NCBI GenBank assembly: GCA_903832855.1 | Contig: CAILDB010000014.1 | Span: 144 to 64,143, forward strand | Source: an uncultured bacterium | GTDB lineage: Bacteria > Patescibacteriota > Minisyncoccia > Phycocordibacterales > GWA1-40-21 | Reading direction: 5' to 3' | DNA length: 64,000 nucleotides | Part shown: in pieces, positions 1-64,000 of the stretch | Layout of the letters: every line of letters begins with the position of its first letter | Position numbering within the stretch: position 1 is the stretch's first letter | Position numbers and translations under genes: made by a program | Notes under the pieces: model-generated | Databases searched by the model: none | What the model saw: only the letters and a program-made list of their open reading frames with translations | What the model was told of the DNA's origin: nothing

Positions 1-120
1 TATAATCTTCATAAATATTGTGCGACACGTTTTTTGTGTTAAAATTACTCCATGGAACTAACAAAAGAGATTATTGAAATATTTGCAAAATGGACAAAAT
101 TAAAAATCCGCATTCAAAAC

Positions 121-146
121 GGAGGCCACCCTTGCGGGTGGCCTCC
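121..146. other. GC-rich perfect hairpin (ggaggccaccc-ttgc-gggtggcctcc) in an AT-rich leader upstream of the recombinase; possible terminator of an upstream minus-strand gene.
   Basis: 11-bp inverted repeat read directly; T-rich on the minus side. Confidence 0.3.
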
Positions 147-220
147 TCGGAACTCCCTTGCGGAAGCAAAATGTACCTAAAGTATATCACCCATCAAATT
201 AAAGTCAAATCAAAAATATT

Positions 221-2530
221 ATGAACATTCAAGAACTCAAAAGACAATTTCTAGAATACATTGAAATAGAGCGTGGTCGTGCACTTAAAACTATTGAAAA
301 TTACGACCGCTATCTCACGCTATTTTTTGAACAGACAAAAATTACCGACCCAAAAGATATTACAAACGAAAAAGTTCGAGAATTCCGTGTCTGGCTCAAT
401 CGCAGTCCTGGCGCAAAAAGCTATCATCTCCTCGGTGAGTCTGCGACCCCTGGTGGAACAATGAGTCGAAAGACACAAAATTTTTATCTTATCGCCTTGC
501 GAGTTTTTTTGAAATTTCTCACTCGTCGCGGTATCACTTCCCTTTCGGCAGATAACATTGAACTTGCAAAAGTTGCTGAACGCACTGTGGACACTATTTC
601 TCCGACAGAATTAAAACGCCTTTTGGACGCGCCAAATAAAGAAGAAAATCCCGAACGCCGTGCCCGAGACAAAGCAATTTTGGAACTTCTTTTTTCTACC
701 GGCCTTCGTGTCTCCGAACTTTGCTCTCTCACAAACGATTTGGATTTAAAGATGGATGAATTTTCCATTCGCGGAAAGGGCGGAAAAGTGCGAGTGGTTT
801 TCCTTTCAGATGAAGCAAAAAGAGCGATAAAAGATTATTTGGTTTTACGAAAAGATATGTCTGACGCGCTCTTTACTCAAATTTCCGAGGACCCGTCCGA
901 AAATAAAGGTTCCGTCATTGCGAGAAGCAAAGCGACGAAGCAATCCAGAAAATTAAAGATGGATCCCGGCCTCCGCCGGGATGACAGAGAGAAAAATAAT
1001 CCGCACAACTTTTTAGACAAAAGAACCATCGCAAGAATAGTCAAACGCTACGCGACTATCGCTGGCATCACTCACAAGGTTACGCCCCACACTTTAAGAC
1101 ATTGCCTTCACCCCGACACTTTAATTTTTGTTCCTCATTCTGTCCTTTCTGCAAAAGATCTGATGAAAAGCAAAACCAAAAAAATAATTTCTATTGATTT
1201 TATGAAAATAAAAGATGAGTTTTCACAGATAACATCCAGAAGTACTCATTTTTCAGAAGATTTAACAAACATTTGGGCTGGAGGTTATGAAATATCTGTC
1301 TCCCCAGAACACAGGTTTTTTACATTAACTCAAAAGGGTATCGAGGAAATTTATACAAAAGATGTCAAAAACGGCGACTATCTCATGGGTATTAAAAAAA
1401 CTGGATTTAATAAACTTATAAAAGGAAGCAAAGCAGACATAGCATTGTGGAGATATATCGGATATATCCTGGGAGATGGCGTTGTTAGTGAAGCTAGACG
1501 TGGTGTAATTATTACCGATAAAAATATTAAATTTCTTGAATTCTATCAGAAACTCATAAAAGATGAACTGGGGTTTACTTCTCAAATTTATCCCCTTAAA
1601 CATTCAAATTCATTTACTTTATCTTATTACTCAAAATTATTTGTCGCTAAACTCAGAAAAATAGGCATAAATGGAAAAGCAAAAGAAAGAAGGGTCCCAC
1701 AATCTGTATTCAGTGCCAGCAAAGAAGAAATAAAATCTTTAATCGCCGGAATATATGATGCCGAAGGAAATGAAGGTACTGGTGGATTAAAATTCTTTTC
1801 TGCAAGCAAGATGTTTCTCAAGGATATTCAAATGTTACTATTGATAATTGGAATTGATGCTCATCTTTACGAAAGAAAAAGAAAAGTCAGATTACCAAAC
1901 ACAAACAAAATTATTAATCACACCATATACACGCTTCAAGTAATCCATAGGCCAGATCAACTATCTTTTAGAGAGAAAATCCCAACAAAAAAAAGGTTAT
2001 TCGTAGAAAATGAGTTTAATGGAGAAAAAATTCCAGTAAGAGAAATTTTGAAGGATATTTATCATAATATGCCTGATAAATGGCACAATTTTTCTAGATT
2101 ATTGAAAAAAAAAGAAGGGATAGATATATATAGATATATAGGAAACACGACAAAAATCGTTCCAAACAAGGAAACTCTCTCAACAATAATAAAATATATG
2201 GGAAAGGTTAAGGTAATAGATGCCCGAATCCAATTATTAAAAAAATTAGTTAGTAATAAAACGATTAAGTGGTTAAGAGTCAGAAAAATAGAGAAAAAAC
2301 GATACAATGCCGAAGTTTATGATTTTTCAGTTGCAAAGAATGAAAACCTGATTACTGATGGCTTTGTCTCTCATAACTGTTTTGCCACCGATTTGCTTAG
2401 TAACGGTGCCGACATCCGTTCCGTTCAAGCAATGCTCGGCCACGCCAACATCGCCACCACGCAGATCTACACTCATGTCACCGACAAACACCTCCGCGAC
2501 ATTCACAAGAAATTCCACAGTAAAAGATAG
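221..2530 (+). CDS. XerC/XerD-family tyrosine recombinase (N-terminal SAM-like domain), interrupted by an intein (1103-2377); the ~344-aa extein carries an in-frame repeat insertion.
   Basis: N-terminus [29 protein letters not shown]-extein [34 protein letters not shown] matches the XerD/XerC C-terminus. Catalytic HTLRH is immediately followed by the intein Cys. Confidence 0.8.
911..986. repeat. Composite palindromic repeat inserted in-frame in the recombinase extein (encodes [12 protein letters not shown]...[10 protein letters not shown]): a tccgtcattgcgag...gcaatccag unit plus the GC hairpin atggatcccggcctccgccgggatgaca.
   Basis: The same hairpin family recurs at 26447 and 56738. The cgtcattgcga unit recurs at 22492. 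Confidence 0.5.
1103..2377 (+). mobile_element. Intein (425 aa) with a LAGLIDADG homing endonuclease domain, inserted after the catalytic HTLRH of the recombinase.
   Basis: Block A: CLHPDTLIF. Block B: [17 protein letters not shown] motifs: [10 protein letters not shown] and [13 protein letters not shown]. Block F: AEVYDFSV. Block G: ITDGFVSHN followed by a +1 Cys. Confidence 0.8.
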
Positions 2531-2574
2531 TGTTTATGCTATAATACCTATATTAATAGCTAACAAATACAAAT

Positions 2575-2937
2575 ATGGACCAACAAAATCCAAATCAACA
2601 AGCCCCACAAACAGTAAATCAAAATATCGAGATAGATCACGACAAACTTTGGGGCATTCTCGCATATGTTTTCTTTCTTATTCCCCTACTTGCGGTGAAA
2701 AATCGCTCATCTTTTTTGAACTATCACATCAATCAGGGAATTATTTTATTTATCGTCGTGTGTGCAGGAAATCTCGGTCTTGGAATTTTACCTTGGTGGC
2801 TTGCGATGTTTACTTTATTGAAATTTGTTTGGAACGGTTTGTCTGTCGCACTTCTCGTCATCGGAATTATGAATGTTTTGAAAAGAGAGATGAAACCGTT
2901 GCCAGTCATTGGAAAACTTTTCAATTTTTTGAAATAG
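2575..2937 (+). CDS. Small membrane protein, DUF4870-like.
   Basis: WGILAYVFFLIPLL...FLNYHINQGIILFIV with two hydrophobic segments. Confidence 0.45.
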   Translation: MDQQNPNQQAPQTVNQNIEIDHDKLWGILAYVFFLIPLLAVKNRSSFLNYHINQGIILFIVVCAGNLGLGILPWWLAMFTLLKFVWNGLSVALLVIGIMNVLKREMKPLPVIGKLFNFLK

Positions 2938-2941
2938 CAAC

Positions 2942-3745
2942 ATGAAACTCATTTCTTGGAACGTAAACGGCCTGCGCGCCTTAGAAAAAAAAGATAAATG
3001 GAATCAGGTTTTTGAGTTTGATCCGGATATTATTTGTTTGCAAGAGACAAAGGCACATCCCGAACAACTTTCCGAAGGCGTCCGTTCCCCCGCCGGCTAC
3101 CACGCATTTTTTGATCATTCAAAAGTGAAAAAAGGTTACAGTGGCGTGGCAATTTACATTAAAGATAAACTTTTCTCCTCTGTCATTCCCGCGCAGGCGG
3201 GAATCCAGTTCCCTAAAATTGAATACGGCCTTGGAATTTCAAAATTTGACGAAGAGGGTCGCACACTCGTAGCATATTTCAAAAATTTTGTTTTAATAAA
3301 TATTTATTTTCCAAACGGCGGAGGCGGACAAGACAGATTAGATTTCAAAATGGAATATTATGATGAGTTTTTGAAATTTATAGAAAAGCTGCGCAAATCC
3401 GGCAAAAGCGTGATTTTTTGCGGAGATGTAAACACCGCACACAATGAAATCGACATCGCCCACCCAAAAGAAAATGAAAATCACAGCGGATTTATGAGAA
3501 TTGAAAGAGATTGGATGGACAAACTTGTTTCGCTCGGTTGGACAGATACTTTCCGCGCCTTGCATCCAAAAGAAATTAAATATTCTTGGTGGGATATGAA
3601 AACATTTGCTCGTGACCGCAACATCGGCTGGCGTCTGGATTACTTTTTCGTCTCGCCCGACCTCGCGCCAAAGGTCTCTCGTGCAGAAATCTTAAATAAT
3701 GTTTTTGGCTCCGACCATTGTCCAGTTTTGCTGGAATTGAAATAA
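2942..3745 (+). CDS. xth: Exodeoxyribonuclease III (AP endonuclease).
   Basis: MKLISWNVNGLRA...DIICLQETK...SDHCPV: canonical Xth/APE motifs. Confidence 0.85.
   Translation: MKLISWNVNGLRALEKKDKWNQVFEFDPDIICLQETKAHPEQLSEGVRSPAGYHAFFDHSKVKKGYSGVAIYIKDKLFSSVIPAQAGIQFPKIEYGLGISKFDEEGRTLVAYFKNFVLINIYFPNGGGGQDRLDFKMEYYDEFLKFIEKLRKSGKSVIFCGDVNTAHNEIDIAHPKENENHSGFMRIERDWMDKLVSLGWTDTFRALHPKEIKYSWWDMKTFARDRNIGWRLDYFFVSPDLAPKVSRAEILNNVFGSDHCPVLLELK
3182..3208. repeat. Palindromic unit gtcattcccgcgcaggcgggaatccag embedded in-frame in xth (encodes VIPAQAGIQ).
   Basis: Perfect 9-bp stem gtcattccc/gggaatccag-type; a related unit occurs at 22549. Confidence 0.45.
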
Positions 3746-3788
3746 AACCTTATTTAAAGCCCTATAATTATCTATCCACAATTTAAAT

Positions 3789-3817
3789 TTGCAATTATAT
3801 AATGGATACCATATAAT
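3789..3817 (+). promoter_or_regulatory. Sigma70-like promoter TTGCAA-17-TATAAT.
   Basis: Hexamers and 17-bp spacer read directly. Confidence 0.35.
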
Positions 3818-3823
3818 AGTCTT

Positions 3824-3925
3824 ACAAAGATTTGATGTTTCGAACTGTCACCGGATGGTGGCGTGGCTGGGACAACCAGCATAGAGCAACTTATCGGAGA
3901 GAGGCCCTTCGGGGCTTTTCTTTTA
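3824..3925 (+). ncRNA. Candidate ~100-nt small RNA or leader: GC-rich body ending in a UUCG-loop terminator.
   Basis: Promoter at 3789-3817; hairpin aggccc-ttcg-gggctt plus a T-run at 3902-3925. Confidence 0.2.
3902..3925 (+). terminator. Rho-independent terminator (stem aggccc/gggctt, UUCG loop, T-run).
   Basis: Read directly. Confidence 0.5.
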
Positions 3926-3944
3926 CATCCTTAAGATACATAGC

Positions 3945-3953
3945 TGTGGATAA
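3945..3953 (-). promoter_or_regulatory. Perfect DnaA box (TGTGGATAA = TTATCCACA on the minus strand), 30 bp upstream of the -10 of the LexA-MTase gene.
   Basis: Exact 9-mer. Confidence 0.5.
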
Positions 3954-3983
3954 CTTTGTATTGCAGAGTTTCTATTTACTTTC

Positions 3984-3989
3984 TATAAT
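3984..3989 (+). promoter_or_regulatory. -10 TATAAT only 6 nt before the ATG at 3996 (leaderless transcript).
   Basis: Spacing read directly. Confidence 0.35.
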
Positions 3990-3995
3990 ATATGA

Positions 3996-5495
3996 ATGGC
4001 AAAAGACATGCAAATAAAGGTGTTTAACTTTATTAAAAATTTTGAAAAGAAAAAGAAGTTTTCCCCTTCATTAAAAGAAATCTGTAATAAATTTAACTAC
4101 TCCTCTGTCTCGACGGCGTCCTTTCACATCAAGAACCTTCAGGATAGCGGATTTTTAGTTAGAGAAAAAGGTAAACCCAGATCAATAGAAACCTTTGATT
4201 ATGAAAAACTAATTCGCATACCATTTTTAGGTAAGATATCAGCGGGAAGACCAATAGAGAGAATGTCAGAAAGAGAGTTTATTGCTATACCACAAAGTAA
4301 AATTCCAAGAACAGGAAATATATTCGCACTTGAGGTGTCCGGCAATAGCATGATTGAAGAAAATATCAATGATGGAGATGTTGTACTAGTTAAAGAACAA
4401 AACGTGGCCGATAACGGGCAGAAAGTTATCGCCTTGGTTGATAATTATGAAACAACATTAAAAACTTTTTACAGAGAAAGAAATCAGGTAGTCCTCAAGC
4501 CAGCAAATAAAGAATTTGAGCCAATAATTATTCCAAAAACAAAACAACTCGAAATACAGGGGGTTGTCATTGATGTTATAAAAAATGAAGGCAATAAAGT
4601 CCCGGCTGAAAAAATAATCAAAAGATCAGACGAACTTCCCCTAAACAAGATAATCCTAAATGATGCGGTGGAAGAATTAAAAAGGTTACCAGACGACAGC
4701 TGTGATGTAATAATAATTGACCCCCCATATAATATAGGGAAAGATTTTGGAAATAACATAGACAAAAGAGAACTCAGTGAATATATAAGATGGTCAAAAA
4801 GTTGGATTGACCAATCTATAAGAGTGTTAAAACCTACTGGAACGATGTTTATCTATGGGTTTAGTGAAATTCTTGCCCATTTATCAGTTGAAATATCCAT
4901 AAACAAAAGATGGCTAATTTGGCATTATACAAATAAAAATGTCGCCTCATTAAATTTTTGGCAAAGAAGCCATGAATCAATAATTTGTGCATGGAAAGAT
5001 AAGCCTGTATTTAATAAAGATTCGGTCAGAGAGCCATACACGGAAGGATTTTTAAACGGCGCTGCTGGAAAAATCAGAAAAGGAACAGTGGGTAGGTTCA
5101 GCAGTAGTGGGCAAGAAACGGTTTACAAGGCACATGAAGGCGGTGCCCTACCCCGTGATGTTATCAAGATCCCTGCATTAGCCGGAGGAGCAGGAATGAA
5201 TGAACGTTGGTTCATTTGTAAGACATGTAATAAAATCTGCGAGCCTAGAAAATTAAAGGAACATCTTACGCACATTACTGAAAAACACCCGACGCAAAAA
5301 CCGTTAGAACTTTGTAGAAAATTAATTAAGTCAGCGATGCCTAACCAAAACGGGGTGGTATTGGTTCCTTTTGTCGGTTCTGGAGCCGAATGTGCAGCGG
5401 CAAAAGAATTAGGACAAAATTATATCGGATTTGAGATCAACCCAGATTATATAGAACTTGCTGAGAAAGTGATTTCCTCAACTAAAATTAAATAG
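3996..5495 (+). CDS. Fusion protein: LexA-like repressor (wHTH plus S24 peptidase with AG cleavage site, Ser in SGNSM, Lys in LKTF) fused to a beta-class DNA methyltransferase.
   Basis: The N-terminal ~200 aa align along the full length of LexA. C-terminal MTase motifs are DPPY (motif IV), HPTQKP and PFVGSGAE (motif I); motif IV precedes motif I, which defines the beta class. Confidence 0.7.
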   Translation: MAKDMQIKVFNFIKNFEKKKKFSPSLKEICNKFNYSSVSTASFHIKNLQDSGFLVREKGKPRSIETFDYEKLIRIPFLGKISAGRPIERMSEREFIAIPQSKIPRTGNIFALEVSGNSMIEENINDGDVVLVKEQNVADNGQKVIALVDNYETTLKTFYRERNQVVLKPANKEFEPIIIPKTKQLEIQGVVIDVIKNEGNKVPAEKIIKRSDELPLNKIILNDAVEELKRLPDDSCDVIIIDPPYNIGKDFGNNIDKRELSEYIRWSKSWIDQSIRVLKPTGTMFIYGFSEILAHLSVEISINKRWLIWHYTNKNVASLNFWQRSHESIICAWKDKPVFNKDSVREPYTEGFLNGAAGKIRKGTVGRFSSSGQETVYKAHEGGALPRDVIKIPALAGGAGMNERWFICKTCNKICEPRKLKEHLTHITEKHPTQKPLELCRKLIKSAMPNQNGVVLVPFVGSGAECAAAKELGQNYIGFEINPDYIELAEKVISSTKIK

Positions 5496-5499
5496 GTGC

Positions 5500-6195
5500 C
5501 TATTTAATTTTCTGATCTATTTTCCTTTTCTCCCCTTCAAAAGTTAATGGGGTAAAGACGACAAACCCATTTTTAAATCTCTCTAAATTTTTATTATTTG
5601 TAAAATCGGTGTAGGGTTTCCTCCACTCCCCTTTTTTTGTTTTGGGGTTACTAAAAATATCAGAAGGCGGTACAATATACAAAATATCAATAAATTCCCC
5701 CTCAAGTTTAGTTTTTGAAGCGTCTTTATCCCTTCTAACCTCCCTACTATGAGTTTCTTTTTTAACTTGGTAGTTTAGTTTATAACCTTTATAATTTATC
5801 CTAAAATCAGCCCCTTTATGATCTAATTCCTCACTCATTTCAACACTTTTTTCTCCAAATACCGATTCGGCGACATACCCCGCATGTATTTGAGTGATTA
5901 TACTTGCCCATGTTCTATATATTCTGGCTGGTAAGCCAAGATAAAAACATTTCTGGCACATCTGTATCTTTTTTCTAAAAGTTTCTAAATTGTTACTTAA
6001 AGTAGATTTGTATTCATTATAAAAATCATCAAAATTCAAAAACTTTTTATCATTCCAATAAACTTTATATAGAAAAGATATTGCCTGAATTTCTTTCGGC
6101 AAATCCATTTCTACTATTTTTATCGGACGAAATCTTTCTCTATAAGAACTAAGATCAACCGTTTTCAGAAATTTTGTAAATTTATCTAAATGCAT
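5500..6195 (-). CDS. Putative type II restriction endonuclease, convergent with and 4 bp from the MTase.
   Basis: Convergent R-M layout. DLSSYRERFRPIKIVEMDLP...LGLPARIYRTWASIITQIH...YQVKKETHSRE...KNGFVVF resembles, from memory, a TaqI-family endonuclease; this is not verifiable here. Confidence 0.4.
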   Translation of the reverse strand: MHLDKFTKFLKTVDLSSYRERFRPIKIVEMDLPKEIQAISFLYKVYWNDKKFLNFDDFYNEYKSTLSNNLETFRKKIQMCQKCFYLGLPARIYRTWASIITQIHAGYVAESVFGEKSVEMSEELDHKGADFRINYKGYKLNYQVKKETHSREVRRDKDASKTKLEGEFIDILYIVPPSDIFSNPKTKKGEWRKPYTDFTNNKNLERFKNGFVVFTPLTFEGEKRKIDQKIK

Positions 6196-6326
6196 GTTTT
6201 ATCTATGTATCGAAATCCTAGCACAATGTTACAAAAATCACAAAATTTGGCACCTATTTTAAAATTGCTTTACAAAAAAGCTAATGTATGCTATAAGTAT
6301 ATAAGAAGAAAACGCATCAATCCAAC

Positions 6327-6524
6327 ATGGAGAAAGAAATGAAAAAACCTGAGGACTTCTTGGCTTGGGCCAAAGAAGAATGGCCGAAAGCCTCTTCTAT
6401 CGCACGGGCGAGGATCAGTGCAAAGGTAAAAACACTCGAGAGACACGGAAGGATTGACTCGAAACAAGCGACCGCTTTTTTCGAAGCCATGAGGACCGCA
6501 AGAAAAGAGATGCGAAAGGGATGA
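6327..6524 (+). CDS. Small hypothetical protein (65 aa).
   Basis: ORF followed directly by a terminator. Confidence 0.4.
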   Translation: MEKEMKKPEDFLAWAKEEWPKASSIARARISAKVKTLERHGRIDSKQATAFFEAMRTARKEMRKG

Positions 6525-6557
6525 GGAGGCTGAATTCGTTCAGACCTCCTTTTTTTA
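6524..6557 (+). terminator. Rho-independent terminator (aggaggctgaa-ttcg-ttcagacctcct then TTTTTTT).
   Basis: Read directly. Confidence 0.6.
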
Positions 6558-6579
6558 ATGCTAAATCTGGAACTTATTT

Positions 6580-7572
6580 TTATTGACTTGCAAAAGTTTT
6601 CAGAATCGCCAAAAATTGTCCGCCATTCGCATCCAAATCAAATTCTTTACTAACAAGTCCTGGAATTCCTTTTGACATCGCTTCGAGCTTTGCTTCATCA
6701 ATTCCCTGTTCCCGGATTACTTCTTCAAAGGCTGCGAGACTAGCACCATAAACCTCTTTTGCTCTAGCGTTTCCAACTCTTTCCGCAAGTTTTATCAAAA
6801 AACGCATCTGGGCCAAGGCTTCTTTTATAAAATGAAATCTCAATGGGTTCTGGGAGGCCTTTTCTTTCACTACGGCATTTCCTTTATCACTTTCGTATGC
6901 AAGAAAATCTTCTTCTGCTTCTTTGAGTGCCTCTCCAGTACAAGATACAATCACTTTCGGCATTTTAAAATTTTTCAGTCTGATTTTTTTCGGTCCGTCT
7001 TTTGTTATTATTTCTGCTTCAAAATATTTCATTGATGGAATTCTCCCCTGAGTTATTTGGACTATTTCATCAAACATTTTTTTCTTTGCCTCAGTATGAG
7101 AAATAGTAAAGTCCACAGAAAAACCCAAACATCTGACGGATCTTTCATCCTCCACCACTTCATTTGGTGTCATCTGAATAGCCATATCTATACCACGAAA
7201 TAAATCATCATAAAGAGTAGGATTAATTACTCTTACATTATCCCCCATCCAACCAAGCTCCCTTATCGCTTGTGGAATCATAATTTCCACAAAGTCTGCG
7301 TCCATATCTGCTTCTCTCTGATGACCCTCAACGTCTTGCCTCTTTCTTTTTATACCCGCCATCTTTGCGTCAACCTTTGAAACATCGTCTCTCACTTCTG
7401 CTTCAGAAAATAAAACTTCTTGCTTGCCCTTAAATGTTTGAGTAAGACCAATAAAATTTGTTGGGTCAATTCTTTGATATTCCAAAGTTGATGTGACTTC
7501 TTCAATAAATTTTCGCAAGTCATGCATATCACTTCCCCCTTCAACATTTCCTGGTGTAAATTTTTCTTTCAT
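6580..7572 (-). CDS. Hypothetical protein (330 aa), no recognised domain.
   Basis: Long ORF with coherent codon usage. Confidence 0.5.
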   Translation of the reverse strand: MKEKFTPGNVEGGSDMHDLRKFIEEVTSTLEYQRIDPTNFIGLTQTFKGKQEVLFSEAEVRDDVSKVDAKMAGIKRKRQDVEGHQREADMDADFVEIMIPQAIRELGWMGDNVRVINPTLYDDLFRGIDMAIQMTPNEVVEDERSVRCLGFSVDFTISHTEAKKKMFDEIVQITQGRIPSMKYFEAEIITKDGPKKIRLKNFKMPKVIVSCTGEALKEAEEDFLAYESDKGNAVVKEKASQNPLRFHFIKEALAQMRFLIKLAERVGNARAKEVYGASLAAFEEVIREQGIDEAKLEAMSKGIPGLVSKEFDLDANGGQFLAILKTFASQ

Positions 7573-7682
7573 AATAGTTTAATTATAAAAAACATTTTAC
7601 AAAAAGACAATGTAAAAAGAATATTTGTTTACAAAATGTCCTTTATTTGTTGGCTTAAATCATAAAGGACATTATTAAAAAG

Positions 7683-7691
7683 TTATCCACA
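7683..7691 (+). promoter_or_regulatory. Perfect DnaA box TTATCCACA immediately upstream of a -35 element.
   Basis: Exact 9-mer. Confidence 0.5.
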
Positions 7692-7701
7692 GGTATGTCC
7701 T

Positions 7702-7730
7702 TTACATGTCTTTTATAAAAAAGGTATAAT
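7702..7730 (+). promoter_or_regulatory. Sigma70 promoter TTACAT-17-TATAAT.
   Basis: Read directly. Confidence 0.45.
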
Positions 7731-7736
7731 ACTAGC

Positions 7737-8005
7737 AGAGGTCAACCAGAGATTAAATTTGTGCAACTCAAATCCAATCTCCTATCTCAGGATGACCGTG
7801 TTCTTTCCAAGAGGTTTGGCCACCTCAAGAAAGGTTTGCAAAGTTAGGTCTTGTTTATCGCGCGGGGCGCGGTTGCGTTTGCCTTATTATTTTGTGACGT
7901 TATCGTCACTCGGGGCATCATCGCAGAAACAAAATCTTACTCGGCGTTCGCTTTCGCCGTCCGGTTTCACAATCGTGTTCTGGGCGGTTTTTTGTTGCTT
8001 TTTTG
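7737..8005 (+). ncRNA. Candidate ~260-nt structured ncRNA: GC-rich body in an AT-rich intergenic region, complementary 5' and 3' ends, T-rich 3' tail.
   Basis: Promoter at 7702-7730. Internal hairpins gcgcgggg/cgcgg and gtgacg-ttat-cgtcac. Ends with ggcggttttttgttgctttttt. ORF 7759-8019 is judged spurious. Confidence 0.25.
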
Positions 8006-8015
8006 TAAATAGGTC

Positions 8016-8423
8016 CTAAAGCACGATATCTTCAAGTATCTGTACTCTACCAACCCTTTTTTGCATAGAAACAAACACACAAACCACATCAAACTGCCAC
8101 TCCGTTTCATCTGAAACATCTGCCTCTAGGAGATAAGTCTGAATAGTACGGCTTAAACGCTTGATTTTCCAAGGGTGCATGTTATCTTCTGGTCTGAAAC
8201 CATCGTTTTCCCTATTCTGACCGGTATTTGAAACACTACCAAAGTTTTCCCGCGAAACACTTTTGACCTCAACAAAGTGTATTCTCCCTTGTTTTTCGGC
8301 AATTATATCAATTTCTCCCCATTTTTTACGATAATTCCTTAAAATAACACTAAATCCGTGTTTCATGAGAAACTTACAAGCAATTTCCTCACCGATTACC
8401 CCCAATTCGTTGTGTTTTGCCAT
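8016..8423 (-). CDS. yraN: YraN/UPF0102 family putative endonuclease.
   Basis: KGEEIACKFLMKHGFSVILRNYR..GEIDIIA...VEVK is the UPF0102 pattern. Confidence 0.6.
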   Translation of the reverse strand: MAKHNELGVIGEEIACKFLMKHGFSVILRNYRKKWGEIDIIAEKQGRIHFVEVKSVSRENFGSVSNTGQNRENDGFRPEDNMHPWKIKRLSRTIQTYLLEADVSDETEWQFDVVCVFVSMQKRVGRVQILEDIVL

Positions 8424-8676
8424 AGTTTTTACTTATTTTTGAACTATTTTAAGTAATTATAGCACCTTTTTGTTTTCATGTGTAACATTTTGGCAAAATG
8501 TTACTTAGAAACATATTTTGTATGTTTCGCGTGAAAACACCCAGAAATAAGGACATTTTTAAGACAAGTCCTATAATTTCAGCCATATTTATAGCCATAT
8601 TCCGTCAAAGACCCGCAAAAATGGCCTATTTTCTTAGACAAAGCAAAAACTGTCTTTAATCCACATATACACAGAG

Positions 8677-8685
8677 TTATCCACA
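8677..8685 (+). promoter_or_regulatory. Perfect DnaA box TTATCCACA; near-box TAATCCACA at 8657-8665.
   Basis: Exact 9-mer. Confidence 0.45.
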
Positions 8686-8786
8686 GTTTCACAAAAGCGA
8701 GTTTATTTAATCAGTGTTTCTCAGCGTAGGGGATTGGCAACTATTTAGAAGCGTGTTTATTTTTTGTCTTTTAGAATTTTTAACAT

Positions 8787-8799
8787 GGCGCCGGGAATC
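8787..8799 (-). repeat. 13-nt duplicate of the tRNA-Gly 3' end (GATTCCCGGCGCC in tRNA sense), 170 bp beyond the intact tRNA; possible relic att site.
   Basis: Exact match to 8970-8982 on the same strand. Confidence 0.5.
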
Positions 8800-8927
8800 T
8801 GTCACAGATTGTTTGCTCGTCGCCACTCGCAAACATCCGCGACCCCGACTCAATCATTTTTCTTGCTAGAAAAATAATTTCCGTCTTTCGATTCCCTAAA
8901 ATAACTAGTTTGGACTAGTTATTTTCG

Positions 8928-8966
8928 CCGCACAAAATAAAATGGCCTTTCGGCCTTTTATTTTGT
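8928..8966. terminator. Long perfect hairpin gcacaaaataaaatggcc-tttc-ggccttttattttgtgc abutting the tRNA-Gly 3' end.
   Basis: Read directly. Confidence 0.55.
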
Positions 8967-9036
8967 GCGGGCGCCGGGAATCGAACCCGAACCCAATCCT
9001 TGGCAAGGACTAGTTCTACCGTTAAACTACGCCCGC
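8966..9036 (-). tRNA. tRNA-Gly (anticodon GCC); CCA not encoded.
   Basis: Cloverleaf: acceptor GCGGGCG/CGCCCGC, anticodon loop TTGCCAA, T-arm GGGTTCGATTCCC. Confidence 0.85.
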
Positions 9037-9169
9037 ATGCTCACAGGAAACATTATACACGAGTTATTAAAAATTTCAAATTATATATTATGGGTAACAA
9101 CGGTGGTCACAAGTTTTTGCCTGCTGGCAAAACTCGCGACCCCGCCTCGGCACGTCTGCCTCCGGCTAG

Positions 9170-9213
9170 CACAGATGAAAAAAGAAGCTTCCTAGCTTCT
9201 TTTTTCATCTGTG
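9170..9213. terminator. Perfect 20-bp stem hairpin cacagatgaaaaaagaagct-tcct-agcttcttttttcatctgtg directly 3' of tRNA-Arg.
   Basis: Read directly. Confidence 0.55.
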
Positions 9214-9283
9214 CTCCCAGTAGGATTCGAACCCACAACAACAGTTCCGAAGACTGTTGTGATATCCATTTCACCATGGGAGC
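9212..9283 (-). tRNA. tRNA-Arg (anticodon TCG by fold; assignment tentative); CCA not encoded.
   Basis: Acceptor GCTCCCA/TGGGAGC, anticodon loop CTTCGGA, T-arm GTGGGTTCGAATCCTAC. Confidence 0.75.
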
Positions 9284-9343
9284 ATTATGCACAATCATAC
9301 CCTATATTAGCTAAAAATCAAAAAATGTAATAAAATAGGTGCA

Positions 9344-10873
9344 ATGAAATTAGTGAAAACAGTAAAAGAAAAACTTCAAGAATTTAAAGGAATACCAACA
9401 GAGGTTTGGGAAGTTTCAGAGAAACTCAAAGATGCTGGCTTTGAGGCCTATTTGATTGGAGGTTGTGTGAGAGATATTTTACTTGATATTGAAGCAAATG
9501 ATTGGGACATTACGACAAATGCAAATCCAGAACAAATTATTGCAACTTTTGAAAAAACTTTTTATGAAAATACTTATGGCACTGTCGGCGTGGTAAATGA
9601 AACAACAAAAAATGAGAAGGTGAGGGTAATTGAAGTGACTCCATACCGCTTAGAGTCAGAATATTCAGACAATCGCAGACCAGATGCCGTTATTTTTAGC
9701 CAAAATCTGGAAGATGATCTAAAAAGAAGGGATTTTACAATAAATGCCATAGCTTTGTCTCTTGAAAGTTTTGATGGTAAAAAAGAAATTTATAAAGGAC
9801 ATTTAGTTGATCTTTATAAAGGACAAGAAGACCTGGCAGATAAGATTGTGAGGACAGTAGGGGATCCGGACGAAAGATTTGCAGAAGATGGACTTAGAAT
9901 TTTGCGTGCTGTAAGAATTGCAAATTATATTGGTTTCAAAATGGATAAAAAAACGGAAGAAGCCGTCAAGAAAAATTCCGATCTACTTTCAAAAATTGCA
10001 AAAGAAAGAATCCGTGATGAATTTGTAAAAATAATTACATCACCTACACCAATGAAAGGAATTTTGAAATGCTTGGAGGTTAATATTTTGAGATTTATTA
10101 TCCCCGAACTCGAAAAAACCATAAGCATCGAACAAAAAGGCGCTCATATTTATGATGTTTGGGAACATTTGCTCAGAAGTTTGCAATATTCTGCAGACAA
10201 AAACCTTGCTTTGGAAATCAGATTGGCTGCTCTACTGCACGATATTGGCAAACCAAAGTCTAGAAGAGCAGGAGAAAATGGAGAAAAATGGACTTTCTAT
10301 GGCCATGAAGTTGTCAGCACCAGAATGTCTGAAAAAATTCTTACTGATTTAAAATTTTCAAAAAAAGTTATTGAAAAAACAGTCAAACTTATCCGATGGC
10401 ATATGTTTTTTGCAGACACAGAACAGATTACACTTTCCGCAGTGCGAAGAATTATTGCAAAAGTTGGTAAAGAAAATATTTGGGACCTTGTTGAACTGCG
10501 AACTTGCGACAGAATAGGCATGGGTAGACCAAAAGAAGACCCTTACAGACTCAGAAAATATATGGCAATGATAGAAGAAGCGATGAGAGACCCAGTATCT
10601 GTAGGGATGCTTAAAATTGATGGTAAAAAAATAATGGAAGTCACGGAGGAAGTGGCTGGCCCAAAAATCGGCTATATTTTACACGCTTTGCTCGAAGAAG
10701 TGCTTGATAATCCAAAACTAAACACTGAGGAATATTTGGAAGACAGAGCGAGAGATTTTGCAAAATTAGAAATAAAAGAACTTGAAAAAATCGGCAAAGA
10801 AGGCAAAGAAAAAAAAGAAAAAGAGGAGGAGAAAGAATTGGGGGAGATAAGAAAAAGACATTTTGTTAAATAA
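9344..10873 (+). CDS. cca: CCA-adding enzyme / tRNA nucleotidyltransferase with HD domain and a K/E-rich C-terminal tail.
   Basis: GGCVRDILL...DWDI polymerase-beta motif and LLHDIGKP HD motif. Confidence 0.8.
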   Translation: MKLVKTVKEKLQEFKGIPTEVWEVSEKLKDAGFEAYLIGGCVRDILLDIEANDWDITTNANPEQIIATFEKTFYENTYGTVGVVNETTKNEKVRVIEVTPYRLESEYSDNRRPDAVIFSQNLEDDLKRRDFTINAIALSLESFDGKKEIYKGHLVDLYKGQEDLADKIVRTVGDPDERFAEDGLRILRAVRIANYIGFKMDKKTEEAVKKNSDLLSKIAKERIRDEFVKIITSPTPMKGILKCLEVNILRFIIPELEKTISIEQKGAHIYDVWEHLLRSLQYSADKNLALEIRLAALLHDIGKPKSRRAGENGEKWTFYGHEVVSTRMSEKILTDLKFSKKVIEKTVKLIRWHMFFADTEQITLSAVRRIIAKVGKENIWDLVELRTCDRIGMGRPKEDPYRLRKYMAMIEEAMRDPVSVGMLKIDGKKIMEVTEEVAGPKIGYILHALLEEVLDNPKLNTEEYLEDRARDFAKLEIKELEKIGKEGKEKKEKEEEKELGEIRKRHFVK

Positions 10874-10874
10874 A

Positions 10875-11043
10875 ATAAAACCCCTACATCACGCAGGATG
10901 CAGGGGCCCACTCGGAATTCATACCTAATTAAGTGGGGGTCACTTAGGCATATAGTCCAACGGCGGCGGGGGGAGAGGTGGGTGTTGGCCTTTCGAAATA
11001 AACCATCTCTCTTAGCGGAACGTACAGAACGAACAAACTCCTA
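10875..11043 (-). ncRNA. Candidate ~165-nt GC-rich small RNA on the minus strand.
   Basis: Minus-strand promoter TTGACA-16-TACACT at 11050-11077. Perfect terminator hairpin cccctgcatcctgcgtgatgtagggg plus TTTTATTTT at 10872-10906. Confidence 0.3.
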
Positions 11044-11133
11044 TAAAACAGTGTAGCAGAACCACAGAAATTGTCAAGTATTCTTTTATTCCTAAAATAT
11101 TGTATATATGTCCATATAATGTATAATTTAATT

Positions 11134-11493
11134 ATGAAAATAGATACAAATAAATTTGAGAAAAAGTTGAAGGATGAATTGAATCTTGTTGAGACAGAAT
11201 TAAAAACTGTTGCAAGAAAAAATCCAGAAAATAAAAATGACTGGCAGGCAATTCCTGATGATACAGAAAAAGATAGTCCAGATGTAAATGAGGCAGCAGA
11301 TGTAATTGAAGAATTTGGAAACAACGCGGGAATTGCGGACCAACTTGAAATTAGATTAAATGAAATCAAGGACGCACTTGCAAGAATTAAAGACGGTACA
11401 TATGGAATGTGCGGTGTCTGTGGAGAAGAAATTCCTGAAAATCGACTTGAGGCAAATCCTGCAGCGAATACTTGTATAGAGCACGCAAAGTAA
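11134..11493 (+). CDS. DksA/TraR-family C4 zinc-finger protein.
   Basis: C-terminal CGVCGEEIPENRLEANPAANTCIEHA. Confidence 0.7.
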   Translation: MKIDTNKFEKKLKDELNLVETELKTVARKNPENKNDWQAIPDDTEKDSPDVNEAADVIEEFGNNAGIADQLEIRLNEIKDALARIKDGTYGMCGVCGEEIPENRLEANPAANTCIEHAK

Positions 11494-11501
11494 AAAATTA
11501 A

Positions 11502-13064
11502 ATGAGTTTTGCAAAAGTTTACAGCGCCCAAACCGTAGGTTTGGGCGCAAAAATAATTGATGTAGAGGTGGACTTATCAAAAGGTCTGCATTCTTTTTCT
11601 ATCGTCGGCCTTCCGGACAAAGCAATTGACGAATCAAAAGACAGAATTTCTGCTTCAATAAAAAATAGCGGATTCAAAGCACCAAAAAATAAAAATCAAA
11701 AAATAGTTATTTCACTTGCTCCGGCAGATATCAAAAAAGAAGGCCCATGTTTTGATACAGCAATGGCCATAGCATACCTGCTTGCAAGTGACGAGATAAG
11801 ATTTGACCCAGAAAAAATACTTTTTATTGGTGAACTTTCTCTTGATGGAAAATTGCGAAGGATTAGTGGCGTCTTGCCGATAGTCGCCGAAGCAAAAAGA
11901 AAAGGTTTTGAAGAAATTTTCTTGCCAAAAGAAAATGCGGTGGAAGGAGCACTTGTAGATGGTATCAAAATCTTTGGAGCAAACTCAATTACTGAAATAA
12001 TTGCTCATATTAATACAAAAGAAACAAAAGACGGCGAGGAAGTAAAAATTTTACCGCAAAAAATTGCAAAACAAATAAAAACAAAAGTTGAAGAAGCGGA
12101 AGATGAGACTTTGATAGATTTTGCAGATATCAAAGGTCAAGAAACAGCAAAAAGGGGATTGGAAATCGCTGCAGCAGGCAGACACAACATCGCAATGTTT
12201 GGGCCACCAGGCACGGGGAAAACAATGCTTGCAAAAGCTTTCCGCCACATTCTGCCTCCGCTTACTTTTGACGAAGTTTTGGAAATCACTTCCATTCATT
12301 CCATCGCAGGCACACTCAAAGAAGATTTAATGTCAAATCCTCCAATCCGTTCACCACATCACACAGCTTCATATGTCTCAATTGTCGGCGGAGGTTCCAC
12401 TCCAAAACCTGGAGAAGTCACACTCGCACACGGAGGCGTTTTATTTTTGGACGAATTTCCAGAATTTGATAGAAAAGTTTTAGAATCACTTCGCGAACCA
12501 CTTGAAGAAGGAGAGATAAGTATTTCTCGAGCAAAAGGTTCCACAACTTTTCCCGCAAATTTTATTTTAATAGCATCAATGAACCCATGCCCATGCGGAA
12601 ACTACGGCTCAAAAGGAAAAGAATGCATTTGCAGAGCTCAAGACATTGCAAGATATCAGAAAAAATTGTCTGGACCGATAATTGACCGTATAGATATGTG
12701 GGTGGAAGTCTCGCAAGTGGATTATGAAAAGCTCGGAGAAAAAACCGTGTCAAAAGAAACCGAAAAAATAAAATCGCGTGTGAAAGAGGCCCGAAAAATC
12801 CAAGAAAAAAGATTTGAAAAAACAAAAAGAAAAACAAATAGCGGAATGTCCTCAAAAGAAATTATAAAAGTTGCAAATGTCACCGACGAAGCAATGGAAA
12901 TCCTCAAATCCTCTGCACAAAAGCTCGGCCTTTCCGCTCGTGCCTATCATCGCGTCATCAAGCTCGCCCGCACCATCGCAGACCTAGAAAAAAGCGATGA
13001 AGTCAAAAATACTCACATCTTGGAGGCCCTCCAATATCGTCCAAAAAATAATTTTGCTTATTAA
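11502..13064 (+). CDS. comM: YifB/ComM Mg-chelatase-like AAA+ ATPase.
   Basis: MSFAKVYSAQTVGLGAKIIDVEVDLSKGL...GPPGTGKTMLAK. Confidence 0.85.
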   Translation: MSFAKVYSAQTVGLGAKIIDVEVDLSKGLHSFSIVGLPDKAIDESKDRISASIKNSGFKAPKNKNQKIVISLAPADIKKEGPCFDTAMAIAYLLASDEIRFDPEKILFIGELSLDGKLRRISGVLPIVAEAKRKGFEEIFLPKENAVEGALVDGIKIFGANSITEIIAHINTKETKDGEEVKILPQKIAKQIKTKVEEAEDETLIDFADIKGQETAKRGLEIAAAGRHNIAMFGPPGTGKTMLAKAFRHILPPLTFDEVLEITSIHSIAGTLKEDLMSNPPIRSPHHTASYVSIVGGGSTPKPGEVTLAHGGVLFLDEFPEFDRKVLESLREPLEEGEISISRAKGSTTFPANFILIASMNPCPCGNYGSKGKECICRAQDIARYQKKLSGPIIDRIDMWVEVSQVDYEKLGEKTVSKETEKIKSRVKEARKIQEKRFEKTKRKTNSGMSSKEIIKVANVTDEAMEILKSSAQKLGLSARAYHRVIKLARTIADLEKSDEVKNTHILEALQYRPKNNFAY

Positions 13065-14200
13065 AACGGATTCTTTGCTCCGCGAATTTCAAAGTGGACG
13101 TGGGGGCCGGTGGATTTTCCGGTGTTTCCGGAAAGACCTATGACTTGGCCTTGGGCGACATTTTCGCCAGTTGTGACTTCCACATCGCTCATGTGTCCAT
13201 AGACCGTCTGTGTGCCATTGTAGTGTGAAATAATAATATAACTTCCATAACCACCATTCCATCCGCTGGATCTCGCAAGAATTACTTGGCCAGAAGCTGC
13301 CGCCATTATAGGTGTGCCGACTGGTGTAGCAATATCGATAGCATTGTATCCATGCAAACCTTGTGTTTTTCTTCCGCCGACAATAGGTCTCAAGTAATAA
13401 CCGACATCATCTGGACCACTATAACCAGGAATAAGTCGGCTATTTCCTGCTGTTGAACCTGAACTTGACGGAGTTGATGCAACGGAACTTTCACCATCAG
13501 GAATAATAATCTGCTGACCGAGGGCAAGGGGCGCGTTTCTATCTAGATCGTTAAACTGAACGATTTCGTCTAGGTCGCCTTTGTATTTTTTGGCAATACT
13601 TTGTAATGTTTCACCCTTTGTAACGGCGTGAGTGATACCTGAAACAGGCAAAATAACGAGTTGTTGACCAACCTTCAATGTCTTGCTAGTCAAATTGTTT
13701 GCCCACACGATAGTATTTGCAGAAACACCGAACATTTTGCCGACAGAAGTAAGTGTGTCGTTTTGTCTCACAATATAGACACTAATCTGACCGAGGTTTT
13801 GACTTTTGTCTGCTTCAAGCACAGTTCCGGAGGGGCCATTTTCTGAAAGTAGGGCTTCACCGCTCACAATATTGATATCAGCCGTCTTTTGAGCATTTTG
13901 ACCAATAAAATTTGAGCTATCTAAAAGAGGGGTGTCTGTCGTGGCAAAAGAGAAGCCAGTAGATGAACTTGAAGGGGAATTGGTATCATAGGCGATTGCT
14001 TTTGAGTTGGTATTGGAAAAAATCTTTGTTATAAAAGAGAAAAATCCTGCTTGGACAGGATATGGGCTCATCATGGTAAACATAATTGGTAGCAAATAGA
14101 CAATAGACCACTTGAGATAAGTGGCTAAAAATAAGGACTTTTTGGAACCATTAGCCCTACGAGCAGGGGAATAATGGTCTTTTTGGGGGTTTGTAGACAA
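13061..14200 (-). CDS. LysM-domain M23 metallopeptidase.
   Basis: Two LysM repeats; C-terminal HxxxD/HVHFE M23 motifs (GTPIMAAASGQV...GPHVHFEI). Confidence 0.8.
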   Translation of the reverse strand: MSTNPQKDHYSPARRANGSKKSLFLATYLKWSIVYLLPIMFTMMSPYPVQAGFFSFITKIFSNTNSKAIAYDTNSPSSSSTGFSFATTDTPLLDSSNFIGQNAQKTADINIVSGEALLSENGPSGTVLEADKSQNLGQISVYIVRQNDTLTSVGKMFGVSANTIVWANNLTSKTLKVGQQLVILPVSGITHAVTKGETLQSIAKKYKGDLDEIVQFNDLDRNAPLALGQQIIIPDGESSVASTPSSSGSTAGNSRLIPGYSGPDDVGYYLRPIVGGRKTQGLHGYNAIDIATPVGTPIMAAASGQVILARSSGWNGGYGSYIIISHYNGTQTVYGHMSDVEVTTGENVAQGQVIGLSGNTGKSTGPHVHFEIRGAKNPF

Positions 14201-14343
14201 AATATGCTTATTATTAGGGCTTTTCTGCTGGTCTGTTTTACTAAATGGCTCTAATTAGCCATTTTTTCAGGATTTCTGTCGTTTCAGGCGTACTAATAAT
14301 GGTACCACCTACAAAGTTTCAGTCAACCGGCAAGTGGATGACC

Positions 14344-14352
14344 TGTGGATAA
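14344..14352 (-). promoter_or_regulatory. Perfect DnaA box (TGTGGATAA).
   Basis: Exact 9-mer. Confidence 0.45.
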
Positions 14353-14370
14353 CTATTTGGGTTAAAAATT

Positions 14371-14549
14371 CTAGGAAACTCAAATTCCTTTCTCACTAAT
14401 GGCTCCGCAATCTAGAAAATCATAGTCAACTTTCTATCGAAAAATTCATGAGTCGCATTCGCTCCGGCAGCCAGATGAATTTTTCAGAAAGTTTCCTTGA
14501 TTTTCTGATTGTTCCGCCAGAGCGTTCGAAAGAAACTTGAGTTTCCTAG
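14371..14549 (+). repeat. MITE-like ~180-bp element (Rep-B copy 1) with 22-bp terminal inverted repeats ctaggaaactcaaattcctttc / gaaagaaacttgagtttcctag and a central palindrome gaaaaattcat...atgaatttttc.
   Basis: Its inverted counterpart at 62030-62203 has a highly similar core but different outer arms. Confidence 0.6.
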
Positions 14550-14591
14550 AATTTTTTTCAGATATTTGCAATAATATGTTATATTTCTCTG

Positions 14592-16535
14592 GTGGATTAC
14601 TTAAATGGCCTAAATGAACAGCAAAAAGAGGCGGTTTTGGCCAAAGATGGGCCGGTTTTGATAATCGCTGGCGCTGGGGCAGGTAAAACCAAGACAATTA
14701 CCCACAGAATACTGCATTTAATCAAAGAAGGAGTAGCTCCAAGAAACATTTTGGCTATCACTTTTACAAACAAAGCAGCGAGAGAAATGAAAGAGAGGGT
14801 AGAAAAAATAATGAAAGAGGACAAAAGTTTAAATTTTCCTGTAAATACTTTTGAAAAGCCTTTTGTTAGCACGTTTCATTCACTCGGTGTTCACATTTTA
14901 AAAGAAAACGCGCGAGTTCTCGGGCTGACTAGAAATTTTTCAATTATGGACAGGCAGGATTCCACAAAAATTGTTAAAGATGTTTTGAAAAGTCTGGATA
15001 TTGACCCTAAACAGTTTGAGCCGGGGAAAATTTTAAATATTATTTCCAGAGAAAAAGGCGAGATTAATTCTCCAGAAAACTATTCGCAGACCGCAGGAAA
15101 AGGTTTTACGCTTTCAGGAGTTGTGGCAAAAGTCTGGCCAATCTATGAAACAAAACTTCGCGAAGAAAAAGCACTTGATTTTGATGACTTACTTTTGAAG
15201 GCATACTTACTTTTGAAAAATCACAAAGATATTTTGGAAAAATATCAGGAACTTTGGAAATACATCCACATTGACGAGTATCAGGATACAAATAAAGTTC
15301 AATACAAGACGGCAAGACTTCTAGCGGAGAAATACAAAAATATTTGTGTGGTGGGAGATGTAGATCAAAATATTTACAGTTGGCGCGGAGCTGACATTCA
15401 GAATATTTTGGATTTTGAAAAAGATTATCCTGATGCTGTGGTTATTTTACTTGAACAAAATTATCGTTCCACACAAACGATCCTCGCAGTAGCGAACAAA
15501 GTCATAGCAAAAAATAAAAATCGTAAAGAAAAAAATCTTTTTACAAAAAATATTGAAGGTGAAAAAGTATCTTTTTTCAAAGCAAAAAATGAGACAGAAG
15601 AAGCAAGATTTATTGCCAGAAAGTCAAAAGAACTAATAGAAAAGGGTACTGACCCAAAGGAGATTGCAGTGCTATACAGAGCCAATTTTCAGTCGCGAGT
15701 CATTGAAGAGGCGTTTCTGACAGAAAGCACTCCATACCAAGTTTTGGGGACAAAATTTTTTGATAGAAAAGAGATTAAAGATATTTTGTCGTATCTCAAA
15801 GCATCGCTAAATCCGGAAAGTTTGAGTGATATAAAAAGAATAATAAATGTGCCGACAAGAGGAATAGGGAAGGTGACTATTTTAAAAATTTTTGGCGGAG
15901 AAAAAGAAAAATTACCGGCAGGTGTGAAAGAAAAAGTGGACGCCTTTTTTATTTTGCTCGGCAAAATAAAAAAGGCGTCCGAGGATCTCAAACCCTCTGA
16001 TGTAATTAAATTTATCATCACAGAAAGCGGAATTGAAAAAGATTTGATGAACGGAACAGATGAAGAAAAAGAAAGATTGGAAAATATTAAAGAGCTCGCA
16101 ACCCTTGCCACAAAATACGACCATTTTATGCTCAGCGATGGTATTGAAAAACTTTTGGAAGAATCGGCACTCACTACAGATCAAGATTCTTTGGAGAAAA
16201 ATGACAATGCTGTAAAACTTATGACCATTCACGCATCAAAAGGTTTGGAATTTGAATATGTTTTTATCGCAGGGCTTGAAGAAGACTTGTTTCCACATCA
16301 GCCAATCGGAAAAGCGGAAAGAACTCCAGAGGAAGAGGAGGAAGAAAGACGACTTTTTTATGTTGCACTCACCAGAGCAAAAATAAAATTGTTTTTGACA
16401 TATTCTGAAACGAGAACTATTTATGGCTCGCAACAATACAATATGCCTTCCAGATTTTTTGCAGATATTGACAATGAGCACTTAGAAGAGGAGAATTTTG
16501 AATATAGAGAAAAAATAATTTATTTAGAATGGTAA
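14592..16535 (+). CDS. pcrA: UvrD/PcrA-family ATP-dependent DNA helicase (GTG start).
   Basis: LNEQQKEAVLAKDGPVLIIAGAGAGKT...ITFTNKAAREMKERV. Confidence 0.85.
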   Translation: MDYLNGLNEQQKEAVLAKDGPVLIIAGAGAGKTKTITHRILHLIKEGVAPRNILAITFTNKAAREMKERVEKIMKEDKSLNFPVNTFEKPFVSTFHSLGVHILKENARVLGLTRNFSIMDRQDSTKIVKDVLKSLDIDPKQFEPGKILNIISREKGEINSPENYSQTAGKGFTLSGVVAKVWPIYETKLREEKALDFDDLLLKAYLLLKNHKDILEKYQELWKYIHIDEYQDTNKVQYKTARLLAEKYKNICVVGDVDQNIYSWRGADIQNILDFEKDYPDAVVILLEQNYRSTQTILAVANKVIAKNKNRKEKNLFTKNIEGEKVSFFKAKNETEEARFIARKSKELIEKGTDPKEIAVLYRANFQSRVIEEAFLTESTPYQVLGTKFFDRKEIKDILSYLKASLNPESLSDIKRIINVPTRGIGKVTILKIFGGEKEKLPAGVKEKVDAFFILLGKIKKASEDLKPSDVIKFIITESGIEKDLMNGTDEEKERLENIKELATLATKYDHFMLSDGIEKLLEESALTTDQDSLEKNDNAVKLMTIHASKGLEFEYVFIAGLEEDLFPHQPIGKAERTPEEEEEERRLFYVALTRAKIKLFLTYSETRTIYGSQQYNMPSRFFADIDNEHLEEENFEYREKIIYLEW

Positions 16536-17320
16536 TACAAGCAAAAAAATCATTAGGGCAGAATTTCCTTAAAAACAAAGGGGTTTTGGAGAGAATTGTG
16601 GAAACAGGGGAACTTTCTGATGCAGATATCGTACTTGAAGCCGGGCCTGGGGAAGGGGCTCTTACAGAAAAACTTTTACAAAAGGGTTGTAAGGTAGTTG
16701 CTGTGGAAAAAGATCATAGATTAATTGATTTATTGAAAGAGAAATTTGAGAAAGAAATAAAAAGTGAGAAATTTAATTTGATTGAAGGAGATATTTTAGA
16801 ATTTTCGCCGGAAAAGAACGGCTTAACATCCGGAAAATACAAAATAATTGCAAATATTCCTTATTACATTACTGGACTTTTTTTGAGAAAGTTTTTGGAG
16901 ACAGAAATTCAACCGTCAAAAATTGTCGTAATGGTTCAAAAAGAAATTGCCGACAGAATTGTAGCAAAAGATGGAAAAGAAAGCATTCTTTCCATAAGTG
17001 TAAAGGCCTATGGCGAACCAAAAGTGATAATGAAAGTAAGCAGGGGAAGTTTTGACCCAATGCCAAATGTTGATTCTGCAATTTTAGAAATTTCAGATAT
17101 TTCAGAAAACTTTTTCACACAAAATGGAAAAAAAATAGACGAGAAAAAGTTTTTTGAGATAGTAAAAGCCGGTTTTGCTCACAAAAGAAAAATACTTTCA
17201 GCAAATCTAAAAGAAATACTCGGCGAAAATTTGCCACAAATTTTCGCCGAGCTAAATCTCTCTCCCAATGCAAGAGCAGAAGATCTAAAAATTCAAGATT
17301 GGATAAATTTAGCAAAGTAA
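16529..17320 (+). CDS. rsmA: 16S rRNA (adenine1518/1519-N6)-dimethyltransferase.
   Basis: KSLGQNFLKN...EAGPGEGALT. Confidence 0.85.
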   Translation: MVIQAKKSLGQNFLKNKGVLERIVETGELSDADIVLEAGPGEGALTEKLLQKGCKVVAVEKDHRLIDLLKEKFEKEIKSEKFNLIEGDILEFSPEKNGLTSGKYKIIANIPYYITGLFLRKFLETEIQPSKIVVMVQKEIADRIVAKDGKESILSISVKAYGEPKVIMKVSRGSFDPMPNVDSAILEISDISENFFTQNGKKIDEKKFFEIVKAGFAHKRKILSANLKEILGENLPQIFAELNLSPNARAEDLKIQDWINLAK

Positions 17321-17346
17321 AAACCCGCTGTTAGGCGGGTTTTTAT
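17321..17346. terminator. Bidirectional rho-independent terminator acccgc-tgttag-gcgggt followed by TTTTT.
   Basis: Read directly. Confidence 0.6.
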
Positions 17347-17381
17347 TTGCCAAGACAAGGACAGTCTTTGTTCGATTAGAA

Positions 17382-19427
17382 TTACCAATCAAAAAGTTCT
17401 TTTATACCCTGACCCAAAGCGGCCCCTCCAATAAGATAAAGGGCTCCAATAACTAAGCAACCGACTCCGCCAGTAGCCACACAAACCACACCACCAACAA
17501 CACCTGCGGCTATTGCAAGCCCAGTACTCAAACCAGGACTAAAACCACCACCTGACGGATTATTATTACTATTTGGATTTGCAGGATTCACTGGTGTGCC
17601 ATCCGCATTCATACATGCTGGCCCTGTTCCAAGTGGTCCTGATGCATCACCTATCCAAGGAGCACTCAACGCAGGGTTAGCTCCCTGACATATTCCACTT
17701 TCATCTGGTACCTCTCCACCAAGAATTGAGTCCCCAACACTTGGTAACGGTGGGTTATTTTCTCTAAAGGTTATATAGCCAGTGCCAAAAACAGGAGATC
17801 CCGCTTTGCTAGTCCCTATCATACTCCCAGGACTACAAGATTGAATAACTACGGCATAAAGTTTTTCGCCATCGCCGCCCTTATTTGTACACTCTGAAAT
17901 ACTCATAACCTGCCCACCAAATGCTATCGGTGATCCTCCTGCTTCAGTAAGAGGAGGGATTTCTTCCGCAGATGAAGCAAGAAATAATGTAGAAGTAGCT
18001 ATCATAAGATTCGCTGAAGGTGTCAGAGAACTTATCATATTTTGATTTAATGTTGCAATGGCCGCCGTCCCCGTCGCACAAGCGACAGTTATGGTCGTCG
18101 TTCCTTGATACATTGAAGGGTAGATACTCATAGTTGAACTCCCACTGGTCTCGGCAAGGTCTTTTTCATAAAAGCTAGCGACAGTAGAACTCGAGCTTCC
18201 CCTACAGGCAGTAAATCCTGTAGAAACCCAGCTAACTGTAGGATTAATGGGAGAATATGCACTTGAAAGAGTCGATGTAGCATAATTTTTCTTGCCATTT
18301 ATTGTTACACCCAAGCTCTTTGTAGTAGTGGCATTAGAATAATTTGAGATATTTAAAGTAGCAGAAGAAATCATAAGATTGGCAGATGGGCTAAGTGAAC
18401 TCACAAGATTTTGATTTAAGGTTGCAACCGCCGTTGTTCCAGTGGCGCAGGCGATAGTAAATGTTTCCGTACCTACCGCATTAGCAGGAAATGTAATTGG
18501 CATATAACCGCTTGTAGGAACAGTTACACCAGAAAAACCAGTCAAAATAGGATTCGTGGTGGCCTTACAATCAGAGAAGCCGACAGAACCCCAGCTAACA
18601 ATAATGCTAGAAGCAACAGCAGAAGAGGTCGTAGAATAATTACTTGCACCGTTTACTTGAATGACCACACTTTTGGCAGAGTTATCGGCTGGGTCACTGC
18701 TCCCCAAAACAACCGTGTTTGCACCATTATTTGTATTATTTGTGTTATTTGAAGGGGCACTTATCACCGTCATTGTAACACTATCAGAGACTAGACCGTT
18801 CGGGCCAACACAAGTCATTACAAACTCACCAGAAGTGACAACATTTGTGATAGAATCTGTTCCAAAAACTGGTTTAACTTGATTTCCTCCAGAAACACAG
18901 GAAGTCACATTGTGAGATGTCCAAATAATAGTTGCCGTACCTCCATGTCCAATTTGCACATTGTCATCTTGTCCATTTACCTTCAAATCCACACTTGGTC
19001 TCTGCGCTTCTGGAATATTTACATTTGTGACAATACTCAAAATAGCGTTAATCTTAGCCCTAGTTACTTCGTCCGTAATTCCTGTTGGCTCAAAATTATA
19101 GAGATTTTGAAATTTAATGAGTGCCGTCTTCGTTGCAGGACCAAAATAGGTAGTTTCATGGCCCGATGAGCCATTTCCCGAGGTGGCAACCACAGTATTC
19201 GGGTCAGAATTAAGCACTTTTTGCAAAAGAAGCACTTCTGGGTCAGTCATTCCTTGTTTTAACTCCTTGCTTATGCGTGTAGCAGAATTGGAAAGTGCTG
19301 CCCTGATGACAGACCTCGCAAGATCAGCTTTTTCAGGCGAAATAACACCAATTGTAATAAGCGTCTCAACAAAATCAATAAGTTCTTGAGAATTATCTGC
19401 TATAGCTACAGTTGAAGTTGAGGTCAA
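17382..19427 (-). CDS. Cell-surface protein with N-terminal peptidoglycan-binding (PG_binding_1-like) domain, an internal ~120-aa tandem duplication and a C-terminal Gly-rich TM anchor.
   Basis: LLLQKVLNSDPNTVVATSGNGSSGHETTYFGPATKTALIKFQ; repeats ...IACATGT.A.ATLNQN.ISSL.PSANLMI... Confidence 0.55.
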   Translation of the reverse strand: MTSTSTVAIADNSQELIDFVETLITIGVISPEKADLARSVIRAALSNSATRISKELKQGMTDPEVLLLQKVLNSDPNTVVATSGNGSSGHETTYFGPATKTALIKFQNLYNFEPTGITDEVTRAKINAILSIVTNVNIPEAQRPSVDLKVNGQDDNVQIGHGGTATIIWTSHNVTSCVSGGNQVKPVFGTDSITNVVTSGEFVMTCVGPNGLVSDSVTMTVISAPSNNTNNTNNGANTVVLGSSDPADNSAKSVVIQVNGASNYSTTSSAVASSIIVSWGSVGFSDCKATTNPILTGFSGVTVPTSGYMPITFPANAVGTETFTIACATGTTAVATLNQNLVSSLSPSANLMISSATLNISNYSNATTTKSLGVTINGKKNYATSTLSSAYSPINPTVSWVSTGFTACRGSSSSTVASFYEKDLAETSGSSTMSIYPSMYQGTTTITVACATGTAAIATLNQNMISSLTPSANLMIATSTLFLASSAEEIPPLTEAGGSPIAFGGQVMSISECTNKGGDGEKLYAVVIQSCSPGSMIGTSKAGSPVFGTGYITFRENNPPLPSVGDSILGGEVPDESGICQGANPALSAPWIGDASGPLGTGPACMNADGTPVNPANPNSNNNPSGGGFSPGLSTGLAIAAGVVGGVVCVATGGVGCLVIGALYLIGGAALGQGIKELFDW

Positions 19428-19626
19428 AGTTGTAGCACTTGCAGAAAGATAAAAAGCCGGAAAAGAAGTTACAAAAAAATTGCGATAAAAATAGAAACGA
19501 GAGTTTTTCTAAAATATAACATATAAATATGTGATTAATTTTTAATAAAAAATACGAAATATAACTGTTCACAATTATATCACAAAATCATTTGCAAGAT
19601 ACTAGCCCTGTTGATATAATTGCCCT

Positions 19627-20601
19627 ATGAATCTTGACAAGAAATATTTGCCATCAAGAAAATTTATTATTTCTCTTTCTACGGTTATTGCTTTGGTAAT
19701 TATTATTGTTGCTGTGAGATATGCTTGGACTGGGAAAAAAGAAACACTTGTTTTGGGTAATCAAGAAATAACTACTCAAGATATTGCAAATATTAAAACG
19801 ATTGATACCGATAATGATGGCCTCCCCGACTGGGAAGAGGCACTTTGGAAAACAGACCCCAAAAATCCCGACACAGACGGAGATGGCACCCCTGACGGTG
19901 CAGAAATAGACGCTGGCAGAGATCCTCTAGTTGCAAACACTGCAGGCCCAGGCAAGGAGCCGAATGATAAAATTGATCCAAAAATTATTGCTAGTAACAC
20001 TGCAGATGATGCAGAGTGGAACTCTCTGAACGAAACGCAAAAATTTGGAAGAATGCTTTTGTCGGATTATATTGCCGTGCAACCAGCTGATGGCTCTGCA
20101 CTCACCACAGACCAAACAAATCAACTCGTGCAAAATGCAGCTGCAAATACACCTGAGATACAACTTCAGCAAAAATATCTCATTGAAAATATTTCAATAA
20201 TTGATAATCCAACAGCAAAAGATATTTCAAATTATTCTACAGAATTTTATAAGATTTTTAATAATGAAGTAAAAAATAATTTATTATCAGAATTTTCTAT
20301 TTTGGACACATATGCTACCAATAATGATCCAAAAGTACTGAAGGGTTTGGATAAAATTATTGCATCCTACCAAAAATCCGCACAGGATATGATTAATATT
20401 AAGACTCCGGCAGAGATTGCTGATAGCCAATTATTATATGCAAATTCCTTGTATGACCTTTCTTCTCTTGCTACAAAATTAAAAGAAGCCGAAAATAATT
20501 CATTAATAGTGATAACTGCATTTAGTAAATATAGCGATGTTATAAACAATTTAAATCAAGCTCTTCAGAGTATTGGTTCGTATGTATCCAGAAATATGTA
20601 A
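19627..20601 (+). CDS. Membrane-anchored protein with thrombospondin-type-3-like Ca-binding repeats (DTDNDGLPDWEE...DTDGDGTPDGAE).
   Basis: N-terminal TM; Dx[DN]xDG repeats. Confidence 0.5.
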   Translation: MNLDKKYLPSRKFIISLSTVIALVIIIVAVRYAWTGKKETLVLGNQEITTQDIANIKTIDTDNDGLPDWEEALWKTDPKNPDTDGDGTPDGAEIDAGRDPLVANTAGPGKEPNDKIDPKIIASNTADDAEWNSLNETQKFGRMLLSDYIAVQPADGSALTTDQTNQLVQNAAANTPEIQLQQKYLIENISIIDNPTAKDISNYSTEFYKIFNNEVKNNLLSEFSILDTYATNNDPKVLKGLDKIIASYQKSAQDMINIKTPAEIADSQLLYANSLYDLSSLATKLKEAENNSLIVITAFSKYSDVINNLNQALQSIGSYVSRNM

Positions 20602-20644
20602 CGCAAGAAAATTAATTATTTATTTGATATAATATATAAGTAAA

Positions 20645-22468
20645 ATGTTGAAAAATAGATTTAATAAAAAAGTTATCTCAGGAATTCTAATAACAGCGAT
20701 TGTAGCGATAAATTTTTCATTTATAACTATTCCACAAAAAGCAAAAGCGAATGGGGAAACCGTGGTACAACCTGTATTAATACCTCCAACTGGGGTAACT
20801 GGTCTTCCTGTTTCAGATTTTACTGTACAGGCACAAAATTTTCAAAATCACGCAGAGGCATTCATGGTACAAGTGGCAGACAGATTTGCAAGAACTATAG
20901 CAAAGGTTTTTATACTCACTCTTGCTCAACAAATTGCAGATTGGATTGCGGGTGGATTTCAAGGTAACCCTTCTTTTTTAAATGATCCGGCCAGATTTGC
21001 AGTGAATATTACAAACCAAACTATTGGCGAATTTATTTACAATGACCCATCACTTAGTTTCCTATGTAAACCATTTCAACTTCAAATAAAACTTTCTCTA
21101 GCAATACAACACAGAAAATTTTATCAGACAGTTAATTGTACTTTGACTGGAGTAGTAAATAATGTAACTAATGCCATCATGGACCCTTATAATGCATTTA
21201 AAAACGGCGACTTTATAGGAGGAGGAGGGTGGGACTCATTTCTCGTAATGACTACAGACCCGAATGCTACACCCGAAGGGGCATTCCTCACAATGAGCAG
21301 TGAACTTGACGCGAGAATACAAAATAAACAAGGAGCTCTTACCAAGGAACTATCGCAAGGTATGGGATCTTTATCATTTAAAAAATGTACAGAGACAAGC
21401 TACGCGGTAACCAAAACACCCGACGGTATAACAGAAAGACAAGAAGTCGCCGGCAGTCAAAGAGAATATACAGGTAACCCTTTCTATGATCAATCCACTA
21501 CGACAACATCTTACACAAGTGCAGGTGATAATCAAGTAAATAATTGGAATAGTCTATGGGATACATCGTACACATACGAAGGAACAGACAAAGTCACGGA
21601 CTGCAAAACCACAACCCCAGGTGCCTTGATTGCCTCCAACTTATTTTCTTCAAGTCAATCCGGTCAAAGGATGGGCGAATTTCAAGCGGTTGTAGGTGAT
21701 GCAATGGACATAATAATAGGTGGCGTATCTACACTTGTAGTGTCGACTGCTCTAGCAAAAATAAGAGAGGCCTTTTCTGGTAGTACTCAAAATTACGCTA
21801 GCATAGATCAAATAACTGCAGACCTGCAAGCTCAACAAGCACAACAGGCGGCCTACAATGCGACATATAATAGTGGGGGAAGTTTAGGAGGTGGCACAAT
21901 TAGTGGTGGTTCTATTTATACTGACTCATTATATACACAAAGAAATAGCGCAATAGAAGCAATAAATAATCAGATAGGTTATGAAACAGTGTATCAAACA
22001 ACTCAAAATCATATTCTTAATTATCTAAATAATATAAGGACCCTTTTTGTTCAATTGCAGGGATGTTATAACACAAATAGCGGTGCTGGTGACGGACAAA
22101 ATGGTCTGAGAGCTAGTGCAATACAATCGGCTGTCCTAAATGCGATAGACGGACAGATTAATCCTTCAACAGGAAGTTATCTTTTTGCATTAAATGTTAA
22201 TGTGATAAATAATCATATCGCAAGCTCCACAGCAAATGGCTCCAACCTAAGTGCTCGGCTAACAGCAGTTCAAAATGCTACTACTGCAACACAAATCAGC
22301 AGCCAATTAAGCGGTCTGGGTAATGCTCCTTTCCATTCATCTACAGAAGCTGTAAGCACAAGTAATGCTGATTCCATTTATGCTTGGGCAACGACAGGGG
22401 TAATTGGTAATTACAATAACCAGAATGTTTGTTCAGCCACGATTCCTGCATACACGGGTAGTGAGTAG
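20645..22468 (+). CDS. Secreted hypothetical protein (signal peptide; Gln/Asn/Thr-rich).
   Basis: N-terminal signal MLKNRFNKKVISGILITAIVAINFSFITIPQKAKA. Confidence 0.5.
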   Translation: MLKNRFNKKVISGILITAIVAINFSFITIPQKAKANGETVVQPVLIPPTGVTGLPVSDFTVQAQNFQNHAEAFMVQVADRFARTIAKVFILTLAQQIADWIAGGFQGNPSFLNDPARFAVNITNQTIGEFIYNDPSLSFLCKPFQLQIKLSLAIQHRKFYQTVNCTLTGVVNNVTNAIMDPYNAFKNGDFIGGGGWDSFLVMTTDPNATPEGAFLTMSSELDARIQNKQGALTKELSQGMGSLSFKKCTETSYAVTKTPDGITERQEVAGSQREYTGNPFYDQSTTTTSYTSAGDNQVNNWNSLWDTSYTYEGTDKVTDCKTTTPGALIASNLFSSSQSGQRMGEFQAVVGDAMDIIIGGVSTLVVSTALAKIREAFSGSTQNYASIDQITADLQAQQAQQAAYNATYNSGGSLGGGTISGGSIYTDSLYTQRNSAIEAINNQIGYETVYQTTQNHILNYLNNIRTLFVQLQGCYNTNSGAGDGQNGLRASAIQSAVLNAIDGQINPSTGSYLFALNVNVINNHIASSTANGSNLSARLTAVQNATTATQISSQLSGLGNAPFHSSTEAVSTSNADSIYAWATTGVIGNYNNQNVCSATIPAYTGSE

Positions 22469-22709
22469 GTTAGTTGTTTAAGTTTTTTCCGTCATTGCGA
22501 CCCCGTACTTGATACGGGGGAAGCAATCCAGTCATTCAGTTCCGTCATTCCCACCGTTCTTTTCCCCCGTTTGTCATCCCGTTGAAGGTCGTGAGCTTGG
22601 GTTGGGACCCAAGCGCAAGATCGGAGCGCGACGGCGCGAGATGGGCCCTGCAGGCTTTTCAGCAGAAAAGCACTGTGGGGATCCATCCAATAATTCCAGA
22701 TGAATTTTT
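22469..22709. repeat. GC-rich island of at least 5 small palindromic units (cgtcattgcga, cgtcattccc and gcttgggt-tggg-acccaagc-type hairpins, cgcgacggcgcg, gcttttcagcagaaaagc).
   Basis: Units related to those embedded in the recombinase and xth. ORFs 22492-22722 and 22509-22703 are spurious. Confidence 0.5.
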
Positions 22710-22733
22710 TTGAGCCGCTCAAAAAAATTCATC
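22699..22733. promoter_or_regulatory. Perfect 17-bp inverted repeat with 1-nt spacer (gatgaatttttttgagc c gctcaaaaaaattcatc), 25 bp upstream of the VirB6-like start.
   Basis: Read directly; it contains the recurring motif ccagatgaattttt. Confidence 0.4.
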
Positions 22734-22757
22734 CATCACAAAACAAAAAAACAAATA

Positions 22758-25181
22758 ATGAAAAAAATAACGCAAAAAAACTTCTTCACATCCACCACAT
22801 TCAAGCTTTTCATTGCATCCGCAATGATGCTCGGAGTTTTTTTGTTGCCGGTGAAAATAGCTGTGAATAATTCTGGGGTCGGTGTTTCTGTGCAGAAAAC
22901 TTTGGCGCAAACTACTTTAAGTATCGACCAGCAGCTGGTAATTTTGGAAAATTCTACTTCTTTGACTCCCTATCAAAAATGCATAGTAAGAGCTATGATA
23001 AACCATCCTATATTAAGTCGCATACCTCAATGGAATGTATTTAATGCGGCCACTTGCAGTAAAACCGTGAAGGCTGTAGCAACTGCTACAATAAGTGGTG
23101 CTTTGGGAATACCTACACTAGTAATGGCATTTATCTTTTGGCTTATAAGAGCCATTGTAGGATGGCTAGCTACAATTTCGGCACGGCTTTTAGATTATTC
23201 AATAGTAGTAGCAATTGGTTTTGATTATACTACCGCGGTATCTGGAATAACAAAAGTATGGACGCTCATTAGAGACCTTTGTAACATTTCTCTTGTCTTT
23301 ATATTACTTTATGCAGGAATAATGCAAATAATTGGCTTTGCAAAAGCAAATACAAAACAAATAATTATTAATGTTGTTATTGTCGGATTATTTTTAAATT
23401 TTAGTTTATTTTTTACAAGAGTCGCTATAGATGCAAGCAATATTGTTTCAACCGCTCTTTATAATCAAATCGTAACTATAAGTGGTTCAACGAATTTCTC
23501 TGCGTCATTAATAGATGGACTAGGCATCAGTGCTGTTTTATCAAATAACACTATATCAACTAGTGATTTAGGTAACTTAAATCTCGTTTCAGCTATTACA
23601 AACATAAGTGTAATAATATCTTTTGTCCCTCAAATTATACTTTTTTCTATAATTCTCTGGGCTTTTTTATCGGTTGCTTTTCTTTTTATTGGTAGAGTAG
23701 TGATGGTTATAATTTTAATGGCCATATCACCAATAGGATTTATAGGGTTAGCTATAGGTCATCTTTCAAAAGAACTTGAGGATGCTTCTATTTGGTGGAG
23801 AAAGCAACTTTTAAATCAAATGTTTGTTATACCAATATTTTTGGTTTTTCTGATTATAATTATGAGCCTATGTTCAGTTGCAGGTAAGATCGCTCTCTCT
23901 TCGGATGTTATACTGTCAGCACTTAAATCAGGTACTCTTGATTTTTCTGCATATCTCATCTTTTTCATATTAATTTTCTTACTAACCAAAGCTGTAAGTA
24001 TCGCCAAAAAAACAAGCGGGGCAGTCGCCGAATTTGGAAACGGGATGGTAGGAAAACTTGGAGGAATGGTGGTGGGGGCTGGTCTTACAGTCGCTACTGG
24101 AGGAGGTGCGTTCTTGGCTAAAAGCACAATAGGAAGAGCTGCATCAACTATTGCAAGTGGAAAAGGAAGAATCGGGGGTATGCTAAATAAAGCTGCTAAT
24201 AATGGAAATACTTTAGCACAATGGACAATAGGTGGAGCAAAGAAAACTGCGGGAGCGGGTTTTGATGTTAGAAATACTGCGGGTGGAGCTTGGTTTAATA
24301 AAACAACAGGTATAAATGCAAATACAAATATTCTAGGGACGGGAATTGGTCAAGCACAAAAAGGAGGGTTCACTGATGCACAAAAGAAATACAACGAACA
24401 ACAAGTTGAATATGCAAAGAGAGCATCTCAGCTTACAGACGCGGACAAAGACAAAGCGACAGCAAAAGTAGAAGAAACCAGAATAAATCTCGGTGGAGAT
24501 ATACAAACATTAACGCAAAAACTAACGGGATTGGCGACAGACAAGACAAGACTGGAGGCAGAAAAGGCAAGTAAAGAAACAGACAAAACGAACATCGAAA
24601 CATTAATCGCCGGGCTAAAAGCACACGATGGAGATATCGATTTTAAAACTGGGAAAAAGATTGATAACACTGCGGCAATTAAACAAAAAGAGGATGAAAT
24701 GAAACTAAAAGAAGCAGAGATAAAACAAAAAAGTGCCGAGATTGATGAAAAGATTTCAGATATAAAAACTAAAACTGCAGAAAAAAAGAAAAAAGAAGAC
24801 GAATATACAAAAATAAATAGTGTTGATGGTCATCGAGAAGCCCAGGAAAAAGAAGAGAAAACTATTTCCAAAGAAAAGATGAGAAACTATGCTGACAATG
24901 TAGAAAATGGGCAAAATGCTTCGCGCATATCACTAAAAACTGGTTTTGTCAGTAGAAGTCAAATGAGCGCAACAGCAGAAGGAATAAGAAAAGCTATTGG
25001 TGAAAAAAGTTTAACAGAATTGATAGGTGAAAAGGCAATTGAAGATGAAAAGAAAAAGCAGGCCGCTTTGGGCTCTTCTCCTGCACCAACCCCAGTTCCT
25101 CCGACTCCTGTAAGACCAGTGACACCCCCTCCATCACCAAGACCAACACCGACGACCCATTCCGTTCCACCAACTCATTAA
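22758..25181 (+). CDS. VirB6/TrbL-like polytopic membrane protein with a Gly-rich segment, Lys-rich coiled coil and Pro-rich C-terminus.
   Basis: At least 6 TM helices, then the ...PAPTPVPPTPVRPVTPPPSP tail. The ORF track starts it at the TTG at 22710. Confidence 0.4.
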   Translation: MKKITQKNFFTSTTFKLFIASAMMLGVFLLPVKIAVNNSGVGVSVQKTLAQTTLSIDQQLVILENSTSLTPYQKCIVRAMINHPILSRIPQWNVFNAATCSKTVKAVATATISGALGIPTLVMAFIFWLIRAIVGWLATISARLLDYSIVVAIGFDYTTAVSGITKVWTLIRDLCNISLVFILLYAGIMQIIGFAKANTKQIIINVVIVGLFLNFSLFFTRVAIDASNIVSTALYNQIVTISGSTNFSASLIDGLGISAVLSNNTISTSDLGNLNLVSAITNISVIISFVPQIILFSIILWAFLSVAFLFIGRVVMVIILMAISPIGFIGLAIGHLSKELEDASIWWRKQLLNQMFVIPIFLVFLIIIMSLCSVAGKIALSSDVILSALKSGTLDFSAYLIFFILIFLLTKAVSIAKKTSGAVAEFGNGMVGKLGGMVVGAGLTVATGGGAFLAKSTIGRAASTIASGKGRIGGMLNKAANNGNTLAQWTIGGAKKTAGAGFDVRNTAGGAWFNKTTGINANTNILGTGIGQAQKGGFTDAQKKYNEQQVEYAKRASQLTDADKDKATAKVEETRINLGGDIQTLTQKLTGLATDKTRLEAEKASKETDKTNIETLIAGLKAHDGDIDFKTGKKIDNTAAIKQKEDEMKLKEAEIKQKSAEIDEKISDIKTKTAEKKKKEDEYTKINSVDGHREAQEKEEKTISKEKMRNYADNVENGQNASRISLKTGFVSRSQMSATAEGIRKAIGEKSLTELIGEKAIEDEKKKQAALGSSPAPTPVPPTPVRPVTPPPSPRPTPTTHSVPPTH

Positions 25182-25192
25182 ATTAAATAATT

Positions 25193-25960
25193 ATGGACGA
25201 TAAAGAAATACAGGACATCATAGCCGAGCAAATGAAAAAACTTCCTACCGATGTGAAGGATGCGGTTTTTTCGGTGGATTATAGTGCAATATTGGACCAG
25301 ATTACGAGGAAAAATCGATTACTCATAGATCAAGCAGGGAAGCTAGAAGTGGAAACCACTCTTGTAATGGTAGGGCTTGAGCCACTTGTGGATTACAAGA
25401 AAAATTTGATGAAAAATCTGGTGGTGGATGAAAAAGAAGCGAGTGCAATAGTGGCAGATGTAAATGAACTTATATTTAAAAAAATTCGCGCATCACTTCA
25501 AAAAATAAATGAGGAAATGGAGATGGACGAAACGCTGGAAGAGCAGGAAATTCAAAAAGAAAATGTCCTTCAGGGAATTGAGGACCCAAGTAAAATACCT
25601 TTGAGAGAAGGGACGGTTTCCATTAGTTCTCTTGCTTCAAATAGTGGAAGGCCAACGACAGAAACAGAAATTTTTTCTAAAGGAGTTGAAATTAACACAC
25701 CAATAGACAATAATGTTTCTGCGATGAGGCAAATTCCACCGGCTCCCAAACCCCCGCTTCTTCTTACAAACACACTTTCCGCAAATCCTAAAAGGCAAAT
25801 AGATGATGTGATAGCGGAGAAGATGAGTGGAGCTACCAGTTTGCCAAAAGAAAGTATTCGTATGGAAGAAGTGAGCAAAATTCCACAAAAGACAGAACTT
25901 AAGCCCGAGCCAAAACCAGAGTTCAAAAAATTTGACGCTTATAGAGAGCCGATAGAATAG
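25193..25960 (+). CDS. Hypothetical protein (T4SS-like cluster).
   Basis: ORF in an operon-like array. Confidence 0.45.
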   Translation: MDDKEIQDIIAEQMKKLPTDVKDAVFSVDYSAILDQITRKNRLLIDQAGKLEVETTLVMVGLEPLVDYKKNLMKNLVVDEKEASAIVADVNELIFKKIRASLQKINEEMEMDETLEEQEIQKENVLQGIEDPSKIPLREGTVSISSLASNSGRPTTETEIFSKGVEINTPIDNNVSAMRQIPPAPKPPLLLTNTLSANPKRQIDDVIAEKMSGATSLPKESIRMEEVSKIPQKTELKPEPKPEFKKFDAYREPIE

Positions 25961-25969
25961 AAAAAATAA

Positions 25970-26434
25970 ATGCAATTTCAAACACCACAGTTTATAGAAG
26001 TTGAGGACAAAATTTTTGCCCGATTAACTTTCAAGCAAGCTATTTACATTGGCGGTGGTGGGGGAATGGCTTTTACTGCCTTTTATTTTATTCCTTTTAA
26101 AATAATTTCTATTCCTATCGCTCTTGCATTTGCTATTTTCGGATTAATGCTTGCTTTTTACAGGCCAAATAACCGCTCTTTTGTCTTTATGCTCCAATCC
26201 GCATTTTATTATTTCACAAATAGCCGTCTTTACATCTGGAAAAAGAAAGAAAATATTCCAGTGCATACTGGTTTGGAAGAAGGCGCAAGAAAGACAACCC
26301 CTTTATATATTCCCAAACTTTCTGACAGTAAATTAAAAGACCTGACATGGAGTTTGGATATTAAAGAGTCGCTGAATCCTGTCACAAGAGACAAAAAGCC
26401 GGATGGTAGGGTGCTGGGTGGGGAGAGAATATAG
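25970..26434 (+). CDS. Small membrane protein (2 TM), possibly VirB3-like.
   Basis: GGGGGMAFTAFYFIPFKIISIPIALAFAIFGLMLAF. Confidence 0.35.
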   Translation: MQFQTPQFIEVEDKIFARLTFKQAIYIGGGGGMAFTAFYFIPFKIISIPIALAFAIFGLMLAFYRPNNRSFVFMLQSAFYYFTNSRLYIWKKKENIPVHTGLEEGARKTTPLYIPKLSDSKLKDLTWSLDIKESLNPVTRDKKPDGRVLGGERI

Positions 26435-26446
26435 AAAACAGAGGGG

Positions 26447-26474
26447 ATGGATCCCGACCTGCGTCGGGATGACA
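26447..26474. repeat. GC hairpin repeat atggatcccgacctgcgtcgggatgaca (family with 958-986 and 56738-56765); the stem carries a compensatory g/c to a/t change.
   Basis: Compared directly. Confidence 0.55.
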
Positions 26475-26489
26475 GACGGGGACATTTGC

Positions 26490-26570
26490 AAACAGCCACG
26501 AAGTAAAGTTTTTTACAAACGTCCCTGGCCGGACTTGGGACGTTTTAAAGAACTTTATGAAGTGGGTGCT
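26490..26570 (+). repeat. Short variant of the GTCCCTGGCCGGACTTGGGAC palindromic repeat family.
   Basis: Core gtccctggccggacttgggac flanked by aaacag...gaagtggg. Confidence 0.55.
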
Positions 26571-26613
26571 TGCAAACAGGATATTCAAATAATTTTTATG
26601 ATATAATATAAAA

Positions 26614-27267
26614 ATGCCGGAAACAAAAACAACAGCACGGGCAACACAGGACTTTGTTCCTATCAAAGAAATTCGTGATGGGGTTATTATTTTGAAAGAT
26701 AATTCAATGCGAGCTGTGATAATGGTTTCATCTATCAACTTTGCTTTGAAGTCCGTGGAGGAGCAGGAGGCCGTGATATATCAATTTCAAAATTTTTTAA
26801 ACTCTTTGGACTTTTCTATTCAAATTTCCATTCAGTCAAGGGAGCTTGACATCAGGCCCTACCTAGCCCTACTTGAAGAAAGATACAAAGGCGAGCTTAG
26901 CGACCTTATGAAAATACAAATCAAAGAATACATTGCTTTCATCAAGGCCTTCGTGGAACAATCCAGCATTATGACCAAAACATTTTTCATTGTAATTCCT
27001 TTTGCACAAACACTCATCACACCTTCTTCAAATAATATTGTGAGTAATCTTTTGGGCAAGAAACAAGCGCCAAGCGCACAGGCAGGCGGACAAAATGATA
27101 CATTTATAGAAAACAGAACTCAAATAGAACAGAGAATTGGTGTGGTGCAAAGCGGACTTATCAGATGCGGACTCAAAAGTGTAGAGCTCGGCACAGATGA
27201 GATAGTAGAATTGTTCTACAAGATTTTCAATCCGGGGGACTTAGAAAAACCAATCGTAAATGCATAA
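26614..27267 (+). CDS. Hypothetical protein immediately upstream of the VirB4-like ATPase (possibly a split N-terminal domain).
   Basis: 9-bp gap to the next gene. Confidence 0.4.
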   Translation: MPETKTTARATQDFVPIKEIRDGVIILKDNSMRAVIMVSSINFALKSVEEQEAVIYQFQNFLNSLDFSIQISIQSRELDIRPYLALLEERYKGELSDLMKIQIKEYIAFIKAFVEQSSIMTKTFFIVIPFAQTLITPSSNNIVSNLLGKKQAPSAQAGGQNDTFIENRTQIEQRIGVVQSGLIRCGLKSVELGTDEIVELFYKIFNPGDLEKPIVNA

Positions 27268-27275
27268 ATAACAAT

Positions 27276-29105
27276 ATGGGATTTTTAAATAATTTATTTG
27301 GTAAAAAGGAGAAAAAGCAAGATGAATTAACATCTTTTTTGCCTCAAGAAATATATGAGGCGGGCGTTTTGGAGTTGCAAGACATTATTGCACCATCGGC
27401 ACTTAAAATTACTCCAAAAGAATTAAATCTTGGAGAAAAAATAGTCCGCACATTTTTTGTCATTTCATATCCGAGATTTTTGACAGAAAGTTGGTTTGCA
27501 CCTGTCATAAACTTGGATAAAGTTTTTAATGTTTCCATTTTTGTCCACCCGATAGACACTGCAAAAATTTTAAAGACATTTCAGAAAAAAGTTGCAGAAG
27601 TTCAAAGCCAAATAAATGACAGAGAGAGAAGGGGACTTGTTCGTGACCCCGTTCTTGACACCGCATATCAGGACTTAGAGGGCTTGAGGGACAATCTTCA
27701 GCAAGCTCAAGAAAAACTTTTTGATGTGGGCCTTTACATTACAATTTATGCAAACAACGAGGAGGAATTAAACAAATTTGAATCGGAAATCAAGTCCATT
27801 TTGGAGTCACGACTCATCTATGTCAAGCCAGCACTTTTTCAGCAAGAGCAAGCATACAAAAGTGTCCTTCCTATCGCCACAGACCTTCTTGAAATTCATT
27901 CCAAACTCAACTCTTCTCCACTTTCAAGTATTTTTCCTTTCGTTTCTTTTGACCTCACATCAGACAAAGGAATTCTTTATGGAATAAACAGACACAATTC
28001 TAGTTTAGTTATTTTTGACAGATTTTCTTTGGAAAACTACAACTCTGTGACTTTTGCAAAAGCAGGTGCAGGAAAGTCGTATGCCACGAAGCTAGAAATT
28101 CTCCGCAGTTTGATGTTTGATATTGATGTGATGGTTATTGATCCTGAAAAAGAATACGAATTCCTTGCAGAGGCAGCAGGCGGAAAGTCCTTTTCTATTT
28201 CTTTAAACTCTGATTCACACTTAAACCCATTCGATTTGCCGGTGCCTAGAGAAGATGAATCATCGGCAAATGTATTGAGATCAAATATTATAAACCTCGT
28301 CGGACTTTTCCGACTAATGCTCGGCGGACTTACACAAGAAGAAGATGCTATTGTGGACAGAGCAATCGCAGAAACATATGCATTGAAAGATATCACACCG
28401 GATTCTGATTTTTCAAATATTGAGCCACCTTTGCTCTCTGATTTTGAGCTTGTGCTTACCGGTATGAAAGGTGCAGAGTCAGTAGTTCAAAAACTTTCAA
28501 AATATACGAGAGGTACTTGGGCGGGATTTCTCAATAAATCTACAAACATTGATATTGACCATAAATTTATTGTTTTCTCTATCCGAGATATGGAGGATGA
28601 GCTCAAGCCGGTTGCAATGTACCTTATTACTCACCATATTTGGAATGCAGTTAGAAAAAATCTAAAAAAGAGATTACTGGTCATAGATGAGGCGTGGTGG
28701 ATGATGAAGTCCGAAGACACAGCATCTTTCCTTTTCAGTATGGCAAAAAGAGGAAGAAAATATTATCTCGGTCTAGCCACTATTACGCAAGATGTGGACG
28801 ACTTTTTGCGTTCTCCTTATGGTCAGCCAATTGTCACCAACTCTTCAATTCAAATTCTTCTCAAACAATCGCCAACTGCCGTGGATAATTTGCAAAAAAT
28901 GTTTAATCTGACAGATGAAGAAAAGTTTTTGCTTATTGAGTCAGATGTGGGGGAGGGAATGTTTTTCGTAGGCTCAAAACATGTCGCAATTAAAATATAT
29001 GCTTCTTATACAGAAGACCAAATAATGACTTCCGATCCTTCGCAAATTCTCGCCATCAGAAAAGCCAAACAAGAATACAATGTAGCAAATGGTTTGATGG
29101 GGTGA
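27276..29105 (+). CDS. VirB4/TrbE-like conjugation-type ATPase.
   Basis: Walker A FAKAGAGKSYAT; Walker B LLVIDEAWWMM; 609 aa. Confidence 0.6.
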   Translation: MGFLNNLFGKKEKKQDELTSFLPQEIYEAGVLELQDIIAPSALKITPKELNLGEKIVRTFFVISYPRFLTESWFAPVINLDKVFNVSIFVHPIDTAKILKTFQKKVAEVQSQINDRERRGLVRDPVLDTAYQDLEGLRDNLQQAQEKLFDVGLYITIYANNEEELNKFESEIKSILESRLIYVKPALFQQEQAYKSVLPIATDLLEIHSKLNSSPLSSIFPFVSFDLTSDKGILYGINRHNSSLVIFDRFSLENYNSVTFAKAGAGKSYATKLEILRSLMFDIDVMVIDPEKEYEFLAEAAGGKSFSISLNSDSHLNPFDLPVPREDESSANVLRSNIINLVGLFRLMLGGLTQEEDAIVDRAIAETYALKDITPDSDFSNIEPPLLSDFELVLTGMKGAESVVQKLSKYTRGTWAGFLNKSTNIDIDHKFIVFSIRDMEDELKPVAMYLITHHIWNAVRKNLKKRLLVIDEAWWMMKSEDTASFLFSMAKRGRKYYLGLATITQDVDDFLRSPYGQPIVTNSSIQILLKQSPTAVDNLQKMFNLTDEEKFLLIESDVGEGMFFVGSKHVAIKIYASYTEDQIMTSDPSQILAIRKAKQEYNVANGLMG

Positions 29106-29118
29106 GGTGTTATGCCTG

Positions 29119-29164
29119 CCCCGTAGTGAATTTGATGGCAAATTCTACTACTGGGTGTTATAAT
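29119..29164 (+). promoter_or_regulatory. Palindromic motif ccccgtagtgaatttgatggcaaattctactactgggtg fused to an extended -10 (TGtTATAAT), 10 nt before the ATG.
   Basis: Same motif at 50498-50528 and 53330-53400. Confidence 0.5.
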
Positions 29165-29173
29165 TAAAAAAGA

Positions 29174-30184
29174 ATGAGTAAAAAAATCTTTACATTTTTT
29201 GGTCTTTCTATAGCTTTGACGGCGGTTTTGATAATTCCTTCTTTTTCTTTTGCTCAGACAGCAAGTTTGCAAAATATTACAAACTCCTCTCTCTCAATAT
29301 CACCTAGCAACCCAAAATTTGGAGATACTGTGACGGGAACTTTAACAAATGTTTACAAAAATTTAAATATTGCAACTATTTCTTGGTATGTAGATGGAAA
29401 TTTAAAGAAAGAAGGGGTTGGAATAACAAGTTTTTCTTTCGGTTTATCCAAAAAAACAAATGCGGTGACAATAAAAGCAGTGATAAGTTCCTCAGATTTC
29501 AATGATACGGTCACACAAAAGATTCAGCCAGCAGATGTTGACCTCGTCTTTGAACCACAGTCATATGCGCCATATTTTTACAAGGGTTCACCTCTTTTTA
29601 TCACAATGGGAACAGTCAAAGTTCTGGCAATTCCAGTAATTGTAAAAGATGGAGTGAAAATACCTGCGTCACAACTCACTTACACTTGGAATTTAAATGG
29701 AATAATAAATGGCGACGCATCTGGCAGAGGCAAAAATACTTTTGTTTTTAGTGGAAATGGAATTGATGATGAAGGAGATGTGGAAGTAACCGTGACAGAT
29801 GACAGCAAAAAAATAACAGCTGATAAATCAATGTCTATTTCGGCCTCAAATCCAAGTATTATGATCTATGAAGACAATCCTGCTTATGGATTATTTTGGA
29901 ACAATGCCCTGACCGGAAATGTAAACATTGGTTCAAAAGAAGAAATAGATATTATGGCATACCCGTTTAATTTTGATGTGAAAAGCGCAGATGATTCAGC
30001 TTTGACTATGGATTGGACTGTAAATGGGCAAAGCTATACTGCGCCGGTAAAGAAAAATGCTATTGCTCTCAAACAAGTTGCTTCTTCTGGTTCCGGTAGC
30101 GCAAATGTTGGCTTGAGTGTGGCAAATAACGCCAGAATATTTCAATTTGGAAGTTTTAATTTTACATTAAGTTATGCAAAGTAG
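29174..30184 (+). CDS. Secreted hypothetical protein (signal peptide).
   Basis: N-terminal signal MSKKIFTFFGLSIALTAVLIIPSFSFAQT. Confidence 0.5.
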   Translation: MSKKIFTFFGLSIALTAVLIIPSFSFAQTASLQNITNSSLSISPSNPKFGDTVTGTLTNVYKNLNIATISWYVDGNLKKEGVGITSFSFGLSKKTNAVTIKAVISSSDFNDTVTQKIQPADVDLVFEPQSYAPYFYKGSPLFITMGTVKVLAIPVIVKDGVKIPASQLTYTWNLNGIINGDASGRGKNTFVFSGNGIDDEGDVEVTVTDDSKKITADKSMSISASNPSIMIYEDNPAYGLFWNNALTGNVNIGSKEEIDIMAYPFNFDVKSADDSALTMDWTVNGQSYTAPVKKNAIALKQVASSGSGSANVGLSVANNARIFQFGSFNFTLSYAK

Positions 30185-30632
30185 AAAAAACAAAAAAATA
30201 TTAGCAATGATTTCTTTCTTGTTTGTTTTTTATGCAACGGTGCCTTTTGTTTTTTGTTTTGCACAAACGGATACTGGCTTAACATCACATTTACAGGATA
30301 TAGATGGTGGTAAAAAACAGTATGTACCATTAGAACAAACCGCAATTAATGCAGCCCTTGGTACAACAGGAAACCCGACCTCGGATCTTGCCACTTTTAT
30401 AAAAGCTGTCTATAATTTTGGGGTTGCTGCTGCTGCCGCCCTTGCCGTCCTTATGATTGCTTGGGGTGGAATAGAATATATGACAACCGATGCTTTTTAC
30501 GGTAAAAGTGAAGCAAAGGGTAAAATAACTGGTGCTCTCTGGGGACTTCTTCTCGTTCTTTCATCATATTTGATTCTTTGGACAGTCAACCCTTCTATAT
30601 TAAATATTCCAGCATTTTTACAAAGTAATTAA
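30174..30632 (+). CDS. VirB2/TrbC-like pilin candidate (signal peptide plus two hydrophobic helices).
   Basis: FGVAAAAALAVLMIAWGGIEYM and ITGALWGLLLVLSSYLILWTV. Confidence 0.4.
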   Translation: MQSRKNKKILAMISFLFVFYATVPFVFCFAQTDTGLTSHLQDIDGGKKQYVPLEQTAINAALGTTGNPTSDLATFIKAVYNFGVAAAAALAVLMIAWGGIEYMTTDAFYGKSEAKGKITGALWGLLLVLSSYLILWTVNPSILNIPAFLQSN

Positions 30633-30641
30633 AATTAAAAA

Positions 30642-31895
30642 ATGGACAAGAAAAAATCAATAATTTTAATACTCGGAGGAATAATAGTTATTTTAATAAT
30701 AGCTCTTTATTTTTATTTTAGAACTAGCACGGTCGCACCAGTTCCCGTAAATAATATACCAGACACTTCCACCGGTTTTGGCAACACATCTGCAAACATA
30801 AATACTTCAAATGGAAATGGTTTTGGTACTTCCTCAAATTCTTCTGGCACTTTAGTAAATAGTTCAACGACTCAAGCCCAACTCAAACAAATTTTTAGTG
30901 AACCAAATGCTGGAGCTGTAATATTTAAATCAGGCGGTGAAGAAAAAATTCGTTTGGTAGAAAAAAGCAATGGTCACATACAAGAGGCGAGCTTCGTTTC
31001 AAGTCAGGTGGTAAGAATTAGCAATACCACAATACCCAAAATATATGAAGCGCTCTGGGACAAAACAGGTGGAAAAGTGGTCTTGCGATACATAAAAGAT
31101 GAAACAGGAAAAATGCAAACATATTCCGCAAAAATAAATGTTTCCACTTCTACATCAAATGAATCCGTTGGCATTATTTCCGGAACATTTTTACCAGAAA
31201 ATATCCGCGAGCTTTCGGTAAACAAAAATATTTCTAAAGTATTTTACTTAATGGAAACGTCAAATGGGGGCTCTGCTGGCTTTACTGCAAACCTAGATGG
31301 CACCCAAAGCAAGCAGGTTTTTTCTTCCGAATTAAAAAACTGGAATATCGGATGGGCAGGGGACAACACTCTCTCGCTTTTGTCACGACCAAGTTATACT
31401 TTGAAAAATATTTTATTTTCTCAAAATGCTTCGGGTGGAAGTTTAGAAAAAATCATCGGCAATATGTATGGTATGACAACCCTTGTGGGAGATAATGGAA
31501 ATAAGGTGGTTTATTCTCAAAATGTGCGAAGTGTGCCAACTCTTGGATATTATAATGTAAAAACAGATGTAGATAATAACCTTTCTCTTAGCACAATCGC
31601 CGATAAATGTGTCTGGAGTAATGTGAGTGCAAATATCGTGTATTGTGCTGTTCCAAAGACGATGCCGAGATTTTCTTATCCTGATGACTGGTATAAAGGG
31701 AAGGTCTCTTTTTCTGATGATTTCTGGCAAATAAACTTGGATAATAATACAACAACCTTACTTTATCAGACGAAAGGCAATGAAAATGTAGATGCGACCA
31801 ACCTAATAGCAAGTGCAAAAGACGATTACATTGTATTTACAAACAAAAAAGACCTTTCTCTCTGGTCTTTCAAAACTTCTCCTCAAACAAACTAA
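30642..31895 (+). CDS. Membrane-anchored, S/T/N-rich extracellular hypothetical protein.
   Basis: N-terminal TM IILILGGIIVILIIALYFYF. Confidence 0.5.
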   Translation: MDKKKSIILILGGIIVILIIALYFYFRTSTVAPVPVNNIPDTSTGFGNTSANINTSNGNGFGTSSNSSGTLVNSSTTQAQLKQIFSEPNAGAVIFKSGGEEKIRLVEKSNGHIQEASFVSSQVVRISNTTIPKIYEALWDKTGGKVVLRYIKDETGKMQTYSAKINVSTSTSNESVGIISGTFLPENIRELSVNKNISKVFYLMETSNGGSAGFTANLDGTQSKQVFSSELKNWNIGWAGDNTLSLLSRPSYTLKNILFSQNASGGSLEKIIGNMYGMTTLVGDNGNKVVYSQNVRSVPTLGYYNVKTDVDNNLSLSTIADKCVWSNVSANIVYCAVPKTMPRFSYPDDWYKGKVSFSDDFWQINLDNNTTTLLYQTKGNENVDATNLIASAKDDYIVFTNKKDLSLWSFKTSPQTN

Positions 31896-31916
31896 TGGCA
31901 AGGTCAGACCTTGCCA
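31896..31916. terminator. Bidirectional terminator hairpin tggcaagg-tcaga-ccttgcca between convergent genes.
   Basis: Read directly. Confidence 0.5.
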
Positions 31917-31923
31917 TTAGAGT

Positions 31924-32391
31924 TTAGTCTTTTACGTATTTTATTACTATTCTTCTAGAAAGTCCTTCGCCAACTGACTCGGTTTTTATATTTGCTTGTC
32001 CTGTAAGCACGCCGTGAACTACCAATCTTTCATATGATGACATTGGCTCCATTTCTACATCTACTTTCATATCTTTAGCTCTATTTGCAAGCATTATGGC
32101 TTGATTTTTTAGTCCCAAAATTTTACTTGAATGATAATCGTTTATATCAATAGCAAAAGTCGAAATAATCTCTTCTGTTCCTGCCTTTTTGGCAACCATT
32201 TTCTTTATCAAAAGGAAGAGTGCATTAAATGTTTCACCGTCTTCACCAATAAGAAGTCCGGACTCTTTTGTTTTTATGACAAAAATCTTTTTATTTGTTA
32301 TTTCATCAAATGTTTCTTCTATGGAATCAAAGGAAACACCCATACCTTTTACCATCTCCTCTATTATTTTTTTTATTTCTTCGTTTGTCAT
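31924..32391 (-). CDS. jag: Jag/KhpB (R3H RNA-binding) protein.
   Basis: Position after yidC; KH/R3H-like sequence ...RLVVHGVL... Confidence 0.65.
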   Translation of the reverse strand: MTNEEIKKIIEEMVKGMGVSFDSIEETFDEITNKKIFVIKTKESGLLIGEDGETFNALFLLIKKMVAKKAGTEEIISTFAIDINDYHSSKILGLKNQAIMLANRAKDMKVDVEMEPMSSYERLVVHGVLTGQANIKTESVGEGLSRRIVIKYVKD

Positions 32392-33146
32392 ATTATTTTT
32401 GTTTTTAAATTATTTTCTGTTGCCATCTTTCCCCTCATATAAAACTCCTGTGCAACGGAGAAAAGGTTGGTAGTGATAAGATATATGGCAACTACGGCAG
32501 GGAAGCTGTTTGCGATAAAGAACATAAATACTGGCATAATGTATTTCATCTGGAAGCTCATGCTCTTTGCCAAATCCTCGCCCATACTTGGCTTTTTGTT
32601 TGGGTCTTTTTTAACAGGTTTTGTGGCGGGAACAGAAACTTGTATCTGCCAAAACTGTGTAAGTCCAGCAATAACAGCTAAAAGTGTGCTCTTGGCCATT
32701 GTGTCTATACCAAAAAAGAACATATTTACTGAGTTTGGCTCTGCCACAAAAGGATAGAGAATACTGTGGTCTATTTTGGGCAAACCGCCATTAAGAAAAA
32801 CATAATAAAGAGCAATAAGGACTGGCAACTGAAGGAGAATAAGCCCAATGCTTGCAAAAGGATTAACTTTCTTCTCTTTATAAAGCTTCATAATCTGAAC
32901 CGACTGCTCTTGTTTATTATCTTTGTATTTTTCTTTTATTGCCTCAATATCTGGCTCAATAAGCTTCATTTCAATCTGGGTTCTAACTGCCTTTTTTGAA
33001 AGGGGGAAGAGGATAACTCGCACGATGAAAGTAACGACAATTACGGCAAAACCAATGGAGAAATATGGAAAAGCACCGAGAATAGCTACCATAAAGTTAT
33101 AGATAGGAATGTAGAAGAAATTTTGAAAGGCAAAATGTATCATCAC
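32388..33146 (-). CDS. yidC: Membrane protein insertase YidC (reduced).
   Basis: 5 TM; conserved rnpA-yidC synteny; VIVVTFIVRVILFPL. Confidence 0.8.
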   Translation of the reverse strand: MMIHFAFQNFFYIPIYNFMVAILGAFPYFSIGFAVIVVTFIVRVILFPLSKKAVRTQIEMKLIEPDIEAIKEKYKDNKQEQSVQIMKLYKEKKVNPFASIGLILLQLPVLIALYYVFLNGGLPKIDHSILYPFVAEPNSVNMFFFGIDTMAKSTLLAVIAGLTQFWQIQVSVPATKPVKKDPNKKPSMGEDLAKSMSFQMKYIMPVFMFFIANSFPAVVAIYLITTNLFSVAQEFYMRGKMATENNLKTKII

Positions 33147-33179
33147 TAGATAATAGCAGATAAAGCCAAATATTCAAAT

Positions 33180-33521
33180 TTAAAAAAGTTTGTAAGTGTG
33201 TTCTAAAATTTTGTTTATTTCTAGAGCTACTTCGGAAAAACTTAGGGTGGGGGAGTTCTTTTTTGCAAGAATGACCGAATCAAACGACTTTTGGAAGGAA
33301 TTTTTTATAAATCTCTCAATAACTGATGTAATTCTCCTTTTTAATAGATGTCTGCCGGATGATTTCTTTTCGATTTTAATTGGGATTACTACTGCAAACC
33401 TTTGAAAAGAAAACTTGTTTGGCAAAAACTTCGCATAGAAAAAATCTGTATGAAAACTTTTGCCGGATTTCATAATCATTTCCATTTCTTCACGAGGAAC
33501 TCTAAATTTCTTAGATAACAT
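33180..33521 (-). CDS. rnpA: RNase P protein component.
   Basis: Start abuts the rpmH stop; basic ~113-aa protein. Confidence 0.75.
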   Translation of the reverse strand: MLSKKFRVPREEMEMIMKSGKSFHTDFFYAKFLPNKFSFQRFAVVIPIKIEKKSSGRHLLKRRITSVIERFIKNSFQKSFDSVILAKKNSPTLSFSEVALEINKILEHTYKLF

Positions 33522-33656
33522 TTAGACCGTTACTTTTTTTCTACCTTTCTGTCTTCTTCTCTTAATAGTATTTCTGCCAAATTTTGAGCGAGATCTCACA
33601 AGAAAACCGTGAACTTTTGCTCTTTTCCTCTTTTTTGGTTGATATGTTACTGACAT
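33522..33656 (-). CDS. rpmH: Ribosomal protein L34 (44 aa; absent from the ORF track because it is under 60 aa).
   Basis: Translation [44 protein letters not shown]. Confidence 0.9.
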
Positions 33657-33705
33657 ACAGACAATATAGCGTATTTAAAAAAGTAAGTCAAATTTAATTT
33701 TTTAA

Positions 33706-33788
33706 AAACAGACCCGCAACAAAGTGTCTAAAAAGTGTCCCTGGCCGGACTTGGGACACTTTTAGGCATTTTGTGAAGGGGATGGTTT
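33706..33788 (+). repeat. GTCCCTGGCCGGACTTGGGAC-family palindromic repeat (83 bp), near-identical to 58842-58925.
   Basis: aaacagacccgcaacaaagtgtctaaaaagtgtccctggccggacttgggacacttttaggcattttgtgaagggg. Confidence 0.6.
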
Positions 33789-33818
33789 AAAAAAATTAAT
33801 CGTAACTATTAATAAAAA

Positions 33819-33827
33819 TTATCCACA
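33819..33827 (+). promoter_or_regulatory. Perfect DnaA box TTATCCACA upstream of dnaA.
   Basis: Exact 9-mer. Confidence 0.55.
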
Positions 33828-33907
33828 TTTTATAAACATCTTATGAACATATTTTTGTTTTTATGGATAGTCCTTTTGTTTATAATTCAGTATATAATAA
33901 CTAAGAA

Positions 33908-35248
33908 ATGTTAGACAACAAAACACTTTGGAATAATGTTCTCGCGGGGATGGAGCTTGATTTATCAAAGGCAAATTTTAGTATGTGGTTTAAAGAAACA
34001 TACATACAAAAGCAAGAAGACGGGACTATTTTTCTTGCCGTCCCAAATGTTTTTGTAAAGGATTGGCTTTTTAATAAATACCATAAAGATATTTTGAAAA
34101 ATTTGAGAAATTTTGGCGAACATATCCGAGCGATACAATATACTATTGCAAAAGAAGAGTCTAAACATGTAAGCGGGGAAGTAAAAGTGAATATAAATCA
34201 CAACGAGCTTCCTTTGAACGATTTTTATATTAATAAAGAAGATAATCTAAATCCAAAATATACATTTGAAACATTCGTAGTCGGACCTTTCAATGAGCTC
34301 GCTCACGCCGCCTCTCAAGCAATATTAAAAAATCCAGTTGTCTACAATCCTCTTTTTATTTATGGAAGCACCGGCCACGGTAAGACACATTTGATTCAAG
34401 CTGTTGGAAATTATATTAAGACCGCTGACCCGACAAAGAAAATCTTTTATATGACATCGGAAAAATTTGTGAATGATTATTTAAATGCACTAAATAATGG
34501 CAGTGTAAATAATTTTAAGGAAAAATACAGAAAATATGACCTACTTATCATAGACGACATCCAATTTTTATCAAAAAAGGATAAATCACAGGAAGAATTC
34601 TTCCATTTATTCAATAATTTTCATGATAGTGGCAAACAACTTATTTTTTCATCGGACAAACACCCGAATTTTATTCCCGATATAGAAGACCGTATAAAAT
34701 CAAGGTTTAATGCAGGCATGATTGTGGAAATACAAAAACCGGACTTTGAATCAAGAATACAAATATTCAAAAAGAAGGCTGTGATGATGAATTTATCCAT
34801 TTCAAACGATGTTATAGAGCACCTAGCCTATTCTATTGAGGGAAACATAAGAGAGCTCGAGGGGGTTTTAAATATTATTCTTTGTCAGACACAACTAAAA
34901 AATAAAGAATTAAATATAGGCGAAATCAAGGAGCTTATTAAAAATACAGCGAAACCAAAAAAAATAAGGTCACCCAAAGAGGTAATAAAAACAGTTGCAG
35001 AATTTTATGGACTAAAAGAAGAAGAAATTTATGAAAAGGGTAGGAAGAAAGAGATAATAAAACCAAGACAGGTGGTAATGTATATGTTAAGAGAGATTTT
35101 AGACATTTCTTTTCCGTCAATTGGTGATAAAGTAGGGAACAGAAATCACTCCACGGTCATTCACTCTTACGAAAAAATTAAAAATGATATGAAAACAGAC
35201 GCCGAGCTTGCTGGAGAGATAAATCAAATACACGCAATGCTTAAATGA
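33908..35248 (+). CDS. dnaA: Chromosomal replication initiator DnaA.
   Basis: GSTGHGKTHL Walker A; box VII and the C-terminal DNA-binding domain (...REIL..SFPSIG..). Confidence 0.9.
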   Translation: MLDNKTLWNNVLAGMELDLSKANFSMWFKETYIQKQEDGTIFLAVPNVFVKDWLFNKYHKDILKNLRNFGEHIRAIQYTIAKEESKHVSGEVKVNINHNELPLNDFYINKEDNLNPKYTFETFVVGPFNELAHAASQAILKNPVVYNPLFIYGSTGHGKTHLIQAVGNYIKTADPTKKIFYMTSEKFVNDYLNALNNGSVNNFKEKYRKYDLLIIDDIQFLSKKDKSQEEFFHLFNNFHDSGKQLIFSSDKHPNFIPDIEDRIKSRFNAGMIVEIQKPDFESRIQIFKKKAVMMNLSISNDVIEHLAYSIEGNIRELEGVLNIILCQTQLKNKELNIGEIKELIKNTAKPKKIRSPKEVIKTVAEFYGLKEEEIYEKGRKKEIIKPRQVVMYMLREILDISFPSIGDKVGNRNHSTVIHSYEKIKNDMKTDAELAGEINQIHAMLK

Positions 35249-35466
35249 TGGGGATAACCTGTGGAAAACACCCGGAAAAACTGTGAGTAAAGATACGACT
35301 TATCAACAATAAAAATTATTTTAAAAACAATAGAAAAAGTATCCACATTTAAAACACAATTTAACAAAAAATAGTTACTTAAATAGGTTGCAAAATAATG
35401 ATATAATGAGATATACACAAATAAACAACAATAGTAGTATAAATTCTCTATAATAAAAAAAATAAT

Positions 35467-36570
35467 ATGAAAATAGAATGTATAAAAGAAAAATTACAGA
35501 TTGCTGTTTCAAAGACCGAAAAAGTTTCCGGTAAAAACCTTACACTTCCTGTTTTGTCTTGTTTATTATTTGAAACCAAAAAAAACCAACTTCTCATTAA
35601 ATCCACCAACCTTGATCTTGGAATGGAGATTTCTATCCCAGTGAAAGTGATAGAAGAGGGAATTGTGGCTATTCCGGCGCAAGTTTTGAATAATTTTCTA
35701 AACAACCTTGAAGATGACAAGTCTATTACGATAGAAACGGTTGAAAACAACAATGTAAAAATTCATACATCTACAAATAAAGCGATGATAAAGACTATGG
35801 CACAAGAAGATTTTCCTACAATTCCGGTAATAGATGGTGATAAGAAATTTAAAATAAATTCCAGAGATTTGATAAAAGGTTTGAGATCCGTTTCATACAG
35901 TTCCTCGGTTTCTACTATAAAACCCGAACTTTCTAGTGTTTATGTTCATTCAAATGACGAAGAAATTGTTTTTGTCGCCACAGATTCCTTCAGACTTGCA
36001 GAAAAGAAAGTAAAAATTAAAAAGCCACTTGATTTTGGTTCAGTATTGATCCCATTTAAAAATGCAATTGAGATAATGAGAGTTTTTGATGGTGTGGATG
36101 ACGACATAGAAGTGAGTGTTACAAAAAACCAAGCATCTTTTGTATATGACGGTATGTATATTGTCTCTAGGGTTGTGGACGGAGCTTTCCCTGATTACAA
36201 ACAAATTATTCCAAAAGAGTTTAAAACCCAAGCAACGGTTTTGAAACAAGATTTAATTAACACCTTAAAATTATCAAACATTTTTTCCGACAATTTCAGT
36301 CAGATAAATGTAAAAATCACCCCAAGAGATAAAACTTTTGCTATAAAAACAAAAAATTCAAATGTTGGTGAAAACACAAACAACATTGAGTCGGTTTTGG
36401 AAGGTGAAGATGTGGAAATAAACTTTAACTACCGTTACATCCTAGACTGCCTTTCTTTTGTGGATTCAGATAGTGTCATCTTGTCATTTAATGGCTTAAC
36501 AAGGCCAATGGTTATCCGTGGTACATCCGACAAGTCATTTACATATCTCGTAATGCCTATGAACAGATAA
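35467..36570 (+). CDS. dnaN: DNA polymerase III beta sliding clamp.
   Basis: MKIECIKEKLQIAVSKTEKV...; three-domain length 367 aa. Confidence 0.85.
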   Translation: MKIECIKEKLQIAVSKTEKVSGKNLTLPVLSCLLFETKKNQLLIKSTNLDLGMEISIPVKVIEEGIVAIPAQVLNNFLNNLEDDKSITIETVENNNVKIHTSTNKAMIKTMAQEDFPTIPVIDGDKKFKINSRDLIKGLRSVSYSSSVSTIKPELSSVYVHSNDEEIVFVATDSFRLAEKKVKIKKPLDFGSVLIPFKNAIEIMRVFDGVDDDIEVSVTKNQASFVYDGMYIVSRVVDGAFPDYKQIIPKEFKTQATVLKQDLINTLKLSNIFSDNFSQINVKITPRDKTFAIKTKNSNVGENTNNIESVLEGEDVEINFNYRYILDCLSFVDSDSVILSFNGLTRPMVIRGTSDKSFTYLVMPMNR

Positions 36571-36824
36571 TGTTAAATATCTCTGGTTTTTTTGATAAAT
36601 TTTTACAACTTTCTGCGACAAACGATTTTTTAAAGAAAACTGTCGCAGACGCTATTTTTTCTGTGACCGGATTTCAGCTTGATTTAAAAGACATTGAAAT
36701 ATCAGGCAAAAAAGCAAAAATAAAACAATCACCCGTCCTAAAAACCGAACTTTTCCTGAAAAAAGAAAAAATATTGCAAAAACTCTTGGAACTGAAGAAT
36801 GAGACAACTAAAGAAATATCTTAA
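36570..36824 (+). CDS. DUF721/DciA-like small protein downstream of dnaN.
   Basis: Synteny; pattern ...ISGKKAKIKQSPVLKTELFL... Confidence 0.4.
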   Translation: MLNISGFFDKFLQLSATNDFLKKTVADAIFSVTGFQLDLKDIEISGKKAKIKQSPVLKTELFLKKEKILQKLLELKNETTKEIS

Positions 36825-36825
36825 A

Positions 36826-36992
36826 GGAAAATGAGATTAAAAATTTTGTTAGGGGTGGCGATCCTGTTCCTTTTGAACTGACTTGGGAGGCTGACTGAGC
36901 CGAGCACGAGGAATTTTTTAGCAAAAAAATATCCGTGCAGTTCAAAAGGAATAGGTCGACAGGACCCCGTGAAATTTTTAATCTCATTTTCC
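36826..36992 (+). repeat. Family-1 structured palindromic element, copy 1 (~130-bp core), nested in the perfect outer palindrome ggaaaatgagattaaaaattt / aaatttttaatctcattttcc between convergent genes.
   Basis: Core nearly identical to 40831-40950. Confidence 0.6.
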
Positions 36993-36993
36993 T

Positions 36994-39522
36994 CTAATTC
37001 GTATTAAACAAAATAGTTTTTTCTGCTTTATTATAGACAGTGTCGGAGACGATGACTTTCAGCTCGTTATTTATTGGTTTTAAATTATTTGTTTCGCTTG
37101 GGACAAAGGAAATGTTGAAAGGAACATTTTTTGATGTGCCGAGATACTGACCATTTAGATAAAAATCAGCTTTTGCTGGGGCGTATTTAGAAACCACAGA
37201 AACTATCGGAGTCATTCTTTGGTCTTTGTTATAAATAGTATTTTCTGTCGGAGCGAGGAAAGTTATTTGTGGAAGGTTCGCCACTGTATGCACATCATCT
37301 GTTTGTGTTGGCTTTGTACTTGGTGTAATAGGGTTTGATAAAAGCCATTTTTGCACTGAATATTCCCAGTGCGAATATTGCATATCATCGTTTGGGTTTG
37401 CTAGTGCCGGACCGAGGGGATTATTTTTATCTACCCAGAATAATAACGAATGAATGTTCGTAACAGATTTTTCTACTCTAGTTTCTGGCGGAGTCAGGTC
37501 TGTCGCAAGTTTGCCGGAAATTTTGTCTATAAAATAAGTTTCATTTCCTTGCCACAAACCACGAAGAACGGGTTTAAGGTTTTGATCTGTCTGCGGAGGA
37601 GTAGGGAATTGTTCCACAGGCATATTTGGTAAAACCGTGTCCATAAAAGCTCTCCACATTGGAGCGATAATCATACCCGCCACCTTTTTTTCCATCGGAG
37701 AGTTATCATTGTTTCCTGCCCACGCGCCCACTGCCAAACTTGGCGTGTATCCGACTATCCAAACATCTTTGTAATCGTTTGTGGTACCGGTTTTTACTGC
37801 AACTGGTCTGCCAGGAAAATAAAGTGGAGAATTTTCTCCGTATGCGGGGGTTCTCGCGATATTATCTGTCAAAATATCAGAAATCTCTGCAGCGATATTT
37901 CCATCAAGAACGCTCACAGACCTTGGTTTATAATTTTCTATTATATTTCCGTTTTTATCTGTGACTGAAATTATAGAGACATAAGGGTTTCTTACTCCAT
38001 CATTTGCAAAAACGCCGTATGCGCTAGTAAGATCAAGAGGCGAGACCTCTCCACCTCCGAGGACGAGTGTGAGACCATATTGATCTGGATTATTTGATAA
38101 AGTTGTAATCCCCATATCCTGCGCTATTTTGATTGAGTCCCTTATTCCAGTAAGATAAAGCGTTTCTACCGATGGAATATTTCTGGATTGTGCAAGAGCG
38201 TCCCTTAGGGTCATTGGGCCAAGATAAAGTCCGTCATAATCGTCTGGCATATAACATTGCTTTGGATCACCGGATGGATTTATTGGGTTTCCGTCAGGAG
38301 TACAAGTGCTTTGGAATTCTGTCGGAACATCAAATAAAACAGTATCTGGAGTGTAACCTTTTTCAAAAGCAGTCGCATAAACAAAAGGTTTAAATGTAGA
38401 ACCCGGCTGTCTGTTTGCTATAGCAACATTGAAGTTTCCGTCTATCGCCTTATCAAAATAGTCACGAGAGCCCACCATTGATAAGATTTGCCCTGTTTTA
38501 GGGTCTATGGCCACAAGTGCCGCATTCTCTGCATTGAAAGCCACCTCATTTTTTAGGGCATATTCTTTGACCACGGCTTCAGCTTTTGTTTGCATATCAT
38601 AGTCTAGGGTTGTGATGACCTTATAGCCATTTACTGCTACCGCCTCTTCTCCATATTTATTAGTTAGATATTGTTTTACAAATTCCACAAAATGCGGAGC
38701 TCGAATACCAAAAGGATCTCGGGGTTGAAAGACAACCTTCTCATTTTTTGCTGAAGCGAATTCTTCTTTCGTAATAAATTTATTGTCTAGCATTTTTTGT
38801 AGAACAAGATTTTTTCTTATTTCAAGTCGTGCCATATTGTTGCCATATGGAGAATAAAAAGTTGGTGCTTGTGGTATTGCTGCGAGATATGCCGCCTCGG
38901 CGAGAGTGATATCGGCAGAACTTTTTCCAAAAAACATACGGCTTGCTTCTTCCACACCATAAATATTTCCTCCATAAGGGGTTTCATTTAAATAGACAGA
39001 AAGAATTTGATCTTTGGAATAAATTTGTTCTATTTTTAGGGAAAGGTAAAGTTCTTTGATTTTTCTTGCGATACTTTTGTCTGTCGTTAGAAGTGTGTTT
39101 TTTACAACCTGCTGAGTGATAGTAGAGCCACCTTGTGCATATCCTCCAGAAAAGAAGTTTGCTAAAGTTGCTCTGATCAAAGAAGTAATTCTTATGCCGT
39201 GATGACTATAAAATTCTGCGTCTTCAATCGCGACTGATGCGTTTTTAATATTTCTTGAAATTGTGTCAAAAGGTACTGCAGTTCTCTTGGTTCCTTGGTT
39301 GACATCATAAAGGAGAATTTTGCCGGTTCTGTCATAAATTTTCGTTGATTCTGCCACTTTTCTTGTCTCAAAAGAGTCCAAATCAGGCATTGTGAGAGTG
39401 GAAAGCCAGAAGGCGAGGATGCCGACAGTCAAAAAACCAAGAGTTAATATTCCAAAAACAGCTATTTTTATCCACTTCCTTGTTTTTTTGTGTAGGCGAA
39501 GATATTTTTGCTTGATTGTCAT
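36994..39522 (-). CDS. Class A penicillin-binding protein (transglycosylase plus transpeptidase).
   Basis: GT motif EDAEFYSHHGI; TP motifs STFKP and KTGTT. Start placed at MTIKQKY, excluding the upstream extension that overlaps tyrS. Confidence 0.8.
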   Translation of the reverse strand: MTIKQKYLRLHKKTRKWIKIAVFGILTLGFLTVGILAFWLSTLTMPDLDSFETRKVAESTKIYDRTGKILLYDVNQGTKRTAVPFDTISRNIKNASVAIEDAEFYSHHGIRITSLIRATLANFFSGGYAQGGSTITQQVVKNTLLTTDKSIARKIKELYLSLKIEQIYSKDQILSVYLNETPYGGNIYGVEEASRMFFGKSSADITLAEAAYLAAIPQAPTFYSPYGNNMARLEIRKNLVLQKMLDNKFITKEEFASAKNEKVVFQPRDPFGIRAPHFVEFVKQYLTNKYGEEAVAVNGYKVITTLDYDMQTKAEAVVKEYALKNEVAFNAENAALVAIDPKTGQILSMVGSRDYFDKAIDGNFNVAIANRQPGSTFKPFVYATAFEKGYTPDTVLFDVPTEFQSTCTPDGNPINPSGDPKQCYMPDDYDGLYLGPMTLRDALAQSRNIPSVETLYLTGIRDSIKIAQDMGITTLSNNPDQYGLTLVLGGGEVSPLDLTSAYGVFANDGVRNPYVSIISVTDKNGNIIENYKPRSVSVLDGNIAAEISDILTDNIARTPAYGENSPLYFPGRPVAVKTGTTNDYKDVWIVGYTPSLAVGAWAGNNDNSPMEKKVAGMIIAPMWRAFMDTVLPNMPVEQFPTPPQTDQNLKPVLRGLWQGNETYFIDKISGKLATDLTPPETRVEKSVTNIHSLLFWVDKNNPLGPALANPNDDMQYSHWEYSVQKWLLSNPITPSTKPTQTDDVHTVANLPQITFLAPTENTIYNKDQRMTPIVSVVSKYAPAKADFYLNGQYLGTSKNVPFNISFVPSETNNLKPINNELKVIVSDTVYNKAEKTILFNTN

Positions 39523-39592
39523 TCTCAAAATGATACCACAAAAATGAAACCTTAGACAGGACAAAAAACTTTTCTTGTGATATATTTTAGGG

Positions 39593-40807
39593 ATGAAAAT
39601 AGACACAGATGAGAAAAAAATAGATGAATTATTAACCCGCAGTGTTGTTAGTATTCTTCCGTCTAAGGACGATTTTAAAAAACTTTTATTAAGTGGCAAG
39701 AAATTAAGGATTTATGTTGGTGCAGATGCTACTGGAGCAAAGTTACACATAGGACATTCAACTAATTTTATGATTCTGGAAAAGTTTAGACAACTTGGCC
39801 ATGAAGTGATTATTTTATTCGGAGATTTTACTGCAAAAATTGGAGACCCTAGTGGTAAAGATAATGCTAGAAAACCACTGACAGATAATGAAGTCAAACA
39901 AAATCTAAAAACATGGGAAAAACAGCTAGGCAAAATTATAAAAATCAGTCATTTTAATAATGGAGCAAAAGTTGTCAGAAATAGTGAATGGCTTTCAAAA
40001 ATGAATTTTTCCGATGTAGTAAAATTGGCTTCAAACTTTACTGTTCAGCAAATGATGGAGAGGGATATGTTTCAAAAAAGATTGGAAGAAAAGAAACCTA
40101 TTTATTTGCATGAATTTTTTTATCCACTAATGCAAGGGCAGGATTCTGTGGTCTTGGATGTGGATGTAGAAATTGGGGGCAACGACCAAACCTTTAATAT
40201 GCTTGCTGGGCGAACCTTACAAAAAATTGCAAGAAATAAAGAAAAATTTGTGATGCCAACTACATTATTAATTAATCCTAAAACTGGGAAAAAATTGATG
40301 AGTAAGAGTGAAGGGAATGTAATTGGTTTGGATGATGAGTATAATGATATGTTCGGTAAGGCAATGTCCTTGCCAGACGAAACAATCATTTCCGTTTTTG
40401 TTGATTGTACTTATGTCTCAATGGAAGAAGTTGAAAAAATAAAAAAAGAAATGGAAAGCGGGGCCAATCCGCGAGACGCTAAGCTAAAATTAGCAAAAGA
40501 AATCGTGACTATTTATCATGGAAAAGATATGGCTGAAAAAGCCGAGCAGAATTTTATAAATACTTTTAAAAAAGGCGGATTGCCAGAGAATTTAGAGGAG
40601 GTAAAAGTGGTAGCGGGGGAATTGCTAGGCAAAATTCTTGTTTCAGGAGGGATTGTTTCTTCCAACACTGATTTTAGAAGACTCGTGGGAGAAGGAGCGG
40701 TCTCTGATGTAGTATCTGGAGAAAAAATAGAAAAAGTTGACTTTAAAATTGAAAAAAGTATAGTAGTGAAAGTCGGAAAAAAGAGGTTTGTAAAAATTGT
40801 TATTTAA
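39593..40807 (+). CDS. tyrS: Tyrosyl-tRNA synthetase with C-terminal S4 domain.
   Basis: HIGH (KLHIGHS) and KMSKS (KLMSKSEGN). Confidence 0.8.
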   Translation: MKIDTDEKKIDELLTRSVVSILPSKDDFKKLLLSGKKLRIYVGADATGAKLHIGHSTNFMILEKFRQLGHEVIILFGDFTAKIGDPSGKDNARKPLTDNEVKQNLKTWEKQLGKIIKISHFNNGAKVVRNSEWLSKMNFSDVVKLASNFTVQQMMERDMFQKRLEEKKPIYLHEFFYPLMQGQDSVVLDVDVEIGGNDQTFNMLAGRTLQKIARNKEKFVMPTTLLINPKTGKKLMSKSEGNVIGLDDEYNDMFGKAMSLPDETIISVFVDCTYVSMEEVEKIKKEMESGANPRDAKLKLAKEIVTIYHGKDMAEKAEQNFINTFKKGGLPENLEEVKVVAGELLGKILVSGGIVSSNTDFRRLVGEGAVSDVVSGEKIEKVDFKIEKSIVVKVGKKRFVKIVI

Positions 40808-40812
40808 GATCT

Positions 40813-40961
40813 GATAAATCAAAAAATTTTGCTAGGGGTGGCGATCCTGTTCCTTTTGAACTGACTTGGGAGCGCGACTGGCGCGAGCACGAGGAATTTT
40901 TTAGCAAAAAAATATCCGTGCAGTTCAAAAGGAATAGGTCGACAGGACCCCGTGAAATTTT
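40813..40961 (+). repeat. Family-1 element, copy 2, nested in a different perfect outer palindrome gataaatcaaaaaattt / aaattttttgatttatc.
   Basis: Inner small stem gcgc/gcgc versus ggct/agcc in copy 1 (3 compensatory pairs). Confidence 0.6.
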
Positions 40962-40981
40962 TTGATTTATCCTATAAAAAG

Positions 40982-40990
40982 TTATCCACA
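40982..40990 (+). promoter_or_regulatory. Perfect DnaA box TTATCCACA.
   Basis: Exact 9-mer. Confidence 0.45.
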
Positions 40991-41079
40991 GTTTTATTAC
41001 TTTTACCATTTGCAAAAAAAATATAATATTAGAAAATATACATAATGCTCAAATATGAGCGATTAAAAAAATATAAATA

Positions 41080-41331
41080 ATGAAAAATAAAGATAAAAGT
41101 AAAACAAGAGGTGAAGAAATAGATGGTGTTAAAGAAAAAGAAGATGGTGATGAGGAAAAAGTAAAAGAAACAAATCCAGATGTATTAGATGCGGCTTTTG
41201 AGGCAGAGGTTCCAGTCGTGGGGACAGAAGAGGTAGGTGAAGTGGGAGAGGATGCCGAGGGACTTGCGATTGATGATCCAGAGGATGATATGATAGATTC
41301 AGGAGATTTTAGAGTTTTGAATGAGTGGTAA
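41080..41331 (+). CDS. Small acidic (D/E-rich) hypothetical protein. The strand choice is uncertain against the overlapping minus-strand S/P-rich ORF.
   Basis: Purine-rich on plus; low complexity. Confidence 0.3.
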   Translation: MKNKDKSKTRGEEIDGVKEKEDGDEEKVKETNPDVLDAAFEAEVPVVGTEEVGEVGEDAEGLAIDDPEDDMIDSGDFRVLNEW

Positions 41332-41338
41332 CAGGTGT

Positions 41339-41471
41339 AGGAAAAGACGCGAGAAAATTTTTCTAACAGCCTCTTCGCAAAGTACTTAAAAACGTCCCAA
41401 GTCCGGACAGGGACGTTTGTAAGCACTTTGCTTCGCGTCTGTTTTAAGAAAAATTTTCTCGCGTCTTTTTC
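41339..41471 (-). repeat. GTCCC...GGGAC-family repeat in reverse orientation, nested in the outer palindrome aggaaaagacgcgagaaaatttttctaacag / ctgttttaagaaaaattttctcgcgtctttttc between convergent genes.
   Basis: Reverse complement matches 58842-58925. Confidence 0.55.
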
Positions 41472-41473
41472 TT

Positions 41474-41971
41474 TTACTTAACTCTACTTGTTGCAAAAAA
41501 AGTCAGCCCTATCGCTATCGCATCATACTCATCGTCATGTTTAATTTCTTTTTCTATTTTCACCAATCTTTTTACCATCTCCGTAATCTGAATTTTATCA
41601 CTTTTTCCATATCCCGTCACTGCAATCTTTACCGCCATCGGCGAATATTCGTAAATTTCTAAACCATTTCTTTTGCCTTCATACATTATCACCCCACGAG
41701 CTTCTGCGACCTGCATCGCAGATTTCTGATTTTTTGCAAAAAATAAAGTTTCTATCGCGAGCCTCTCCGGTTTGTATTTTTTAATCACTTCTTCCAACTC
41801 TTTTCCAATCAAATTTAATCTTTCACTATGAGGCAATTTTGCAGAAGTCTTGAAGCATTCCGAAAAAAGCAATTTTTCTTTGCCATTTTCTTTTTCAAGG
41901 ACTGCCACACCGAGCCTTTCATATCCCGGATCTACCGCTATAATTCTAGTTATTTTTGTGATATTTGACAT
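41474..41971 (-). CDS. ruvC: Holliday junction resolvase RuvC.
   Basis: IIAVDPGYERLGVAV...DEYDAIAIGL. Confidence 0.85.
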   Translation of the reverse strand: MSNITKITRIIAVDPGYERLGVAVLEKENGKEKLLFSECFKTSAKLPHSERLNLIGKELEEVIKKYKPERLAIETLFFAKNQKSAMQVAEARGVIMYEGKRNGLEIYEYSPMAVKIAVTGYGKSDKIQITEMVKRLVKIEKEIKHDDEYDAIAIGLTFFATSRVK

Positions 41972-42051
41972 AAGTTTTGTGTTTGCTATACTGTAACTCT
42001 ATATGGCCTTCGGGCTCGGAACCGCTTTCGAAAGAAGGCGGTTTCATATTT

Positions 42052-42456
42052 TTACTCTTCCATATCTATTATTTCCTTCATCATTTTTTTTATTTCTAAA
42101 TAATCTTCTCCTTTAATATACCCCATTTTATCTATCAATCTTTTACTGTCTATTAATTTTATCTGAGAAAGATTTGCAGTATTTCTAACTTTCAATTCTA
42201 AAATCTTAAAACTATAATAATATTTCCCTTTTTTATTTTTTGTCGTTAAGGGCAATGCCCAAAATGTTTCTGCATTAAATTTTTTAAATATCAAAACAGG
42301 TCTCTTAAATTCCTCGTGCTTTCCATCTTGTTCATATCCAACATTAAGACCCAAATGACACCACCACACTTCTTTTTCTCTAAAAAAGATATCCTTCATA
42401 TCTTTTTCGTCGATAACTTTTTTCCTATTATTCCACTTATCAAACTCTTTTTGCAT
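42052..42456 (-). CDS. MazF/PemK-family toxin-like protein (orphan; no adjacent antitoxin ORF).
   Basis: EVWWCHLGLNVGYEQDGK...KRPVLIF...SQIKLIDSKRL pattern. Confidence 0.45.
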   Translation of the reverse strand: MQKEFDKWNNRKKVIDEKDMKDIFFREKEVWWCHLGLNVGYEQDGKHEEFKRPVLIFKKFNAETFWALPLTTKNKKGKYYYSFKILELKVRNTANLSQIKLIDSKRLIDKMGYIKGEDYLEIKKMMKEIIDMEE

Positions 42457-42584
42457 AATAAAAAATATTATATCACAAAACCAATGGCTTTTTGTTTTAT
42501 GATTATTTTGATATGATAAATATACAGTGGCTTTGGCCTTGCCCTCTTCGGAGGGAGAAAGTAAAAAGTACCGAAAGGTTCCGA

Positions 42585-42612
42585 GAAACCCCGCTAATTA
42601 ATTAGCGGGGTT
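42585..42612. terminator. Perfect palindromic hairpin ccccgctaatt/aattagcgggg.
   Basis: Read directly. Confidence 0.45.
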
Positions 42613-42620
42613 TCGATTTT

Positions 42621-43151
42621 CTACTCCGCATTCGTATACACATCCTGCACCTCATCGTTTTCTTCTAGATCGTCAATTAGTTTTTCTAGTTTCGGTTCAT
42701 CTTCTTCGGAAACAGGGGTCGTCATTTTTGGAGTCCATTCACCATCTTTTTTTTCAAATGCCCAAGATGCACTTCCTGGAGCGGCGAGGGAAGAGCCATT
42801 TTCCGAAAGAATATGTTTTACTTCTCCAGCAGCTTTGTTTCTGTTGTCGGTAAGAGCTTCAATAATAATTGCGACTCCACCAGGACCATATGCTTCATAA
42901 GTTACGGATTCCATTTCCGCACCGCCTTTTTCAGATGCTTTTTTGACCGCTCTATCAATACTGTCGTTTGGCATATCTATTGACCTCGCTTTTTCTATTG
43001 CAGAACGAAGTTCAGGAGAATTTACATCACCTTTTGATTTTCTTGAGGCAACCGAAATCAGCTTTACCATTTTTGAAAAAACTTTGCTTTTCTGTGCATC
43101 ATTTTTTGCTTTTAGCCTCTTAATTTTAGAAAATTTATTGTGTCCGGACAT
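42621..43151 (-). CDS. YebC/PmpR-family regulator (reduced; lacks part of the middle domain).
   Basis: GHNKFSKIKRLKAKNDAQKSKVFSKMVKLI... Confidence 0.7.
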   Translation of the reverse strand: MSGHNKFSKIKRLKAKNDAQKSKVFSKMVKLISVASRKSKGDVNSPELRSAIEKARSIDMPNDSIDRAVKKASEKGGAEMESVTYEAYGPGGVAIIIEALTDNRNKAAGEVKHILSENGSSLAAPGSASWAFEKKDGEWTPKMTTPVSEEDEPKLEKLIDDLEENDEVQDVYTNAE

Positions 43152-43258
43152 AATAAGAACATCTTATCAGAATTGTGGATTTTTTCAATGCAAAATAATA
43201 ATAACTGTGCTATTCTTTGTTTTAGAAAATAGTCCTTTACATCAAACAAGGGGGTGTT

Positions 43259-43714
43259 ATGAAGTCGCGTTTTATTGTTGATAGTTTCCGCCTATGGATA
43301 GATTACGGTTGGTATCATCGTTTGGCTATAGTGGCCATTTTTCATTTTAACAGGCAAATCACTTATAAAGAGGTTCGCCAAAGAATGAAAAGAGTTGGTT
43401 TCCATCCTGGAAATTACAACTGTCTTGTCGCTGCTTGGCGAGCTAGGCAGGTTCTCCCAAACGCGGTGATCGTCGCTCCGGCTACGAAGGATATTGTAGA
43501 CGGAACTGCTAAATCTCCATATTTTTGGATAGCAGATGAAGAGATTTCTTTGGATTATGTTTACCGATATGGACGCCCGGAAATTTGGCAGAAACACTGG
43601 CATTTTTTTGCCGTAAAATGGATAGGTAAGCCAGAGTCATATCCTCTTCCTGTCCGGTCAAGTCCTGATTTTTGGAAATTAGTTGAGGGGATGAAAAGGA
43701 CAATAGTCGTTTGA
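43259..43714 (+). CDS. Hypothetical protein with higher GC; possible Cys/His papain-like fold (NCLVAAW...HWHFF).
   Basis: ORF plus a strong terminator. Confidence 0.4.
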   Translation: MKSRFIVDSFRLWIDYGWYHRLAIVAIFHFNRQITYKEVRQRMKRVGFHPGNYNCLVAAWRARQVLPNAVIVAPATKDIVDGTAKSPYFWIADEEISLDYVYRYGRPEIWQKHWHFFAVKWIGKPESYPLPVRSSPDFWKLVEGMKRTIVV

Positions 43715-43721
43715 AGTCCGA

Positions 43722-43754
43722 GGGCGGTTCGTTGCGAACCGCCCTTTTCTTTTT
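43722..43754 (+). terminator. Strong rho-independent terminator gggcggttcg-ttgc-cgaaccgccc plus a T-run.
   Basis: Read directly. Confidence 0.7.
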
Positions 43755-43832
43755 CAAATTGACAAAAAATATTCCTGCGAGTATAGTTAATAACGGAAGA
43801 GGACACTAAATAATGTTAGTAAGGAGATTCTA

Positions 43833-44051
43833 ATGATACATGCAAGCACATTACTCAACAAGTTGTTTGAGGCGGGATGGAATGAGTGTGAAATTGAGGA
43901 GGCCTGTTCCGAAACATCCGATCTTTTTGCCCAACTTCATGAAGTGAAGATGGGAAATGCCAAGATCGTGACGAATGAAGATTGGGAAGAATTCATTACC
44001 TTTCGTTCGCGCAGTCAGTACAGTCGTGAAGATGGGCGAAGGTTTCGATAA
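43833..44051 (+). CDS. Small acidic hypothetical protein (72 aa).
   Basis: ORF followed by a sister terminator. Confidence 0.35.
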   Translation: MIHASTLLNKLFEAGWNECEIEEACSETSDLFAQLHEVKMGNAKIVTNEDWEEFITFRSRSQYSREDGRRFR

Positions 44052-44074
44052 ACATGCGTGAAGTAGTATGATAA

Positions 44075-44111
44075 GGGCCGGTTCGCGGAGCGAACCGGCC
44101 CATATTTTTTT
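44075..44111 (+). terminator. Strong terminator gggccggttcg-cggag-cgaaccggccc plus TTTTTTT.
   Basis: Same ggttcg...cgaacc design as 43722-43754. Confidence 0.7.
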
Positions 44112-44113
44112 CT

Positions 44114-45196
44114 TTATTTCTCCAAATCCAACCCCAGAAGTTTTTTGCCAATATGTTTCCTTGCTCTATCCGTAATCACGCGTCCGCGAGAAGTTCTTTC
44201 TATGAAACCGAGTTGAAGTAAGTATGGTTCGTAGACATCTTCTATCGTCGCTTGCTCTTCGGAAAGGGCGGCAGCAAGAGTATTGAGTCCTACAGGCCCG
44301 CCATTAAATTTATTTTCTATCGTTTCAAGCAAAGTTCTGTCCGAAGCACCGAGCCCGACATCATCAATACCCAGAAGATTGAGTGCTTCCATCACCATCG
44401 CCTTGGAAAGTTTTTCTCCGCGAATTTGTGCAAGGTCACGACATCTTTTTAGAAAATAATTTGCAGTTCTCGGCGTGAAGCGACTTCTTTTTGCAATTTC
44501 TTCTTTCGCTTCTTTTTCAATTTCAACTTTTAATATTTTTGCAGAGCGATTTATGATTTGTTCTATCTCATCATTTGTATAAAACTCCAATCTGAAGACT
44601 CCTCCAGAAAATCTGGAGCGAAGTGGCGCAGAAAGTAATGCAATTCTAGTAGTCGCGGCAATCAAAGTGAAAGGCGGTAGGTCAAGTTGTATCGTTCTCG
44701 CCGATGGCCCCTTGCCAATAATAATATCAAGGTTGCCCGACTCCATAGCAGGGTAGAGAACCTCTTCAATTGCTTTGTTGAGGCGATGAATTTCGTCAAT
44801 AAATAAAATATCACCCGGTGAAAGGTTCGTAAGTATGGATGCGAGGTCACCAACCTTTTCTATTGCAGGCCCAGATGTACTTTTGAGCTGAGAAGACGTT
44901 TCTTTTGCAATCAAATGAGCGAGAGTAGTCTTTCCAAGTCCCGGCGGACCATAGAAAAGTAAATGCTCTGGTGGATGTTTCCTCTGTGAGGCCGCGGTGA
45001 GTAAGATTTTTAAATTTTCTTTGATGTTTTTTTGCCCTATGTATTCTGCCCAAGTAGTGGGTCTTAAAGTCTGGTCTAAAAAGTTGGCATCAGGGTTTTT
45101 AGGGCTTAAAACCTCGCTATTTTCGGTATCTTCTTTTTTTATATCATTTTTGCTTGACATAGGGTTAAAATATGCTATACTTGACACAGAGGCCAT
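44114..45196 (-). CDS. ruvB: Holliday junction helicase RuvB (start possibly at internal Met 13).
   Basis: LFYGPPGLGKTTLAHLIA; the RuvB sensor and winged-helix domains continue to the C-terminus. Confidence 0.85.
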   Translation of the reverse strand: MASVSSIAYFNPMSSKNDIKKEDTENSEVLSPKNPDANFLDQTLRPTTWAEYIGQKNIKENLKILLTAASQRKHPPEHLLFYGPPGLGKTTLAHLIAKETSSQLKSTSGPAIEKVGDLASILTNLSPGDILFIDEIHRLNKAIEEVLYPAMESGNLDIIIGKGPSARTIQLDLPPFTLIAATTRIALLSAPLRSRFSGGVFRLEFYTNDEIEQIINRSAKILKVEIEKEAKEEIAKRSRFTPRTANYFLKRCRDLAQIRGEKLSKAMVMEALNLLGIDDVGLGASDRTLLETIENKFNGGPVGLNTLAAALSEEQATIEDVYEPYLLQLGFIERTSRGRVITDRARKHIGKKLLGLDLEK

Positions 45197-45237
45197 TTTT
45201 GTTGGGCCTTTTTGTTTCTTTTAGAATTTTTTGAAAG

Positions 45238-45403
45238 TGGAGAGCATAAATCTCTAAACAATTGAATCTCGCAAGAGTATTTACGAATTTGTTTTCAAGG
45301 ACATTCTGGTTTTAATCTTCGGATTACTGCTGGGGTTATCCTTAAAGCCAAGTTTAACTTTACACGCCAAGTTTAAAGTATTGTTTAGAGATTTCTGCTC
45401 CCG
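45238..45403. repeat. Element bounded by a 21-bp imperfect inverted repeat (gagcataaatctctaaacaat / attgtttagagatttctgctc) with an internal direct repeat ccaagtttaa.
   Basis: Read directly. Confidence 0.35.
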
Positions 45404-45489
45404 ACTCTATTAATTTCAATGTCCTACTTTTCCAATACTATTCTCTTGTAAAATAAAATCAAGCAACTTAAAAAATTAAAGAACACTTC

Positions 45490-47166
45490 TTACCAATCTT
45501 CAAGGTCAACCACTCGGCGGAGTTCGTCTAGAGAAGTAACCCCTTGCAAAATTTTAATTACTCCATCCTGACGCATATCCAAAAGATTTTGCTCAAGTGA
45601 TGCTTCTTTTACTTCTCTTTCACTTGGATTTTCTATAATAACTGCCTCAACTTTTGCTGACATTAGGATGGTTTCGCAAATTGCAATCCTGCCTTTGAAT
45701 CCTTGATGACATTTTTCACATCCGACAGCTTCCCACGCTTTTTCTTTTTGAATATCTGTCAAATATGTTTGATCTGTAATTGAAGCGAGGACCCTTTCAA
45801 ATAATTTTTTCTCATCACCGGACAAAACTTTTTCTTTTTTACAAAATGGGCAGAGTTTTCTGAGAAGTCGCTGAGCCATAGCCACATTTAATGCAGAAGA
45901 AATAATTTTTGGATTTACACCGAGGCCAATAAGACGGGGGAATGCACCCGCAGCACTATTTGTGTGCAAAGTGGAGAAGACAAGGTGGCCGGTATTTGCG
46001 GCGTCTATCGCAGTGTTTGCAGTTTCCTTGTCACGAATTTCTCCGACCATTATTACATCAGGGTCTTGTCGCAAAGCAGAGCGAAGTCCGGAAAGGAAAG
46101 TGTAGCCTTTGTCATCTTCTACTTGTGTTTGCACGACTCCTGCAAGATGGTATTCTATCGGGTCTTCAATCGTAATTATTTTTACTTCGGAACTATTTAT
46201 TTTTTTCAAAAATGCATACAAAGTGGTCGTCTTACCGGAGCCAGTAGGACCTGTAATGAGAAGCATTCCGTTTGGTCTTTCTATTTGTTCAATCAAAGCT
46301 TTCAAAGTCCTCGGATGAATACCAAGTTCTTCAAGTGGTACGGCGATGGTCTTTGGGTTTAGAAGTCGCATGACAATTGACTCGTTGTAATTGCCCGGAA
46401 GAATGGAAGTTCTAATTTCAATATCGCTATCTTTTATTTTTATGGAAAATCTTCCGTCTTGTGCTTCATCTTTTACATTTAATTTTAATCCGGAAAGTAA
46501 TTTAATTCGAGAAAGTAGCAAATTGTAATTTTCTGGACTAAGTTCAATAATATCCACAAGCACACCATCTAGTCGGTATCGCATTCTTACATTTGTTTCT
46601 GACGGCTCAAGGTGAATATCGGAAGCAGAAAGTGAGAGAGCACCTGCGATCATTATTTCCATTATTTTGGAAATTTTGTAAGTTTGTTTTACGCCGAGCA
46701 AATTATCAATTTCTGTTTTGACATCAGCGAGTGTTTTTATTTTTGCTGTAAGAGCGAGAATTTGTTCATCGGAAATATCAAATGCACCTGCTCGGCTCTC
46801 TGAAGCATATGAAAGATCTTTGTATCTGCCCCATGCTTTTTCCAAACTAGCTTTTGAGACCATAAAGACGACGGGTAGATAGCCATCTTCAGAAAGTTTA
46901 TTTAACAAGGCAATAGTTTTTTCGTGATTTGGGGAAAGGACAGCAACCTGAATTTTTTTATTCACTTCTTGGAATACAGCGGTGTTTGTCTCTCTCGCAA
47001 GTTCTTCGGGGATGATTCTGAGTGCGTCGGTATTGATAGGAATAGGGGCGAGGTCAAGATAACCAATACCATACCTAGAAGCTAGAAGCTTGGCAACATC
47101 TTCCTCTTCTCTTTTTCTGAGTTCGTCTATCCTCGCATTTTGTTTTGTATCATCAAAATCTACCAT
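45490..47166 (-). CDS. pilB: Type IV pilus / T2SS assembly ATPase PilB/GspE (paralog 1).
   Basis: LITGPTGSGKTTTLYAFL; CxxC tetracysteine motif. Confidence 0.8.
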   Translation of the reverse strand: MVDFDDTKQNARIDELRKREEEDVAKLLASRYGIGYLDLAPIPINTDALRIIPEELARETNTAVFQEVNKKIQVAVLSPNHEKTIALLNKLSEDGYLPVVFMVSKASLEKAWGRYKDLSYASESRAGAFDISDEQILALTAKIKTLADVKTEIDNLLGVKQTYKISKIMEIMIAGALSLSASDIHLEPSETNVRMRYRLDGVLVDIIELSPENYNLLLSRIKLLSGLKLNVKDEAQDGRFSIKIKDSDIEIRTSILPGNYNESIVMRLLNPKTIAVPLEELGIHPRTLKALIEQIERPNGMLLITGPTGSGKTTTLYAFLKKINSSEVKIITIEDPIEYHLAGVVQTQVEDDKGYTFLSGLRSALRQDPDVIMVGEIRDKETANTAIDAANTGHLVFSTLHTNSAAGAFPRLIGLGVNPKIISSALNVAMAQRLLRKLCPFCKKEKVLSGDEKKLFERVLASITDQTYLTDIQKEKAWEAVGCEKCHQGFKGRIAICETILMSAKVEAVIIENPSEREVKEASLEQNLLDMRQDGVIKILQGVTSLDELRRVVDLEDW

Positions 47167-47216
47167 ACTGCAAATATGATAACATTTTTTGCCTAAAAGC
47201 TTCAATTTTTTAGTGC

Positions 47217-47245
47217 TTGACAAAAAAGATGAAAGGGTGTATAAT
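47217..47245 (+). promoter_or_regulatory. Consensus sigma70 promoter TTGACA-17-TGtTATAAT followed by RBS AGGAGGA.
   Basis: Read directly. Confidence 0.6.
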
Positions 47246-47265
47246 GGTATGTAGGAGGATCTGAA

Positions 47266-47499
47266 ATGAAGAAAATTTTGATTGGACTGTTCTTTCTGGT
47301 TTTGGGGTTTTGGAACACTGGGTGCATAATGTCTTGTAACAAGAATTTCTTTAATGAAATTCGAGATAATGCGCCACCAGTTCCATCTTATGTTATGGAG
47401 CCACCACACTATGATGTCATTACTGTGGTGGTGCCCCCGACGACATATCGTCAGGGCGAGAGGCAATATCGTGTTTATGGAAGGGGATATTACCGGTGA
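47266..47499 (+). CDS. Small secreted protein (77 aa); GC-rich gene with its own promoter and terminator.
   Basis: Signal-peptide-like KKILIGLFFLVLGFW. Confidence 0.45.
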   Translation: MKKILIGLFFLVLGFWNTGCIMSCNKNFFNEIRDNAPPVPSYVMEPPHYDVITVVVPPTTYRQGERQYRVYGRGYYR

Positions 47500-47504
47500 T
47501 GACA

Positions 47505-47536
47505 GGGCGCGCTTGCAGCAAGCGCGCCCTTTTTCT
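47505..47536 (+). terminator. Strong terminator gggcgcgcttgc-a-gcaagcgcgccc plus TTTTT.
   Basis: Read directly. Confidence 0.7.
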
Positions 47537-47554
47537 TTGCCTCCATTTTTGTTA

Positions 47555-47999
47555 TTATGCCCCTATGAGACTCATTAGCAAAAGTCTAGAAAACACCGAA
47601 GAAATTGCAAAAGATTTTGTTGAAAAACTTTCCTTTGGTGTTCACGAAAACGCTTGCGTTGTCGGCCTTTACGGTGACCTTGGTTCAGGAAAAACAACTT
47701 TTACAAAATCTGTGGCAAAAATTCTTGGTGCAAAAGAAAATATTACTAGCCCGACTTTTGTTATTGAAAAAATCTATAATATTTCGCATCTTTTTTTTAC
47801 AAAACTGATTCACATTGACGCCTACCGACTTGAATCGGCCGAAGAACTCCAAAAACTTTCTTGGGCAGAAACTTTGGCAAATGCAAAAAATCTTATTTTA
47901 ATAGAATGGCCGGAAAATGTTTTAGAAATTCTGCCAGAAAATCATATGAAAATTAATTTTAAATTTGTTTCGGAAAATGAAAGGGAAATAGAGATTTAA
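47555..47999 (+). CDS. tsaE: tRNA t6A biosynthesis protein TsaE (YjeE ATPase).
   Basis: VVGLYGDLGSGKTTFTK...SPTF. Confidence 0.75.
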
Positions 48000-48033
48000 A
48001 ATTTCAATACTTTTTTGTGATAAGATAGCGACT

Positions 48034-50472
48034 ATGGAGAAAGGGAAAAACAAAAAATTAGTACTACTTGATTCTCACGCGATAATTCATCGTGCGTATC
48101 ACGCATTGCCGGATTTTGTCTCAAGCAAGGGTGAGCCGACGGGGGCTTTATATGGGCTTTCCACAATGCTTCTTGCCATAATTACCGAACTTAAACCGGA
48201 CTATATAGTGGCTTGTTTTGATTTGCCAAAGCCGACTTACAGACACGAAGCATACAAAGAATACAAAGCGGGTAGAGCGAAGACAGATGAAGGTTTAATT
48301 TCTCAGCTAAAAAGGTCTCGTGATATTTTTACTGCATTAAATATTCCGATGTATGATAAAGAAGGTTTTGAGGCGGATGATGTTATTGGCACGATAGTTG
48401 AAGAAACAAAAAAAGATAAAAATTTGGAGGTGGTGATTGCGTCTGGTGATATGGATACGCTTCAGCTCGTGGAAGATGGCAGAGTGAAAGTTTACACTTT
48501 GAAAAAGGGAATTAAAGACACGATTATCTATGACGAAAAAGCAGTGGTGGCAAGATTTGGATTTAAACCGAGACTTTTGACGGATTACAAGGGCCTGAGA
48601 GGTGATCCATCGGATAATATTATCGGTATAAAAGGAATTGGAGAAAAAACGGCGGAAATTCTTATACAAAATTTCGGGACAATTGAAGAAATTTACAAGA
48701 AAATAAAAAAAGACAAAAAAGCCTTTAAAGATGTAAAAATTACCGACAGAATTGTAAAACTTCTAGAAGATGGTGAGGAAGAGGCAAACTTTTCCAAAAT
48801 GCTTGCGACTATTAGGCGAGATGCGCCAATCAATTTTTCTCTTCCAGAGAAAGAATGGAAAGAAAATTTTGATGATTCAAAAATAAAGACGCTTTGGGCA
48901 GAACTTGACTTTAGGACGCTTGGTTCGCGTTTAGATGATGTTTTGAAGGACAAAAAGCCTATGGCAAGGTCTGACCTTGCCATAGGCAAGGACTTGGAGG
49001 CTTCGTCTCCAAGTGGACTATTTGCAAGTCCGCAAGACCTTGAGAAGCAAAAGGAACTTTTTATTGCCACATGGCTTTTGAATTCAAATACGACGAACCC
49101 TACTTTGGAAGATGTTTTGAACCTTACTGGTACAAAAGATTTGGATGAAGCTGAGAAAATTTTGATGAAGGACCTGAAAAACAAAGGATTAGAGAATGTT
49201 TATGAAAAAATTGAAAAGCCACTTATTCCTATAATTGAAAAGATGGAAAAAATGGGTGTGAAAGTGAATAAAGAAGAAATAAAAACTCTTTCGACAGAAT
49301 ATCACAAAGTTTTGGCAGAAAAAGAAAAGCAAATTTGGAAACTTGCAGGGACGGAATTTAATGTGAACTCTCCAAAGCAGATGGGGGAAATACTTTTCAA
49401 CAAACTTGGACTCAAAGCGAAGAATCAAAAGAAGACGGGAAGTGGTGGACTTTCTACAAAAGAATCGGAGCTTGAAAAAATGCGTGATATGCACCCAATA
49501 ATTCCTCTTATCTTTGACCATCGCGAATTACAAAAACTTCTTTCCACTTACATTGATGTTATCTCTGAAATCCTAGATGAAAAAGATAGATTACACGCAA
49601 AATTTTTGCAGACAGGCACGACGACAGGCAGAATGTCTTCGCAAGAGCCAAATTTGCAAAATATCCCGACAAAGAGCGAGCTTGGCAGAAATGTCCGAAA
49701 AGCTTTTATCGCCGAAAAAGGTTTTAAACTAGTTTCTTTTGATTACTCACAAATTGAAATCCGTATCGCAGCCTTTCTTTCCGGTGATGAAAAACTTTTG
49801 GAAATTTTTAGAAAAGGTGAAGATGTACACACTGCAGTTGCATCGGAAGTTTTCGGTGTTCCGCCAGAAAAAGTGGATAAAGAAATGCGAAGACGGGCAA
49901 AAGTAATAAATTTTGGAATAATGTATGGAATGGGCGTGATGGCACTCAAGCAAAATATAAATTCAACGCGAGAAGAAGCACAGAGATATTTGGACGAATA
50001 TTTCAAAAAGTTTTCTGGCCTTGCGAGGTATTTGGATAGTGTGAAGGCCGAAGCCGAGAGAAATGGCTTCACAGAAACACTTTTTGGCAGAAGAAGATAT
50101 TTTGAAGGGATGAAATCGCCACTTCCATATATCCGTGCAATGGCAGAAAGAATGGCTATAAATGCGCCTATTCAGGGAACCGAAGCGGACATCATTAAAC
50201 TTTCAATGATAAAAATTGATGAATTTTTGCAAAACCCTAAATCGTTCGGAAACGATCGGGCGCAAGGAAAACTAACAGAAAAAGTTCGCCTAATTTTGCA
50301 AGTTCACGACGAACTCGTGTATGAAATTGAAGAAAATCTCGTCGAAAGCATTTCAAAAGAAATAAAAAATATAATGGAAAATGTTACAACTCCAGAACAA
50401 ACAAAAGGCGTCATCTGCCAAGCCGATGTTTCGGCGGGGAATAATTGGAGAGATATGGAAAAAATAATCTAA
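48034..50472 (+). CDS. polA: DNA polymerase I (5'-3' exonuclease plus polymerase domains).
   Basis: Motif A DYSQIEIRI; motif B RRRAKVINFGIMYG; motif C QVHDELVYE. Confidence 0.9.
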   Translation: MEKGKNKKLVLLDSHAIIHRAYHALPDFVSSKGEPTGALYGLSTMLLAIITELKPDYIVACFDLPKPTYRHEAYKEYKAGRAKTDEGLISQLKRSRDIFTALNIPMYDKEGFEADDVIGTIVEETKKDKNLEVVIASGDMDTLQLVEDGRVKVYTLKKGIKDTIIYDEKAVVARFGFKPRLLTDYKGLRGDPSDNIIGIKGIGEKTAEILIQNFGTIEEIYKKIKKDKKAFKDVKITDRIVKLLEDGEEEANFSKMLATIRRDAPINFSLPEKEWKENFDDSKIKTLWAELDFRTLGSRLDDVLKDKKPMARSDLAIGKDLEASSPSGLFASPQDLEKQKELFIATWLLNSNTTNPTLEDVLNLTGTKDLDEAEKILMKDLKNKGLENVYEKIEKPLIPIIEKMEKMGVKVNKEEIKTLSTEYHKVLAEKEKQIWKLAGTEFNVNSPKQMGEILFNKLGLKAKNQKKTGSGGLSTKESELEKMRDMHPIIPLIFDHRELQKLLSTYIDVISEILDEKDRLHAKFLQTGTTTGRMSSQEPNLQNIPTKSELGRNVRKAFIAEKGFKLVSFDYSQIEIRIAAFLSGDEKLLEIFRKGEDVHTAVASEVFGVPPEKVDKEMRRRAKVINFGIMYGMGVMALKQNINSTREEAQRYLDEYFKKFSGLARYLDSVKAEAERNGFTETLFGRRRYFEGMKSPLPYIRAMAERMAINAPIQGTEADIIKLSMIKIDEFLQNPKSFGNDRAQGKLTEKVRLILQVHDELVYEIEENLVESISKEIKNIMENVTTPEQTKGVICQADVSAGNNWRDMEKII

Positions 50473-50497
50473 ATTTGCTGCACCTCCAAAATTTTTT

Positions 50498-50528
50498 GAT
50501 GGCAAATTTTACTACGGGGTGATATAAT
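50498..50528 (+). promoter_or_regulatory. Half-palindrome motif gatggcaaattttactacggggtg plus extended -10 TGaTATAAT, 7 nt before the ATG (leaderless).
   Basis: Same family as 29119 and 53380. Confidence 0.5.
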
Positions 50529-50534
50529 TTTCCT

Positions 50535-51392
50535 ATGTTAAATAATAATTCAAAAGAAATCACTCAAATCGCTTTATTTAAAAAGAAAGAAATAAGAAAG
50601 AAAATTTATAATGGTGAATGGTGGTTTGTGATTAATGATGTCATTGAAGCTTTGACTGATTCAGCTGACCCCGCACAATATTTTAAACGCATGAAAGAGC
50701 GTGATTTAGAATTAGATAAATTAGTTAGTCAAGGGGGGGTACAATTTGTACCACCCCTTATGCTTGAGTTTGAAACTAGTGGTGGTACACAAAAAATGTA
50801 TTGCTGGCATACAGAAGGGATGTTTCGCCTCGTCCAATCAATCCCATCTCCTAAAGCTGAGCCCTTTAAACGCTGGTTGGCAAAAGTCGGCTATGAAAGA
50901 GTTCAAGAAATTGAAAATCCGGAACTGGCTACAAAAAGGACGCGAATGCTTTATAAGCTGAAAGGATATTCCGATTCTTGGATAGAAAAAAGAATGCGGG
51001 GTATTGCAATTCGTGAAGAATTGACCGATGAATGGCAAAATAGGGGAGCAAAAGAAGAAAAGGATTATGAAATATTGACAGCAGAAATTTCCAAAGCAAC
51101 TTTTGGTATAACACCGACTGAATACAAAAAACTCAAAGGTCTTAAGCGAGAAAATTTGCGTGATCATATGGATGATTTTGAACTCATTTTCACAATGCTT
51201 GGAGAAAGGTCAACGACTGAAATTCATCGCCAAGAAAAATCTGTTGGTGTGCCAAAATTAAAACAAGATGCTCACCGTGGCGGAAGAGTTGCCGGAAACG
51301 CCAGAAAAGAATTGGAAAAAGAGCTCGGGCATTCAGTAGTTTCTAAACAAAATTATATTAAAAATCCAGAACACAGAAAAAGGTTGAAATAA
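50535..51392 (+). CDS. Bro-N domain protein (phage antirepressor-like).
   Basis: EWWFVINDVIEALT... is the Bro-N signature. Confidence 0.55.
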   Translation: MLNNNSKEITQIALFKKKEIRKKIYNGEWWFVINDVIEALTDSADPAQYFKRMKERDLELDKLVSQGGVQFVPPLMLEFETSGGTQKMYCWHTEGMFRLVQSIPSPKAEPFKRWLAKVGYERVQEIENPELATKRTRMLYKLKGYSDSWIEKRMRGIAIREELTDEWQNRGAKEEKDYEILTAEISKATFGITPTEYKKLKGLKRENLRDHMDDFELIFTMLGERSTTEIHRQEKSVGVPKLKQDAHRGGRVAGNARKELEKELGHSVVSKQNYIKNPEHRKRLK

Positions 51393-51417
51393 AAATTATT
51401 TCTGATATATTTACCAT

Positions 51418-53253
51418 ATGGAAAATTACGAAAAACATCCCTTACATCTCAAAATCCCCGAACTTCAGCAGAGCGAAGAAGTTGCCGAAGCAGTAGAAAA
51501 GCAAGAACGCCTGACCGGCGAGGATTTACCGAACGACCCCAACGAAAGAATAGAAGCGTATATGGATCGTTTGGAAAACATCTTTCTCAATCCAGACGAA
51601 CGAGTTCGCGAGCGTAATCTTGAAATGCTCCGCCCTGCCATCTATGATGCTCTCATCATCAAACCCGAGCAAGTTCCAGAATCATATTTTGAACTTCAAC
51701 AGCAAGTAGCTCGTGAACGAGGCCAACCCGTGGAAACAATTCCTCAAAACGTCCGTGAACAAATGATAGATACTGTCATTGAAGACCAAAGACACTCCTT
51801 GGATCAATGGATGGAATATTTGACATCGGATGATGTAGCATACCCGACATGGTTTAAATATTTTGTTTGGAGAAATGTTGTCAAATTATCGCAATTTGAT
51901 AAGACACTTGGAAAATTCAAAACAAGAACGGATTCTACAGTCGCTCCATATCCCGATATCTATCGTGCACCACTTGCAAAAATCCTAGACATTTACGAAC
52001 AAGTTGCGGGAGATAACAGTAAACTCAAAGACCCACAAATTCAAGTCGAATTTTCCAAAAGATTTCCCAAATTATATGCTGAGTTTATCAGTGAGTCATT
52101 AGCCGTTACCATTGAAAGCAAGGAACAAATCAAAGGTAAATGGATTAAATACAATAAAGGTAATCAAAAAGAAGCGGATAAACTTTTTGATTCTATGCAA
52201 GCTAAAGGCACAGGTTGGTGTATAGAAGGTCGCACTACTGCCAGAAACTATGTTGAACAAGGCGACTTCTATGTCTATTATACATATGACAAAGATGGTA
52301 ATCCAATTCAGCCAAGAATTGCTATACAAATGAACGGTTCTGAAATAGGGCAGATTCGAGGAATCCAAGCTCATCAAGAACTAGAGCCAATAATGAGCGA
52401 TATTCTAGACGAAAAACTAAAAAGTTTTGGTCCAGAAGCCGACAAATACAAAAAGAAATCGACTGATATGAAGCACCTCACCGAAATAGACAACAAGACA
52501 AAAGCAAATCAACCACTTACAAAAGACGAACTTTTCTTTCTATATGAAGTCAACGCAAGTATCGAAGGTTTTGGCTATGCTAAAGACCCCCGCATTGAAG
52601 AAATACGAGACAAAAGAAATATCAAAGAAGACCTGCCAATTCTTTTTGATTGCACACCAAATCAAATCGCCACAACTCCGGAAGAACTTACTGCAGACAC
52701 AGTTGCATACATCGGCCCTTGGACTCCAGTTGTATTAAATCAACTCCCAAAAACCGTCAAACATATTTACGAGAAATTTCCTGATCAAAAAGCTTTCTTA
52801 AAAGAAATTACCCCTGACCCGGAAATTAATTCTGCCGATACTGCCATCGCCAAACTAGAAGCCGAGGGCCACACAATGGGTGATTACGGAAAAGATATGC
52901 TTGCAAAAGTGAATTGGGCAGAACAACTCAAATCTTCCTACGAAGTCGTCTCTTTCACGGTCGGAGAACTCTTCGATGACAGAGATGTCCACACATATGC
53001 CGATATCAAATCAAAAGCCCAAGAACTTGGTCTTGACCTTGTCCCGCAAGCTCTTGCCCCCTCTATTCGTTTGAATTATCCAAAGGATGGTGAATGGACA
53101 AATATTGCAATGAATGCAATACGCGACCGCGATGGCTACCTCAGGATTTTCCACTGCAACGGGCGTGGCTCGAAGTCGTGGCTTGGTCTCAGCAGCGGTC
53201 GTGACGACGGCAGGTGGCACGACGGCAGTCGCTTCTTCTTTGTCCGCAAGTAA
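51418..53253 (+). CDS. DGR target (variable) protein; the C-terminal ~45 aa form the variable region.
   Basis: The C-terminus ...RDRDGYLRIFHCNGRGSKSWLGLSSGRDDGRWHDGSRFFFVRK matches the TR-encoded ...RDRDGNLRIFNCNRNGSKSWLDNNNGRDDNKWNDNNRFFFVRK. Higher GC than neighbouring genes. Confidence 0.8.
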   Translation: MENYEKHPLHLKIPELQQSEEVAEAVEKQERLTGEDLPNDPNERIEAYMDRLENIFLNPDERVRERNLEMLRPAIYDALIIKPEQVPESYFELQQQVARERGQPVETIPQNVREQMIDTVIEDQRHSLDQWMEYLTSDDVAYPTWFKYFVWRNVVKLSQFDKTLGKFKTRTDSTVAPYPDIYRAPLAKILDIYEQVAGDNSKLKDPQIQVEFSKRFPKLYAEFISESLAVTIESKEQIKGKWIKYNKGNQKEADKLFDSMQAKGTGWCIEGRTTARNYVEQGDFYVYYTYDKDGNPIQPRIAIQMNGSEIGQIRGIQAHQELEPIMSDILDEKLKSFGPEADKYKKKSTDMKHLTEIDNKTKANQPLTKDELFFLYEVNASIEGFGYAKDPRIEEIRDKRNIKEDLPILFDCTPNQIATTPEELTADTVAYIGPWTPVVLNQLPKTVKHIYEKFPDQKAFLKEITPDPEINSADTAIAKLEAEGHTMGDYGKDMLAKVNWAEQLKSSYEVVSFTVGELFDDRDVHTYADIKSKAQELGLDLVPQALAPSIRLNYPKDGEWTNIAMNAIRDRDGYLRIFHCNGRGSKSWLGLSSGRDDGRWHDGSRFFFVRK

Positions 53254-53257
53254 CTCT
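53118..53257 (+). repeat. DGR variable region (VR).
   Basis: ~140 bp aligned to the TR; 19 of 20 mismatches, including all inside the cgcgaccgc...gtccgcaa core, fall at positions where the TR has A; one off-A mismatch in the terminal gtaactc/atcactc tail. Confidence 0.85.
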
Positions 53258-53329
53258 TTTTTCTAATATCTTTTACCTTATATTATCCCTTTTTCCTTTT
53301 AACTTTTTTCTTTTAAAAATTTTGTGATA

Positions 53330-53400
53330 CCCCGTAGTGAAATTTGCCATCAAAAAATTCTCTAATTTTTTTAAAAATAATGGCAAATTCTACTACGGGG
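53330..53400. promoter_or_regulatory. Split palindrome ccccgtagtgaaatttgccat-N29-atggcaaattctactacgggg between VR and TR. The right arm is followed by a -10-like gataagataat and points into the TR.
   Basis: Arms are perfect reverse complements. Confidence 0.5.
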
Positions 53401-53630
53401 TGATAAGATAATACAGAAAGTAGGCGAATATGTCGGCGATTACGGTTTCCGACTGCCGAAATTAGTATCCATACATCGAGAGTATCCGTGATCAAGGTTT
53501 CGGGTAGAGTGGTGTATGAAGACCTTCAAAAAATGAAGTTACTTGGTTCGGAATCTAGGGCATTTATAAATGCCGAATTCGATTCAATCCTGAGAGTATT
53601 CAAAGGGTGGTGGTATAGGAGGGTTCCGAA

Positions 53631-53770
53631 CAAACGCGACCGCGATGGCAACCTCAGGATTTTCAACTGCAACAGGAATGGCTCGAAGTCATGGCTTGAT
53701 AACAACAACGGTCGTGACGACAACAAGTGGAACGACAACAATCGCTTCTTCTTTGTCCGCAAATCACTCA
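53631..53770 (+). repeat. DGR template repeat (TR), AAC/Asn-codon-rich; it gives rise to the spurious ORF 53488-53871.
   Basis: Offset +513 from the VR; adenines mark every VR difference. Confidence 0.85.
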
Positions 53771-54121
53771 TTTCTCTCTCGCTTTTGCGAGAGAGTTTTG
53801 TTTTAGTGTTCTTCCAAGCCAACCACCGAGTTCCTTACCTATTTCATTTGTTCTTTCCGAAAGCCAGATGAATTTCTTGTCTTCAAGAGATTTATTTTCC
53901 CAAAGAATGAGCAAAAAAACATTTAATGTGTTGATTTTTCTGATTGCTAATCTGATGTAGGGGGCTTTTTCTTCTTGTGACAGAAAAGTGGCGATAGCTA
54001 CCGCCTCTATTATGTCAGTAAATAAATTATCTACCTTTTGACCGAGAGTGTGCCTGTGGTTTTTCGGCAATATCTGATAATATTCATACCAAAACTTGTA
54101 AACGGTTTTGATTTCTTGCAT
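53768..54121 (-). CDS. avd: Avd-like accessory variability determinant (four-helix-bundle, IVS-protein family), encoded on the strand opposite to TR and RT; its stop overlaps the TR 3' end.
   Basis: YKFWYEYYQILPKNHRHTLGQKVDNLFTDIIEAVAIA is a typical Avd/23S-IVS pattern. Start placed at ATG 54121 (MQEIKT); the ORF track extends to a TTG through the poly-G run. Confidence 0.65.
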   Translation of the reverse strand: MQEIKTVYKFWYEYYQILPKNHRHTLGQKVDNLFTDIIEAVAIATFLSQEEKAPYIRLAIRKINTLNVFLLILWENKSLEDKKFIWLSERTNEIGKELGGWLGRTLKQNSLAKAREK

Positions 54122-54140
54122 TATCGGCAATAATTTTAGT

Positions 54141-54151
54141 GGGGGGGGGGG
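54141..54151. repeat. 11-nt G homopolymer in the 50-bp divergent avd/RT promoter region.
   Basis: tagtgggggggggggcttt read directly; exceptional in a ~35% GC genome. Confidence 0.6.
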
Positions 54152-54170
54152 CTTTATAGTTGTCTTTTTT

Positions 54171-55175
54171 ATGTCCAAAATTAAATTCGTTCATAAGTAT
54201 GAAGATATCATAAAAACAGAAAACCTGCTAGAAGCATGGAAGGAATTTTTGCGTGGGAAAAAGAAAAAAGATGATGTGCAGATTTTTGAAAGAAATTTGA
54301 TGCAGAATATTTTCTCTCTTAATGCGGATTTGAAAACGAGAACCTACGAACACTCCAAATATGAGGCCTTTAATATCTCTGACCCTAAGCCAAGAACAAT
54401 TCATAAAGCGAAAGTTAGAGATAGACTTTTACACCACGCTATTTATAGATATTTATATCCATTTTTTAATAAAACTTTTATTGCCGACTCTTTTTCTTGT
54501 CGTCTGGATAAGGGAACGCACGGAGCAATAAAAAGATTAGACGGATTTTATCTAAAGGTCTCAAAAAACAATACAAAACAGGTCTGGGTTTTGAAATGTG
54601 ATGTTCGCAAGTTTTTTGATTCCATAAACCACGAGATTCTCTTAAATATTTTGGATTCATATATTGAAGATAAAGAAGTCACAGAGCTTTTAAGAAAAAT
54701 AATATCCAGTTTTTACAAAAAAGAAGTTGGTGTGGGGCTACCTCTCGGAAATCTAACCTCCCAGCTTTTTGTGAATATCTATATGAACATTTTTGATCAA
54801 TTCGTAAAACACAAATTGAAAGCAAAATGCTATATCAGATATTCTGATGATTTTGTTATTTTGTCGAAAAACAAGGAATGGCTTGAAAGTATTTTGCCAA
54901 AAATTACCGACTTTCTTAGCGAAAGACTCAAACTTTCTTTGCATCCAAACAAAGTATCAATCAAAACATTTTCTTCCGGCACGGACTTTCTCGGCTGGGT
55001 GAATTTTCATAATCACAAAGTACTTAGAACGAGAACAAAAAAGAGAATGTTTAGGAATATTTTGGCGAAGAATTTCAAAAAGGAAGTGGTGCAGTCGTAT
55101 TTGGGGTTGTTGAGCCATGGAAATACAAATAAAATAAAAAATAATTTGTTGAGGCAAATTCCAGTTTCCTTTTAA
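54171..55175 (+). CDS. DGR reverse transcriptase.
   Basis: RT motifs PKPRTIHKAKVRDRLLHHAI, CDVRKFFDSINHE and YIRYSDDFVIL (YxDD). DGR-diagnostic GLPLGNLTSQ (IGxxxSQ). Start at ATG 54171. Confidence 0.85.
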   Translation: MSKIKFVHKYEDIIKTENLLEAWKEFLRGKKKKDDVQIFERNLMQNIFSLNADLKTRTYEHSKYEAFNISDPKPRTIHKAKVRDRLLHHAIYRYLYPFFNKTFIADSFSCRLDKGTHGAIKRLDGFYLKVSKNNTKQVWVLKCDVRKFFDSINHEILLNILDSYIEDKEVTELLRKIISSFYKKEVGVGLPLGNLTSQLFVNIYMNIFDQFVKHKLKAKCYIRYSDDFVILSKNKEWLESILPKITDFLSERLKLSLHPNKVSIKTFSSGTDFLGWVNFHNHKVLRTRTKKRMFRNILAKNFKKEVVQSYLGLLSHGNTNKIKNNLLRQIPVSF

Positions 55176-55203
55176 AGGGCGGGTTCAAATTGAACACCCC
55201 CTT

Positions 55204-55232
55204 CCAGTTGTACGATAATTTCGTACAACTGG
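55204..55232. terminator. Bidirectional terminator, perfect 12-bp stem ccagttgtacga-taatt-tcgtacaactgg.
   Basis: Read directly. Confidence 0.6.
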
Positions 55233-55245
55233 AATTATTAACTAC

Positions 55246-56286
55246 TTATTTTACTTCTTCCAAAAATTTTAGGACTTTTTCGTTGACAAGGATCATTTCT
55301 ACATAAGCTTTTATTCTTTCAGGTGGAACATCTTTGTAATGTTCCTGCATATGCTTGCTTTCCTTTTCCACATCTTCCTTTGGTGCCTCTATTTTTTCTT
55401 CAATAGCTATTTTGTTTAAGATAAGCTGAAGTTTGGCTCTTTTTTCTGCGTCGGGAGTCCATTCTTTTCTCAAATCTGCCCAGGTTTTCTTTGTGTGTTT
55501 GAGATAATCTTCGGTTTTTATTCCTGACTTTTTAATATCATCTTCAAATTGCGCCTGCATTTTATCAAGTTCGCTTTCAACAAGGATTTTTGGCATTTTT
55601 ATTTCTGATTTTTCTGTAATTCCATCAAGTACAAGCATTCTTCTCTTGTCTTGAGCTCTCCTTTCTTTTTCTTTCAAAATGTTTTCCTTCATTTTATCTT
55701 TGAAGTCTGCGACATCCTTAAAAGCACCAAGTTTTTTTACAAACTCATCATTAATTTCAGGAAGTACGGGTTCTACTTTAGGTTCGCCTTCTTTCTGAGG
55801 CACAACAAACATTTTTCTGATTTGTTCTATGGTTTCTTCAATTTCTTTTTCTTCCACAACAACTTTTTCTGCAGGTTTTGAATTTTCTTTGGAAGCGATT
55901 TTTTTGTAGTCAGGCAACTTTACTTCTGGGGAAGTAGTAACGACAATTTTTATCTCAACCGGCGCACCAAGTGCAATTTTTGTAATAGAGATATCCGGTC
56001 TGCCCAAAAAGTTTGGAACATTTTCAATAATTAGCTCAATCAAGGATGAATCAATGGCGATTTCCACAGCATTTTCTAGGATGGCCATTTCACCAACCTT
56101 TTCTTTAATAACTTTTTCTGGAATATGACCTGGCCTGAAGCCTGGCAAAGAAATCTTTTCACCAAGGCTTTTAAGGGCCTTTACTTTGTATTCCTCAAGA
56201 TTTTCCGCTGATATTTCAGCAATTATCTCCACTTCGCAATTACCGGCATCTTTCTTACTTTTTGTCGTAAATATATTTTTATTCAT
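55246..56286 (-). CDS. tig: Trigger factor (reduced).
   Basis: GFRPGHIPEKVIKEKVG motif. Confidence 0.8.
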   Translation of the reverse strand: MNKNIFTTKSKKDAGNCEVEIIAEISAENLEEYKVKALKSLGEKISLPGFRPGHIPEKVIKEKVGEMAILENAVEIAIDSSLIELIIENVPNFLGRPDISITKIALGAPVEIKIVVTTSPEVKLPDYKKIASKENSKPAEKVVVEEKEIEETIEQIRKMFVVPQKEGEPKVEPVLPEINDEFVKKLGAFKDVADFKDKMKENILKEKERRAQDKRRMLVLDGITEKSEIKMPKILVESELDKMQAQFEDDIKKSGIKTEDYLKHTKKTWADLRKEWTPDAEKRAKLQLILNKIAIEEKIEAPKEDVEKESKHMQEHYKDVPPERIKAYVEMILVNEKVLKFLEEVK

Positions 56287-56322
56287 ATTGTGCTAGTCTA
56301 TATTAAATTTTGAAAAAGTAAA

Positions 56323-56463
56323 CTAGAAAAAATAGAAACCTCGTAGCAAAATGCTTTTGAAATGCCTTGGGAGGAGCGGCTGGCGACGGACAGAGAAAAT
56401 TTCTAGCAAGAAATTTTCGTGCATTTCAAAAGTTTTTTGTGGAGAGGTTTTTATTTTTTCTAG
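56323..56463. repeat. Diverged third member of the family-1 structured element (gcttttgaaatgccttgggagg ... cgtgcatttcaaaag), nested in the outer palindrome ctagaaaaaatagaaacctc / gaggtttttattttttctag in the tig upstream region.
   Basis: Shares ttttgaa.tg.cttgggagg and cgtgca.ttcaaaag with copies 1 and 2. Confidence 0.45.
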
Positions 56464-56472
56464 TCTTTCCCT

Positions 56473-56724
56473 CTATAATTTACTTGCACTAGTAGCAATA
56501 TTGTCCAAATTCATGCTATTTAGATCGCTTTTTATGCTGTTTAGGTCATCTGAAGTGTTTGTAATTTCGGCAGTCGCCGCTGTTTGCATTAACGCTCTTT
56601 GTTCTGCCATCCTTTGATTGTAAAAATAAAAACCACCAGTAACAAGAACTATTACGACTATGATAATAGCCACGATAGCTCCGCTTCCGTCGTCCACTTT
56701 ATTTTTTTGGATTTCGTTATACAT
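56473..56724 (-). CDS. Small single-TM protein (83 aa).
   Basis: GAIVAIIIVVIVLVTGGFYFY TM segment. Confidence 0.4.
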   Translation of the reverse strand: MYNEIQKNKVDDGSGAIVAIIIVVIVLVTGGFYFYNQRMAEQRALMQTAATAEITNTSDDLNSIKSDLNSMNLDNIATSASKL

Positions 56725-56737
56725 TTTGTTTTAGTGA

Positions 56738-56777
56738 ATGGATCCCGGCCTGCGCCGGGATGACAATCAGAATTGTC
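56738..56777. repeat. GC hairpin repeat atggatcccggcctgcgccgggatgaca plus adjacent hairpin gacaat-caga-attgtc.
   Basis: Family with 958-986 and 26447-26474. Confidence 0.55.
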
Positions 56778-56782
56778 AATTT

Positions 56783-57481
56783 TTATTCTGTTGAAGTAGC
56801 TTCTTTATTTTGCCCTGGCTCTATAGAATTTACAACATCTACTAAGGCAGAGTGAGCTTCTTTTATAAGACTTTTTATTTTTGCAATATCTTTTTTCAAT
56901 TGATTGGCAAGGGTGTCCGTGGAAGAAGCATTAATAATTTTTGTATTTAGTGTGGTTGTAGAGTATTCTGCTCTGAAATTACTCACAGATATTTTTACCG
57001 TGTTTATTTTTTCGTACGCTACGGCGAGAAGATCTTTGGCTGTGGCTACATCTACTGTACCAGAAGCTTCAAATTTTTCTAATCTTGAATTTATTCTTGA
57101 ACTCAAATTATCAAGATTTTTAATGGTTATCTCAAAATCTTTTAATGCGCTCATTTCTACCTTAGCTATCTTTTCTTCTGCTTTTTGATCCTTCAATTCT
57201 TGAACTGCCATCTTTATTTCTGTCTTTTTGCCTTTGATTTCCTCCTTTAGGTTTGTCTTATTTACGGTAGCAAAATTTTTCGCTTCTTGTATTTTGTTTT
57301 GCACATCTTGCCTCGCTTGTTGCATTTCTTGTATGGCCTTTTCCTTTTCTGCTTTTATTTCTTCTCTTTTGTCTTTTATGCTAGAAGAAGCCATGTCTTC
57401 TGGACTGGTGGTTGCCTCCTGTGCCGAAATAGAACCGGCAAATAGGATTGATAAAATTGACATTAATATTATTTTTTTCAT
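56783..57481 (-). CDS. Secreted coiled-coil protein (signal peptide).
   Basis: MKKIILMSILSILFAGSISAQ followed by K/E-rich heptads. Confidence 0.5.
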   Translation of the reverse strand: MKKIILMSILSILFAGSISAQEATTSPEDMASSSIKDKREEIKAEKEKAIQEMQQARQDVQNKIQEAKNFATVNKTNLKEEIKGKKTEIKMAVQELKDQKAEEKIAKVEMSALKDFEITIKNLDNLSSRINSRLEKFEASGTVDVATAKDLLAVAYEKINTVKISVSNFRAEYSTTTLNTKIINASSTDTLANQLKKDIAKIKSLIKEAHSALVDVVNSIEPGQNKEATSTE

Positions 57482-57554
57482 ATATTTTTTTGTAGGCTTT
57501 TTGAGCCTAAGTATTGATTATAGCACAGAAAGTACAGATTACAAAATACAAAAA

Positions 57555-57581
57555 GGCCCCGAAAATCTGATTTTCGGGGCC
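57555..57581 (-). terminator. nusA terminator ggccccgaaaatc-t-gattttcggggcc with a T-run on the minus strand.
   Basis: Read directly. Confidence 0.65.
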
Positions 57582-57603
57582 GGTTTGCTTCCTTTTTTTC
57601 CTT

Positions 57604-58812
57604 TTATTTCTTGGTTTCCTCTGGCACTTCTTCCACTACTTCCTCTTCAACATATTCTCCTTCAACTGCAATAATATCTATTTTCCAACCGGTAAGCTTG
57701 GCAGCGAGACGGACATTTTGACCACCTTTTCCGATGGCGAGAGATTGCTGATCGGCAGAAACTTCCACTGTAGCCTTCTTTTCTTTGTCGTCTATTTCCA
57801 CGCTCAAAACTTCGGCAGGTGAAAGTGAATCCGCAATAAATTTCTTTTGATCAGCCGACCATTCTATAATATCTATTTTTTCTCCACCAAGTTCGCTTGT
57901 AACTGTAGCAACGCGAACACCTCTCTGCCCAACCATTGAGCCTACAGGATCCAAATGTTCATCTTTTGTTGCAACGGCGATTTTTGTCCTCGCACCAGCC
58001 TCTCTTGCGATAGCTTTTATTTCCACAACTCCGGTGGCGATTTCTGGTGCTTCAATTTTAAATAACTCTTCCAAGAATTTTGGATGAGATCTAGAAACTC
58101 TGAGGAAAATACCTTTTGGAGTTTCTTCCACTCTGTACAAATATGTTCTGATTCTGTCTCCGGCTTTGTATCTTTCACCCGGAATTTGCTCTTCAAAAGG
58201 AAGCACAGCTGTGGCTCTACCCATATCTACATAGACATTTCCTCTTTCAATTCTTTGAACTGTTCCTGAGACAATAGTGCCTTCTTTTTGGCCGTACTCT
58301 TTGAAGACAGAAACTTTTTCTGCTTCCCTTATTTTTTGAATGATAACCTGCTTTGCAGTCTGTGCAGCAATTCTTCCATAGTCGGCTTTTTCTTCGAGAG
58401 GGAATATGAGTTCGTCTCCGATTTTTGCATCTTTTTTGATTTTCTTTGCGTCTGCAAGGAAAGTGTGATGTTCAGGATTGTAGTAAACGGGTTTGTTTGG
58501 GTCGTTTTCTATCTCCGGTTCAAATCTTCCTTCGCCTGACTTTCTGAAAGCATTTTCTTCTTTTGGTTCATCTTCTTTTTCTTCACGAATAATCACGCTG
58601 TCTTTGTCTACGACATTTTTGACTTGGAAAAATTCCATTTTTCCGGAATTTAGGTCAATCTTAGCTTTGATTATTTGACCTCTTTTCCCGTATTCTTTTT
58701 TGTATGCGGTGGCAAGAGCCATTTCTATGGCCTCTATCATCTTTTCTTTTGGAATACCTCTCTCTTGTTCCATTTGCTCTATCACCGAATTTATAACTTT
58801 TAGATCTATCAT
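57604..58812 (-). CDS. nusA: Transcription termination/antitermination factor NusA.
   Basis: NTD plus S1 plus two KH domains; MIDLKVINSVIEQMEQERGIPKEK. Confidence 0.85.
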   Translation of the reverse strand: MIDLKVINSVIEQMEQERGIPKEKMIEAIEMALATAYKKEYGKRGQIIKAKIDLNSGKMEFFQVKNVVDKDSVIIREEKEDEPKEENAFRKSGEGRFEPEIENDPNKPVYYNPEHHTFLADAKKIKKDAKIGDELIFPLEEKADYGRIAAQTAKQVIIQKIREAEKVSVFKEYGQKEGTIVSGTVQRIERGNVYVDMGRATAVLPFEEQIPGERYKAGDRIRTYLYRVEETPKGIFLRVSRSHPKFLEELFKIEAPEIATGVVEIKAIAREAGARTKIAVATKDEHLDPVGSMVGQRGVRVATVTSELGGEKIDIIEWSADQKKFIADSLSPAEVLSVEIDDKEKKATVEVSADQQSLAIGKGGQNVRLAAKLTGWKIDIIAVEGEYVEEEVVEEVPEETKK

Positions 58813-58826
58813 AGTGTTTGTTGCGA

Positions 58827-58939
58827 GCTGAATTTTTTGGAAAACAGACGCGAAGCAAAGTGTCTAAAAAGTGTCCCTGGCCGGACTTGGGACACTTTTT
58901 AGGCATTTTGCGAAGTGGATGTTTTCCAAAAAATTCAGC
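58827..58939 (+). repeat. GTCCC...GGGAC-family repeat (core 58842-58925) nested in a perfect 20-bp outer palindrome gctgaattttttggaaaaca / tgttttccaaaaaattcagc.
   Basis: Core near-identical to 33706-33788. Confidence 0.6.
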
Positions 58940-59019
58940 AACGCGATTAATTTAATAAAACGAGTTCGCCGTAAGCGAACTCTGAATATCCCTATATTAT
59001 CAGATAGTGAATTTTTGTC

Positions 59020-59033
59020 AAATGTGGTATAAT
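59020..59033 (+). promoter_or_regulatory. Extended -10 tgtggtataattt, 12 nt before the ATG. The identical 13-mer precedes pilB paralog 2 at 62213-62225.
   Basis: Exact shared 13-mer. Confidence 0.45.
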
Positions 59034-59045
59034 TTGTCCATTCTT

Positions 59046-62018
59046 ATGAACAAAAAACTTATTTTTCTTTTCTTCTCGATTTGTTTGGTTCTTTCTGTTT
59101 TTTCTTTTGCAAATATTGCGAAAGCCCAGCCAGCAGGTCAGCTAGAAGTTTATGTAAAAGATTTGACTCTATCAAAAACTGAGTACAAAGCGGGAGAGAC
59201 GGTTTCTGGAAGCTTTACATTGTGGAATGCGAGAGATATGACAGTCCCAAATGTGCATTATGTCATTTTGCTGATGGGAAATTACAAAAATTCTTTGCCG
59301 ACTACTCAATATGACATTACTTCTCAACTTGGTTCATTTTTCCTTTCGTCAAAAGAAAAAAAAGTTGTTAATTTTACATACAAACTTCCTGAATCAGTAA
59401 GTGGAGACGGGCTTGGACTACAAGTTCGTGCAGTTTTGGATACTGGTGCATCCCTCGGCTGGGCTGATGCAATGATAAAGGTGACTGGAGGCACGGGGAT
59501 AGCGACAATTAAAACCGCGAATATTAAAATTAGTAAAAATATTTTTGGGTTGCAAGAAGGTCCTGTAATTTATGAGAATAGCACAGGAACTTTGAATATT
59601 ATTTTGAAAAATGACACAGCGAAAGAAATTCAGGTAACACCCGATGTCAGTATTTACGACAGGTCGGAGTCAAGAGGAATTTTGGGTAATTACAAACAAG
59701 CAAAAATTTCTATTTCTCCAAAATCAGAATACACATTTACTTACGAACTTCCTACTTTTAATTACACTCCCAAGGTTTATGTCGGCAGGGTAGAATTTAA
59801 AGATGATAGTGGGGTAGAAAGAGCACCAAAAGTGGATTTTAGATATATTGTTGGTGGGGATATTGCGACAATAAATAGTATATCTGCCGACAAAACATCT
59901 GTAGGAAAAGGTGAAACGGTTATTTTGGATGTGAATTATTCAGGTTCGCCGTTTGATATTTTGACAGGTAAAACACTTGGAACGGCGGGTTTTTCTGACT
60001 TTGATTTGAAACTTTTCAATCAAAAAGATATTTTGGTTGGCGAATATTCCGACAAAGCCGATTTTAATAAAAATTCCGATATTCTCCTTACATTAAATAC
60101 TACAGGAAGTGCCACAGCCCTTCGGGCGGAAATGTCCGTAACAAAAAACGGAAAAGTTTTGACGAAATATAGTACAAATCTCTCTTCCGATTATGAACAA
60201 AAGAAAAATGAAACCGATTGGAGTGGTTATTTCTCCGCAAAAACAATTCTCGCAATTTTATTAGTTTTGATTTTAATAATTTCTCTTATTTTTATAAAAA
60301 CTATTTTTAAAAATAAAATTATTCTCGCTTTGGTTTTGCTAATGATTATTGGGATAGTAATAACCTTATTTTTTGTAAATAAAACAAAAGCATGGGTGTT
60401 GGATAGTTGTAGTGGTACATGGGACGACAGAGATCTTAAATGTTATGGTTCTGGAGATGCACAAATATATGATGTTTTTGTAAATTCGCCTTTACCCTAT
60501 GATCCATCTGGCTCCAATTATGTGCCAGGTCAGCCATATTATTTACTGATGTCAGCGACAGCCAATGCTTGCAGTAATCATAGAAGAGATTTCCAGATTT
60601 TTTCTGGTACATTGGCTTCAAATATTATACATAGAGAAGGAGAGGTATGCACTAGCAATTGTAGTAATGTACCAATGACTTTCTCTAGCCTTTCGCTCGG
60701 GCCTTTTTATGCCCCAGCAATAATTGGAGCGCACACGATAAATTTTGAGGCGGATATCGCTGGATATGCAGATAATAATTTTGCCACACTAAAAGGTCAT
60801 CAAGATTTTTCAGTTGTATCTCTGCCTGCCCCGACAGTTATTGCTACTGCTGGATCTAGTTGTTCTAGCGGAATACATCTGTCATGGAATGCTGTAAATT
60901 ATGCAACGAGTTACAAGATTTTTAGAGATGGGGTTTTGATTTCTACGACTTCAGCCACATCAACAAATGATACTGGCATAGACCCAAGTACTCGATATAC
61001 TTATACGGTGAAGGCATCAAATTCTGTTGGAGATTCGGCTTTATCAAATACAGTTAGTGCTACATCTGCAACTTGTCGTGTTGATAGTGGAAGTAGTCCA
61101 AATCCTGTGAGTGCAGCATCAGTCCTTTCTGCCGGTACCTGTGGAGGAAAAATTAATATTTCATGGGCCACTGTTCCGTACGCCACTTCTTATCAGGTAT
61201 TTCGTGATGCTTCCACGACGCCATTTATTACAATTATCTCGCCAACTAATTTTCCAGCTACATCTACGGTGGATATTATAGCGACAAGCACCCCCCATTT
61301 TTATCAAGTTCAGGCATTTGGTAATTTTGGAAGCTATTCTGTAATTTCATCCTCATCTAATGCCACGACATCTACAGGTTTATGTTTGGATCAAATTACA
61401 ACTCGTTGTTATACAAAACAAAATGGAAGTGAGACAAATACACCCCTAGCTACCTCCACTTATCCTGTAACTTGGAAAGTGGATGTCCTTACCGGCGGTA
61501 TGTTATCATATAATTATCAGTGGAGCGGATCTGTTTCTGGTAGTGGTCCTTCGTCTAGCACAATCTATTATTTGGGTCCGAAGGACGTTAATTCTTTTGG
61601 TACAACCTCAACAGTAATAGTTTCATCCAATTATTTATATCATAGGGAAGCGACTACTTCTTGCTCAATAACTGTTTATAAAAGTTTCAATAATTTGGAA
61701 AATATAAGATGTTCTGTTTCTCCTACAAATAATGCAAGTTCAACTTATGTAAATAAATCTATTTCGTGGAATGCAGTCGCGCCAATTTCCCCAGCGTTTC
61801 CTTTATATAATATAAAATATTCTTGGACTGGAGACGATGAGTTTTCGAGTTTTGGTAGTTTACCAACGAGTACAAAAATTTATACTACACTCGGAATAAA
61901 ACATGCAAGTGCTACTATTACAGGAACAGATGACATTGGTGCTCTATGGACCGGGGCATGTTCTACTTCTACAAATATTACTTTGGAAGCTGGGGCGGGG
62001 GGTTCTGTGGAGCATTAG
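59046..62018 (+). CDS. Large cell-surface protein: signal peptide, mid-protein TM segment, two fibronectin-III-like repeats.
   Basis: Fn3-like ...SWNAVNYATSYKIFRDG... and ...SWATVPYATSYQVFRDA... Confidence 0.55.
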   Translation: MNKKLIFLFFSICLVLSVFSFANIAKAQPAGQLEVYVKDLTLSKTEYKAGETVSGSFTLWNARDMTVPNVHYVILLMGNYKNSLPTTQYDITSQLGSFFLSSKEKKVVNFTYKLPESVSGDGLGLQVRAVLDTGASLGWADAMIKVTGGTGIATIKTANIKISKNIFGLQEGPVIYENSTGTLNIILKNDTAKEIQVTPDVSIYDRSESRGILGNYKQAKISISPKSEYTFTYELPTFNYTPKVYVGRVEFKDDSGVERAPKVDFRYIVGGDIATINSISADKTSVGKGETVILDVNYSGSPFDILTGKTLGTAGFSDFDLKLFNQKDILVGEYSDKADFNKNSDILLTLNTTGSATALRAEMSVTKNGKVLTKYSTNLSSDYEQKKNETDWSGYFSAKTILAILLVLILIISLIFIKTIFKNKIILALVLLMIIGIVITLFFVNKTKAWVLDSCSGTWDDRDLKCYGSGDAQIYDVFVNSPLPYDPSGSNYVPGQPYYLLMSATANACSNHRRDFQIFSGTLASNIIHREGEVCTSNCSNVPMTFSSLSLGPFYAPAIIGAHTINFEADIAGYADNNFATLKGHQDFSVVSLPAPTVIATAGSSCSSGIHLSWNAVNYATSYKIFRDGVLISTTSATSTNDTGIDPSTRYTYTVKASNSVGDSALSNTVSATSATCRVDSGSSPNPVSAASVLSAGTCGGKINISWATVPYATSYQVFRDASTTPFITIISPTNFPATSTVDIIATSTPHFYQVQAFGNFGSYSVISSSSNATTSTGLCLDQITTRCYTKQNGSETNTPLATSTYPVTWKVDVLTGGMLSYNYQWSGSVSGSGPSSSTIYYLGPKDVNSFGTTSTVIVSSNYLYHREATTSCSITVYKSFNNLENIRCSVSPTNNASSTYVNKSISWNAVAPISPAFPLYNIKYSWTGDDEFSSFGSLPTSTKIYTTLGIKHASATITGTDDIGALWTGACSTSTNITLEAGAGGSVEH

Positions 62019-62029
62019 TTTTAATCCAA

Positions 62030-62203
62030 GCAAAAGCAAAACACTTTTCGAACGCTCTGGCGGAGCAGTCAGAAAATCAACGAGATTTTTAGAAAAATTC
62101 ATCTGGCTGCCGGAGCGAATGCGACTCATGAATTTTTCGTTAAAAATTGAGTATGATTTTCTAGATTGCGGAGCCTTTAGTGAGAAAAGAGTTTTGCTTT
62201 TGC
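62030..62203 (-). repeat. Rep-B MITE-like element, copy 2 (reverse orientation) with different terminal inverted repeats gcaaaagcaaaacactttt / aaaagagttttgcttttgc.
   Basis: Core is the reverse complement of 14385-14545. Confidence 0.6.
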
Positions 62204-62239
62204 TTGGATTTTTTTGTGGTATAATTTACAGAGAACAAA

Positions 62240-64000
62240 ATGCTTAACGAAGAAACACAATTAAAAGAGTTCATTATTGATTCTGGTCTTGTGACGAGAA
62301 CCGAATATGATGATACTGAAAATGAAGCCAAAAAAAATGGCAATAATGAAAAAGTTGGCAATTTACTTGTGAGTTACGGTAAACTTTCCGAAGATGATCT
62401 AAGGAGAGCCACCGCATATGTCTATGGCATTCCTTTTATTTCTTTAGCAAATCAAAAGATTGATTTTGCCACACTTTCTCTTATTCCCGAACCAGTGGCA
62501 AGAAAAAATAATATTATCGCCTTCAAGAAAAATTTTGATTCTTTGGAAGTTGCGATGCTAGATATTCAGGATCTTGCCTCCATCGAATTTATAAAAAAGA
62601 AAGTAGGACTAAAAATTTTATCTCGCCTCACCGATTCTGATTCTATTAAAAATGCTCTCCTTCAATACCAAAAGTCCTTGAAGGCCGAGTTTGGCGATAT
62701 GATTCAAAAAGATGTTTTGTCTTTGAAGAGTGTTGAGGCCTTTAAAACAAGTAAAAGTTCTCTGGAAGATGAACTCAAAAAGATGGCAGAAGATTTGCCT
62801 GTGGTTCGTATTGTGGACACACTTCTCAAGCACGCAGCTTTGCAAAATGCTTCCGATGTTCATATGGAATGTATGGAAAATCAGTTTCTCGTGCGATACA
62901 GAATTGACGGAATTCTCCACGATGCGATGGTCTTACCAAAAAATGCGTCTACAAGTATTACTGCGAGAATTAAAGTTTTGGCAAATTTAAAACTCGATGA
63001 AAAGCGTCTGCCTCAGGACGGAAGATTTAAAACAGATATAAATGGCGAGGCCGTTTCCTTTCGTGTCTCTGTTCTTCCGACATATTATGGTGAAAAAACC
63101 GTGATGAGACTTTTGCGAGAAAATCTTTCTGGATTTACTCTTGAGTCAATGGGTTTTCACGGGGAATGTTTGGAAAAAGTTTATGAAGCGACGAGAAAAG
63201 CAAATGGAATGATTCTCACCACTGGTCCGACTGGTTCCGGTAAAACAACGACTTTGTATTCAATTTTGGAAATATTAAATACTGTCGATGTGAATATTTC
63301 TACAATTGAAGACCCGATTGAATACCAAATACCAAGAATCAATCAAACACAAGTTAAACCGGAAATTGGTTTTACTTTTGCAAACGGACTTCGTTCTCTC
63401 GTCAGGCAAGATCCAGACATCATAATGGTTGGAGAAATCCGAGATAATGAAACAGCTTCTCTTGCAGTCAACGCCGCTCTTACCGGTCACTTAGTTTTAT
63501 CTACTTTACACACAAACAGTGCTGCCGGGGCAATTCCGCGACTTCTAGATATGAAAATAGAGCCGTTTTTGCTTGTTTCTACTATCAATGTTGTCTTGGC
63601 GCAAAGACTTGTCAGAAAACTAACTGCAAAAAGAGAAAAATATTTTCTTACAAAAGCAGAGTTGGATACTCTTGGAAAAAGAGTTGATCTAAACAGTGTT
63701 TTATCTTCTTTAAAAAAAGAAAACATCATTGGAAAAGATGATACTTGGGATAAAATTCCTTTTTATAAATTGAAATCTCCGGATGATGAGGCCGAAGGTT
63801 TTTCTGGAAGAATAGGAATTCACGAAGCATTTAATATGACTTCTACTATCAGAGAGCTCGTGATGAAAGGTGCCACAACTCAGGAGATTGAAGCGCAAGC
63901 AAAAAAAGAGGGAATGATGACGATGCTTGAAGATGGTATTTTTAAAGTAGTTCAGGGGACTACTACGATAGAAGAAGTATTAAGAGTTGTTTCAGAATAA
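62240..64000 (+). CDS. pilB: Type IV pilus assembly ATPase PilB/GspE (paralog 2).
   Basis: ILTTGPTGSGKTTTLYSIL; N-terminal GSPII-like domain. Confidence 0.8.
   Translation: MLNEETQLKEFIIDSGLVTRTEYDDTENEAKKNGNNEKVGNLLVSYGKLSEDDLRRATAYVYGIPFISLANQKIDFATLSLIPEPVARKNNIIAFKKNFDSLEVAMLDIQDLASIEFIKKKVGLKILSRLTDSDSIKNALLQYQKSLKAEFGDMIQKDVLSLKSVEAFKTSKSSLEDELKKMAEDLPVVRIVDTLLKHAALQNASDVHMECMENQFLVRYRIDGILHDAMVLPKNASTSITARIKVLANLKLDEKRLPQDGRFKTDINGEAVSFRVSVLPTYYGEKTVMRLLRENLSGFTLESMGFHGECLEKVYEATRKANGMILTTGPTGSGKTTTLYSILEILNTVDVNISTIEDPIEYQIPRINQTQVKPEIGFTFANGLRSLVRQDPDIIMVGEIRDNETASLAVNAALTGHLVLSTLHTNSAAGAIPRLLDMKIEPFLLVSTINVVLAQRLVRKLTAKREKYFLTKAELDTLGKRVDLNSVLSSLKKENIIGKDDTWDKIPFYKLKSPDDEAEGFSGRIGIHEAFNMTSTIRELVMKGATTQEIEAQAKKEGMMTMLEDGIFKVVQGTTTIEEVLRVVSE

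What the first reader, a model, noticed from the sequence alone, without database searches (positions are those of the whole stretch)
221..2530. Tyrosine recombinase (XerC/D type) with a LAGLIDADG intein at the catalytic RH|S site and an in-frame palindromic-element insertion
The extein is a canonical Xer recombinase. After HTLRH the sequence is replaced by a 425-aa intein with all splicing blocks and two LAGLIDADG motifs, resuming at [10 protein letters not shown]. Inteins are normally reported in replication/repair enzymes, so a site-specific recombinase host is unusual. Separately, 911-986 inserts about 35 residues ([29 protein letters not shown]) made from two palindromic repeat units seen elsewhere in the window, analogous to Rickettsia palindromic elements colonising ORFs. 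The gene may be active only after splicing, or it may be decaying.
Basis: partly seen in the sequence, partly recalled or inferred. Interest (0 to 1): 0.55.

Follow-up and report, generated by a model that had tools for sequence, protein, structure and literature searches.

The report
Self-splicing intein inside a Xer recombinase
A recombinase gene of a tiny "candidate phyla radiation" bacterium is interrupted by a mobile self-splicing protein element (an intein with its own DNA-cutting enzyme) and by a small hairpin-repeat insertion; both are real and look tolerated, and I found no paper describing this kind of intein host although it is common in sequence databases.

Summary
ORF 221-2530 is intact (769 aa). 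It encodes a Xer-like tyrosine recombinase split after HTLRH by a 425-aa class-1 intein (nt 1103-2377) with all splicing residues and two LAGLIDADG motifs. Removing the intein gives HTLRH|CFATDLL, exactly the uninterrupted sequence of syntenic intein-free orthologues (up to 88% identical), so the empty site exists.

The intein is not a one-off. More than 100 clusters from Patescibacteria carry it at the same site. It forms a discrete family found only in tyrosine recombinases. Both the intein and the recombinase are under purifying selection, so the gene is not decaying. The window's allele sits alone inside an intein-free clade, which points to acquisition by homing.

The second insertion (914-985, 24 codons) is a convergent doublet of short hairpin repeats with GTCAT...ATCC ends. 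It lies in a disordered, length-variable loop. These units belong with the Neisseria dRS3/NTS "Ssn-related motif" repeats rather than with Rickettsia palindromic elements. One near-consensus NTS copy also sits in frame in the neighbouring xth gene.

I found no paper describing a natural intein in a tyrosine recombinase. Verdict: a correct, well-read finding, and a new member of known kinds.

The parts
221..2530 (+). Complete precursor ORF (769 aa plus stop): Xer-like tyrosine recombinase interrupted by an intein
   Evidence: The identical protein is on record from 43 contigs and is listed in 61 collection blocks.
221..1102 (+). N-extein (aa 1-294): SAM-like N-terminal domain plus the first part of the catalytic domain, with R163 (707-709), K186, H290 and R293
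   Evidence: Pfam; residues invariant in 114 alleles; 79% nt identity to the intein-free orthologue L001.
914..946 (+). Repeat unit A, GTCATTGCGAGAAGCAAAGCGACGAAGCAATCC, translated as [11 protein letters not shown]
   Evidence: Unique in the window; absent from orthologues; one mismatch from a copy in an alphaproteobacterial MAG (L008); family present in many phyla; 5 of 6 frames open.
947..960 (+). 14-nt A-rich spacer between the two convergent repeat units
961..985 (-). Repeat unit B, GTCATCCCGGCGGAGGCCGGGATCC on the minus strand: 8-bp GC-rich hairpin, translated as (M)DPGLRRDD on the plus strand
   Evidence: Copies at 26449-26473 and 56740-56764; hairpin -15.4 kcal/mol; one loop base away from the published SRM pattern.
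1103..2377 (+). Intein, 425 aa (aa 295-719): Hint splicing domain with an inserted LAGLIDADG homing endonuclease
   Evidence: AF2 pLDDT is mostly above 90. Foldseek top hits are the TliVMA intein (E 2e-21, TM 0.70), PI-PfuI and PI-SceI. There is no counterpart in the syntenic L001.
1103..1105 (+). Cys1 codon (block A nucleophile)
   Evidence: Invariant in 114 alleles.
1301..1312 (+). Block B, S-P-E-H (aa 361-364), in place of the usual TxxH
   Evidence: H364 is invariant. The first position is S or T across alleles.
1457..1483 (+). First LAGLIDADG motif, IGYILGDGV, with D419
   Evidence: D419 invariant; Pfam LAGLIDADG_3.
1742..1771 (+). Second LAGLIDADG motif, [10 protein letters not shown], with E515
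   Evidence: D513 and G516 invariant; E515 conserved in at least 90%.
2315..2377 (+). Blocks F and G: VYDF...ITDGFVSHN, ending in His718-Asn719
   Evidence: TIGR01443 intein_Cterm scores 28.9 bits against a cut-off of 15.6. D701, S717 and N719 are invariant.
2378..2527 (+). C-extein (aa 720-769): Cys+1, then FATDLL...LGH(741)...TQIY(750)TH with the tyrosine nucleophile (2468-2470)
   Evidence: 79% nt identity to L001.
3181..3208 (+). Related element outside the stated coordinates: an NTS-like unit, TGTCATTCCCGCGCAGGCGGGAATCCAG, in frame inside the neighbouring xth-like gene. It forms the core of a 13-aa insertion.
   Evidence: 27 of 28 positions match the published Neisseria NTS consensus. The insertion is absent from the L001 orthologue.

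Best explanation
What it is. This is the chromosomal Xer-like tyrosine recombinase gene of a Patescibacteria (CPR) bacterium, and it carries two independent, tolerated insertions.

(1) The intein. A full-length class-1 intein sits between His294 and Cys720, in the middle of the helix that carries the catalytic His-x-x-Arg.
- Inferred mechanism: the 769-aa precursor is inactive, because H290/R293 are separated by 425 residues from the conserved H741 and the tyrosine nucleophile Y750.
- Splicing would follow the standard route: N-S acyl shift at Cys295, trans-thioesterification to Cys720, cyclisation of Asn719, then S-N shift.
- The products would be a 344-aa recombinase with the native HTLRH-CFATDLL sequence and a free 425-aa LAGLIDADG endonuclease.
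- That endonuclease would cut intein-free xer alleles, and repair would copy the intein in (homing). This explains why the window's allele is the only intein-bearing one inside an otherwise intein-free clade.

(2) The repeat doublet. A convergent pair of short GTCAT...ATCC hairpin repeats (72 nt, 24 codons) lies in a disordered, length-variable surface loop.
- The pair is of the dRS3/NTS 'Ssn-related motif' type.
- It is translated as filler sequence, and 5 of 6 reading frames of each unit are open.

Shown versus inferred. Shown: anatomy, boundaries, empty site, conservation, distribution. Inferred: splicing, endonuclease activity, homing, and neutrality of the loop insertion.
For: Intact ORF and domain calls.

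Intein boundaries and empty site:
- Cys1, block B [ST]xxH, two LAGLIDADG motifs, and blocks F/G with HN|C are all present. They are invariant or at least 90% conserved in 114 alleles.
- The predicted spliced junction equals the sequence of intein-free orthologues. P0121 is 88% identical and P0122 85%.
- P0122's contig L001 is syntenic with the window at 72-81% nt identity. It lacks exactly nt 1103-2377.

Structure:
- In the precursor model the intein has pLDDT above 90 but the C-extein is below 50.
- In the spliced model a continuous helix 289-302 crosses the junction and the C-extein rises to 80-86.
- Fold matches are homing-endonuclease inteins and I-DmoI for the insert, and XerA/XerD/IntI4/XerH for the spliced product.

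Selection: against the P0002 allele the extein has pN 0.197 and pS 0.720, and the intein has pN 0.184 and pS 0.750.

Distribution:
- The 120 best 90%-identity clusters listed all share this architecture; 107 of them could be split into extein and intein by pattern. Intein length is 410-430 aa, and the +1 residue is Ser in 93 and Cys in 14.
- In the 50%-identity library, 28 clusters match the intein at E below 1e-30. The five most distant of those I scanned with Pfam all have Phage_integrase hosts, and the closer full-length ones carry the intein at the Xer position. The next relatives are at most 29% identical and sit in RadA, eRF1 and radical-SAM proteins.

Homing:
- In an NJ tree of 221 exteins the window allele is nested 11 nodes deep in a clade of 110 whose other 108 members are intein-free.
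- P0002 and P0003 exteins are equally distant from the window (73-74%), but their inteins are 70% and 54% identical to the window's.
- The intein has 31% GC against 43-51% for the exteins.
- Synonymous codons next to the junction match intein-bearing alleles (weak statistics).

Repeats:
- 6 copies in the window against 0.24 expected.
- They are absent from orthologues.
- The loop has pLDDT below 50.
- The published NTS/SRM definitions are matched.
- Convergent doublets are the dominant arrangement in other phyla: 65 against 6 divergent and 2 tandem.
Against: - Nothing here is experimental. Splicing, endonuclease activity and Xer activity are all inferred.
- The TIGR01445 intein N-terminal model scores below its cut-off (16.2 against 24.5). 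Block B has Ser where Thr is usual.
- The spliced protein misses the equivalog cut-offs for XerD, XerC and XerA, so its exact role (chromosome dimer resolution) is assumed from family and conserved chromosomal context.
- dS is saturated, so the dN/dS values are only rough.
- The extein tree is neighbour-joining on a biased sample (the top hits of two searches).
- Unit A fails the strict SRM pattern and is only a weak hairpin (-8.5 kcal/mol).
- No GIY-YIG (Ssn-like) gene was found in the 64 kb.
Confidence: 0.87

Rival explanations
1. The gene is a decaying pseudogene. The recombinase has been disabled by two insertions and the intein or endonuclease is no longer functional.
For: There are two insertions in one gene. 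The C-extein is poorly placed in the precursor model. The protein scores below the Xer equivalog cut-offs.
Against: There is no stop or frameshift in 769 codons. All recombinase catalytic residues and all splicing and endonuclease residues are intact and conserved across 114 alleles. pN is far below pS in both extein and intein. The identical protein is on record from 43 contigs. An intein-free orthologue scores just as low against the Xer models, so the low score is a lineage trait.
Confidence: 0.03
2. The intein is domesticated. It is kept because conditional splicing, for example through a Cys1/Cys+1 redox trap, gates Xer activity. Its endonuclease is no longer used for mobility.
For: The intein sits in the catalytic helix, so splicing necessarily controls activity. 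The family is conserved across several CPR lineages. The window's clade has Cys at both splice nucleophile positions.
Against: The distribution is sporadic, with the closest relatives intein-free. The endonuclease acidic residues are conserved, which fits selection for mobility. Intein and extein distances are incongruent. Cys+1 is also the native residue of intein-free alleles, so it is not an adaptation to the intein.
Confidence: 0.07
3. The intein is ancient and vertically inherited in this lineage. Its absence from the 108 closest relatives reflects many independent precise losses rather than re-acquisition by homing.
For: The outgroups of the intein-free clade (P0002, P0003, P0005 and others) carry the intein, and parsimony puts the root state at intein-present. 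The closest sampled intein is only 70% identical, so no recent donor is visible.
Against: It needs about ten or more independent precise deletions along the path to the window allele, against one gain. Two exteins equally distant from the window carry inteins 70% and 54% identical to the window's. Flanking synonymous codons resemble those of intein-bearing alleles.
Confidence: 0.12
4. The 914-985 segment is a Rickettsia palindromic element (RPE) family member, or simply lineage-specific low-complexity loop sequence that resembles repeats by chance.
For: It is in frame in a coding sequence, like RPEs. The loop is low-complexity and variable in length in relatives.
Against: The units are 25-33 nt, whereas RPEs are longer (my recollection is 100-150 nt). 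The units recur in the window. They match or nearly match the published NTS/SRM definitions. Unit A is one base different from a copy in an alphaproteobacterial genome. The segment is absent from the orthologues.
Confidence: 0.02

Closest known systems
Homing-endonuclease-containing class-1 inteins (TliVMA/PhoVMA inteins, PI-PfuI, PI-TkoII, PI-SceI)
   Same: Hint splicing fold with an inserted two-motif LAGLIDADG endonuclease. Cys1, block B His, and terminal His-Asn followed by Cys or Ser. Insertion in a conserved catalytic motif of a DNA-handling enzyme. Foldseek gives E 2e-21 and TM 0.70 to 7qss, and the sequence hit to PI-PfuI has E 6e-6.
   Different: The host protein is a tyrosine recombinase, and no paper in the searched library reports such a host. 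Sequence identity to any non-Xer intein is at most about 29%. All named sources but one are Patescibacteria; the exception is a MAG labelled Nevskiaceae (P0069).
Xer recombinases: XerD (1a0p), archaeal XerA (5hxy, 4a8e), XerH (5jjv)
   Same: Two-domain fold with a complete R-K-H-R-H-Y catalytic set. The gene lies in a conserved chromosomal context, next to rpsO in relatives.
   Different: It scores below the curated cut-offs for XerD (226.7 against 329.6), XerC (209 against 335) and XerA (216.4 against 220). Between two aligned blocks it has a 58-residue loop where E. coli XerD has 25 residues. It has Cys instead of Ser after HxLRH.
Neisseria dRS3/NTS repeats and 'Ssn-related motifs' (SRM) associated with GIY-YIG ssDNA nucleases (PMC11893778)
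   Same: GTCAT head, GC-rich hairpin, ATCC tail, 25-39 nt. Copy 3181-3208 matches the NTS consensus at 27 of 28 positions. Two copies satisfy the published SRM pattern against 0.09 expected.
   Different: Here they occur in a CPR genome. Three of the six copies lie in frame inside protein-coding genes, which that paper does not mention. No Ssn gene was found in the window. Unit A does not fit the strict SRM pattern.
REP/BIME/REPIN elements
   Same: Short imperfect palindromes that occur as inverted doublets with a short spacer.
   Different: The head sequence is GTCAT, not the GT[AG]G I recall for REPs. No RAYT transposase was looked for. REPs are by definition extragenic.
Rickettsia palindromic elements (RPE)
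   Same: Palindromic repeats inserted in frame into ORFs, translated, and tolerated in surface regions.
   Different: RPEs are several times longer and specific to Rickettsia (from my own knowledge). No sequence relationship was shown here.
Engineered split-intein recombinases (for example phiC31 integrase with Npu/Ssp DnaE inteins, PMC6868429)
   Same: Recombinase activity depends on protein splicing.
   Different: Those are artificial, use trans-splicing and are built on a serine integrase. This one is natural, cis-splicing and in a tyrosine recombinase.

Membership tests
Intein (class 1) | N-terminal Cys/Ser nucleophile (block A) | tested here: met
   Cys295 is the first residue after HTLRH and is invariant in 114 alleles.
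Intein (class 1) | Block B TxxH motif | tested here: met
   S361-P-E-H364. The His is invariant and the first position is S or T across alleles.
Intein (class 1) | C-terminal His-Asn followed by a Cys/Ser/Thr +1 residue (blocks F and G) | tested here: met
   VSH718-N719 then C720. TIGR01443 scores 28.9 bits against a cut-off of 15.6. N719 is invariant. The +1 residue is Ser in 93 alleles and Cys in 14.
Intein (class 1) | Hint fold | tested here: met
   The AF2 model has pLDDT above 90 over the intein. The Foldseek top hits are solved inteins. Pfam Intein_splicing scores 67.8 bits against a cut-off of 35.8.
Intein (class 1) | Host orthologues exist without the insert, and precise removal restores the host sequence | tested here: met
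   Intein-free alleles read HTLRHCFATDLL. The syntenic L001 lacks nt 1103-2377.
Intein (class 1) | Protein splicing activity | not testable with these tools
   Needs expression of the precursor and analysis of the products.
LAGLIDADG homing endonuclease | Two LAGLIDADG motifs, each ending in an acidic residue followed by Gly | tested here: met
   GYILGD419G and AGIYDAE515G. D419 is invariant and E515 is conserved in at least 90%. Pfam LAGLIDADG_3 finds two stretches.
LAGLIDADG homing endonuclease | Site-specific cleavage of the intein-free allele, and homing | not testable with these tools
   Only indirect support: sporadic distribution and incongruent intein and extein distances.
Tyrosine recombinase | Catalytic R-K-H-R-H/W-Y set and a two-domain fold | tested here: met
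   R163, K186, H290, R293, H741 and Y750 are invariant. Fold matches to XerA, XerD, IntI4 and XerH.
XerD or XerC (equivalog) | Score above the curated NCBIfam cut-off | tested here: not met
   The spliced protein scores 226.7 for XerD (cut-off 329.6), 209.1 for XerC (335.15) and 216.4 for XerA_Arch (220). The intein-free P0121 behaves the same.
XerD or XerC (equivalog) | Acts at a dif site with FtsK to resolve chromosome dimers | not tested
   No dif site or ftsK was searched for. The role is inferred from family and chromosomal context.
NTS / Ssn-related motif (SRM) repeats | Match to the published NTS or SRM sequence pattern | tested here: inconclusive
   3181-3208 and 56738-56765 meet the SRM pattern, and 3181-3208 matches NTS at 27 of 28 positions. 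Of the two units inside xer, unit B misses the SRM pattern by one loop base and unit A does not fit it.
NTS / Ssn-related motif (SRM) repeats | Hairpin-forming inverted repeat with oriented non-palindromic flanks | tested here: met
   8-bp stems in unit B and in the xth, 26449 and 56740 copies. GTC is at the 5' end and CC(A) at the 3' end in all six. Unit A is a weaker hairpin.
NTS / Ssn-related motif (SRM) repeats | Genome encodes a GIY-YIG Ssn nuclease flanked by the repeats | tested here: inconclusive
   None was found in the 64-kb window, by a motif scan of all frames and Pfam on ORFs next to the repeats. The rest of the genome was not available.
Rickettsia palindromic elements | Elements of 100-150 nt belonging to defined RPE sequence families | tested here: not met
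   The units are 25-39 nt and the whole doublet is 72 nt. The RPE length range is from my own knowledge.

The most novel reading that the evidence does not exclude
The Xer intein family may be a CPR-specific, still actively homing element that makes the cell's chromosome-resolving recombinase dependent on protein splicing. The NTS-like hairpin doublet 117 nt upstream of the intein site may be more than filler. It could be a target for an Ssn-type ssDNA nuclease that limits recombination of incoming DNA at this locus, and so influences gain or loss of the intein in naturally competent CPR cells.
Probability: 0.1. Interest if true: 0.65.

Novelty: new member of a known kind. Interest (0 to 1): 0.4.

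Why it matters
It adds tyrosine (Xer-type) recombinases to the hosts of natural inteins. The insertion point is one residue after the catalytic His-x-x-Arg motif, inside a helix, which fits the rule that inteins target catalytic motifs of DNA-handling enzymes.

It offers a natural, evolution-tested site for making a tyrosine recombinase splicing-dependent. Until now that has only been engineered, and with split inteins.

It shows that very small CPR genomes carry active-looking selfish elements in core maintenance genes.

It extends the recently described NTS/Ssn-related hairpin repeats to Patescibacteria. It also documents their in-frame translation inside two neighbouring housekeeping genes, a behaviour known from Rickettsia palindromic elements but not reported for this repeat class.

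Tried and rejected
- **Literature for a natural intein in a tyrosine recombinase or Xer.** Six full-text searches and a check of Novikova et al. 2016 found nothing relevant. They returned only engineered split-intein recombinases and papers that mention the two topics separately. The supplement of Novikova et al. is not held, so its tables could not be checked.
- **Searching papers for the peptide strings the repeats encode.** This gave only noise. Searching the DNA strings led to the Ssn/NTS paper.
- **Viral contigs searched with the intein.** No relative was found.
- **GIY-YIG/Ssn gene in the window.** None was found.
- **Other intein or tyrosine recombinase in the window.** tblastn found neither. 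The ten large ORFs scanned with Pfam contain no intein.
- **Pseudogene reading.** Rejected on the intact ORF, conservation and pN far below pS.
- **RPE membership.** Rejected on size.
- **Errors of my own.** The first doublet-counting script had an indexing bug and returned zero; it was corrected. One fixed-spacing pattern was mis-specified by one base and found nothing.
- **Co-conversion test on flanking synonymous codons.** It is suggestive only: 6 alleles on each side and many codons tested.
Full report
**1. The observation**

ORF 221..2530 on the plus strand is open for 769 codons. Pfam finds four things:
- an N-terminal SAM-like integrase domain (aa 9-104);
- a Phage_integrase catalytic domain in two pieces;
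- an Intein_splicing domain (310-719, 67.8 bits against a cut-off of 35.8);
- two LAGLIDADG_3 stretches.

NCBIfam adds the intein C-terminal model above its cut-off and best hits to XerD, XerC and XerA. The insert runs from Cys295 to Asn719 (nt 1103-2377, 425 aa), and the host sequence resumes at [10 protein letters not shown].

**2. Is it a real intein?**

All diagnostic features are present, and they are conserved across relatives (12-sequence alignment, 114-sequence alignment):
- Cys1 is invariant.
- Block B reads S-P-E-H, with the His invariant.
- The two LAGLIDADG motifs are GYILGD419G and AGIYDAE515G. D419 is invariant and E515 is conserved in at least 90%.
- Block F is VYDF.
- Block G is S-H718-N719 followed by Cys. 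N719 is invariant.

The strongest evidence is the empty site.
- A search with the computationally spliced protein returned only intein-free proteins among the best 120. The closest are 85-88% identical on alignment.
- They read ...[17 protein letters not shown]..., the exact predicted ligation product.
- One of them, P0122 from a Minisyncoccia MAG, lies on a contig syntenic with the window: xer, a small membrane protein, xth, then further downstream ComM-like, LysM/M23 and UvrD genes. Nucleotide identity is 72-81%.
- In that contig, window 221-885 and 2376-2550 have counterparts and 1103-2377 has none.

**3. Structure**

I made two AlphaFold models.
- The precursor, from 114 aligned sequences, has mean pLDDT 84.6. 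The intein is mostly above 90, but the C-extein (721-755) is below 50.
- The best fold matches of the precursor are solved homing-endonuclease inteins: TliVMA 7qss (E 2e-21, target TM 0.70), PI-PfuI, PhoVMA, PI-TkoII and PI-SceI. XerA, XerD and I-DmoI follow.
- In the spliced product, a continuous helix 289-302 spans the junction and the C-extein rises to pLDDT 80-86. The best matches are XerA, IntI4, XerD and XerH.

The intein therefore interrupts the helix that carries H290 and R293. It separates them from H741 and Y750. I infer that the precursor cannot be an active recombinase.

**4. Decaying or functional?**

The recombinase residues R163, K186, H290, R293, H741 and Y750 are invariant in 114 intein-bearing alleles. 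I compared the window with the nearest intein-bearing allele, P0002 (DNA from L004):
- extein: pN 0.197, pS 0.720;
- intein: pN 0.184, pS 0.750;
- endonuclease part: pN 0.208, pS 0.737.

Synonymous sites are saturated, so the ratios are rough, but purifying selection on every part is clear. The identical 769-aa protein is on record from 43 contigs and is listed in 61 blocks of the collection. The pseudogene reading is not supported.

**5. How unusual is it?**

It is not unusual in databases.
- The full-length search returned 209 proteins at E below 1e-10. The 120 listed all have the same architecture, at 40-69% identity.
- Named sources are Nomura-, Wolfe-, Azam-, Kaiser-, Woese- and Berkelbacteria. 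One MAG is labelled Nevskiaceae, probably a binning error.
- JGI's pipeline already labels some of them 'site-specific recombinase XerD/intein/homing endonuclease'. Moranbacteria also appear.
- Intein length is 410-430 aa throughout. The +1 residue is Ser in 93 alleles and Cys in 14.

An exhaustive search of 1.84 billion cluster representatives with the intein alone gave 28 clusters at E below 1e-30. The five most distant of them scanned with Pfam are all in Phage_integrase proteins. The closer full-length ones are about 680-760 aa, with the intein starting around residues 210-290, as in Xer. After a gap come inteins of at most 29% identity in RadA, eRF1 and radical-SAM proteins. So this is a discrete intein family tied to one site in one host family.

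It does look unreported in the literature. Six full-text searches and a check of the Novikova et al. 2016 survey found no report of a natural intein in a tyrosine recombinase. That library lacks most subscription-journal papers, so this is absence of evidence only.

**6. How did this allele get its intein?**

- The closest intein-bearing allele outside the window's own cluster is only 73% identical in the extein and 70% in the intein.
- More than 100 intein-free alleles are 70-88% identical in the extein.
- In a neighbour-joining tree of 221 exteins, the window allele and its near-identical cluster representative P0001 sit 11 nodes deep in a clade of 110. The other 108 members are intein-free. 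The intein-bearing P0002, P0003 and others branch outside.
- P0002 and P0003 exteins are equally distant from the window, but their inteins are 70% and 54% identical to the window's.
- The intein has 31% GC against 43% and 51% for the exteins. L004 shows the same offset.
- Synonymous codons next to the junction (Arg-2 AGA, His-1 CAT, Leu+6 TTG, Leu+7 CTT) follow the pattern of intein-bearing alleles. The rest of the extein is closest to the intein-free L003. This hints at a short co-conversion tract, but the sample is small.

One gain by homing is much more parsimonious than about ten precise losses. The sampling is biased and the tree is simple, so I leave about 0.12 for the vertical-with-losses scenario.

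**7. Which Xer?**

The spliced protein scores 226.7 bits for XerD (cut-off 329.6), 224.2 for PRK00283 (279), 216.4 for archaeal XerA (220) and 209.1 for XerC (335). The intein-free P0121 behaves the same. It is Xer-like but cannot be filed as XerC or XerD.

Its gene is chromosomal. In most relatives it lies next to rpsO. In the window's parent contig a diversity-generating retroelement sits upstream instead.

**8. The second insertion**

Nucleotides 914-985 read GTCATTGCGAGAAGCAAAGCGACGAAGCAATCC, then a 14-nt spacer, then GGATCCCGGCCTCCGCCGGGATGAC. These are two units with a GTCAT head and an ATCC tail, in convergent orientation. The total is 72 nt, or 24 codons.

*Recurrence in the window*
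- Unit B recurs at 26449-26473 and 56740-56764, both intergenic.
- A related unit lies in frame in the adjacent xth-like gene (3182-3206), and another at 22491-22529.
- That makes six copies against 0.24 expected.

*It is an insertion*
- Orthologues lack the doublet.
- The L001 xth lacks the 13-aa insertion.

*The loop tolerates it*
- The host loop is variable in length and low-complexity in relatives.
- It spans 58 residues where E. coli XerD has 25.
- It is predicted disordered: pLDDT below 50 over 233-259 in the precursor and 223-262 in the spliced model.
- Each unit is open in 5 of 6 frames.

**9. What the repeats are**

A DNA-string search of the literature led to the 2025 description of the Ssn nuclease family (PMC11893778).
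- The Neisseria NTS repeat is CGTCATTCCCGCGMAVGCGGGAATCYRG, which contains dRS3.
- The wider 'Ssn-related motif' (SRM) pattern is HGTCWY...RNCYNB. These are hairpin repeats cut in single-stranded form by a small GIY-YIG nuclease. In Neisseria they lower integration of transforming DNA.

Against those definitions:
- Window 3181-3208 matches the NTS consensus at 27 of 28 positions.
- The strict SRM pattern hits 3181-3208 and 56738-56765, against 0.09 expected.
- Unit B in xer misses it by one loop base.
- Unit A does not fit it. The hits lie in Alphaproteobacteria, Bacteroidota, Cyanobacteria, Chloroflexi, Zixibacteria, Legionellales, Rickettsiales and others.
- In those loci, convergent doublets dominate: 65, against 6 divergent and 2 tandem. 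One alphaproteobacterial copy differs from unit A by a single base.

The xer insertion is therefore a typical doublet of this widespread repeat class. It resembles REP/BIME doublets in form and Rickettsia palindromic elements in its in-frame lifestyle, but it belongs to neither family. No GIY-YIG gene lies in the 64 kb. The paper mentions neither Patescibacteria nor intragenic copies.

**10. Verdict**

The finding is correct in observation and in interpretation.
- The intein is an ordinary class-1 LAGLIDADG intein in an apparently unreported host family. It is common in one bacterial radiation and probably still mobile.
- The repeat insertion is a member of a recently characterised repeat class, seen here in an unreported setting.
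- Neither calls for a new mechanism.
- Interest is moderate. Novelty is 'new member of a known kind'.

Noticed in passing
window 3996-5495 (+) and 5500-6195 (-): A 499-aa protein fuses a LexA DNA-binding domain and S24 peptidase to an N6/N4 DNA methyltransferase. It lies tail-to-tail with a TaqI-like restriction endonuclease. This looks like a restriction-modification system whose methylase carries a LexA-type self-cleaving repressor module.
   Followed up: partly
window 3837-3894 (+): An Rfam DUF3800-IX RNA match (39.9 bits, gathering score 36.8) lies just upstream of the LexA-methylase gene.
   Followed up: no
window 2942-3745, insertion around 3170-3210; L001 11500-12312: The xth-like exonuclease gene carries a 13-aa in-frame insertion (LFSSVIPAQAGIQF) built on a near-consensus Neisseria-type NTS repeat. 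The orthologue in L001 lacks it but has a different 16-aa insertion (SPRSDLESEKRSALNG) elsewhere in the protein.
   Followed up: partly
window 22470-22700: An intergenic cluster of GTCAT-headed units. It includes a 39-nt hairpin (22491-22529) that shares its ends with unit A, and a long element that begins GTCATCCCG and ends GGGGATCCAT about 120 nt later.
   Followed up: no
window 26485-26576, 33694-33799, 58827-58939, 41358-41455: A second family of palindromic intergenic elements, about 92-113 nt long, with a conserved core GTCCCTGGCCGGACTTGGGAC. One copy abuts the short repeat at 26449-26473 (D1, I3-I7, I14).
   Followed up: no
window 31895-31932 and 48946-48983: A third short palindrome family, ATGGCAAGGTCAGACCTTGCCAT (I13).
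   Followed up: no
window 14364-14556 and 62046-62194: A MITE-like element of about 193 nt with 29-nt inverted ends (93% complementary). A 150-nt inverted partial copy, about 90% complementary, lies 47 kb away (I2, I6, I23).
   Followed up: no
parent contig upstream of window position 1: In the 226-kb contig carrying this exact gene, the upstream neighbours are a diversity-generating retroelement (reverse transcriptase, bAvd, Lcl_C-type target protein). In L001, L003, L004, L127, L128 and L134 the upstream neighbour of xer is rpsO.
   Followed up: no
P0131 and P0150 (intein-free Xer alleles): These alleles have Val instead of Cys or Ser at the residue that would be intein position +1 (RHVFAT). 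An intein inserted there could not splice, so such alleles may be protected against productive invasion.
   Followed up: no
window 1094-1102 and 2390-2398, compared with L003, L001, L004 and L127-L134: Synonymous codons flanking the intein follow intein-bearing alleles (Leu+6 is TTG in 5 of 6 intein-bearing alleles, counting the window, against 0 of 6 intein-free; Arg-2 is AGR in 4 of 6 against 1 of 6). The rest of the window's extein is closest to an intein-free allele. This may be a short co-conversion tract, but the statistics are weak.
   Followed up: partly

Follow-up and report, generated by a model that had tools for sequence, protein, structure and literature searches.

A complete LexA repressor fused to a DNA methyltransferase forms a Type II restriction-modification module with a TaqI-family endonuclease in Patescibacteria

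The window analysed here, a stretch of DNA of 64 kb, encodes a complete LexA repressor joined in a single polypeptide to a beta-class DNA methyltransferase (MTase), and tail-to-tail with it a TaqI-family restriction endonuclease (REase). The fusion is confirmed as real, it is a very common protein of the Patescibacteria and no one-off, and together with the REase it is a Type II restriction-modification (R-M) module. The LexA part most likely lets the MTase switch off its own promoter, and possibly lets it respond to DNA damage. The best explanation of the whole, and one that we consider reasonably probable, is an autorepressing LexA-MTase R-M module that is cleavable under the action of RecA*, recognizes TCGA and belongs to a LexA clade that serves restriction systems as a cassette. 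The features on which this reading rests are collected in Table 1.

Table 1. Coordinates of the LexA-MTase fusion, its convergent endonuclease and the promoter elements, numbered along the window.
Feature	Position	Strand	Remarks
DnaA-box-like motif TGTGGATAAC	3945..3954	+	~45 bp 5' of predicted transcription start
Putative -35 hexamer TTGCAG	3961..3966	+	17 bp from -10, read from sequence
Putative operator, direct repeats TTTCTAT at 3969-3975 and 3980-3986	3969..3985	+	11-bp spacing
-10 hexamer TATAAT	3984..3989	+	six bases before ATG
LexA-MTase fusion gene	3996..5495	+	499 aa, open reading frame and profile matches
LexA winged-HTH domain	4011..4181	+	aa 6-62, PF01726
Recognition helix SVSTASFH	within winged-HTH domain 4011..4181	+	~aa 37-44
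S24 peptidase/dimerisation domain with Ser118, Lys156	4221..4571	+	aa 76-192, PF00717
Self-cleavage site Ala83-Gly84 (ISAGRP)	4242..4247	+	invariant in homologues
Variable linker, probably flexible	4581..4643	+	~aa 196-216; low identity, low pLDDT, alignment indels
Beta-class N6_N4 DNA MTase domain	4704..5468	+	aa 237-491, PF01555
CxxC...HxxH insert, putative zinc finger, target-recognition region	5217..5273	+	C408, C411, H423, H426
Gap between convergent stop codons, without terminator	5496..5499	.	4 bp
TaqI-family Type II restriction endonuclease	5500..6195	-	231 aa, PF09573, PADLOC

A preliminary description of this DNA had read the N-terminal half of the fusion as a complete LexA, and this is borne out by profile matches that exceed the thresholds for both of its domains: PF01726 LexA_DNA_bind (8.7e-10, 38.7 bits, cutoff 23.7), PF00717 Peptidase_S24 (1.6e-28, 99.2 bits) and the lexA equivalog TIGR00498, which covers residues 5-197 at 157.8 bits against a cutoff of 110.95. 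The cleavage motif, the Ser nucleophile and the Lys that it quoted are all in place, at A83-G84 (ISAGRP), S118 (GNSM) and K156 (TLK), and the best PDB match of this half is the LexA of T. maritima (3k2z, 5.5e-30). The C-terminal half, which had been called a beta-class MTase with a Cys-rich insert, matches PF01555 N6_N4_Mtase (1.4e-39, 136.7 bits), is classed as MTase_II by PADLOC (3.8e-49) and carries DPPY (242-245), HPTQKP and FVGSG (459-463) as well as the four Cys and His residues of the insert. Because DPPY (motif IV) precedes FxGxG (the AdoMet motif I), the motif order is that of the beta class, and the earlier assignment stands. The DPPY motif, together with PDB matches to adenine MTases (9c3u/8urk at 1e-29, M.RsrI at 2e-20, M.MboIIA and CcrM), favours N6-adenine as the base that is probably modified. 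An AF2 model is confident for the LexA half and poor for the MTase half, with pLDDT values of 76-89 for aa 1-70, about 30 in the linker and 64 overall. Gene callers are split between ATG 3996 and ATG 4008 on identical DNA; the length of orthologous N-termini favours ATG 3996.

A search for the same fusion in other genomes, proposed as a check in the preliminary description, found 4877 homologues in the database (E<=1e-10); the three-domain architecture is common to the top 120. Counted over 119 full-length homologues, A83, G84, S118, K156, DPPY and the Cys/His residues of the insert are invariant (119/119). The consensus at the cleavage site is IAA/GQPIE (the slash marking the cleaved bond), where the window has ISA/G; the consensus resembles VAA/GEPL, the site in E. 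coli LexA. Mean pairwise identity is 0.50 in the linker, 0.63 in the winged HTH (wHTH), 0.74 in the S24 domain and 0.83 in the MTase. An artefact, a frameshift or a read-through product is ruled out, as the linker is intact in the 119 full-length homologues and identical DNA is present in several independent assemblies. A phage or viral origin of the fusion was likewise rejected: viral contigs hold MTase-only homologues alone, and phage records have no match to the REase. The CxxC...HxxH insert is a trait of the MTase family and not of the fusion, as MTase-only homologues of archaeal and other bacterial origin have it too; it is absent from one locus (L045).

The preliminary description had recognized a 231-aa protein across a 4-bp convergent gap and had likened it to TaqI-family endonucleases, and both points hold: the open reading frames end on either side of the gap as listed in Table 1, and PF09573 RE_TaqI matches the protein at 6.2e-39 (134.2 bits against a cutoff of 26.1; profile positions 1-218 of 229), with PADLOC calling it REase_II (1.3e-32). 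The database holds 1090 homologues of the REase, conservation reaches 97% or more at 87 of its 231 positions (E110, D130 and Q143-V-K145 among them), and a search by sequence found no relative with a solved structure. The convergent REase is kept at about 20 of the 28 genome loci of the fusion, and MTase-only homologues in other phyla, among them archaea and proteobacteria, also adjoin TaqI-family REases. This conserved convergent pair, the same pairing among MTase-only relatives and the depletion of TCGA around the module support the reading as an R-M module, which had been put forward from the outset. The window yielded no homologue of a C-protein gene, which encodes a small HTH protein of the Xre type and lies 5' of the REase; a C gene of the Pfam HTH_3 type stands upstream of the REase in seven orthologous modules (L002, L004, L005, L008, L011, L012 and L018) and in two unrelated LexA-MTase systems. 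A DUF3800-IX RNA was ruled out as a part of the module, having not been found at 12 other loci.

The recognition site of the module is probably TCGA. The observed/expected ratio of this tetranucleotide in the window is 0.38, and in the pooled loci no other 4-bp palindrome is as strongly depleted (326 observed against 695.7 expected, 0.47), figures that are suggestive rather than decisive because the depletion is equally strong at loci without the REase (0.40) and because ACGT, CATG and GATC are depleted in the window too.

The regulatory reading of the LexA part is strengthened by operator repeats found at fusion promoters. The preliminary description had placed a -10 hexamer close enough to the start codon for a leaderless transcript, and the mRNA is indeed probably leaderless or nearly so; orthologues have leaders of 30-45 nt, unlike the window. 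The putative -35 hexamer scores under the threshold of a consensus promoter scan, and orthologues carry TTGACT or TGGACT at this position. The repeats fill the -35/-10 spacer of the window and overlap its -10; across loci they lie on the -35/-10 or just 3' of the -10. A LexA-box-like palindrome, which the same description had recommended looking for, was not found upstream, and the conserved element is instead a direct repeat. At 33 of the 34 loci, the two copies of the best direct repeat are offset by exactly 11; the median exact length is 7, as opposed to 4 in 306 upstream regions used as controls (Mann-Whitney p=1e-14). Moreover, repeat type and recognition helix co-vary: loci with TTTCTA have STA(H/Y)(F/H)H, those with TTCGGT have ST(I/V)H(Q/E)H and those with TTTCGA have ST(V/A)HYH, a correspondence that may partly reflect shared ancestry, as the loci are phylogenetically related. 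The repeats are retained where only the wHTH is fused to the MTase (L029-L031) and also in an MTase-less LexA-DpnI operon. The predicted autorepression of the fusion promoter by its own LexA part is well supported by these sequence patterns.

Sites that match the operator (TTTCTN6TTTCTA) with one mismatch number 24 in the window against 6.8 expected; because most of them are intragenic and on the antisense strand, we ascribe the excess to Lys/Glu codon bias. A candidate second operator 5' of the trigger factor gene (56333-56349) was rejected, its spacing being 9 and not 11 and no repair gene being involved. The DnaA box that had been reported upstream is present as the exact 9-mer TGTGGATAA at 3945-3953, and with at most one mismatch it is found in the 120 nt that precede the fusion gene at 27 of 30 orthologous loci, as against 25 of 296 control upstream regions. 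The motif is invariant while the adjoining repeats vary, which suggests that the host factor DnaA is a likelier binder than the wHTH; a role as part of the LexA operator is ruled out, since neither the changes in the repeats nor those in the helix are followed by the box. We propose that this conserved box probably adds a replication-linked input to the module.

On this reading, the module would work as follows. The LexA winged helix most likely binds the two 11-bp-spaced direct repeats on its own core promoter, and the MTase in this way represses its own synthesis. As long as it is unrepressed, the MTase promoter would also drive transcription antisense to the REase gene, there being no terminator between the two abutting, tail-to-tail genes; we infer this interference step from the gene layout. 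In a naive host, methylation would come first and restriction later. By analogy with the biology of LexA, RecA* on single-stranded DNA would then set off self-cleavage at Ala83-Gly84, which would free the DNA-binding domain, derepress the promoter and leave an active S24-MTase. The outcome would be that damage induces methylation and lowers restriction, in other words restriction alleviation. That cleavage is triggered by RecA* and the SOS response is inferred only from this analogy, and a RecA partner in the source genome is assumed, because neither the 64-kb window nor any fetched locus yielded a recA gene.

The LexA module might instead be a dimerising autorepression domain that does not respond to RecA*, its cleavage amounting to slow turnover or answering some other signal. 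We judge this unlikely, while granting that several observations fit it: no recA was seen in the window or the fetched loci, protease-free autorepressing MTases such as M.SsoII exist, and wHTH-only fusions without an S24 domain (L029-L031) have operator and REase partner in common with the full fusions. These fusions, along with a variant that lacks the wHTH (L037), suggest that cleavage is dispensable for R-M function. However, the Ala-Gly, Ser and Lys residues are invariant, and the S24 domain is better conserved than the wHTH, a pattern difficult to account for without selection on catalysis.

A second alternative, that the fusion is the global SOS repressor of the cell, controlling recA and repair genes, and has merely acquired an MTase, seems to us quite improbable. 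It is true that the fusion scores above the trusted cutoff of TIGR00498 with all cleavage residues intact, that NCBI labels its homologues 'transcriptional repressor LexA' and that the 64-kb window contains no further LexA gene. Yet the exact operator occurs only once in the window, at the fusion promoter, and not upstream of uvrD, ruvB, polA or xth there. The specificity of the operator varies by lineage, and the surroundings of the module differ between genomes, while some lineages lack it or have it in decayed form; conserved synteny is ruled out, the flanking genes of the window being found in none of 80 loci. The closest relatives of the LexA part are all joined to restriction components, and ordinary LexA proteins of ~200 aa appear at only ~39-46% identity. 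Finally, a suicide switch, in which RecA* raised by phage or heavy damage would have the MTase cleaved and degraded so that the REase kills the cell, is very improbable: R-M systems do kill their host upon loss of the MTase, and cleavage at the consensus IAA/G (ISA/G in the window) would give an N-terminal fragment ending in Ala-Ala, a type of end that is degron-like in E. coli LexA, but cleavage spares the MTase domain and should derepress its own promoter, and in the standalone LexA-DpnI operon there is no MTase that could be destroyed.

An autorepressing LexA-MTase module also agrees with what its relatives look like, namely a portable cassette that controls restriction systems in Patescibacteria. 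Of the 20 longer proteins most closely related to the LexA part, 19 are LexA joined to an MTase (N6_N4, D12 or Eco57I/TaqI_C). The MTases joined to related LexA parts span the alpha, beta and gamma classes, and each lies opposite an unrelated REase that is of the AccI family, of the Tsp45I family or without family assignment; these unrelated pairs are also arranged tail-to-tail, with an overlap of 4-21 bp. The closest stand-alone relative of the fusion LexA heads the LexA-DpnI operon, and an unfused state exists in L033, where an S24/LexA-like gene overlaps the start of the MTase. This range of partners, along with the varied genomic contexts, suggests the cassette reading. We advance more tentatively, at somewhat less than even weight, the fuller hypothesis that this dedicated clade of self-cleaving LexA repressors is a portable promoter-operator-repressor cassette, fused to MTases that span three or more structural classes and also heading a DpnI-type operon, which would couple R-M levels to RecA*-sensed single-stranded DNA and, through the DnaA box, to replication. 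Thousands of 'LexA'-labelled proteins of Patescibacteria are probably R-M controllers and not SOS regulators, and such labels could mislead regulon reconstructions in these bacteria.

To our knowledge, C proteins, a few MTases that bear an HTH and antisense RNAs are the only cases in which it is understood how Type II R-M systems time methylation against cutting and avoid self-restriction after damage. The preliminary description had thought the fusion uncharacterised, and we too found no paper that describes or characterises it in the searchable literature, outside which the Patescibacteria SOS paper of Sanchez-Osuna (2017) lay. New here are the 11-bp repeats that co-vary with the helix, the conserved DnaA box and the restriction-linked LexA relatives of several MTase classes. 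If the proposal is true, a self-cleaving LexA within an MTase would be a new control principle that wires the SOS signal directly to restriction: R-M levels would follow single-stranded DNA sensed through RecA*, as it arises from damage, DNA uptake or phage attack, as well as the replication cycle by way of the DnaA box. It would also provide an SOS-linked circuit of restriction alleviation for Type II systems, without a described counterpart. All the components involved (operator, cleavage site, enzymes) are of small size and easy to express in E. coli, and helix-operator pairs of differing specificity could serve as orthogonal, damage-inducible repressors.

Several known systems resemble parts of this module. 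In MTases of the M.SsoII and M.Ecl18kI type, an N-terminal HTH region binds a site in the enzyme's own promoter (PMC3978073, PMC6100179, PMC3695355). These enzymes share with the fusion the status of Type II MTase, an N-terminal DNA-binding region, a flexible linker and R-M autoregulation, the last as proposed for the fusion. However, they methylate cytosine at C5, carry an HTH of 71 aa and lack a protease domain, whereas the fusion places a whole LexA (wHTH and S24) on a beta-class amino-MTase; the gene pair there is divergent around a common intergenic region, whereas ours is convergent with a direct-repeat site. The regulatory parts are not homologous, and the likeness is an analogy of mechanism without membership in one family. 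C proteins (PvuII, AhdI, Esp1396I) are Xre-type HTH dimers encoded by separate genes that usually drive the REase. In those systems, as is proposed here, a dedicated small transcription factor times MTase against REase expression, but the window has no C gene, and its regulator is of the LexA type and fused to the MTase.

With the LexA/SOS repressor itself (TIGR00498; 3k2z, 1jhh) the fusion shares the domain architecture, the cleavage site, the Ser-Lys dyad and, presumably, self-repression. The LexA box of Caulobacter is a direct repeat, GTTCN7GTTC (PMC9578287), and like the putative fusion operator this alphaproteobacterial SOS box has an 11-bp period. Unlike classic LexA, the fusion is joined to an enzyme, apparently controls only its own R-M promoter and moves between contexts, and its clade goes with restriction components, not with an SOS regulon. 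R.TaqI of Thermus aquaticus is a TCGA restriction endonuclease (PMC5587805). The module shares with the TaqI system the REase family PF09573, and its avoidance of TCGA fits a TCGA specificity. M.TaqI is a gamma-class MTase (N6_Mtase/Eco57I with TaqI_C), whereas the MTase described here is a beta-class N6_N4 enzyme with a zinc-finger-like insert, and the TaqI system has no fused regulator. DNA-damage-responsive regulators of defence systems include CapH/CapP of CBASS and the WYL-domain proteins BrxR/CapW. The second of these groups is represented by BrxR, a WYL-domain regulator of a defence system (PMC9122589). The concept shared with the fusion is that a dedicated repressor ties the transcription of a defence system to a signal of DNA damage or single-stranded DNA; they differ in that this is achieved there by a metallopeptidase with an HTH or by a WYL protein, encoded by separate genes and without fusion to an R-M MTase.

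The LexA-methyltransferase (LexA-MTase) fusion is genuine, and several independent assemblies contain DNA identical to its locus. Profile searches of the 499-aa product placed LexA_DNA_bind at residues 6-62, Peptidase_S24 at 76-192 and N6_N4_Mtase at 237-491, which bears out the preliminary description of a complete LexA architecture, with its cleavage residues (A83-G84, S118 in GNSM and K156 in TLK), joined to an MTase. The protein scores 157.8 bits against the NCBIfam lexA equivalog TIGR00498 (cutoff 110.95), and its N-terminal half, nearest by sequence to Thermotoga maritima LexA (3k2z, 5.5e-30), is a true LexA by every feature that sequence can test. The C-terminal half is nearest to the adenine MTases 9c3u/8urk, M.RsrI, M.MboIIA and CcrM. 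Its DPPY (242-245) precedes FVGSG (459-463), which is the beta-class motif order, and it carries the Cys-rich insert described earlier (C408, C411, H423 and H426). The start codon is ambiguous between 3996 and 4008, identical DNA being annotated in public assemblies as 499 or 495 aa, and only the 3996 start results in a leaderless mRNA.

The same fusion, sought in other genomes, is present throughout the best 120 of 4877 homologues (E<=1e-10). All 120 are ~500-510 aa long, 67-100% identical and built of the same three Pfam domains, and their hosts are Patescibacteria (CPR) lineages such as Falkowbacteria, Taylorbacteria, Paceibacterota and Minisyncoccales. NCBI names these proteins 'transcriptional repressor LexA' and JGI 'adenine-specific methyltransferase'. 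A83, G84, S118, K156, DPPY and each of the four Cys/His residues are invariant (100%) across 119 full-length members, and mean pairwise identity is 0.63 in the winged-HTH LexA DNA-binding domain (wHTH), 0.74 in S24, 0.50 in the linker and 0.83 in the MTase. Converse variants occur: at L037, in complete genome OZ244939.1, an S24-like domain with no recognizable Ala-Gly site sits on the MTase without a wHTH, while at loci L029-L031 a wHTH is fused to the MTase without S24.

The fusion gene and its 231-aa neighbor converge as first described, with 4 bp between their stop codons. The suspected TaqI-family resemblance of this neighbor proved strong, RE_TaqI matching it almost end to end (134 bits, cutoff 26); by profile it is a TaqI-family restriction endonuclease (REase). 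It has 1090 homologues, and 87 of its 231 positions, including E110, D130 and Q143-x-K145, are at least 97% conserved. PADLOC classes the two genes as a Type II MTase and a Type II REase. Each of 80 loci, taken from genomes that represent their species, was scored for its LexA, MTase and REase components. The full fusion is found in ~28 Patescibacteria loci, ~20 of which have an intact, convergent TaqI-family REase directly downstream; five lack the REase, and in a few the REase gene is split or reduced to a C-terminal remnant, as is usual when restriction-modification (R-M) systems decay. Archaea, Alphaproteobacteria and other groups have MTase-only homologues (50-64% identity), many of which adjoin TaqI-family REases. 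The MTase-REase pair is therefore old, and the LexA part was joined to it within Patescibacteria. The proposal that fusion and neighbor form an R-M module is thus almost certainly correct. MTase homologues without LexA (50-59% identity) are also abundant in IMG/VR viral contigs (L081-L160), many of them giant-virus MAGs (GVMAG).

TCGA, the TaqI site, occurs 67 times in the window against 176.6 expected (ratio 0.38). Pooled REase-bearing loci (256 kb) hold 326 copies versus 695.7 expected, a stronger depletion than that of any other 4-bp palindrome. This is compatible with a TCGA specificity, short of proof, as TCGA is equally depleted in loci without the REase and other palindromes are depleted as well. 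The window also strongly under-represents ACGT (0.27), CATG (0.42) and GATC (0.52), a hint that additional 4-bp restriction systems have exerted pressure on the lineage.

Features of the window and of related loci
Locus	Feature	Position	Strand	Note
Window	XerC/D-type tyrosine recombinase	221-2530	+
Window	TTGCAA-17-TATAAT	3788-3817		promoter-like, DUF3800-IX RNA
Window	DUF3800-IX small RNA (Rfam)	3837-3894	+	39.9 bits, gathering score 36.8
Window	hairpin + T-run	3894-3921		terminator, DUF3800-IX RNA
Window	TGTGGATAAC	3945-3954		upstream of fusion gene
Window	TTGCAG	3961-3966		fusion promoter
Window	TTTCTATTTACTTTCTA	3969-3985		direct repeats, fusion promoter
Window	TATAAT	3984-3989		fusion promoter
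Window	ATG	3996		start of fusion gene
Window	LexA-MTase fusion ORF	3996-5495	+	499 aa
Window	convergent REase ORF	5500-6195	-	231 aa
Window	dnaA	33908-35248
Window	DnaA-box cluster	35249-35347		four near-consensus boxes
Window	dnaN	35467-36570
Window	reverse transcriptase (RVT_1)	54108-55175	+
L001	tRNA gene	4850-4931		upstream of REase
L002	HTH_3 C protein gene	4565-4780		upstream of REase
L009	tRNA gene	10233-10303		upstream of REase
L013	tRNA gene	4983-5055		upstream of REase
L037	S24-like domain on MTase	7944-9347
L165	LexA-DpnI-family operon	1125-2551		also in L166

A common promoter layout is shared by ~30 orthologues: 2-13 nt separate TGTGGATAAC from a downstream pair of direct repeats, which are spaced 11 bp apart and adjoin or overlap the -35/-10 elements. 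When offsets of 10-12 were permitted, 33 of 34 loci had their best direct repeat at an offset of exactly 11. The exact length of this repeat has a median of 7, and the median in 306 upstream regions taken as controls is 4 (p=1e-14); the repeats are non-random. Their sequence varies by lineage, following the recognition helix of the wHTH: TTTCTA accompanies STA(H/Y)(F/H)H, TTCGGT accompanies ST(I/V)H(Q/E)H, TTTCGA accompanies ST(V/A)HYH and TGCTCGGG accompanies STTHEH. The repeats are retained where the MTase carries a wHTH but no S24 (L029-L031) and in a stand-alone LexA operon without any MTase. Because the repeats co-vary with the helix and persist without S24 or MTase, we propose, with good support, that the wHTH is their binder and that through it the MTase probably represses its own promoter. 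The Caulobacter LexA box is a direct repeat, GTTCN7GTTC, with the same 11-bp period (PMC9578287), and in several orthologues the second repeat is GTTC exactly. A separate motif, (A)AGTCAA, the reverse complement of the same promoter's -35 TTGACT, is conserved 1-10 nt before the fusion ATG, at the Shine-Dalgarno place, in L002, L004-L006, L008-L013, L161, L162 and L164; it is absent from the window gene, whose leader is deleted.

The DnaA box noted upstream of the fusion gene, TGTGGATAA, is a perfect consensus, and 27 of 30 TaqI-type fusion genes, versus 25 of 296 controls, are preceded by a box with at most one mismatch. It recurs in the LexA-DpnI operon and was not found in the four other LexA-MTase types examined. 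The box does not vary when the repeats do, so its likelier binder is a conserved host protein, and MTase expression may plausibly receive an input linked to replication. Exact cTGTGGATAAct copies are found in five more intergenic regions of the window (7683, 8677, 14344, 33819 and 40982), including a site 248 nt upstream of uvrD, and the cluster between dnaA and dnaN is probably oriC.

No terminator lies between the convergent fusion and REase genes, and the abutting tail-to-tail layout recurs in unrelated LexA-MTase/REase pairs, so that transcription from an unrepressed MTase promoter would be expected to run on across the REase gene as antisense. After entry into a new host, methylation would then come early and restriction would be delayed. 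We hypothesize that RecA* (activated RecA on single-stranded DNA) would, as LexA biology predicts, trigger cleavage at A83-G84. The wHTH would depart, the MTase promoter would be derepressed and the S24-MTase fragment would remain active, such that during repair methylation would rise and restriction would fall, in other words restriction alleviation. The only evidence for this step is the perfect conservation of the cleavage machinery, and we regard RecA*-triggered control as an evenly balanced proposition; the variants without S24 show that the step is not essential. The fusion could instead be read as a global SOS repressor, but the 64-kb window contains a single exact operator, none being found at its repair genes uvrD, ruvB, polA and xth, and the label 'the SOS repressor' is probably wrong. 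The regulon of the LexA half appears to be its own R-M promoter only.

In seven orthologous modules (L002, L004, L005, L008, L011, L012 and L018) the gene directly upstream of the REase encodes a 72-aa controller (C) protein of the HTH_3 family; the window module has no such gene. In L001, L009 and L013 the REase is immediately preceded, on its own strand and at a distance of ~10-110 nt, by a tRNA gene, which may reflect read-through from the tRNA promoter or module insertion beside tRNA genes. The DUF3800-IX RNA between xth and the fusion gene is ruled out as part of the module, as it was not found in 12 other fusion loci. Elsewhere in the window, an intein that bears a LAGLIDADG homing endonuclease domain splits the tyrosine recombinase gene. 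The RVT_1 gene is possibly part of a diversity-generating retroelement, and a second bAvd and RVT_1 pair lies just past the window's left end on the same contig.

When the LexA part alone was queried against 1.84 billion representative proteins, ~33 of the 45 closest relatives had LexA as the N-terminal part of a 380-890-aa protein, and ordinary ~200-aa LexA proteins appeared only from ~39-46% identity. Nineteen of 20 longer relatives join LexA to a DNA MTase of varied family: beta N6_N4, permuted forms included; alpha D12/Dam; and gamma N6_Mtase/Eco57I with TaqI_C or M_Eco57I_C. Where neighbors are readable, these fusions also lie tail-to-tail with REases of unrelated families: an Eco57I-type MTase (P0282) with RE_AccI (21-bp overlap, C protein present), an N6_N4 MTase (P0258) with Tsp45I (4-bp overlap, C protein present) and an M.TaqI-like MTase (P0293) with a 234-aa unknown protein (4-bp overlap, no C protein seen). 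Direct repeats of 11 bp are found in their promoters too, in some cases in inverted form and positioned immediately downstream of the -10. The closest stand-alone LexA (213 aa, 53% identical to the window's LexA part) heads an operon with a methyl-directed DpnI-family REase, which has type-B repeats, a type-B helix and two DnaA boxes. L033 is unfused, the beginning of its MTase gene being overlapped by a separate S24/LexA-like gene. The window's flanking genes were found in none of the 80 loci; the module therefore moves between contexts. We propose that the members of this LexA clade act as a portable promoter-operator-repressor cassette that serves restriction systems.

The LexA-MTase R-M system is widespread and modular. 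It is a Type II R-M system, predicted to be autoregulated, whose regulator is a fused and putatively self-cleaving LexA. We found no mention of such fusions in the literature searched, which included a 2026 CPR MTase preprint and a 2025 R-M review; a 2017 paper on the Patescibacteria SOS network lay outside that coverage. M.TaqI is of the gamma class, whereas the window MTase is of the beta class and not M.TaqI-like. The closest systems by mechanism are the self-regulating MTases of the M.SsoII/M.Ecl18kI type, which are non-homologous to the LexA-MTase fusion and, unlike it, have no protease.

Follow-up and report, generated by a model that had tools for sequence, protein, structure and literature searches.

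A probably mobile family of palindromic hairpin repeats with a conserved three-way-junction centre and copy-specific outer stems in Patescibacteria (CPR)

The 64-kb stretch of a Patescibacteria (CPR) genome analyzed here in full (the window) contains three recent insertions, c1, c2, and c3, of a palindromic hairpin repeat that belongs to a family not described before and probably mobile. The family is defined by a conserved three-way-junction centre and an outer stem that varies from copy to copy; its fold has been maintained through compensatory changes and with a clear strand asymmetry, and its copies are insertion polymorphisms between relatives.

Copies of the repeat and their conserved fold

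The three copies are intergenic hairpin elements of ∼140 to 170 bp each (111 to 185 bp over the family), and a filters-off covariance-model search of the window returned exactly these three (Table 1). Eight further copies were found in related Paceibacteria/Minisyncoccia contigs, giving 11 that are spread over at least four to five organisms, 3 of them in the ∼29 kb sampled of contig JBAVTE010000012; the family is so far known from this narrow clade of Patescibacteria. A pattern scan of genome contigs yielded one true match (L011) and five chance matches (L009, L010, and L012 to L014) that model R2 did not recognize, and viral contigs scanned for the element gave no matches. Other contigs encoding the same proteins came from the same strain (at least 99.98% identity) and thus provided no new alleles. 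The ORFs that cross the elements are spurious and different in each copy, leaving the repeat without coding capacity, and a protein database search with the translated core, aimed at mis-called ORFs, returned only the same strain's own call.

All 11 copies are intergenic and lie beside housekeeping genes (the dnaN operon, tyrS, tig, recA/efp, rpsR, khpA/trmD, and hsp20), in both orientations relative to them. Seven are on the same strand as the upstream gene and start a few nucleotides past its stop codon, and four (c3, L011a, L017, and L015) are antisense to both neighbors or to the adjacent upstream gene. Within the window, c1 sits between the stop codons of an 84-aa ORF (36822-36824, plus strand) and PBP1 (36994-36996, minus strand), and it is the only one of the three to show the convergent arrangement that an earlier reading of the sequence alone had ascribed to the copies. 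In the case of c2, the neighbors are tyrS (plus strand) and a small ORF (41080-41331, plus strand) that is called in relatives with its frame conserved, and c3 is antisense both to an 83-aa ORF (56473-56724, minus strand) and to tig (55246-56286, minus strand). Copy c2 also precedes a DnaA-box region (TTATCCACA, near 40983); the GC skew of the window has no clear switch.

Table 1. Coordinates of the repeat and of the related family D1 in the window (fold, minimum free energy; z, score against dinucleotide shuffles; bits, scores with models R1 and R2)
Feature	Coordinates	Strand	Remarks
c1, whole palindromic insert	36825..36993	+	169 bp; fold -79 kcal/mol, z -10.9
c1, conserved type-A unit	36839..36979	+	AAAAATTTTGTTA-GGGG...CCCC-GTGAAATTTTT; 141-nt direct repeat with c2
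c1, three-way-junction core	36866..36952	+	R1 111 bits, R2 106 bits
c2, whole palindrome	40813..40971	+	begins 5 nt past tyrS stop; fold -66 kcal/mol, z -7.5
c2, three-way-junction core	40849..40935	+	P4 GCGC/GCGC; R1 114 bits, R2 109 bits
c3, whole copy, type-B scaffold	56322..56464	+	fold -64 kcal/mol, z -8.9
c3, three-way-junction core	56350..56436	+	P4 degenerate; R1 70 bits, R2 73 bits
D1, shorter related family	58827..58939	.	without P4 and P5
D1, other copy	26485-26576
D1, other copy	33694-33799
D1, other copy	41339-41472

The sequence-only reading had proposed a core shared by c1 and c2 whose fold is a long hairpin enclosing two smaller ones, together with a diverged third member upstream of tig. 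The shared core is a 141-nt repeat (36839-36979 versus 40822-40962) of 95% identity, such a hairpin was predicted in each copy, and the third member is c3, which model R1 recovers at an E value of about 1e-14. That reading had placed the only internal difference between c1 and c2 in a small stem; six of the seven differences do fall in three covarying P4 pairs (GGCU/AGCC versus GCGC/GCGC), but the seventh is a T/C change (GTTA/GCTA). It had likewise described perfect outer palindromes of completely different sequence, and the arms are indeed perfect (21 to 22 bp in c1 and 17 to 20 bp in c2), but their inner 8 to 9 bp (AAAAATTT/AAATTTTT) are common to both and part of the conserved unit, the differing part being only the distal 13 bp of c1 and the distal 8 to 9 bp of c2.

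The cores of c1, c2, and c3 form an 87-nt three-way junction composed of P3, an unpaired UUGGGAG, P4 (loop GACUG), and P5 (loop AGCA); in c1 the joining segments are GACUUGGGA between P3 and P4 (GGCU/AGCC) and GA between P4 and P5. The unit under constraint is this junction of ∼87 nt, or 117 to 139 nt with the type-A scaffold. In an 11-copy alignment that was fitted to the model, which favors structure, and in which six copies are nearly identical to one another, 95% of the pair cells hold a base pair, and 21 of the 32 pairs have undergone double (compensatory) changes. None of 500 shuffles reached the observed covariation values and slid controls were at most 55% paired, so that the compensatory changes first noticed in a single stem prove to be genuine across the family. 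G·U pairs number 18 in the alignment and A·C pairs are absent, which indicates that only one strand conserves the fold, and the model strand folds better in all 11 copies, by 2 to 20 kcal/mol. The single-stranded motifs UUGGGAG, GACUG, and AGCA are invariant, except that UUGGGAG is replaced in L019b, and structure-preserving substitutions are present even among young copies.

A search of the whole window with the Rfam 15 covariance models gave nothing at gathering score, and matches to c1 and c3 at an E value of 10 or better were generic miRNA-precursor hairpins, with no ribozyme model among them. A hammerhead-like reading of CUUGGGAG-stem-GAG was rejected, with the catalytic consensus lacking and no model matching. 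The sequence ACTTG may resemble phiX174/pC194-type Rep nick sites, and the TAGCAA loop may resemble the ssoA CS-6 motif; neither resemblance has any part in our conclusions.

Empty sites and mobilization of the repeat

A relative with 91 to 93% protein identity (L005/L018) was compared over 12 kb; it has none of the three copies and no palindrome at the sites. At the c1 site, L005, L007, and L008 have no insert and their convergent genes overlap by 4 nt, and the empty allele of L005 and of the outgroup L007 is simply a CTAG or CTAA overlap. The c2 insert is absent from L005 with no trace of its outer arms, and in L016 a type-A copy has inserted independently elsewhere in the equivalent spacer. 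In L018, c3 is absent, tig overlaps the 83-aa ORF in the sequence TAATG, and again no trace of an arm is seen. Because the empty sites have no palindrome, the c1 site being a 4-nt overlap in the outgroup as well, the outer arms appear to have arrived with the insert. Plain long hairpins are rapidly gained and lost in these genomes, so a two-step history with the hairpin first and the element later may also apply. Candidate target duplications are TA, TAA, or YTAA at c1 (ancestral CTAG/CTAA versus TTAA...CTAA) and CT or none at c2 (TCTAT versus TCT...CTAT), and the insertion at c3 includes extra non-palindromic sequence.

The 117-nt GGGG..CCCC cores of type-A copies differ by only 1 to 8 positions (93 to 99% identity) across organisms, unrelated loci, and different genera, and the c1 core differs at a single position from that of L011a, in another genus; the organisms that share these cores have Tig proteins 70 to 75% identical and other proteins 76 to 88% identical. 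The distal arms of six type-A copies have nothing in common beyond AAAAATTT, and a search elsewhere in the window for their source found none. The type-B outer arm is partly conserved between c3 and L011b, at unrelated loci in different genera, an outcome that the sequence-only reading had itself named as one that would refute it.

We consider there to be about an even chance that the repeat is a non-autonomous selfish mobile palindromic element, REPIN- or MITE-like, that is recognized as a folded single strand. The presence/absence polymorphism, the near-identical cores across genera, and the absence of coding capacity are in keeping with the non-autonomous mobility suggested at the outset. 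A folded strand of one polarity (ssDNA or RNA) would be recognized in trans by a factor whose gene lies elsewhere in the genome, in a manner analogous to the recognition of REPINs by RAYT and of IS200/IS605 ends by TnpA, and we infer mobilization through a single-stranded intermediate. New copies would insert into short spacers between genes, and even where stop codons overlap, with each copy bringing a long outer stem whose distal part would be unconstrained in sequence and may originate by carry-over from donor copies or by fold-back copying. The inserted 140- to 185-nt hairpin would then be carried in the transcripts of neighboring genes, probably as a transcript-end or terminator-like structure. 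Neither the window nor ∼140 kb of related loci encodes a transposase, RAYT/Y1, IS110, or other mobilizing gene, the only recombination-related genes being an Xer-like integrase and a diversity-generating retroelement (DGR) reverse transcriptase. A link to the DGR reverse transcriptase was considered and dropped, with nothing beyond its proximity to c3 (∼1 kb) to recommend it. Against mobility stand this lack of a mobilizing gene, the ambiguous target duplications, and the lack of conserved element ends among type-A copies, and we know of no transposase family that would be expected to tolerate the last of these.

Alternative readings of the conserved centre

The invariant unpaired motifs, together with structure-preserving substitutions in young copies, would be equally well explained by a functional RNA, and we regard it as a serious, though less likely, alternative that the repeat is a multicopy structured RNA, either a small RNA that acts in trans or a 3'-end element that acts in cis, which would have spread by horizontal transfer and gene conversion. 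Its junction might bind a protein or, through the Shine-Dalgarno-like GGGAG/GGAGG, the ribosome, or might be catalytic, with the long closing stem serving as protection. The strong covariation, the G·U pairs without A·C, and the better folding of one strand in every copy are all consistent with such an RNA, as is the co-orientation of 7 of the 11 copies with the upstream gene, and the near-identity of cores across genera could equally reflect purifying selection. The four antisense copies argue against it, as do the absence of all three copies from the closest relative in the compared 12 kb, the unrelated palindromic families that fill the same intergenic slots in relatives, the degenerate P4 of c3 and the replaced UUGGGAG of L019b, and the lack of any Rfam family or ribozyme model at an E value of 10 or better. 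Flanking arms differ in every copy, and there is accordingly no conserved promoter upstream; a promoter consensus scan was uninformative.

Other palindromic families of the window share the design of the repeat. D1 has type-B scaffold motifs (G-N-A GCAAAGTG ... CATTTTGYG-R-AG) plus the same ACTTGGGA, and both D1 and a further family, E, have a conserved centre with unique perfect arms. The L018 orthologue of the D1 copy at 58827 has similar arms and an inverted core, and the copy at 41339 is absent from L005. Several structured palindromic insert families together make up ∼3% of this CPR genome segment and turn over quickly between relatives with 91 to 93% protein identity. Patescibacteria (CPR) genomes are small. 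We think it unlikely, but worth stating, that CPR bacteria have a class of mobile DNA defined by structure, to which the repeat and the unrelated families E and D1 would all belong. Recognition in such a class would involve the central folded module alone, with each insertion bringing or generating a perfect outer palindrome of its own. Integration may then proceed by fold-back (snap-back) synthesis with the folded core as primer or at the dyad of cruciforms, and if the class is real, its integration route would be one not described for bacterial MITEs. Alternatively, such hairpins may carry the conserved junction as a passenger, in the form of a new ribozyme or a protein-binding RNA.

The sequence-only reading had the element inserting into the loops of pre-existing bidirectional terminators, and in the corresponding model a minimal mobile unit (the ∼139-nt type-A unit or the 87-nt junction) enters the apical loop or dyad of an existing hairpin, whose arms are host sequence. 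These genomes have many long, perfect hairpins whose loops are 3 nt (L006 1132-1198, 11703-11749, and 13084-13128; window 15938-15980), L006 acquired a plain GC-rich hairpin at the c1 site, and L019a is a conserved unit with an arm of only ∼10 bp and no distal arms. The same inner junction is found in three scaffolds, with L015 combining a type-B scaffold and a type-A-like junction, and the centres of E and D1 within unique arms and the precedent of IS elements that target REP hairpins point the same way. We nevertheless judge this model quite improbable, since the empty sites of c1 (in two lineages), c2, and c3 hold no palindrome or arm remnant, the distal arms are AT-rich, lack the GC-rich apex of plain terminators, and run straight into the conserved unit without the remnant of a loop, and unrelated loci share part of the type-B arms.

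That the copies are ordinary bidirectional intrinsic terminators or chance hairpins, immobile, evolved in place and with a functionless core, is scarcely credible: their location at gene ends, the A-rich 5' and T-rich 3' arms (an A-run and a T-run flank the GGGG/CCCC stem at a distance of 6 to 8 nt), and the frequency of hairpins in the window would suit it, but it is already contradicted by the covariation of an asymmetric three-way junction, unexpected for a simple terminator, by 117-nt cores that are 93 to 99% identical between unrelated loci and between genera, and by insertion sites that are empty in close relatives, and the outer hairpins were not called by a consensus terminator scan.

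Relation to known elements and significance

Classical bacterial MITEs, such as the Correia elements of Neisseria and ERIC/IRU of enterobacteria, are defined by a target duplication of fixed length and by conserved terminal inverted repeats whose sequence matches that of a parent IS. The repeat resembles them in its size (100 to 200 bp, below the 300-bp limit for such non-coding elements), inverted-repeat architecture, intergenic position near gene ends, multiple copies with presence/absence polymorphism between strains, expected co-transcription as a long RNA hairpin, and possible TA-type target duplication at c1. Unlike a MITE, it varies from copy to copy in its terminal 8 to 30 bp, its duplication is of ambiguous length, and neither the window nor the ∼140 kb of related loci contains a parent IS. 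Folded single strands serve as recombination substrates in IS200/IS605 ends and their PATE derivatives and in integron attC sites, with which the repeat shares conservation of structure over sequence, a strand-specific fold, and conserved unpaired bases. It differs from IS200/IS605 ends and attC sites in having no conserved flanking tetranucleotide, R/L boxes (GTTRRRY), or cassette arrangement, and no cognate enzyme in the sampled DNA.

REPINs are REP doublets that form hairpins and are mobilized by the RAYT Y1 transposase, with two highly conserved REP ends and a variable spacer (PMC3116915; see also PMC3333891 and PMC2817692). Like them, the repeat is a non-coding, extragenic, imperfect palindrome on the 100-nt scale that is predicted to fold in ssDNA or mRNA, shows compensatory changes across the hairpin, and is dispersed in multiple copies with presumed mobilization in trans. 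The pattern of conservation is the opposite, however, with the centre conserved and the ends variable, and that centre is an asymmetric three-way junction rather than a simple spacer; the sampled DNA contains no RAYT gene, the repeat has no conserved GTAG-type 5' motif, and its copy number looks modest (∼3 per 64 kb). IS1397 and ISPpu9 (IS110 family) target the hairpins of REP or palindromic units (PMC1525189 and PMC12288879), which would yield the picture of a conserved insert within a palindrome that was initially proposed here. These are autonomous elements with transposase genes whose targets are pre-existing repeated REPs, whereas the repeat has no ORF, its arms are unique, and its empty sites lack palindromes.

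We found no description of interspersed structured repeats in Patescibacteria (CPR) in the literature searched. If mobile, the repeat would provide a tractable marker of how plastic genomes are and how DNA flows horizontally in an uncultivated lineage and would point to an enzyme that recognizes a folded three-way junction; if instead it is a functional RNA, it would represent a new and well-supported class of structured RNA, given the double changes in two-thirds of its pairs. Under either reading, the pattern of a conserved centre with free ends falls outside the existing definitions of MITEs and REPINs.

Copies, fold and spread of the family

The palindromic family represented in the window by copies c1, c2 and c3 is repeated, keeps a strand-specific fold, is polymorphic for insertion and occurs as near-identical copies in different genera. 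The sequence-only reading had located all three copies correctly and had counted c3 as a member, which does align to c1 and c2 across its centre; the long hairpins it described greatly exceed dinucleotide shuffles in stability (z = -10.9, -7.5 and -8.9 for c1, c2 and c3). The repeat common to c1 and c2 is 141 nt long and 95% identical, and six of its seven differences make up the three base pairs reported for the small stem, GGCU/AGCC versus GCGC/GCGC. The outer palindromes, which had been called completely different, are copy-specific in their distal 13 bp (c1) or 8-9 bp (c2), but their inner 8-9 bp, AAAAATTT/AAATTTTT, are common to both and part of the conserved unit. Convergent genes flank only c1: c2 has tyrS on one side and, on the other, a small ORF in the same direction that is kept in relatives, and c3 lies between two minus-strand genes.

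At the conserved centre, ~87 nt form a three-way junction composed of stem P3, a 9-nt single strand including UUGGGAG, hairpin P4 (stem of 4-5 bp, loop GACUG), the dinucleotide GA, and hairpin P5 (~35 nt, loop AGCA), which stacks back on P3. The enclosing scaffold is type A (GGGGUGGCGAUCCUGUUCC...GGAAUAGGUCGACAGGACCCC) in c1 and c2, type B (GUAGCAAAAUG...UUUUGUGGAG, with a purine-rich 3x3 internal loop) in c3, and type C in one known copy, L019b, from another genome or metagenome (as are all L-numbered loci). Beyond the scaffold an A-rich 5' arm pairs with a T-rich 3' arm, both variable in length and sequence: the distal arms of six type-A copies have nothing in common, and that of L019a is nearly absent (~10 bp). 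Two type-B copies, c3 and L011b, have part of the arm in common (AGAAAAAA..GAAAC) at unrelated loci in different genera. No source of the c1 and c2 arms was found within the window.

Across 11 copies, 10 of them distinct, standard pairs occupy 95% of pair cells and 21 of 32 pairs have changed on both sides; none of 500 shuffles equalled these values, and a slid-partner control brought pairing down to 37-55%. P4 occurs as GGCU/AGCC, GCGC/GCGC, GUCGC/GCGAC and GGCC/GGCC, always with the loop GACUG or a near variant, and P3 of copy L020c keeps its pairing with a wholly different sequence. Independent events are fewer than these counts imply, since the copies were aligned to the model and six of them hardly differ, but the covariation signal still greatly exceeds that of the controls. 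The pairs include 18 G·U and no A·C, and the model strand folds 2-20 kcal/mol better than its complement in every copy; the fold is conserved, on one strand.

One scan of 185,579 species genomes yielded a single true further copy (L011a, in a Minisyncoccia MAG), and one scan of JGI metagenomes yielded three (L015, L016, L017); since both demanded exact matches to conserved words, they under-sample diverged members. A junction covariance model, R1, applied to loci around homologous genes added four copies (L011b, L019a, L019b, L020c); it detected none in 12 kb of the closest relative (L005, L018) or 50 kb of remoter ones (L006, L007). A second model, R2, with filters off, recovered exactly the three window copies and rejected chance matches of the pattern scans; no Rfam family matches the element. 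The 117-nt type-A cores (c1, c2, L011a, L016, L017, L019a) differ at just 1-8 positions, and c1 differs at one position from L011a, from a genome whose Tig is only 70% identical to that of the window. Most of the few substitutions in these cores leave the structure unaffected: G·U and A-U replace each other in both directions, and a single double change turns CGA/UCG into CAA/UUG. Cores this similar point to recent horizontal spread or to strong constraint, or to the two together. Seven copies are sense and four antisense relative to neighboring genes.

Insertion at orthologous spacers

The genes flanking the copies are dnaA, dnaN, an 84-aa ORF, a class A PBP gene, tyrS, ruvC, tig and nusA, and the nearest TyrS and Tig homologues are labelled Patescibacteria, Paceibacterota or Minisyncoccia; from these genes and names we take the window to be DNA of a CPR bacterium, near its dnaA region. 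The proposal that the copies are insertions is borne out by presence and absence at orthologous spacers, where c1, c2 and c3 are all insertions relative to L005 and L018, two loci of one organism with proteins 91-93% identical to those of the window. At the c1 site of L005, a 4-nt overlap (tCTAGt) joins the 84-aa ORF to the PBP gene, and the outgroup (L007/L008) has the same overlap as CTAA, where the window reads TTAA-A[167-bp palindrome]T-CTAA; the entire 169-bp palindrome, arms included, was therefore inserted in the window lineage. The c2 site is taaTCTATTTTACAAGGAAAAGTTATCCACA in L005 versus TCT[element]CTAT in the window. The duplication flanking c1 can be read as TA, TAA or YTAA, target-duplication readings being based on two usable site pairs. 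At the c3 site of L018 the overlap of the 83-aa ORF with tig reads TAATG; the window is 186 bp longer there, through the palindrome and a further 9 and 36 nt outside it.

L016, from a congeneric organism (protein identity 76-88%), also carries a type-A copy after tyrS; with arms unlike those of c2 and a position at the opposite end of that spacer, it is an insertion independent of c2. In L019 and L020 (Tig 75% and 70% identical), the 83-aa gene has other family members at the end where c3 lies; the position is a hot spot, or else an old one at which copies turn over. The window TyrS is 72-76% identical to those of the distant relatives L006 and L007 and only ~58% identical to that of L016, against the trend of other L016 proteins, which suggests that tyrS was horizontally replaced in one lineage.

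Other palindromes and mobile functions

Two further window families, E and D1, share the design of a conserved centre with unique perfect arms. The arms of E are unrelated and 27-35 nt long, and its two window cores are oppositely oriented; in relatives, E elements after tyrS (L020) and upstream of dnaA (L005) fill the slots held in the window by c2 and the D1 copy D1b. The apical hairpin of D1 is GTCCC-TGGCCGGACTT-GGGAC, and D1 and type B have scaffold motifs and ACTTGGGA in common. The D1 copy at 41339-41472 is missing in L005. Upstream of nusA, orthologous D1 copies in the window and L018 have similar arms but opposite orientations of their asymmetric centre; arm-arm recombination can therefore flip the centre, and such flipping may account for the mixed orientation of family members with respect to their neighbors.

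Coordinates of features in the window and in related loci
Feature	Location	Remark
c1	36825-36993	
c2	40813-40971	
c3	56322-56464	
c1/c2 repeat	36839-36979; 40822-40962	
Family E	14364-14556; 62023-62210; L020 951-1192; L005 1-50	~190-240 bp palindromes
Family D1	26485-26576; 33694-33799; 41339-41472; 58827-58939; L018 1-45	~92-134 bp palindromes, four window copies
35-nt hairpin repeat	959-993; 26447-26481; 56738-56772	
ruvB-side element	45236-45406; L006 14256-14423; L007 15377-15548; L016 7019-7189; L020 3835-4005	~170 nt
Plain hairpins/intrinsic terminators	57549-57587; L006 7345-7370, 1132-1198, 11703-11749	
Split recombinase; methylase fusion and endonuclease	221-2530; 3996-6195	joint entry
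DUF3800-IX RNA motif	3837-3894	
tyrS	39593-40807; L016 2292-3473	
DGR	51418-55175	complete
DGR VR	53121-53264	3' end of ORF 51418-53253
DGR hairpin	53329-53401	
Small ORF at avd position	53488-53871	
DGR TR	53634-53777	
DGR reverse transcriptase	54108-55175	Pfam RVT_1

A GC-rich, REP-like 35-nt hairpin repeat (ATGGATCCCGGCCTSCGCCGGGATGACAG) occurs in this AT-rich genome, and its copy at 56738 is part of a ~56-bp insertion absent from L018. Beside ruvB, at the same locus in all relatives, lies an element that is a candidate for a housekeeping ncRNA inherited vertically; its long closing stem (AAATCTCTAAACAAT / ATTGTTTAGAGATTT) is conserved, and Rfam gave no match to it at E values up to 1. The sole non-tRNA Rfam match above gathering score is a DUF3800-IX RNA motif (39.9 bits versus a threshold of 36.8).

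Pfam scans of essentially all window ORFs detected no transposase; they detected a Xer-like integrase with an intein and the reverse transcriptase of a diversity-generating retroelement (DGR). The former is a tyrosine recombinase (Phage_integrase) split by an intein with a LAGLIDADG domain. A LexA/S24 peptidase-N6/N4 DNA methylase fusion adjoins a TaqI-like restriction endonuclease. In the DGR, A is on the TR side in 20 of the 22 VR/TR mismatches.

A proposed REPIN-like element and its rivals

The most economical reading is that the family is a selfish, non-autonomous element that would be recognized as a folded single strand, making it a putative functional analogue of REPINs. REPINs are described as folding into hairpins, whether as ssDNA or as mRNA, and as often carrying compensatory changes (PMC3116915); the folding hairpin and compensatory changes are alike in the two, whereas the pattern of conservation here is inverted.

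The main rival, a functional RNA, is favored by the invariant loops; arguing against it are the mixed orientation of the copies, the lack of any promoter conserved among them, the fact that the closest relative does without them, and the occupation of the same intergenic slots by unrelated palindromic families. The history may have had two steps, with a plain hairpin first and the element inserted later, since plain long perfect hairpins (loops of 2-4 nt) come and go between close relatives, as do intrinsic terminators; such hairpins with 3-nt loops are frequent in relatives. A GC-rich hairpin occupies the exact c1 site in L006, and L018 lacks the terminator hairpin that follows nusA in the window. 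Each site would, however, have had to pass through both steps on its own after the split from L005. Insertion into the loops of pre-existing terminator palindromes, as the sequence-only reading proposed, is the weakest of the three main readings on present data, because the c1, c2 and c3 empty sites contain no palindrome. As a selfish, REPIN-like element, the family would be mobilized in trans, through a single-stranded intermediate, and may exert a terminator-like effect once inserted.
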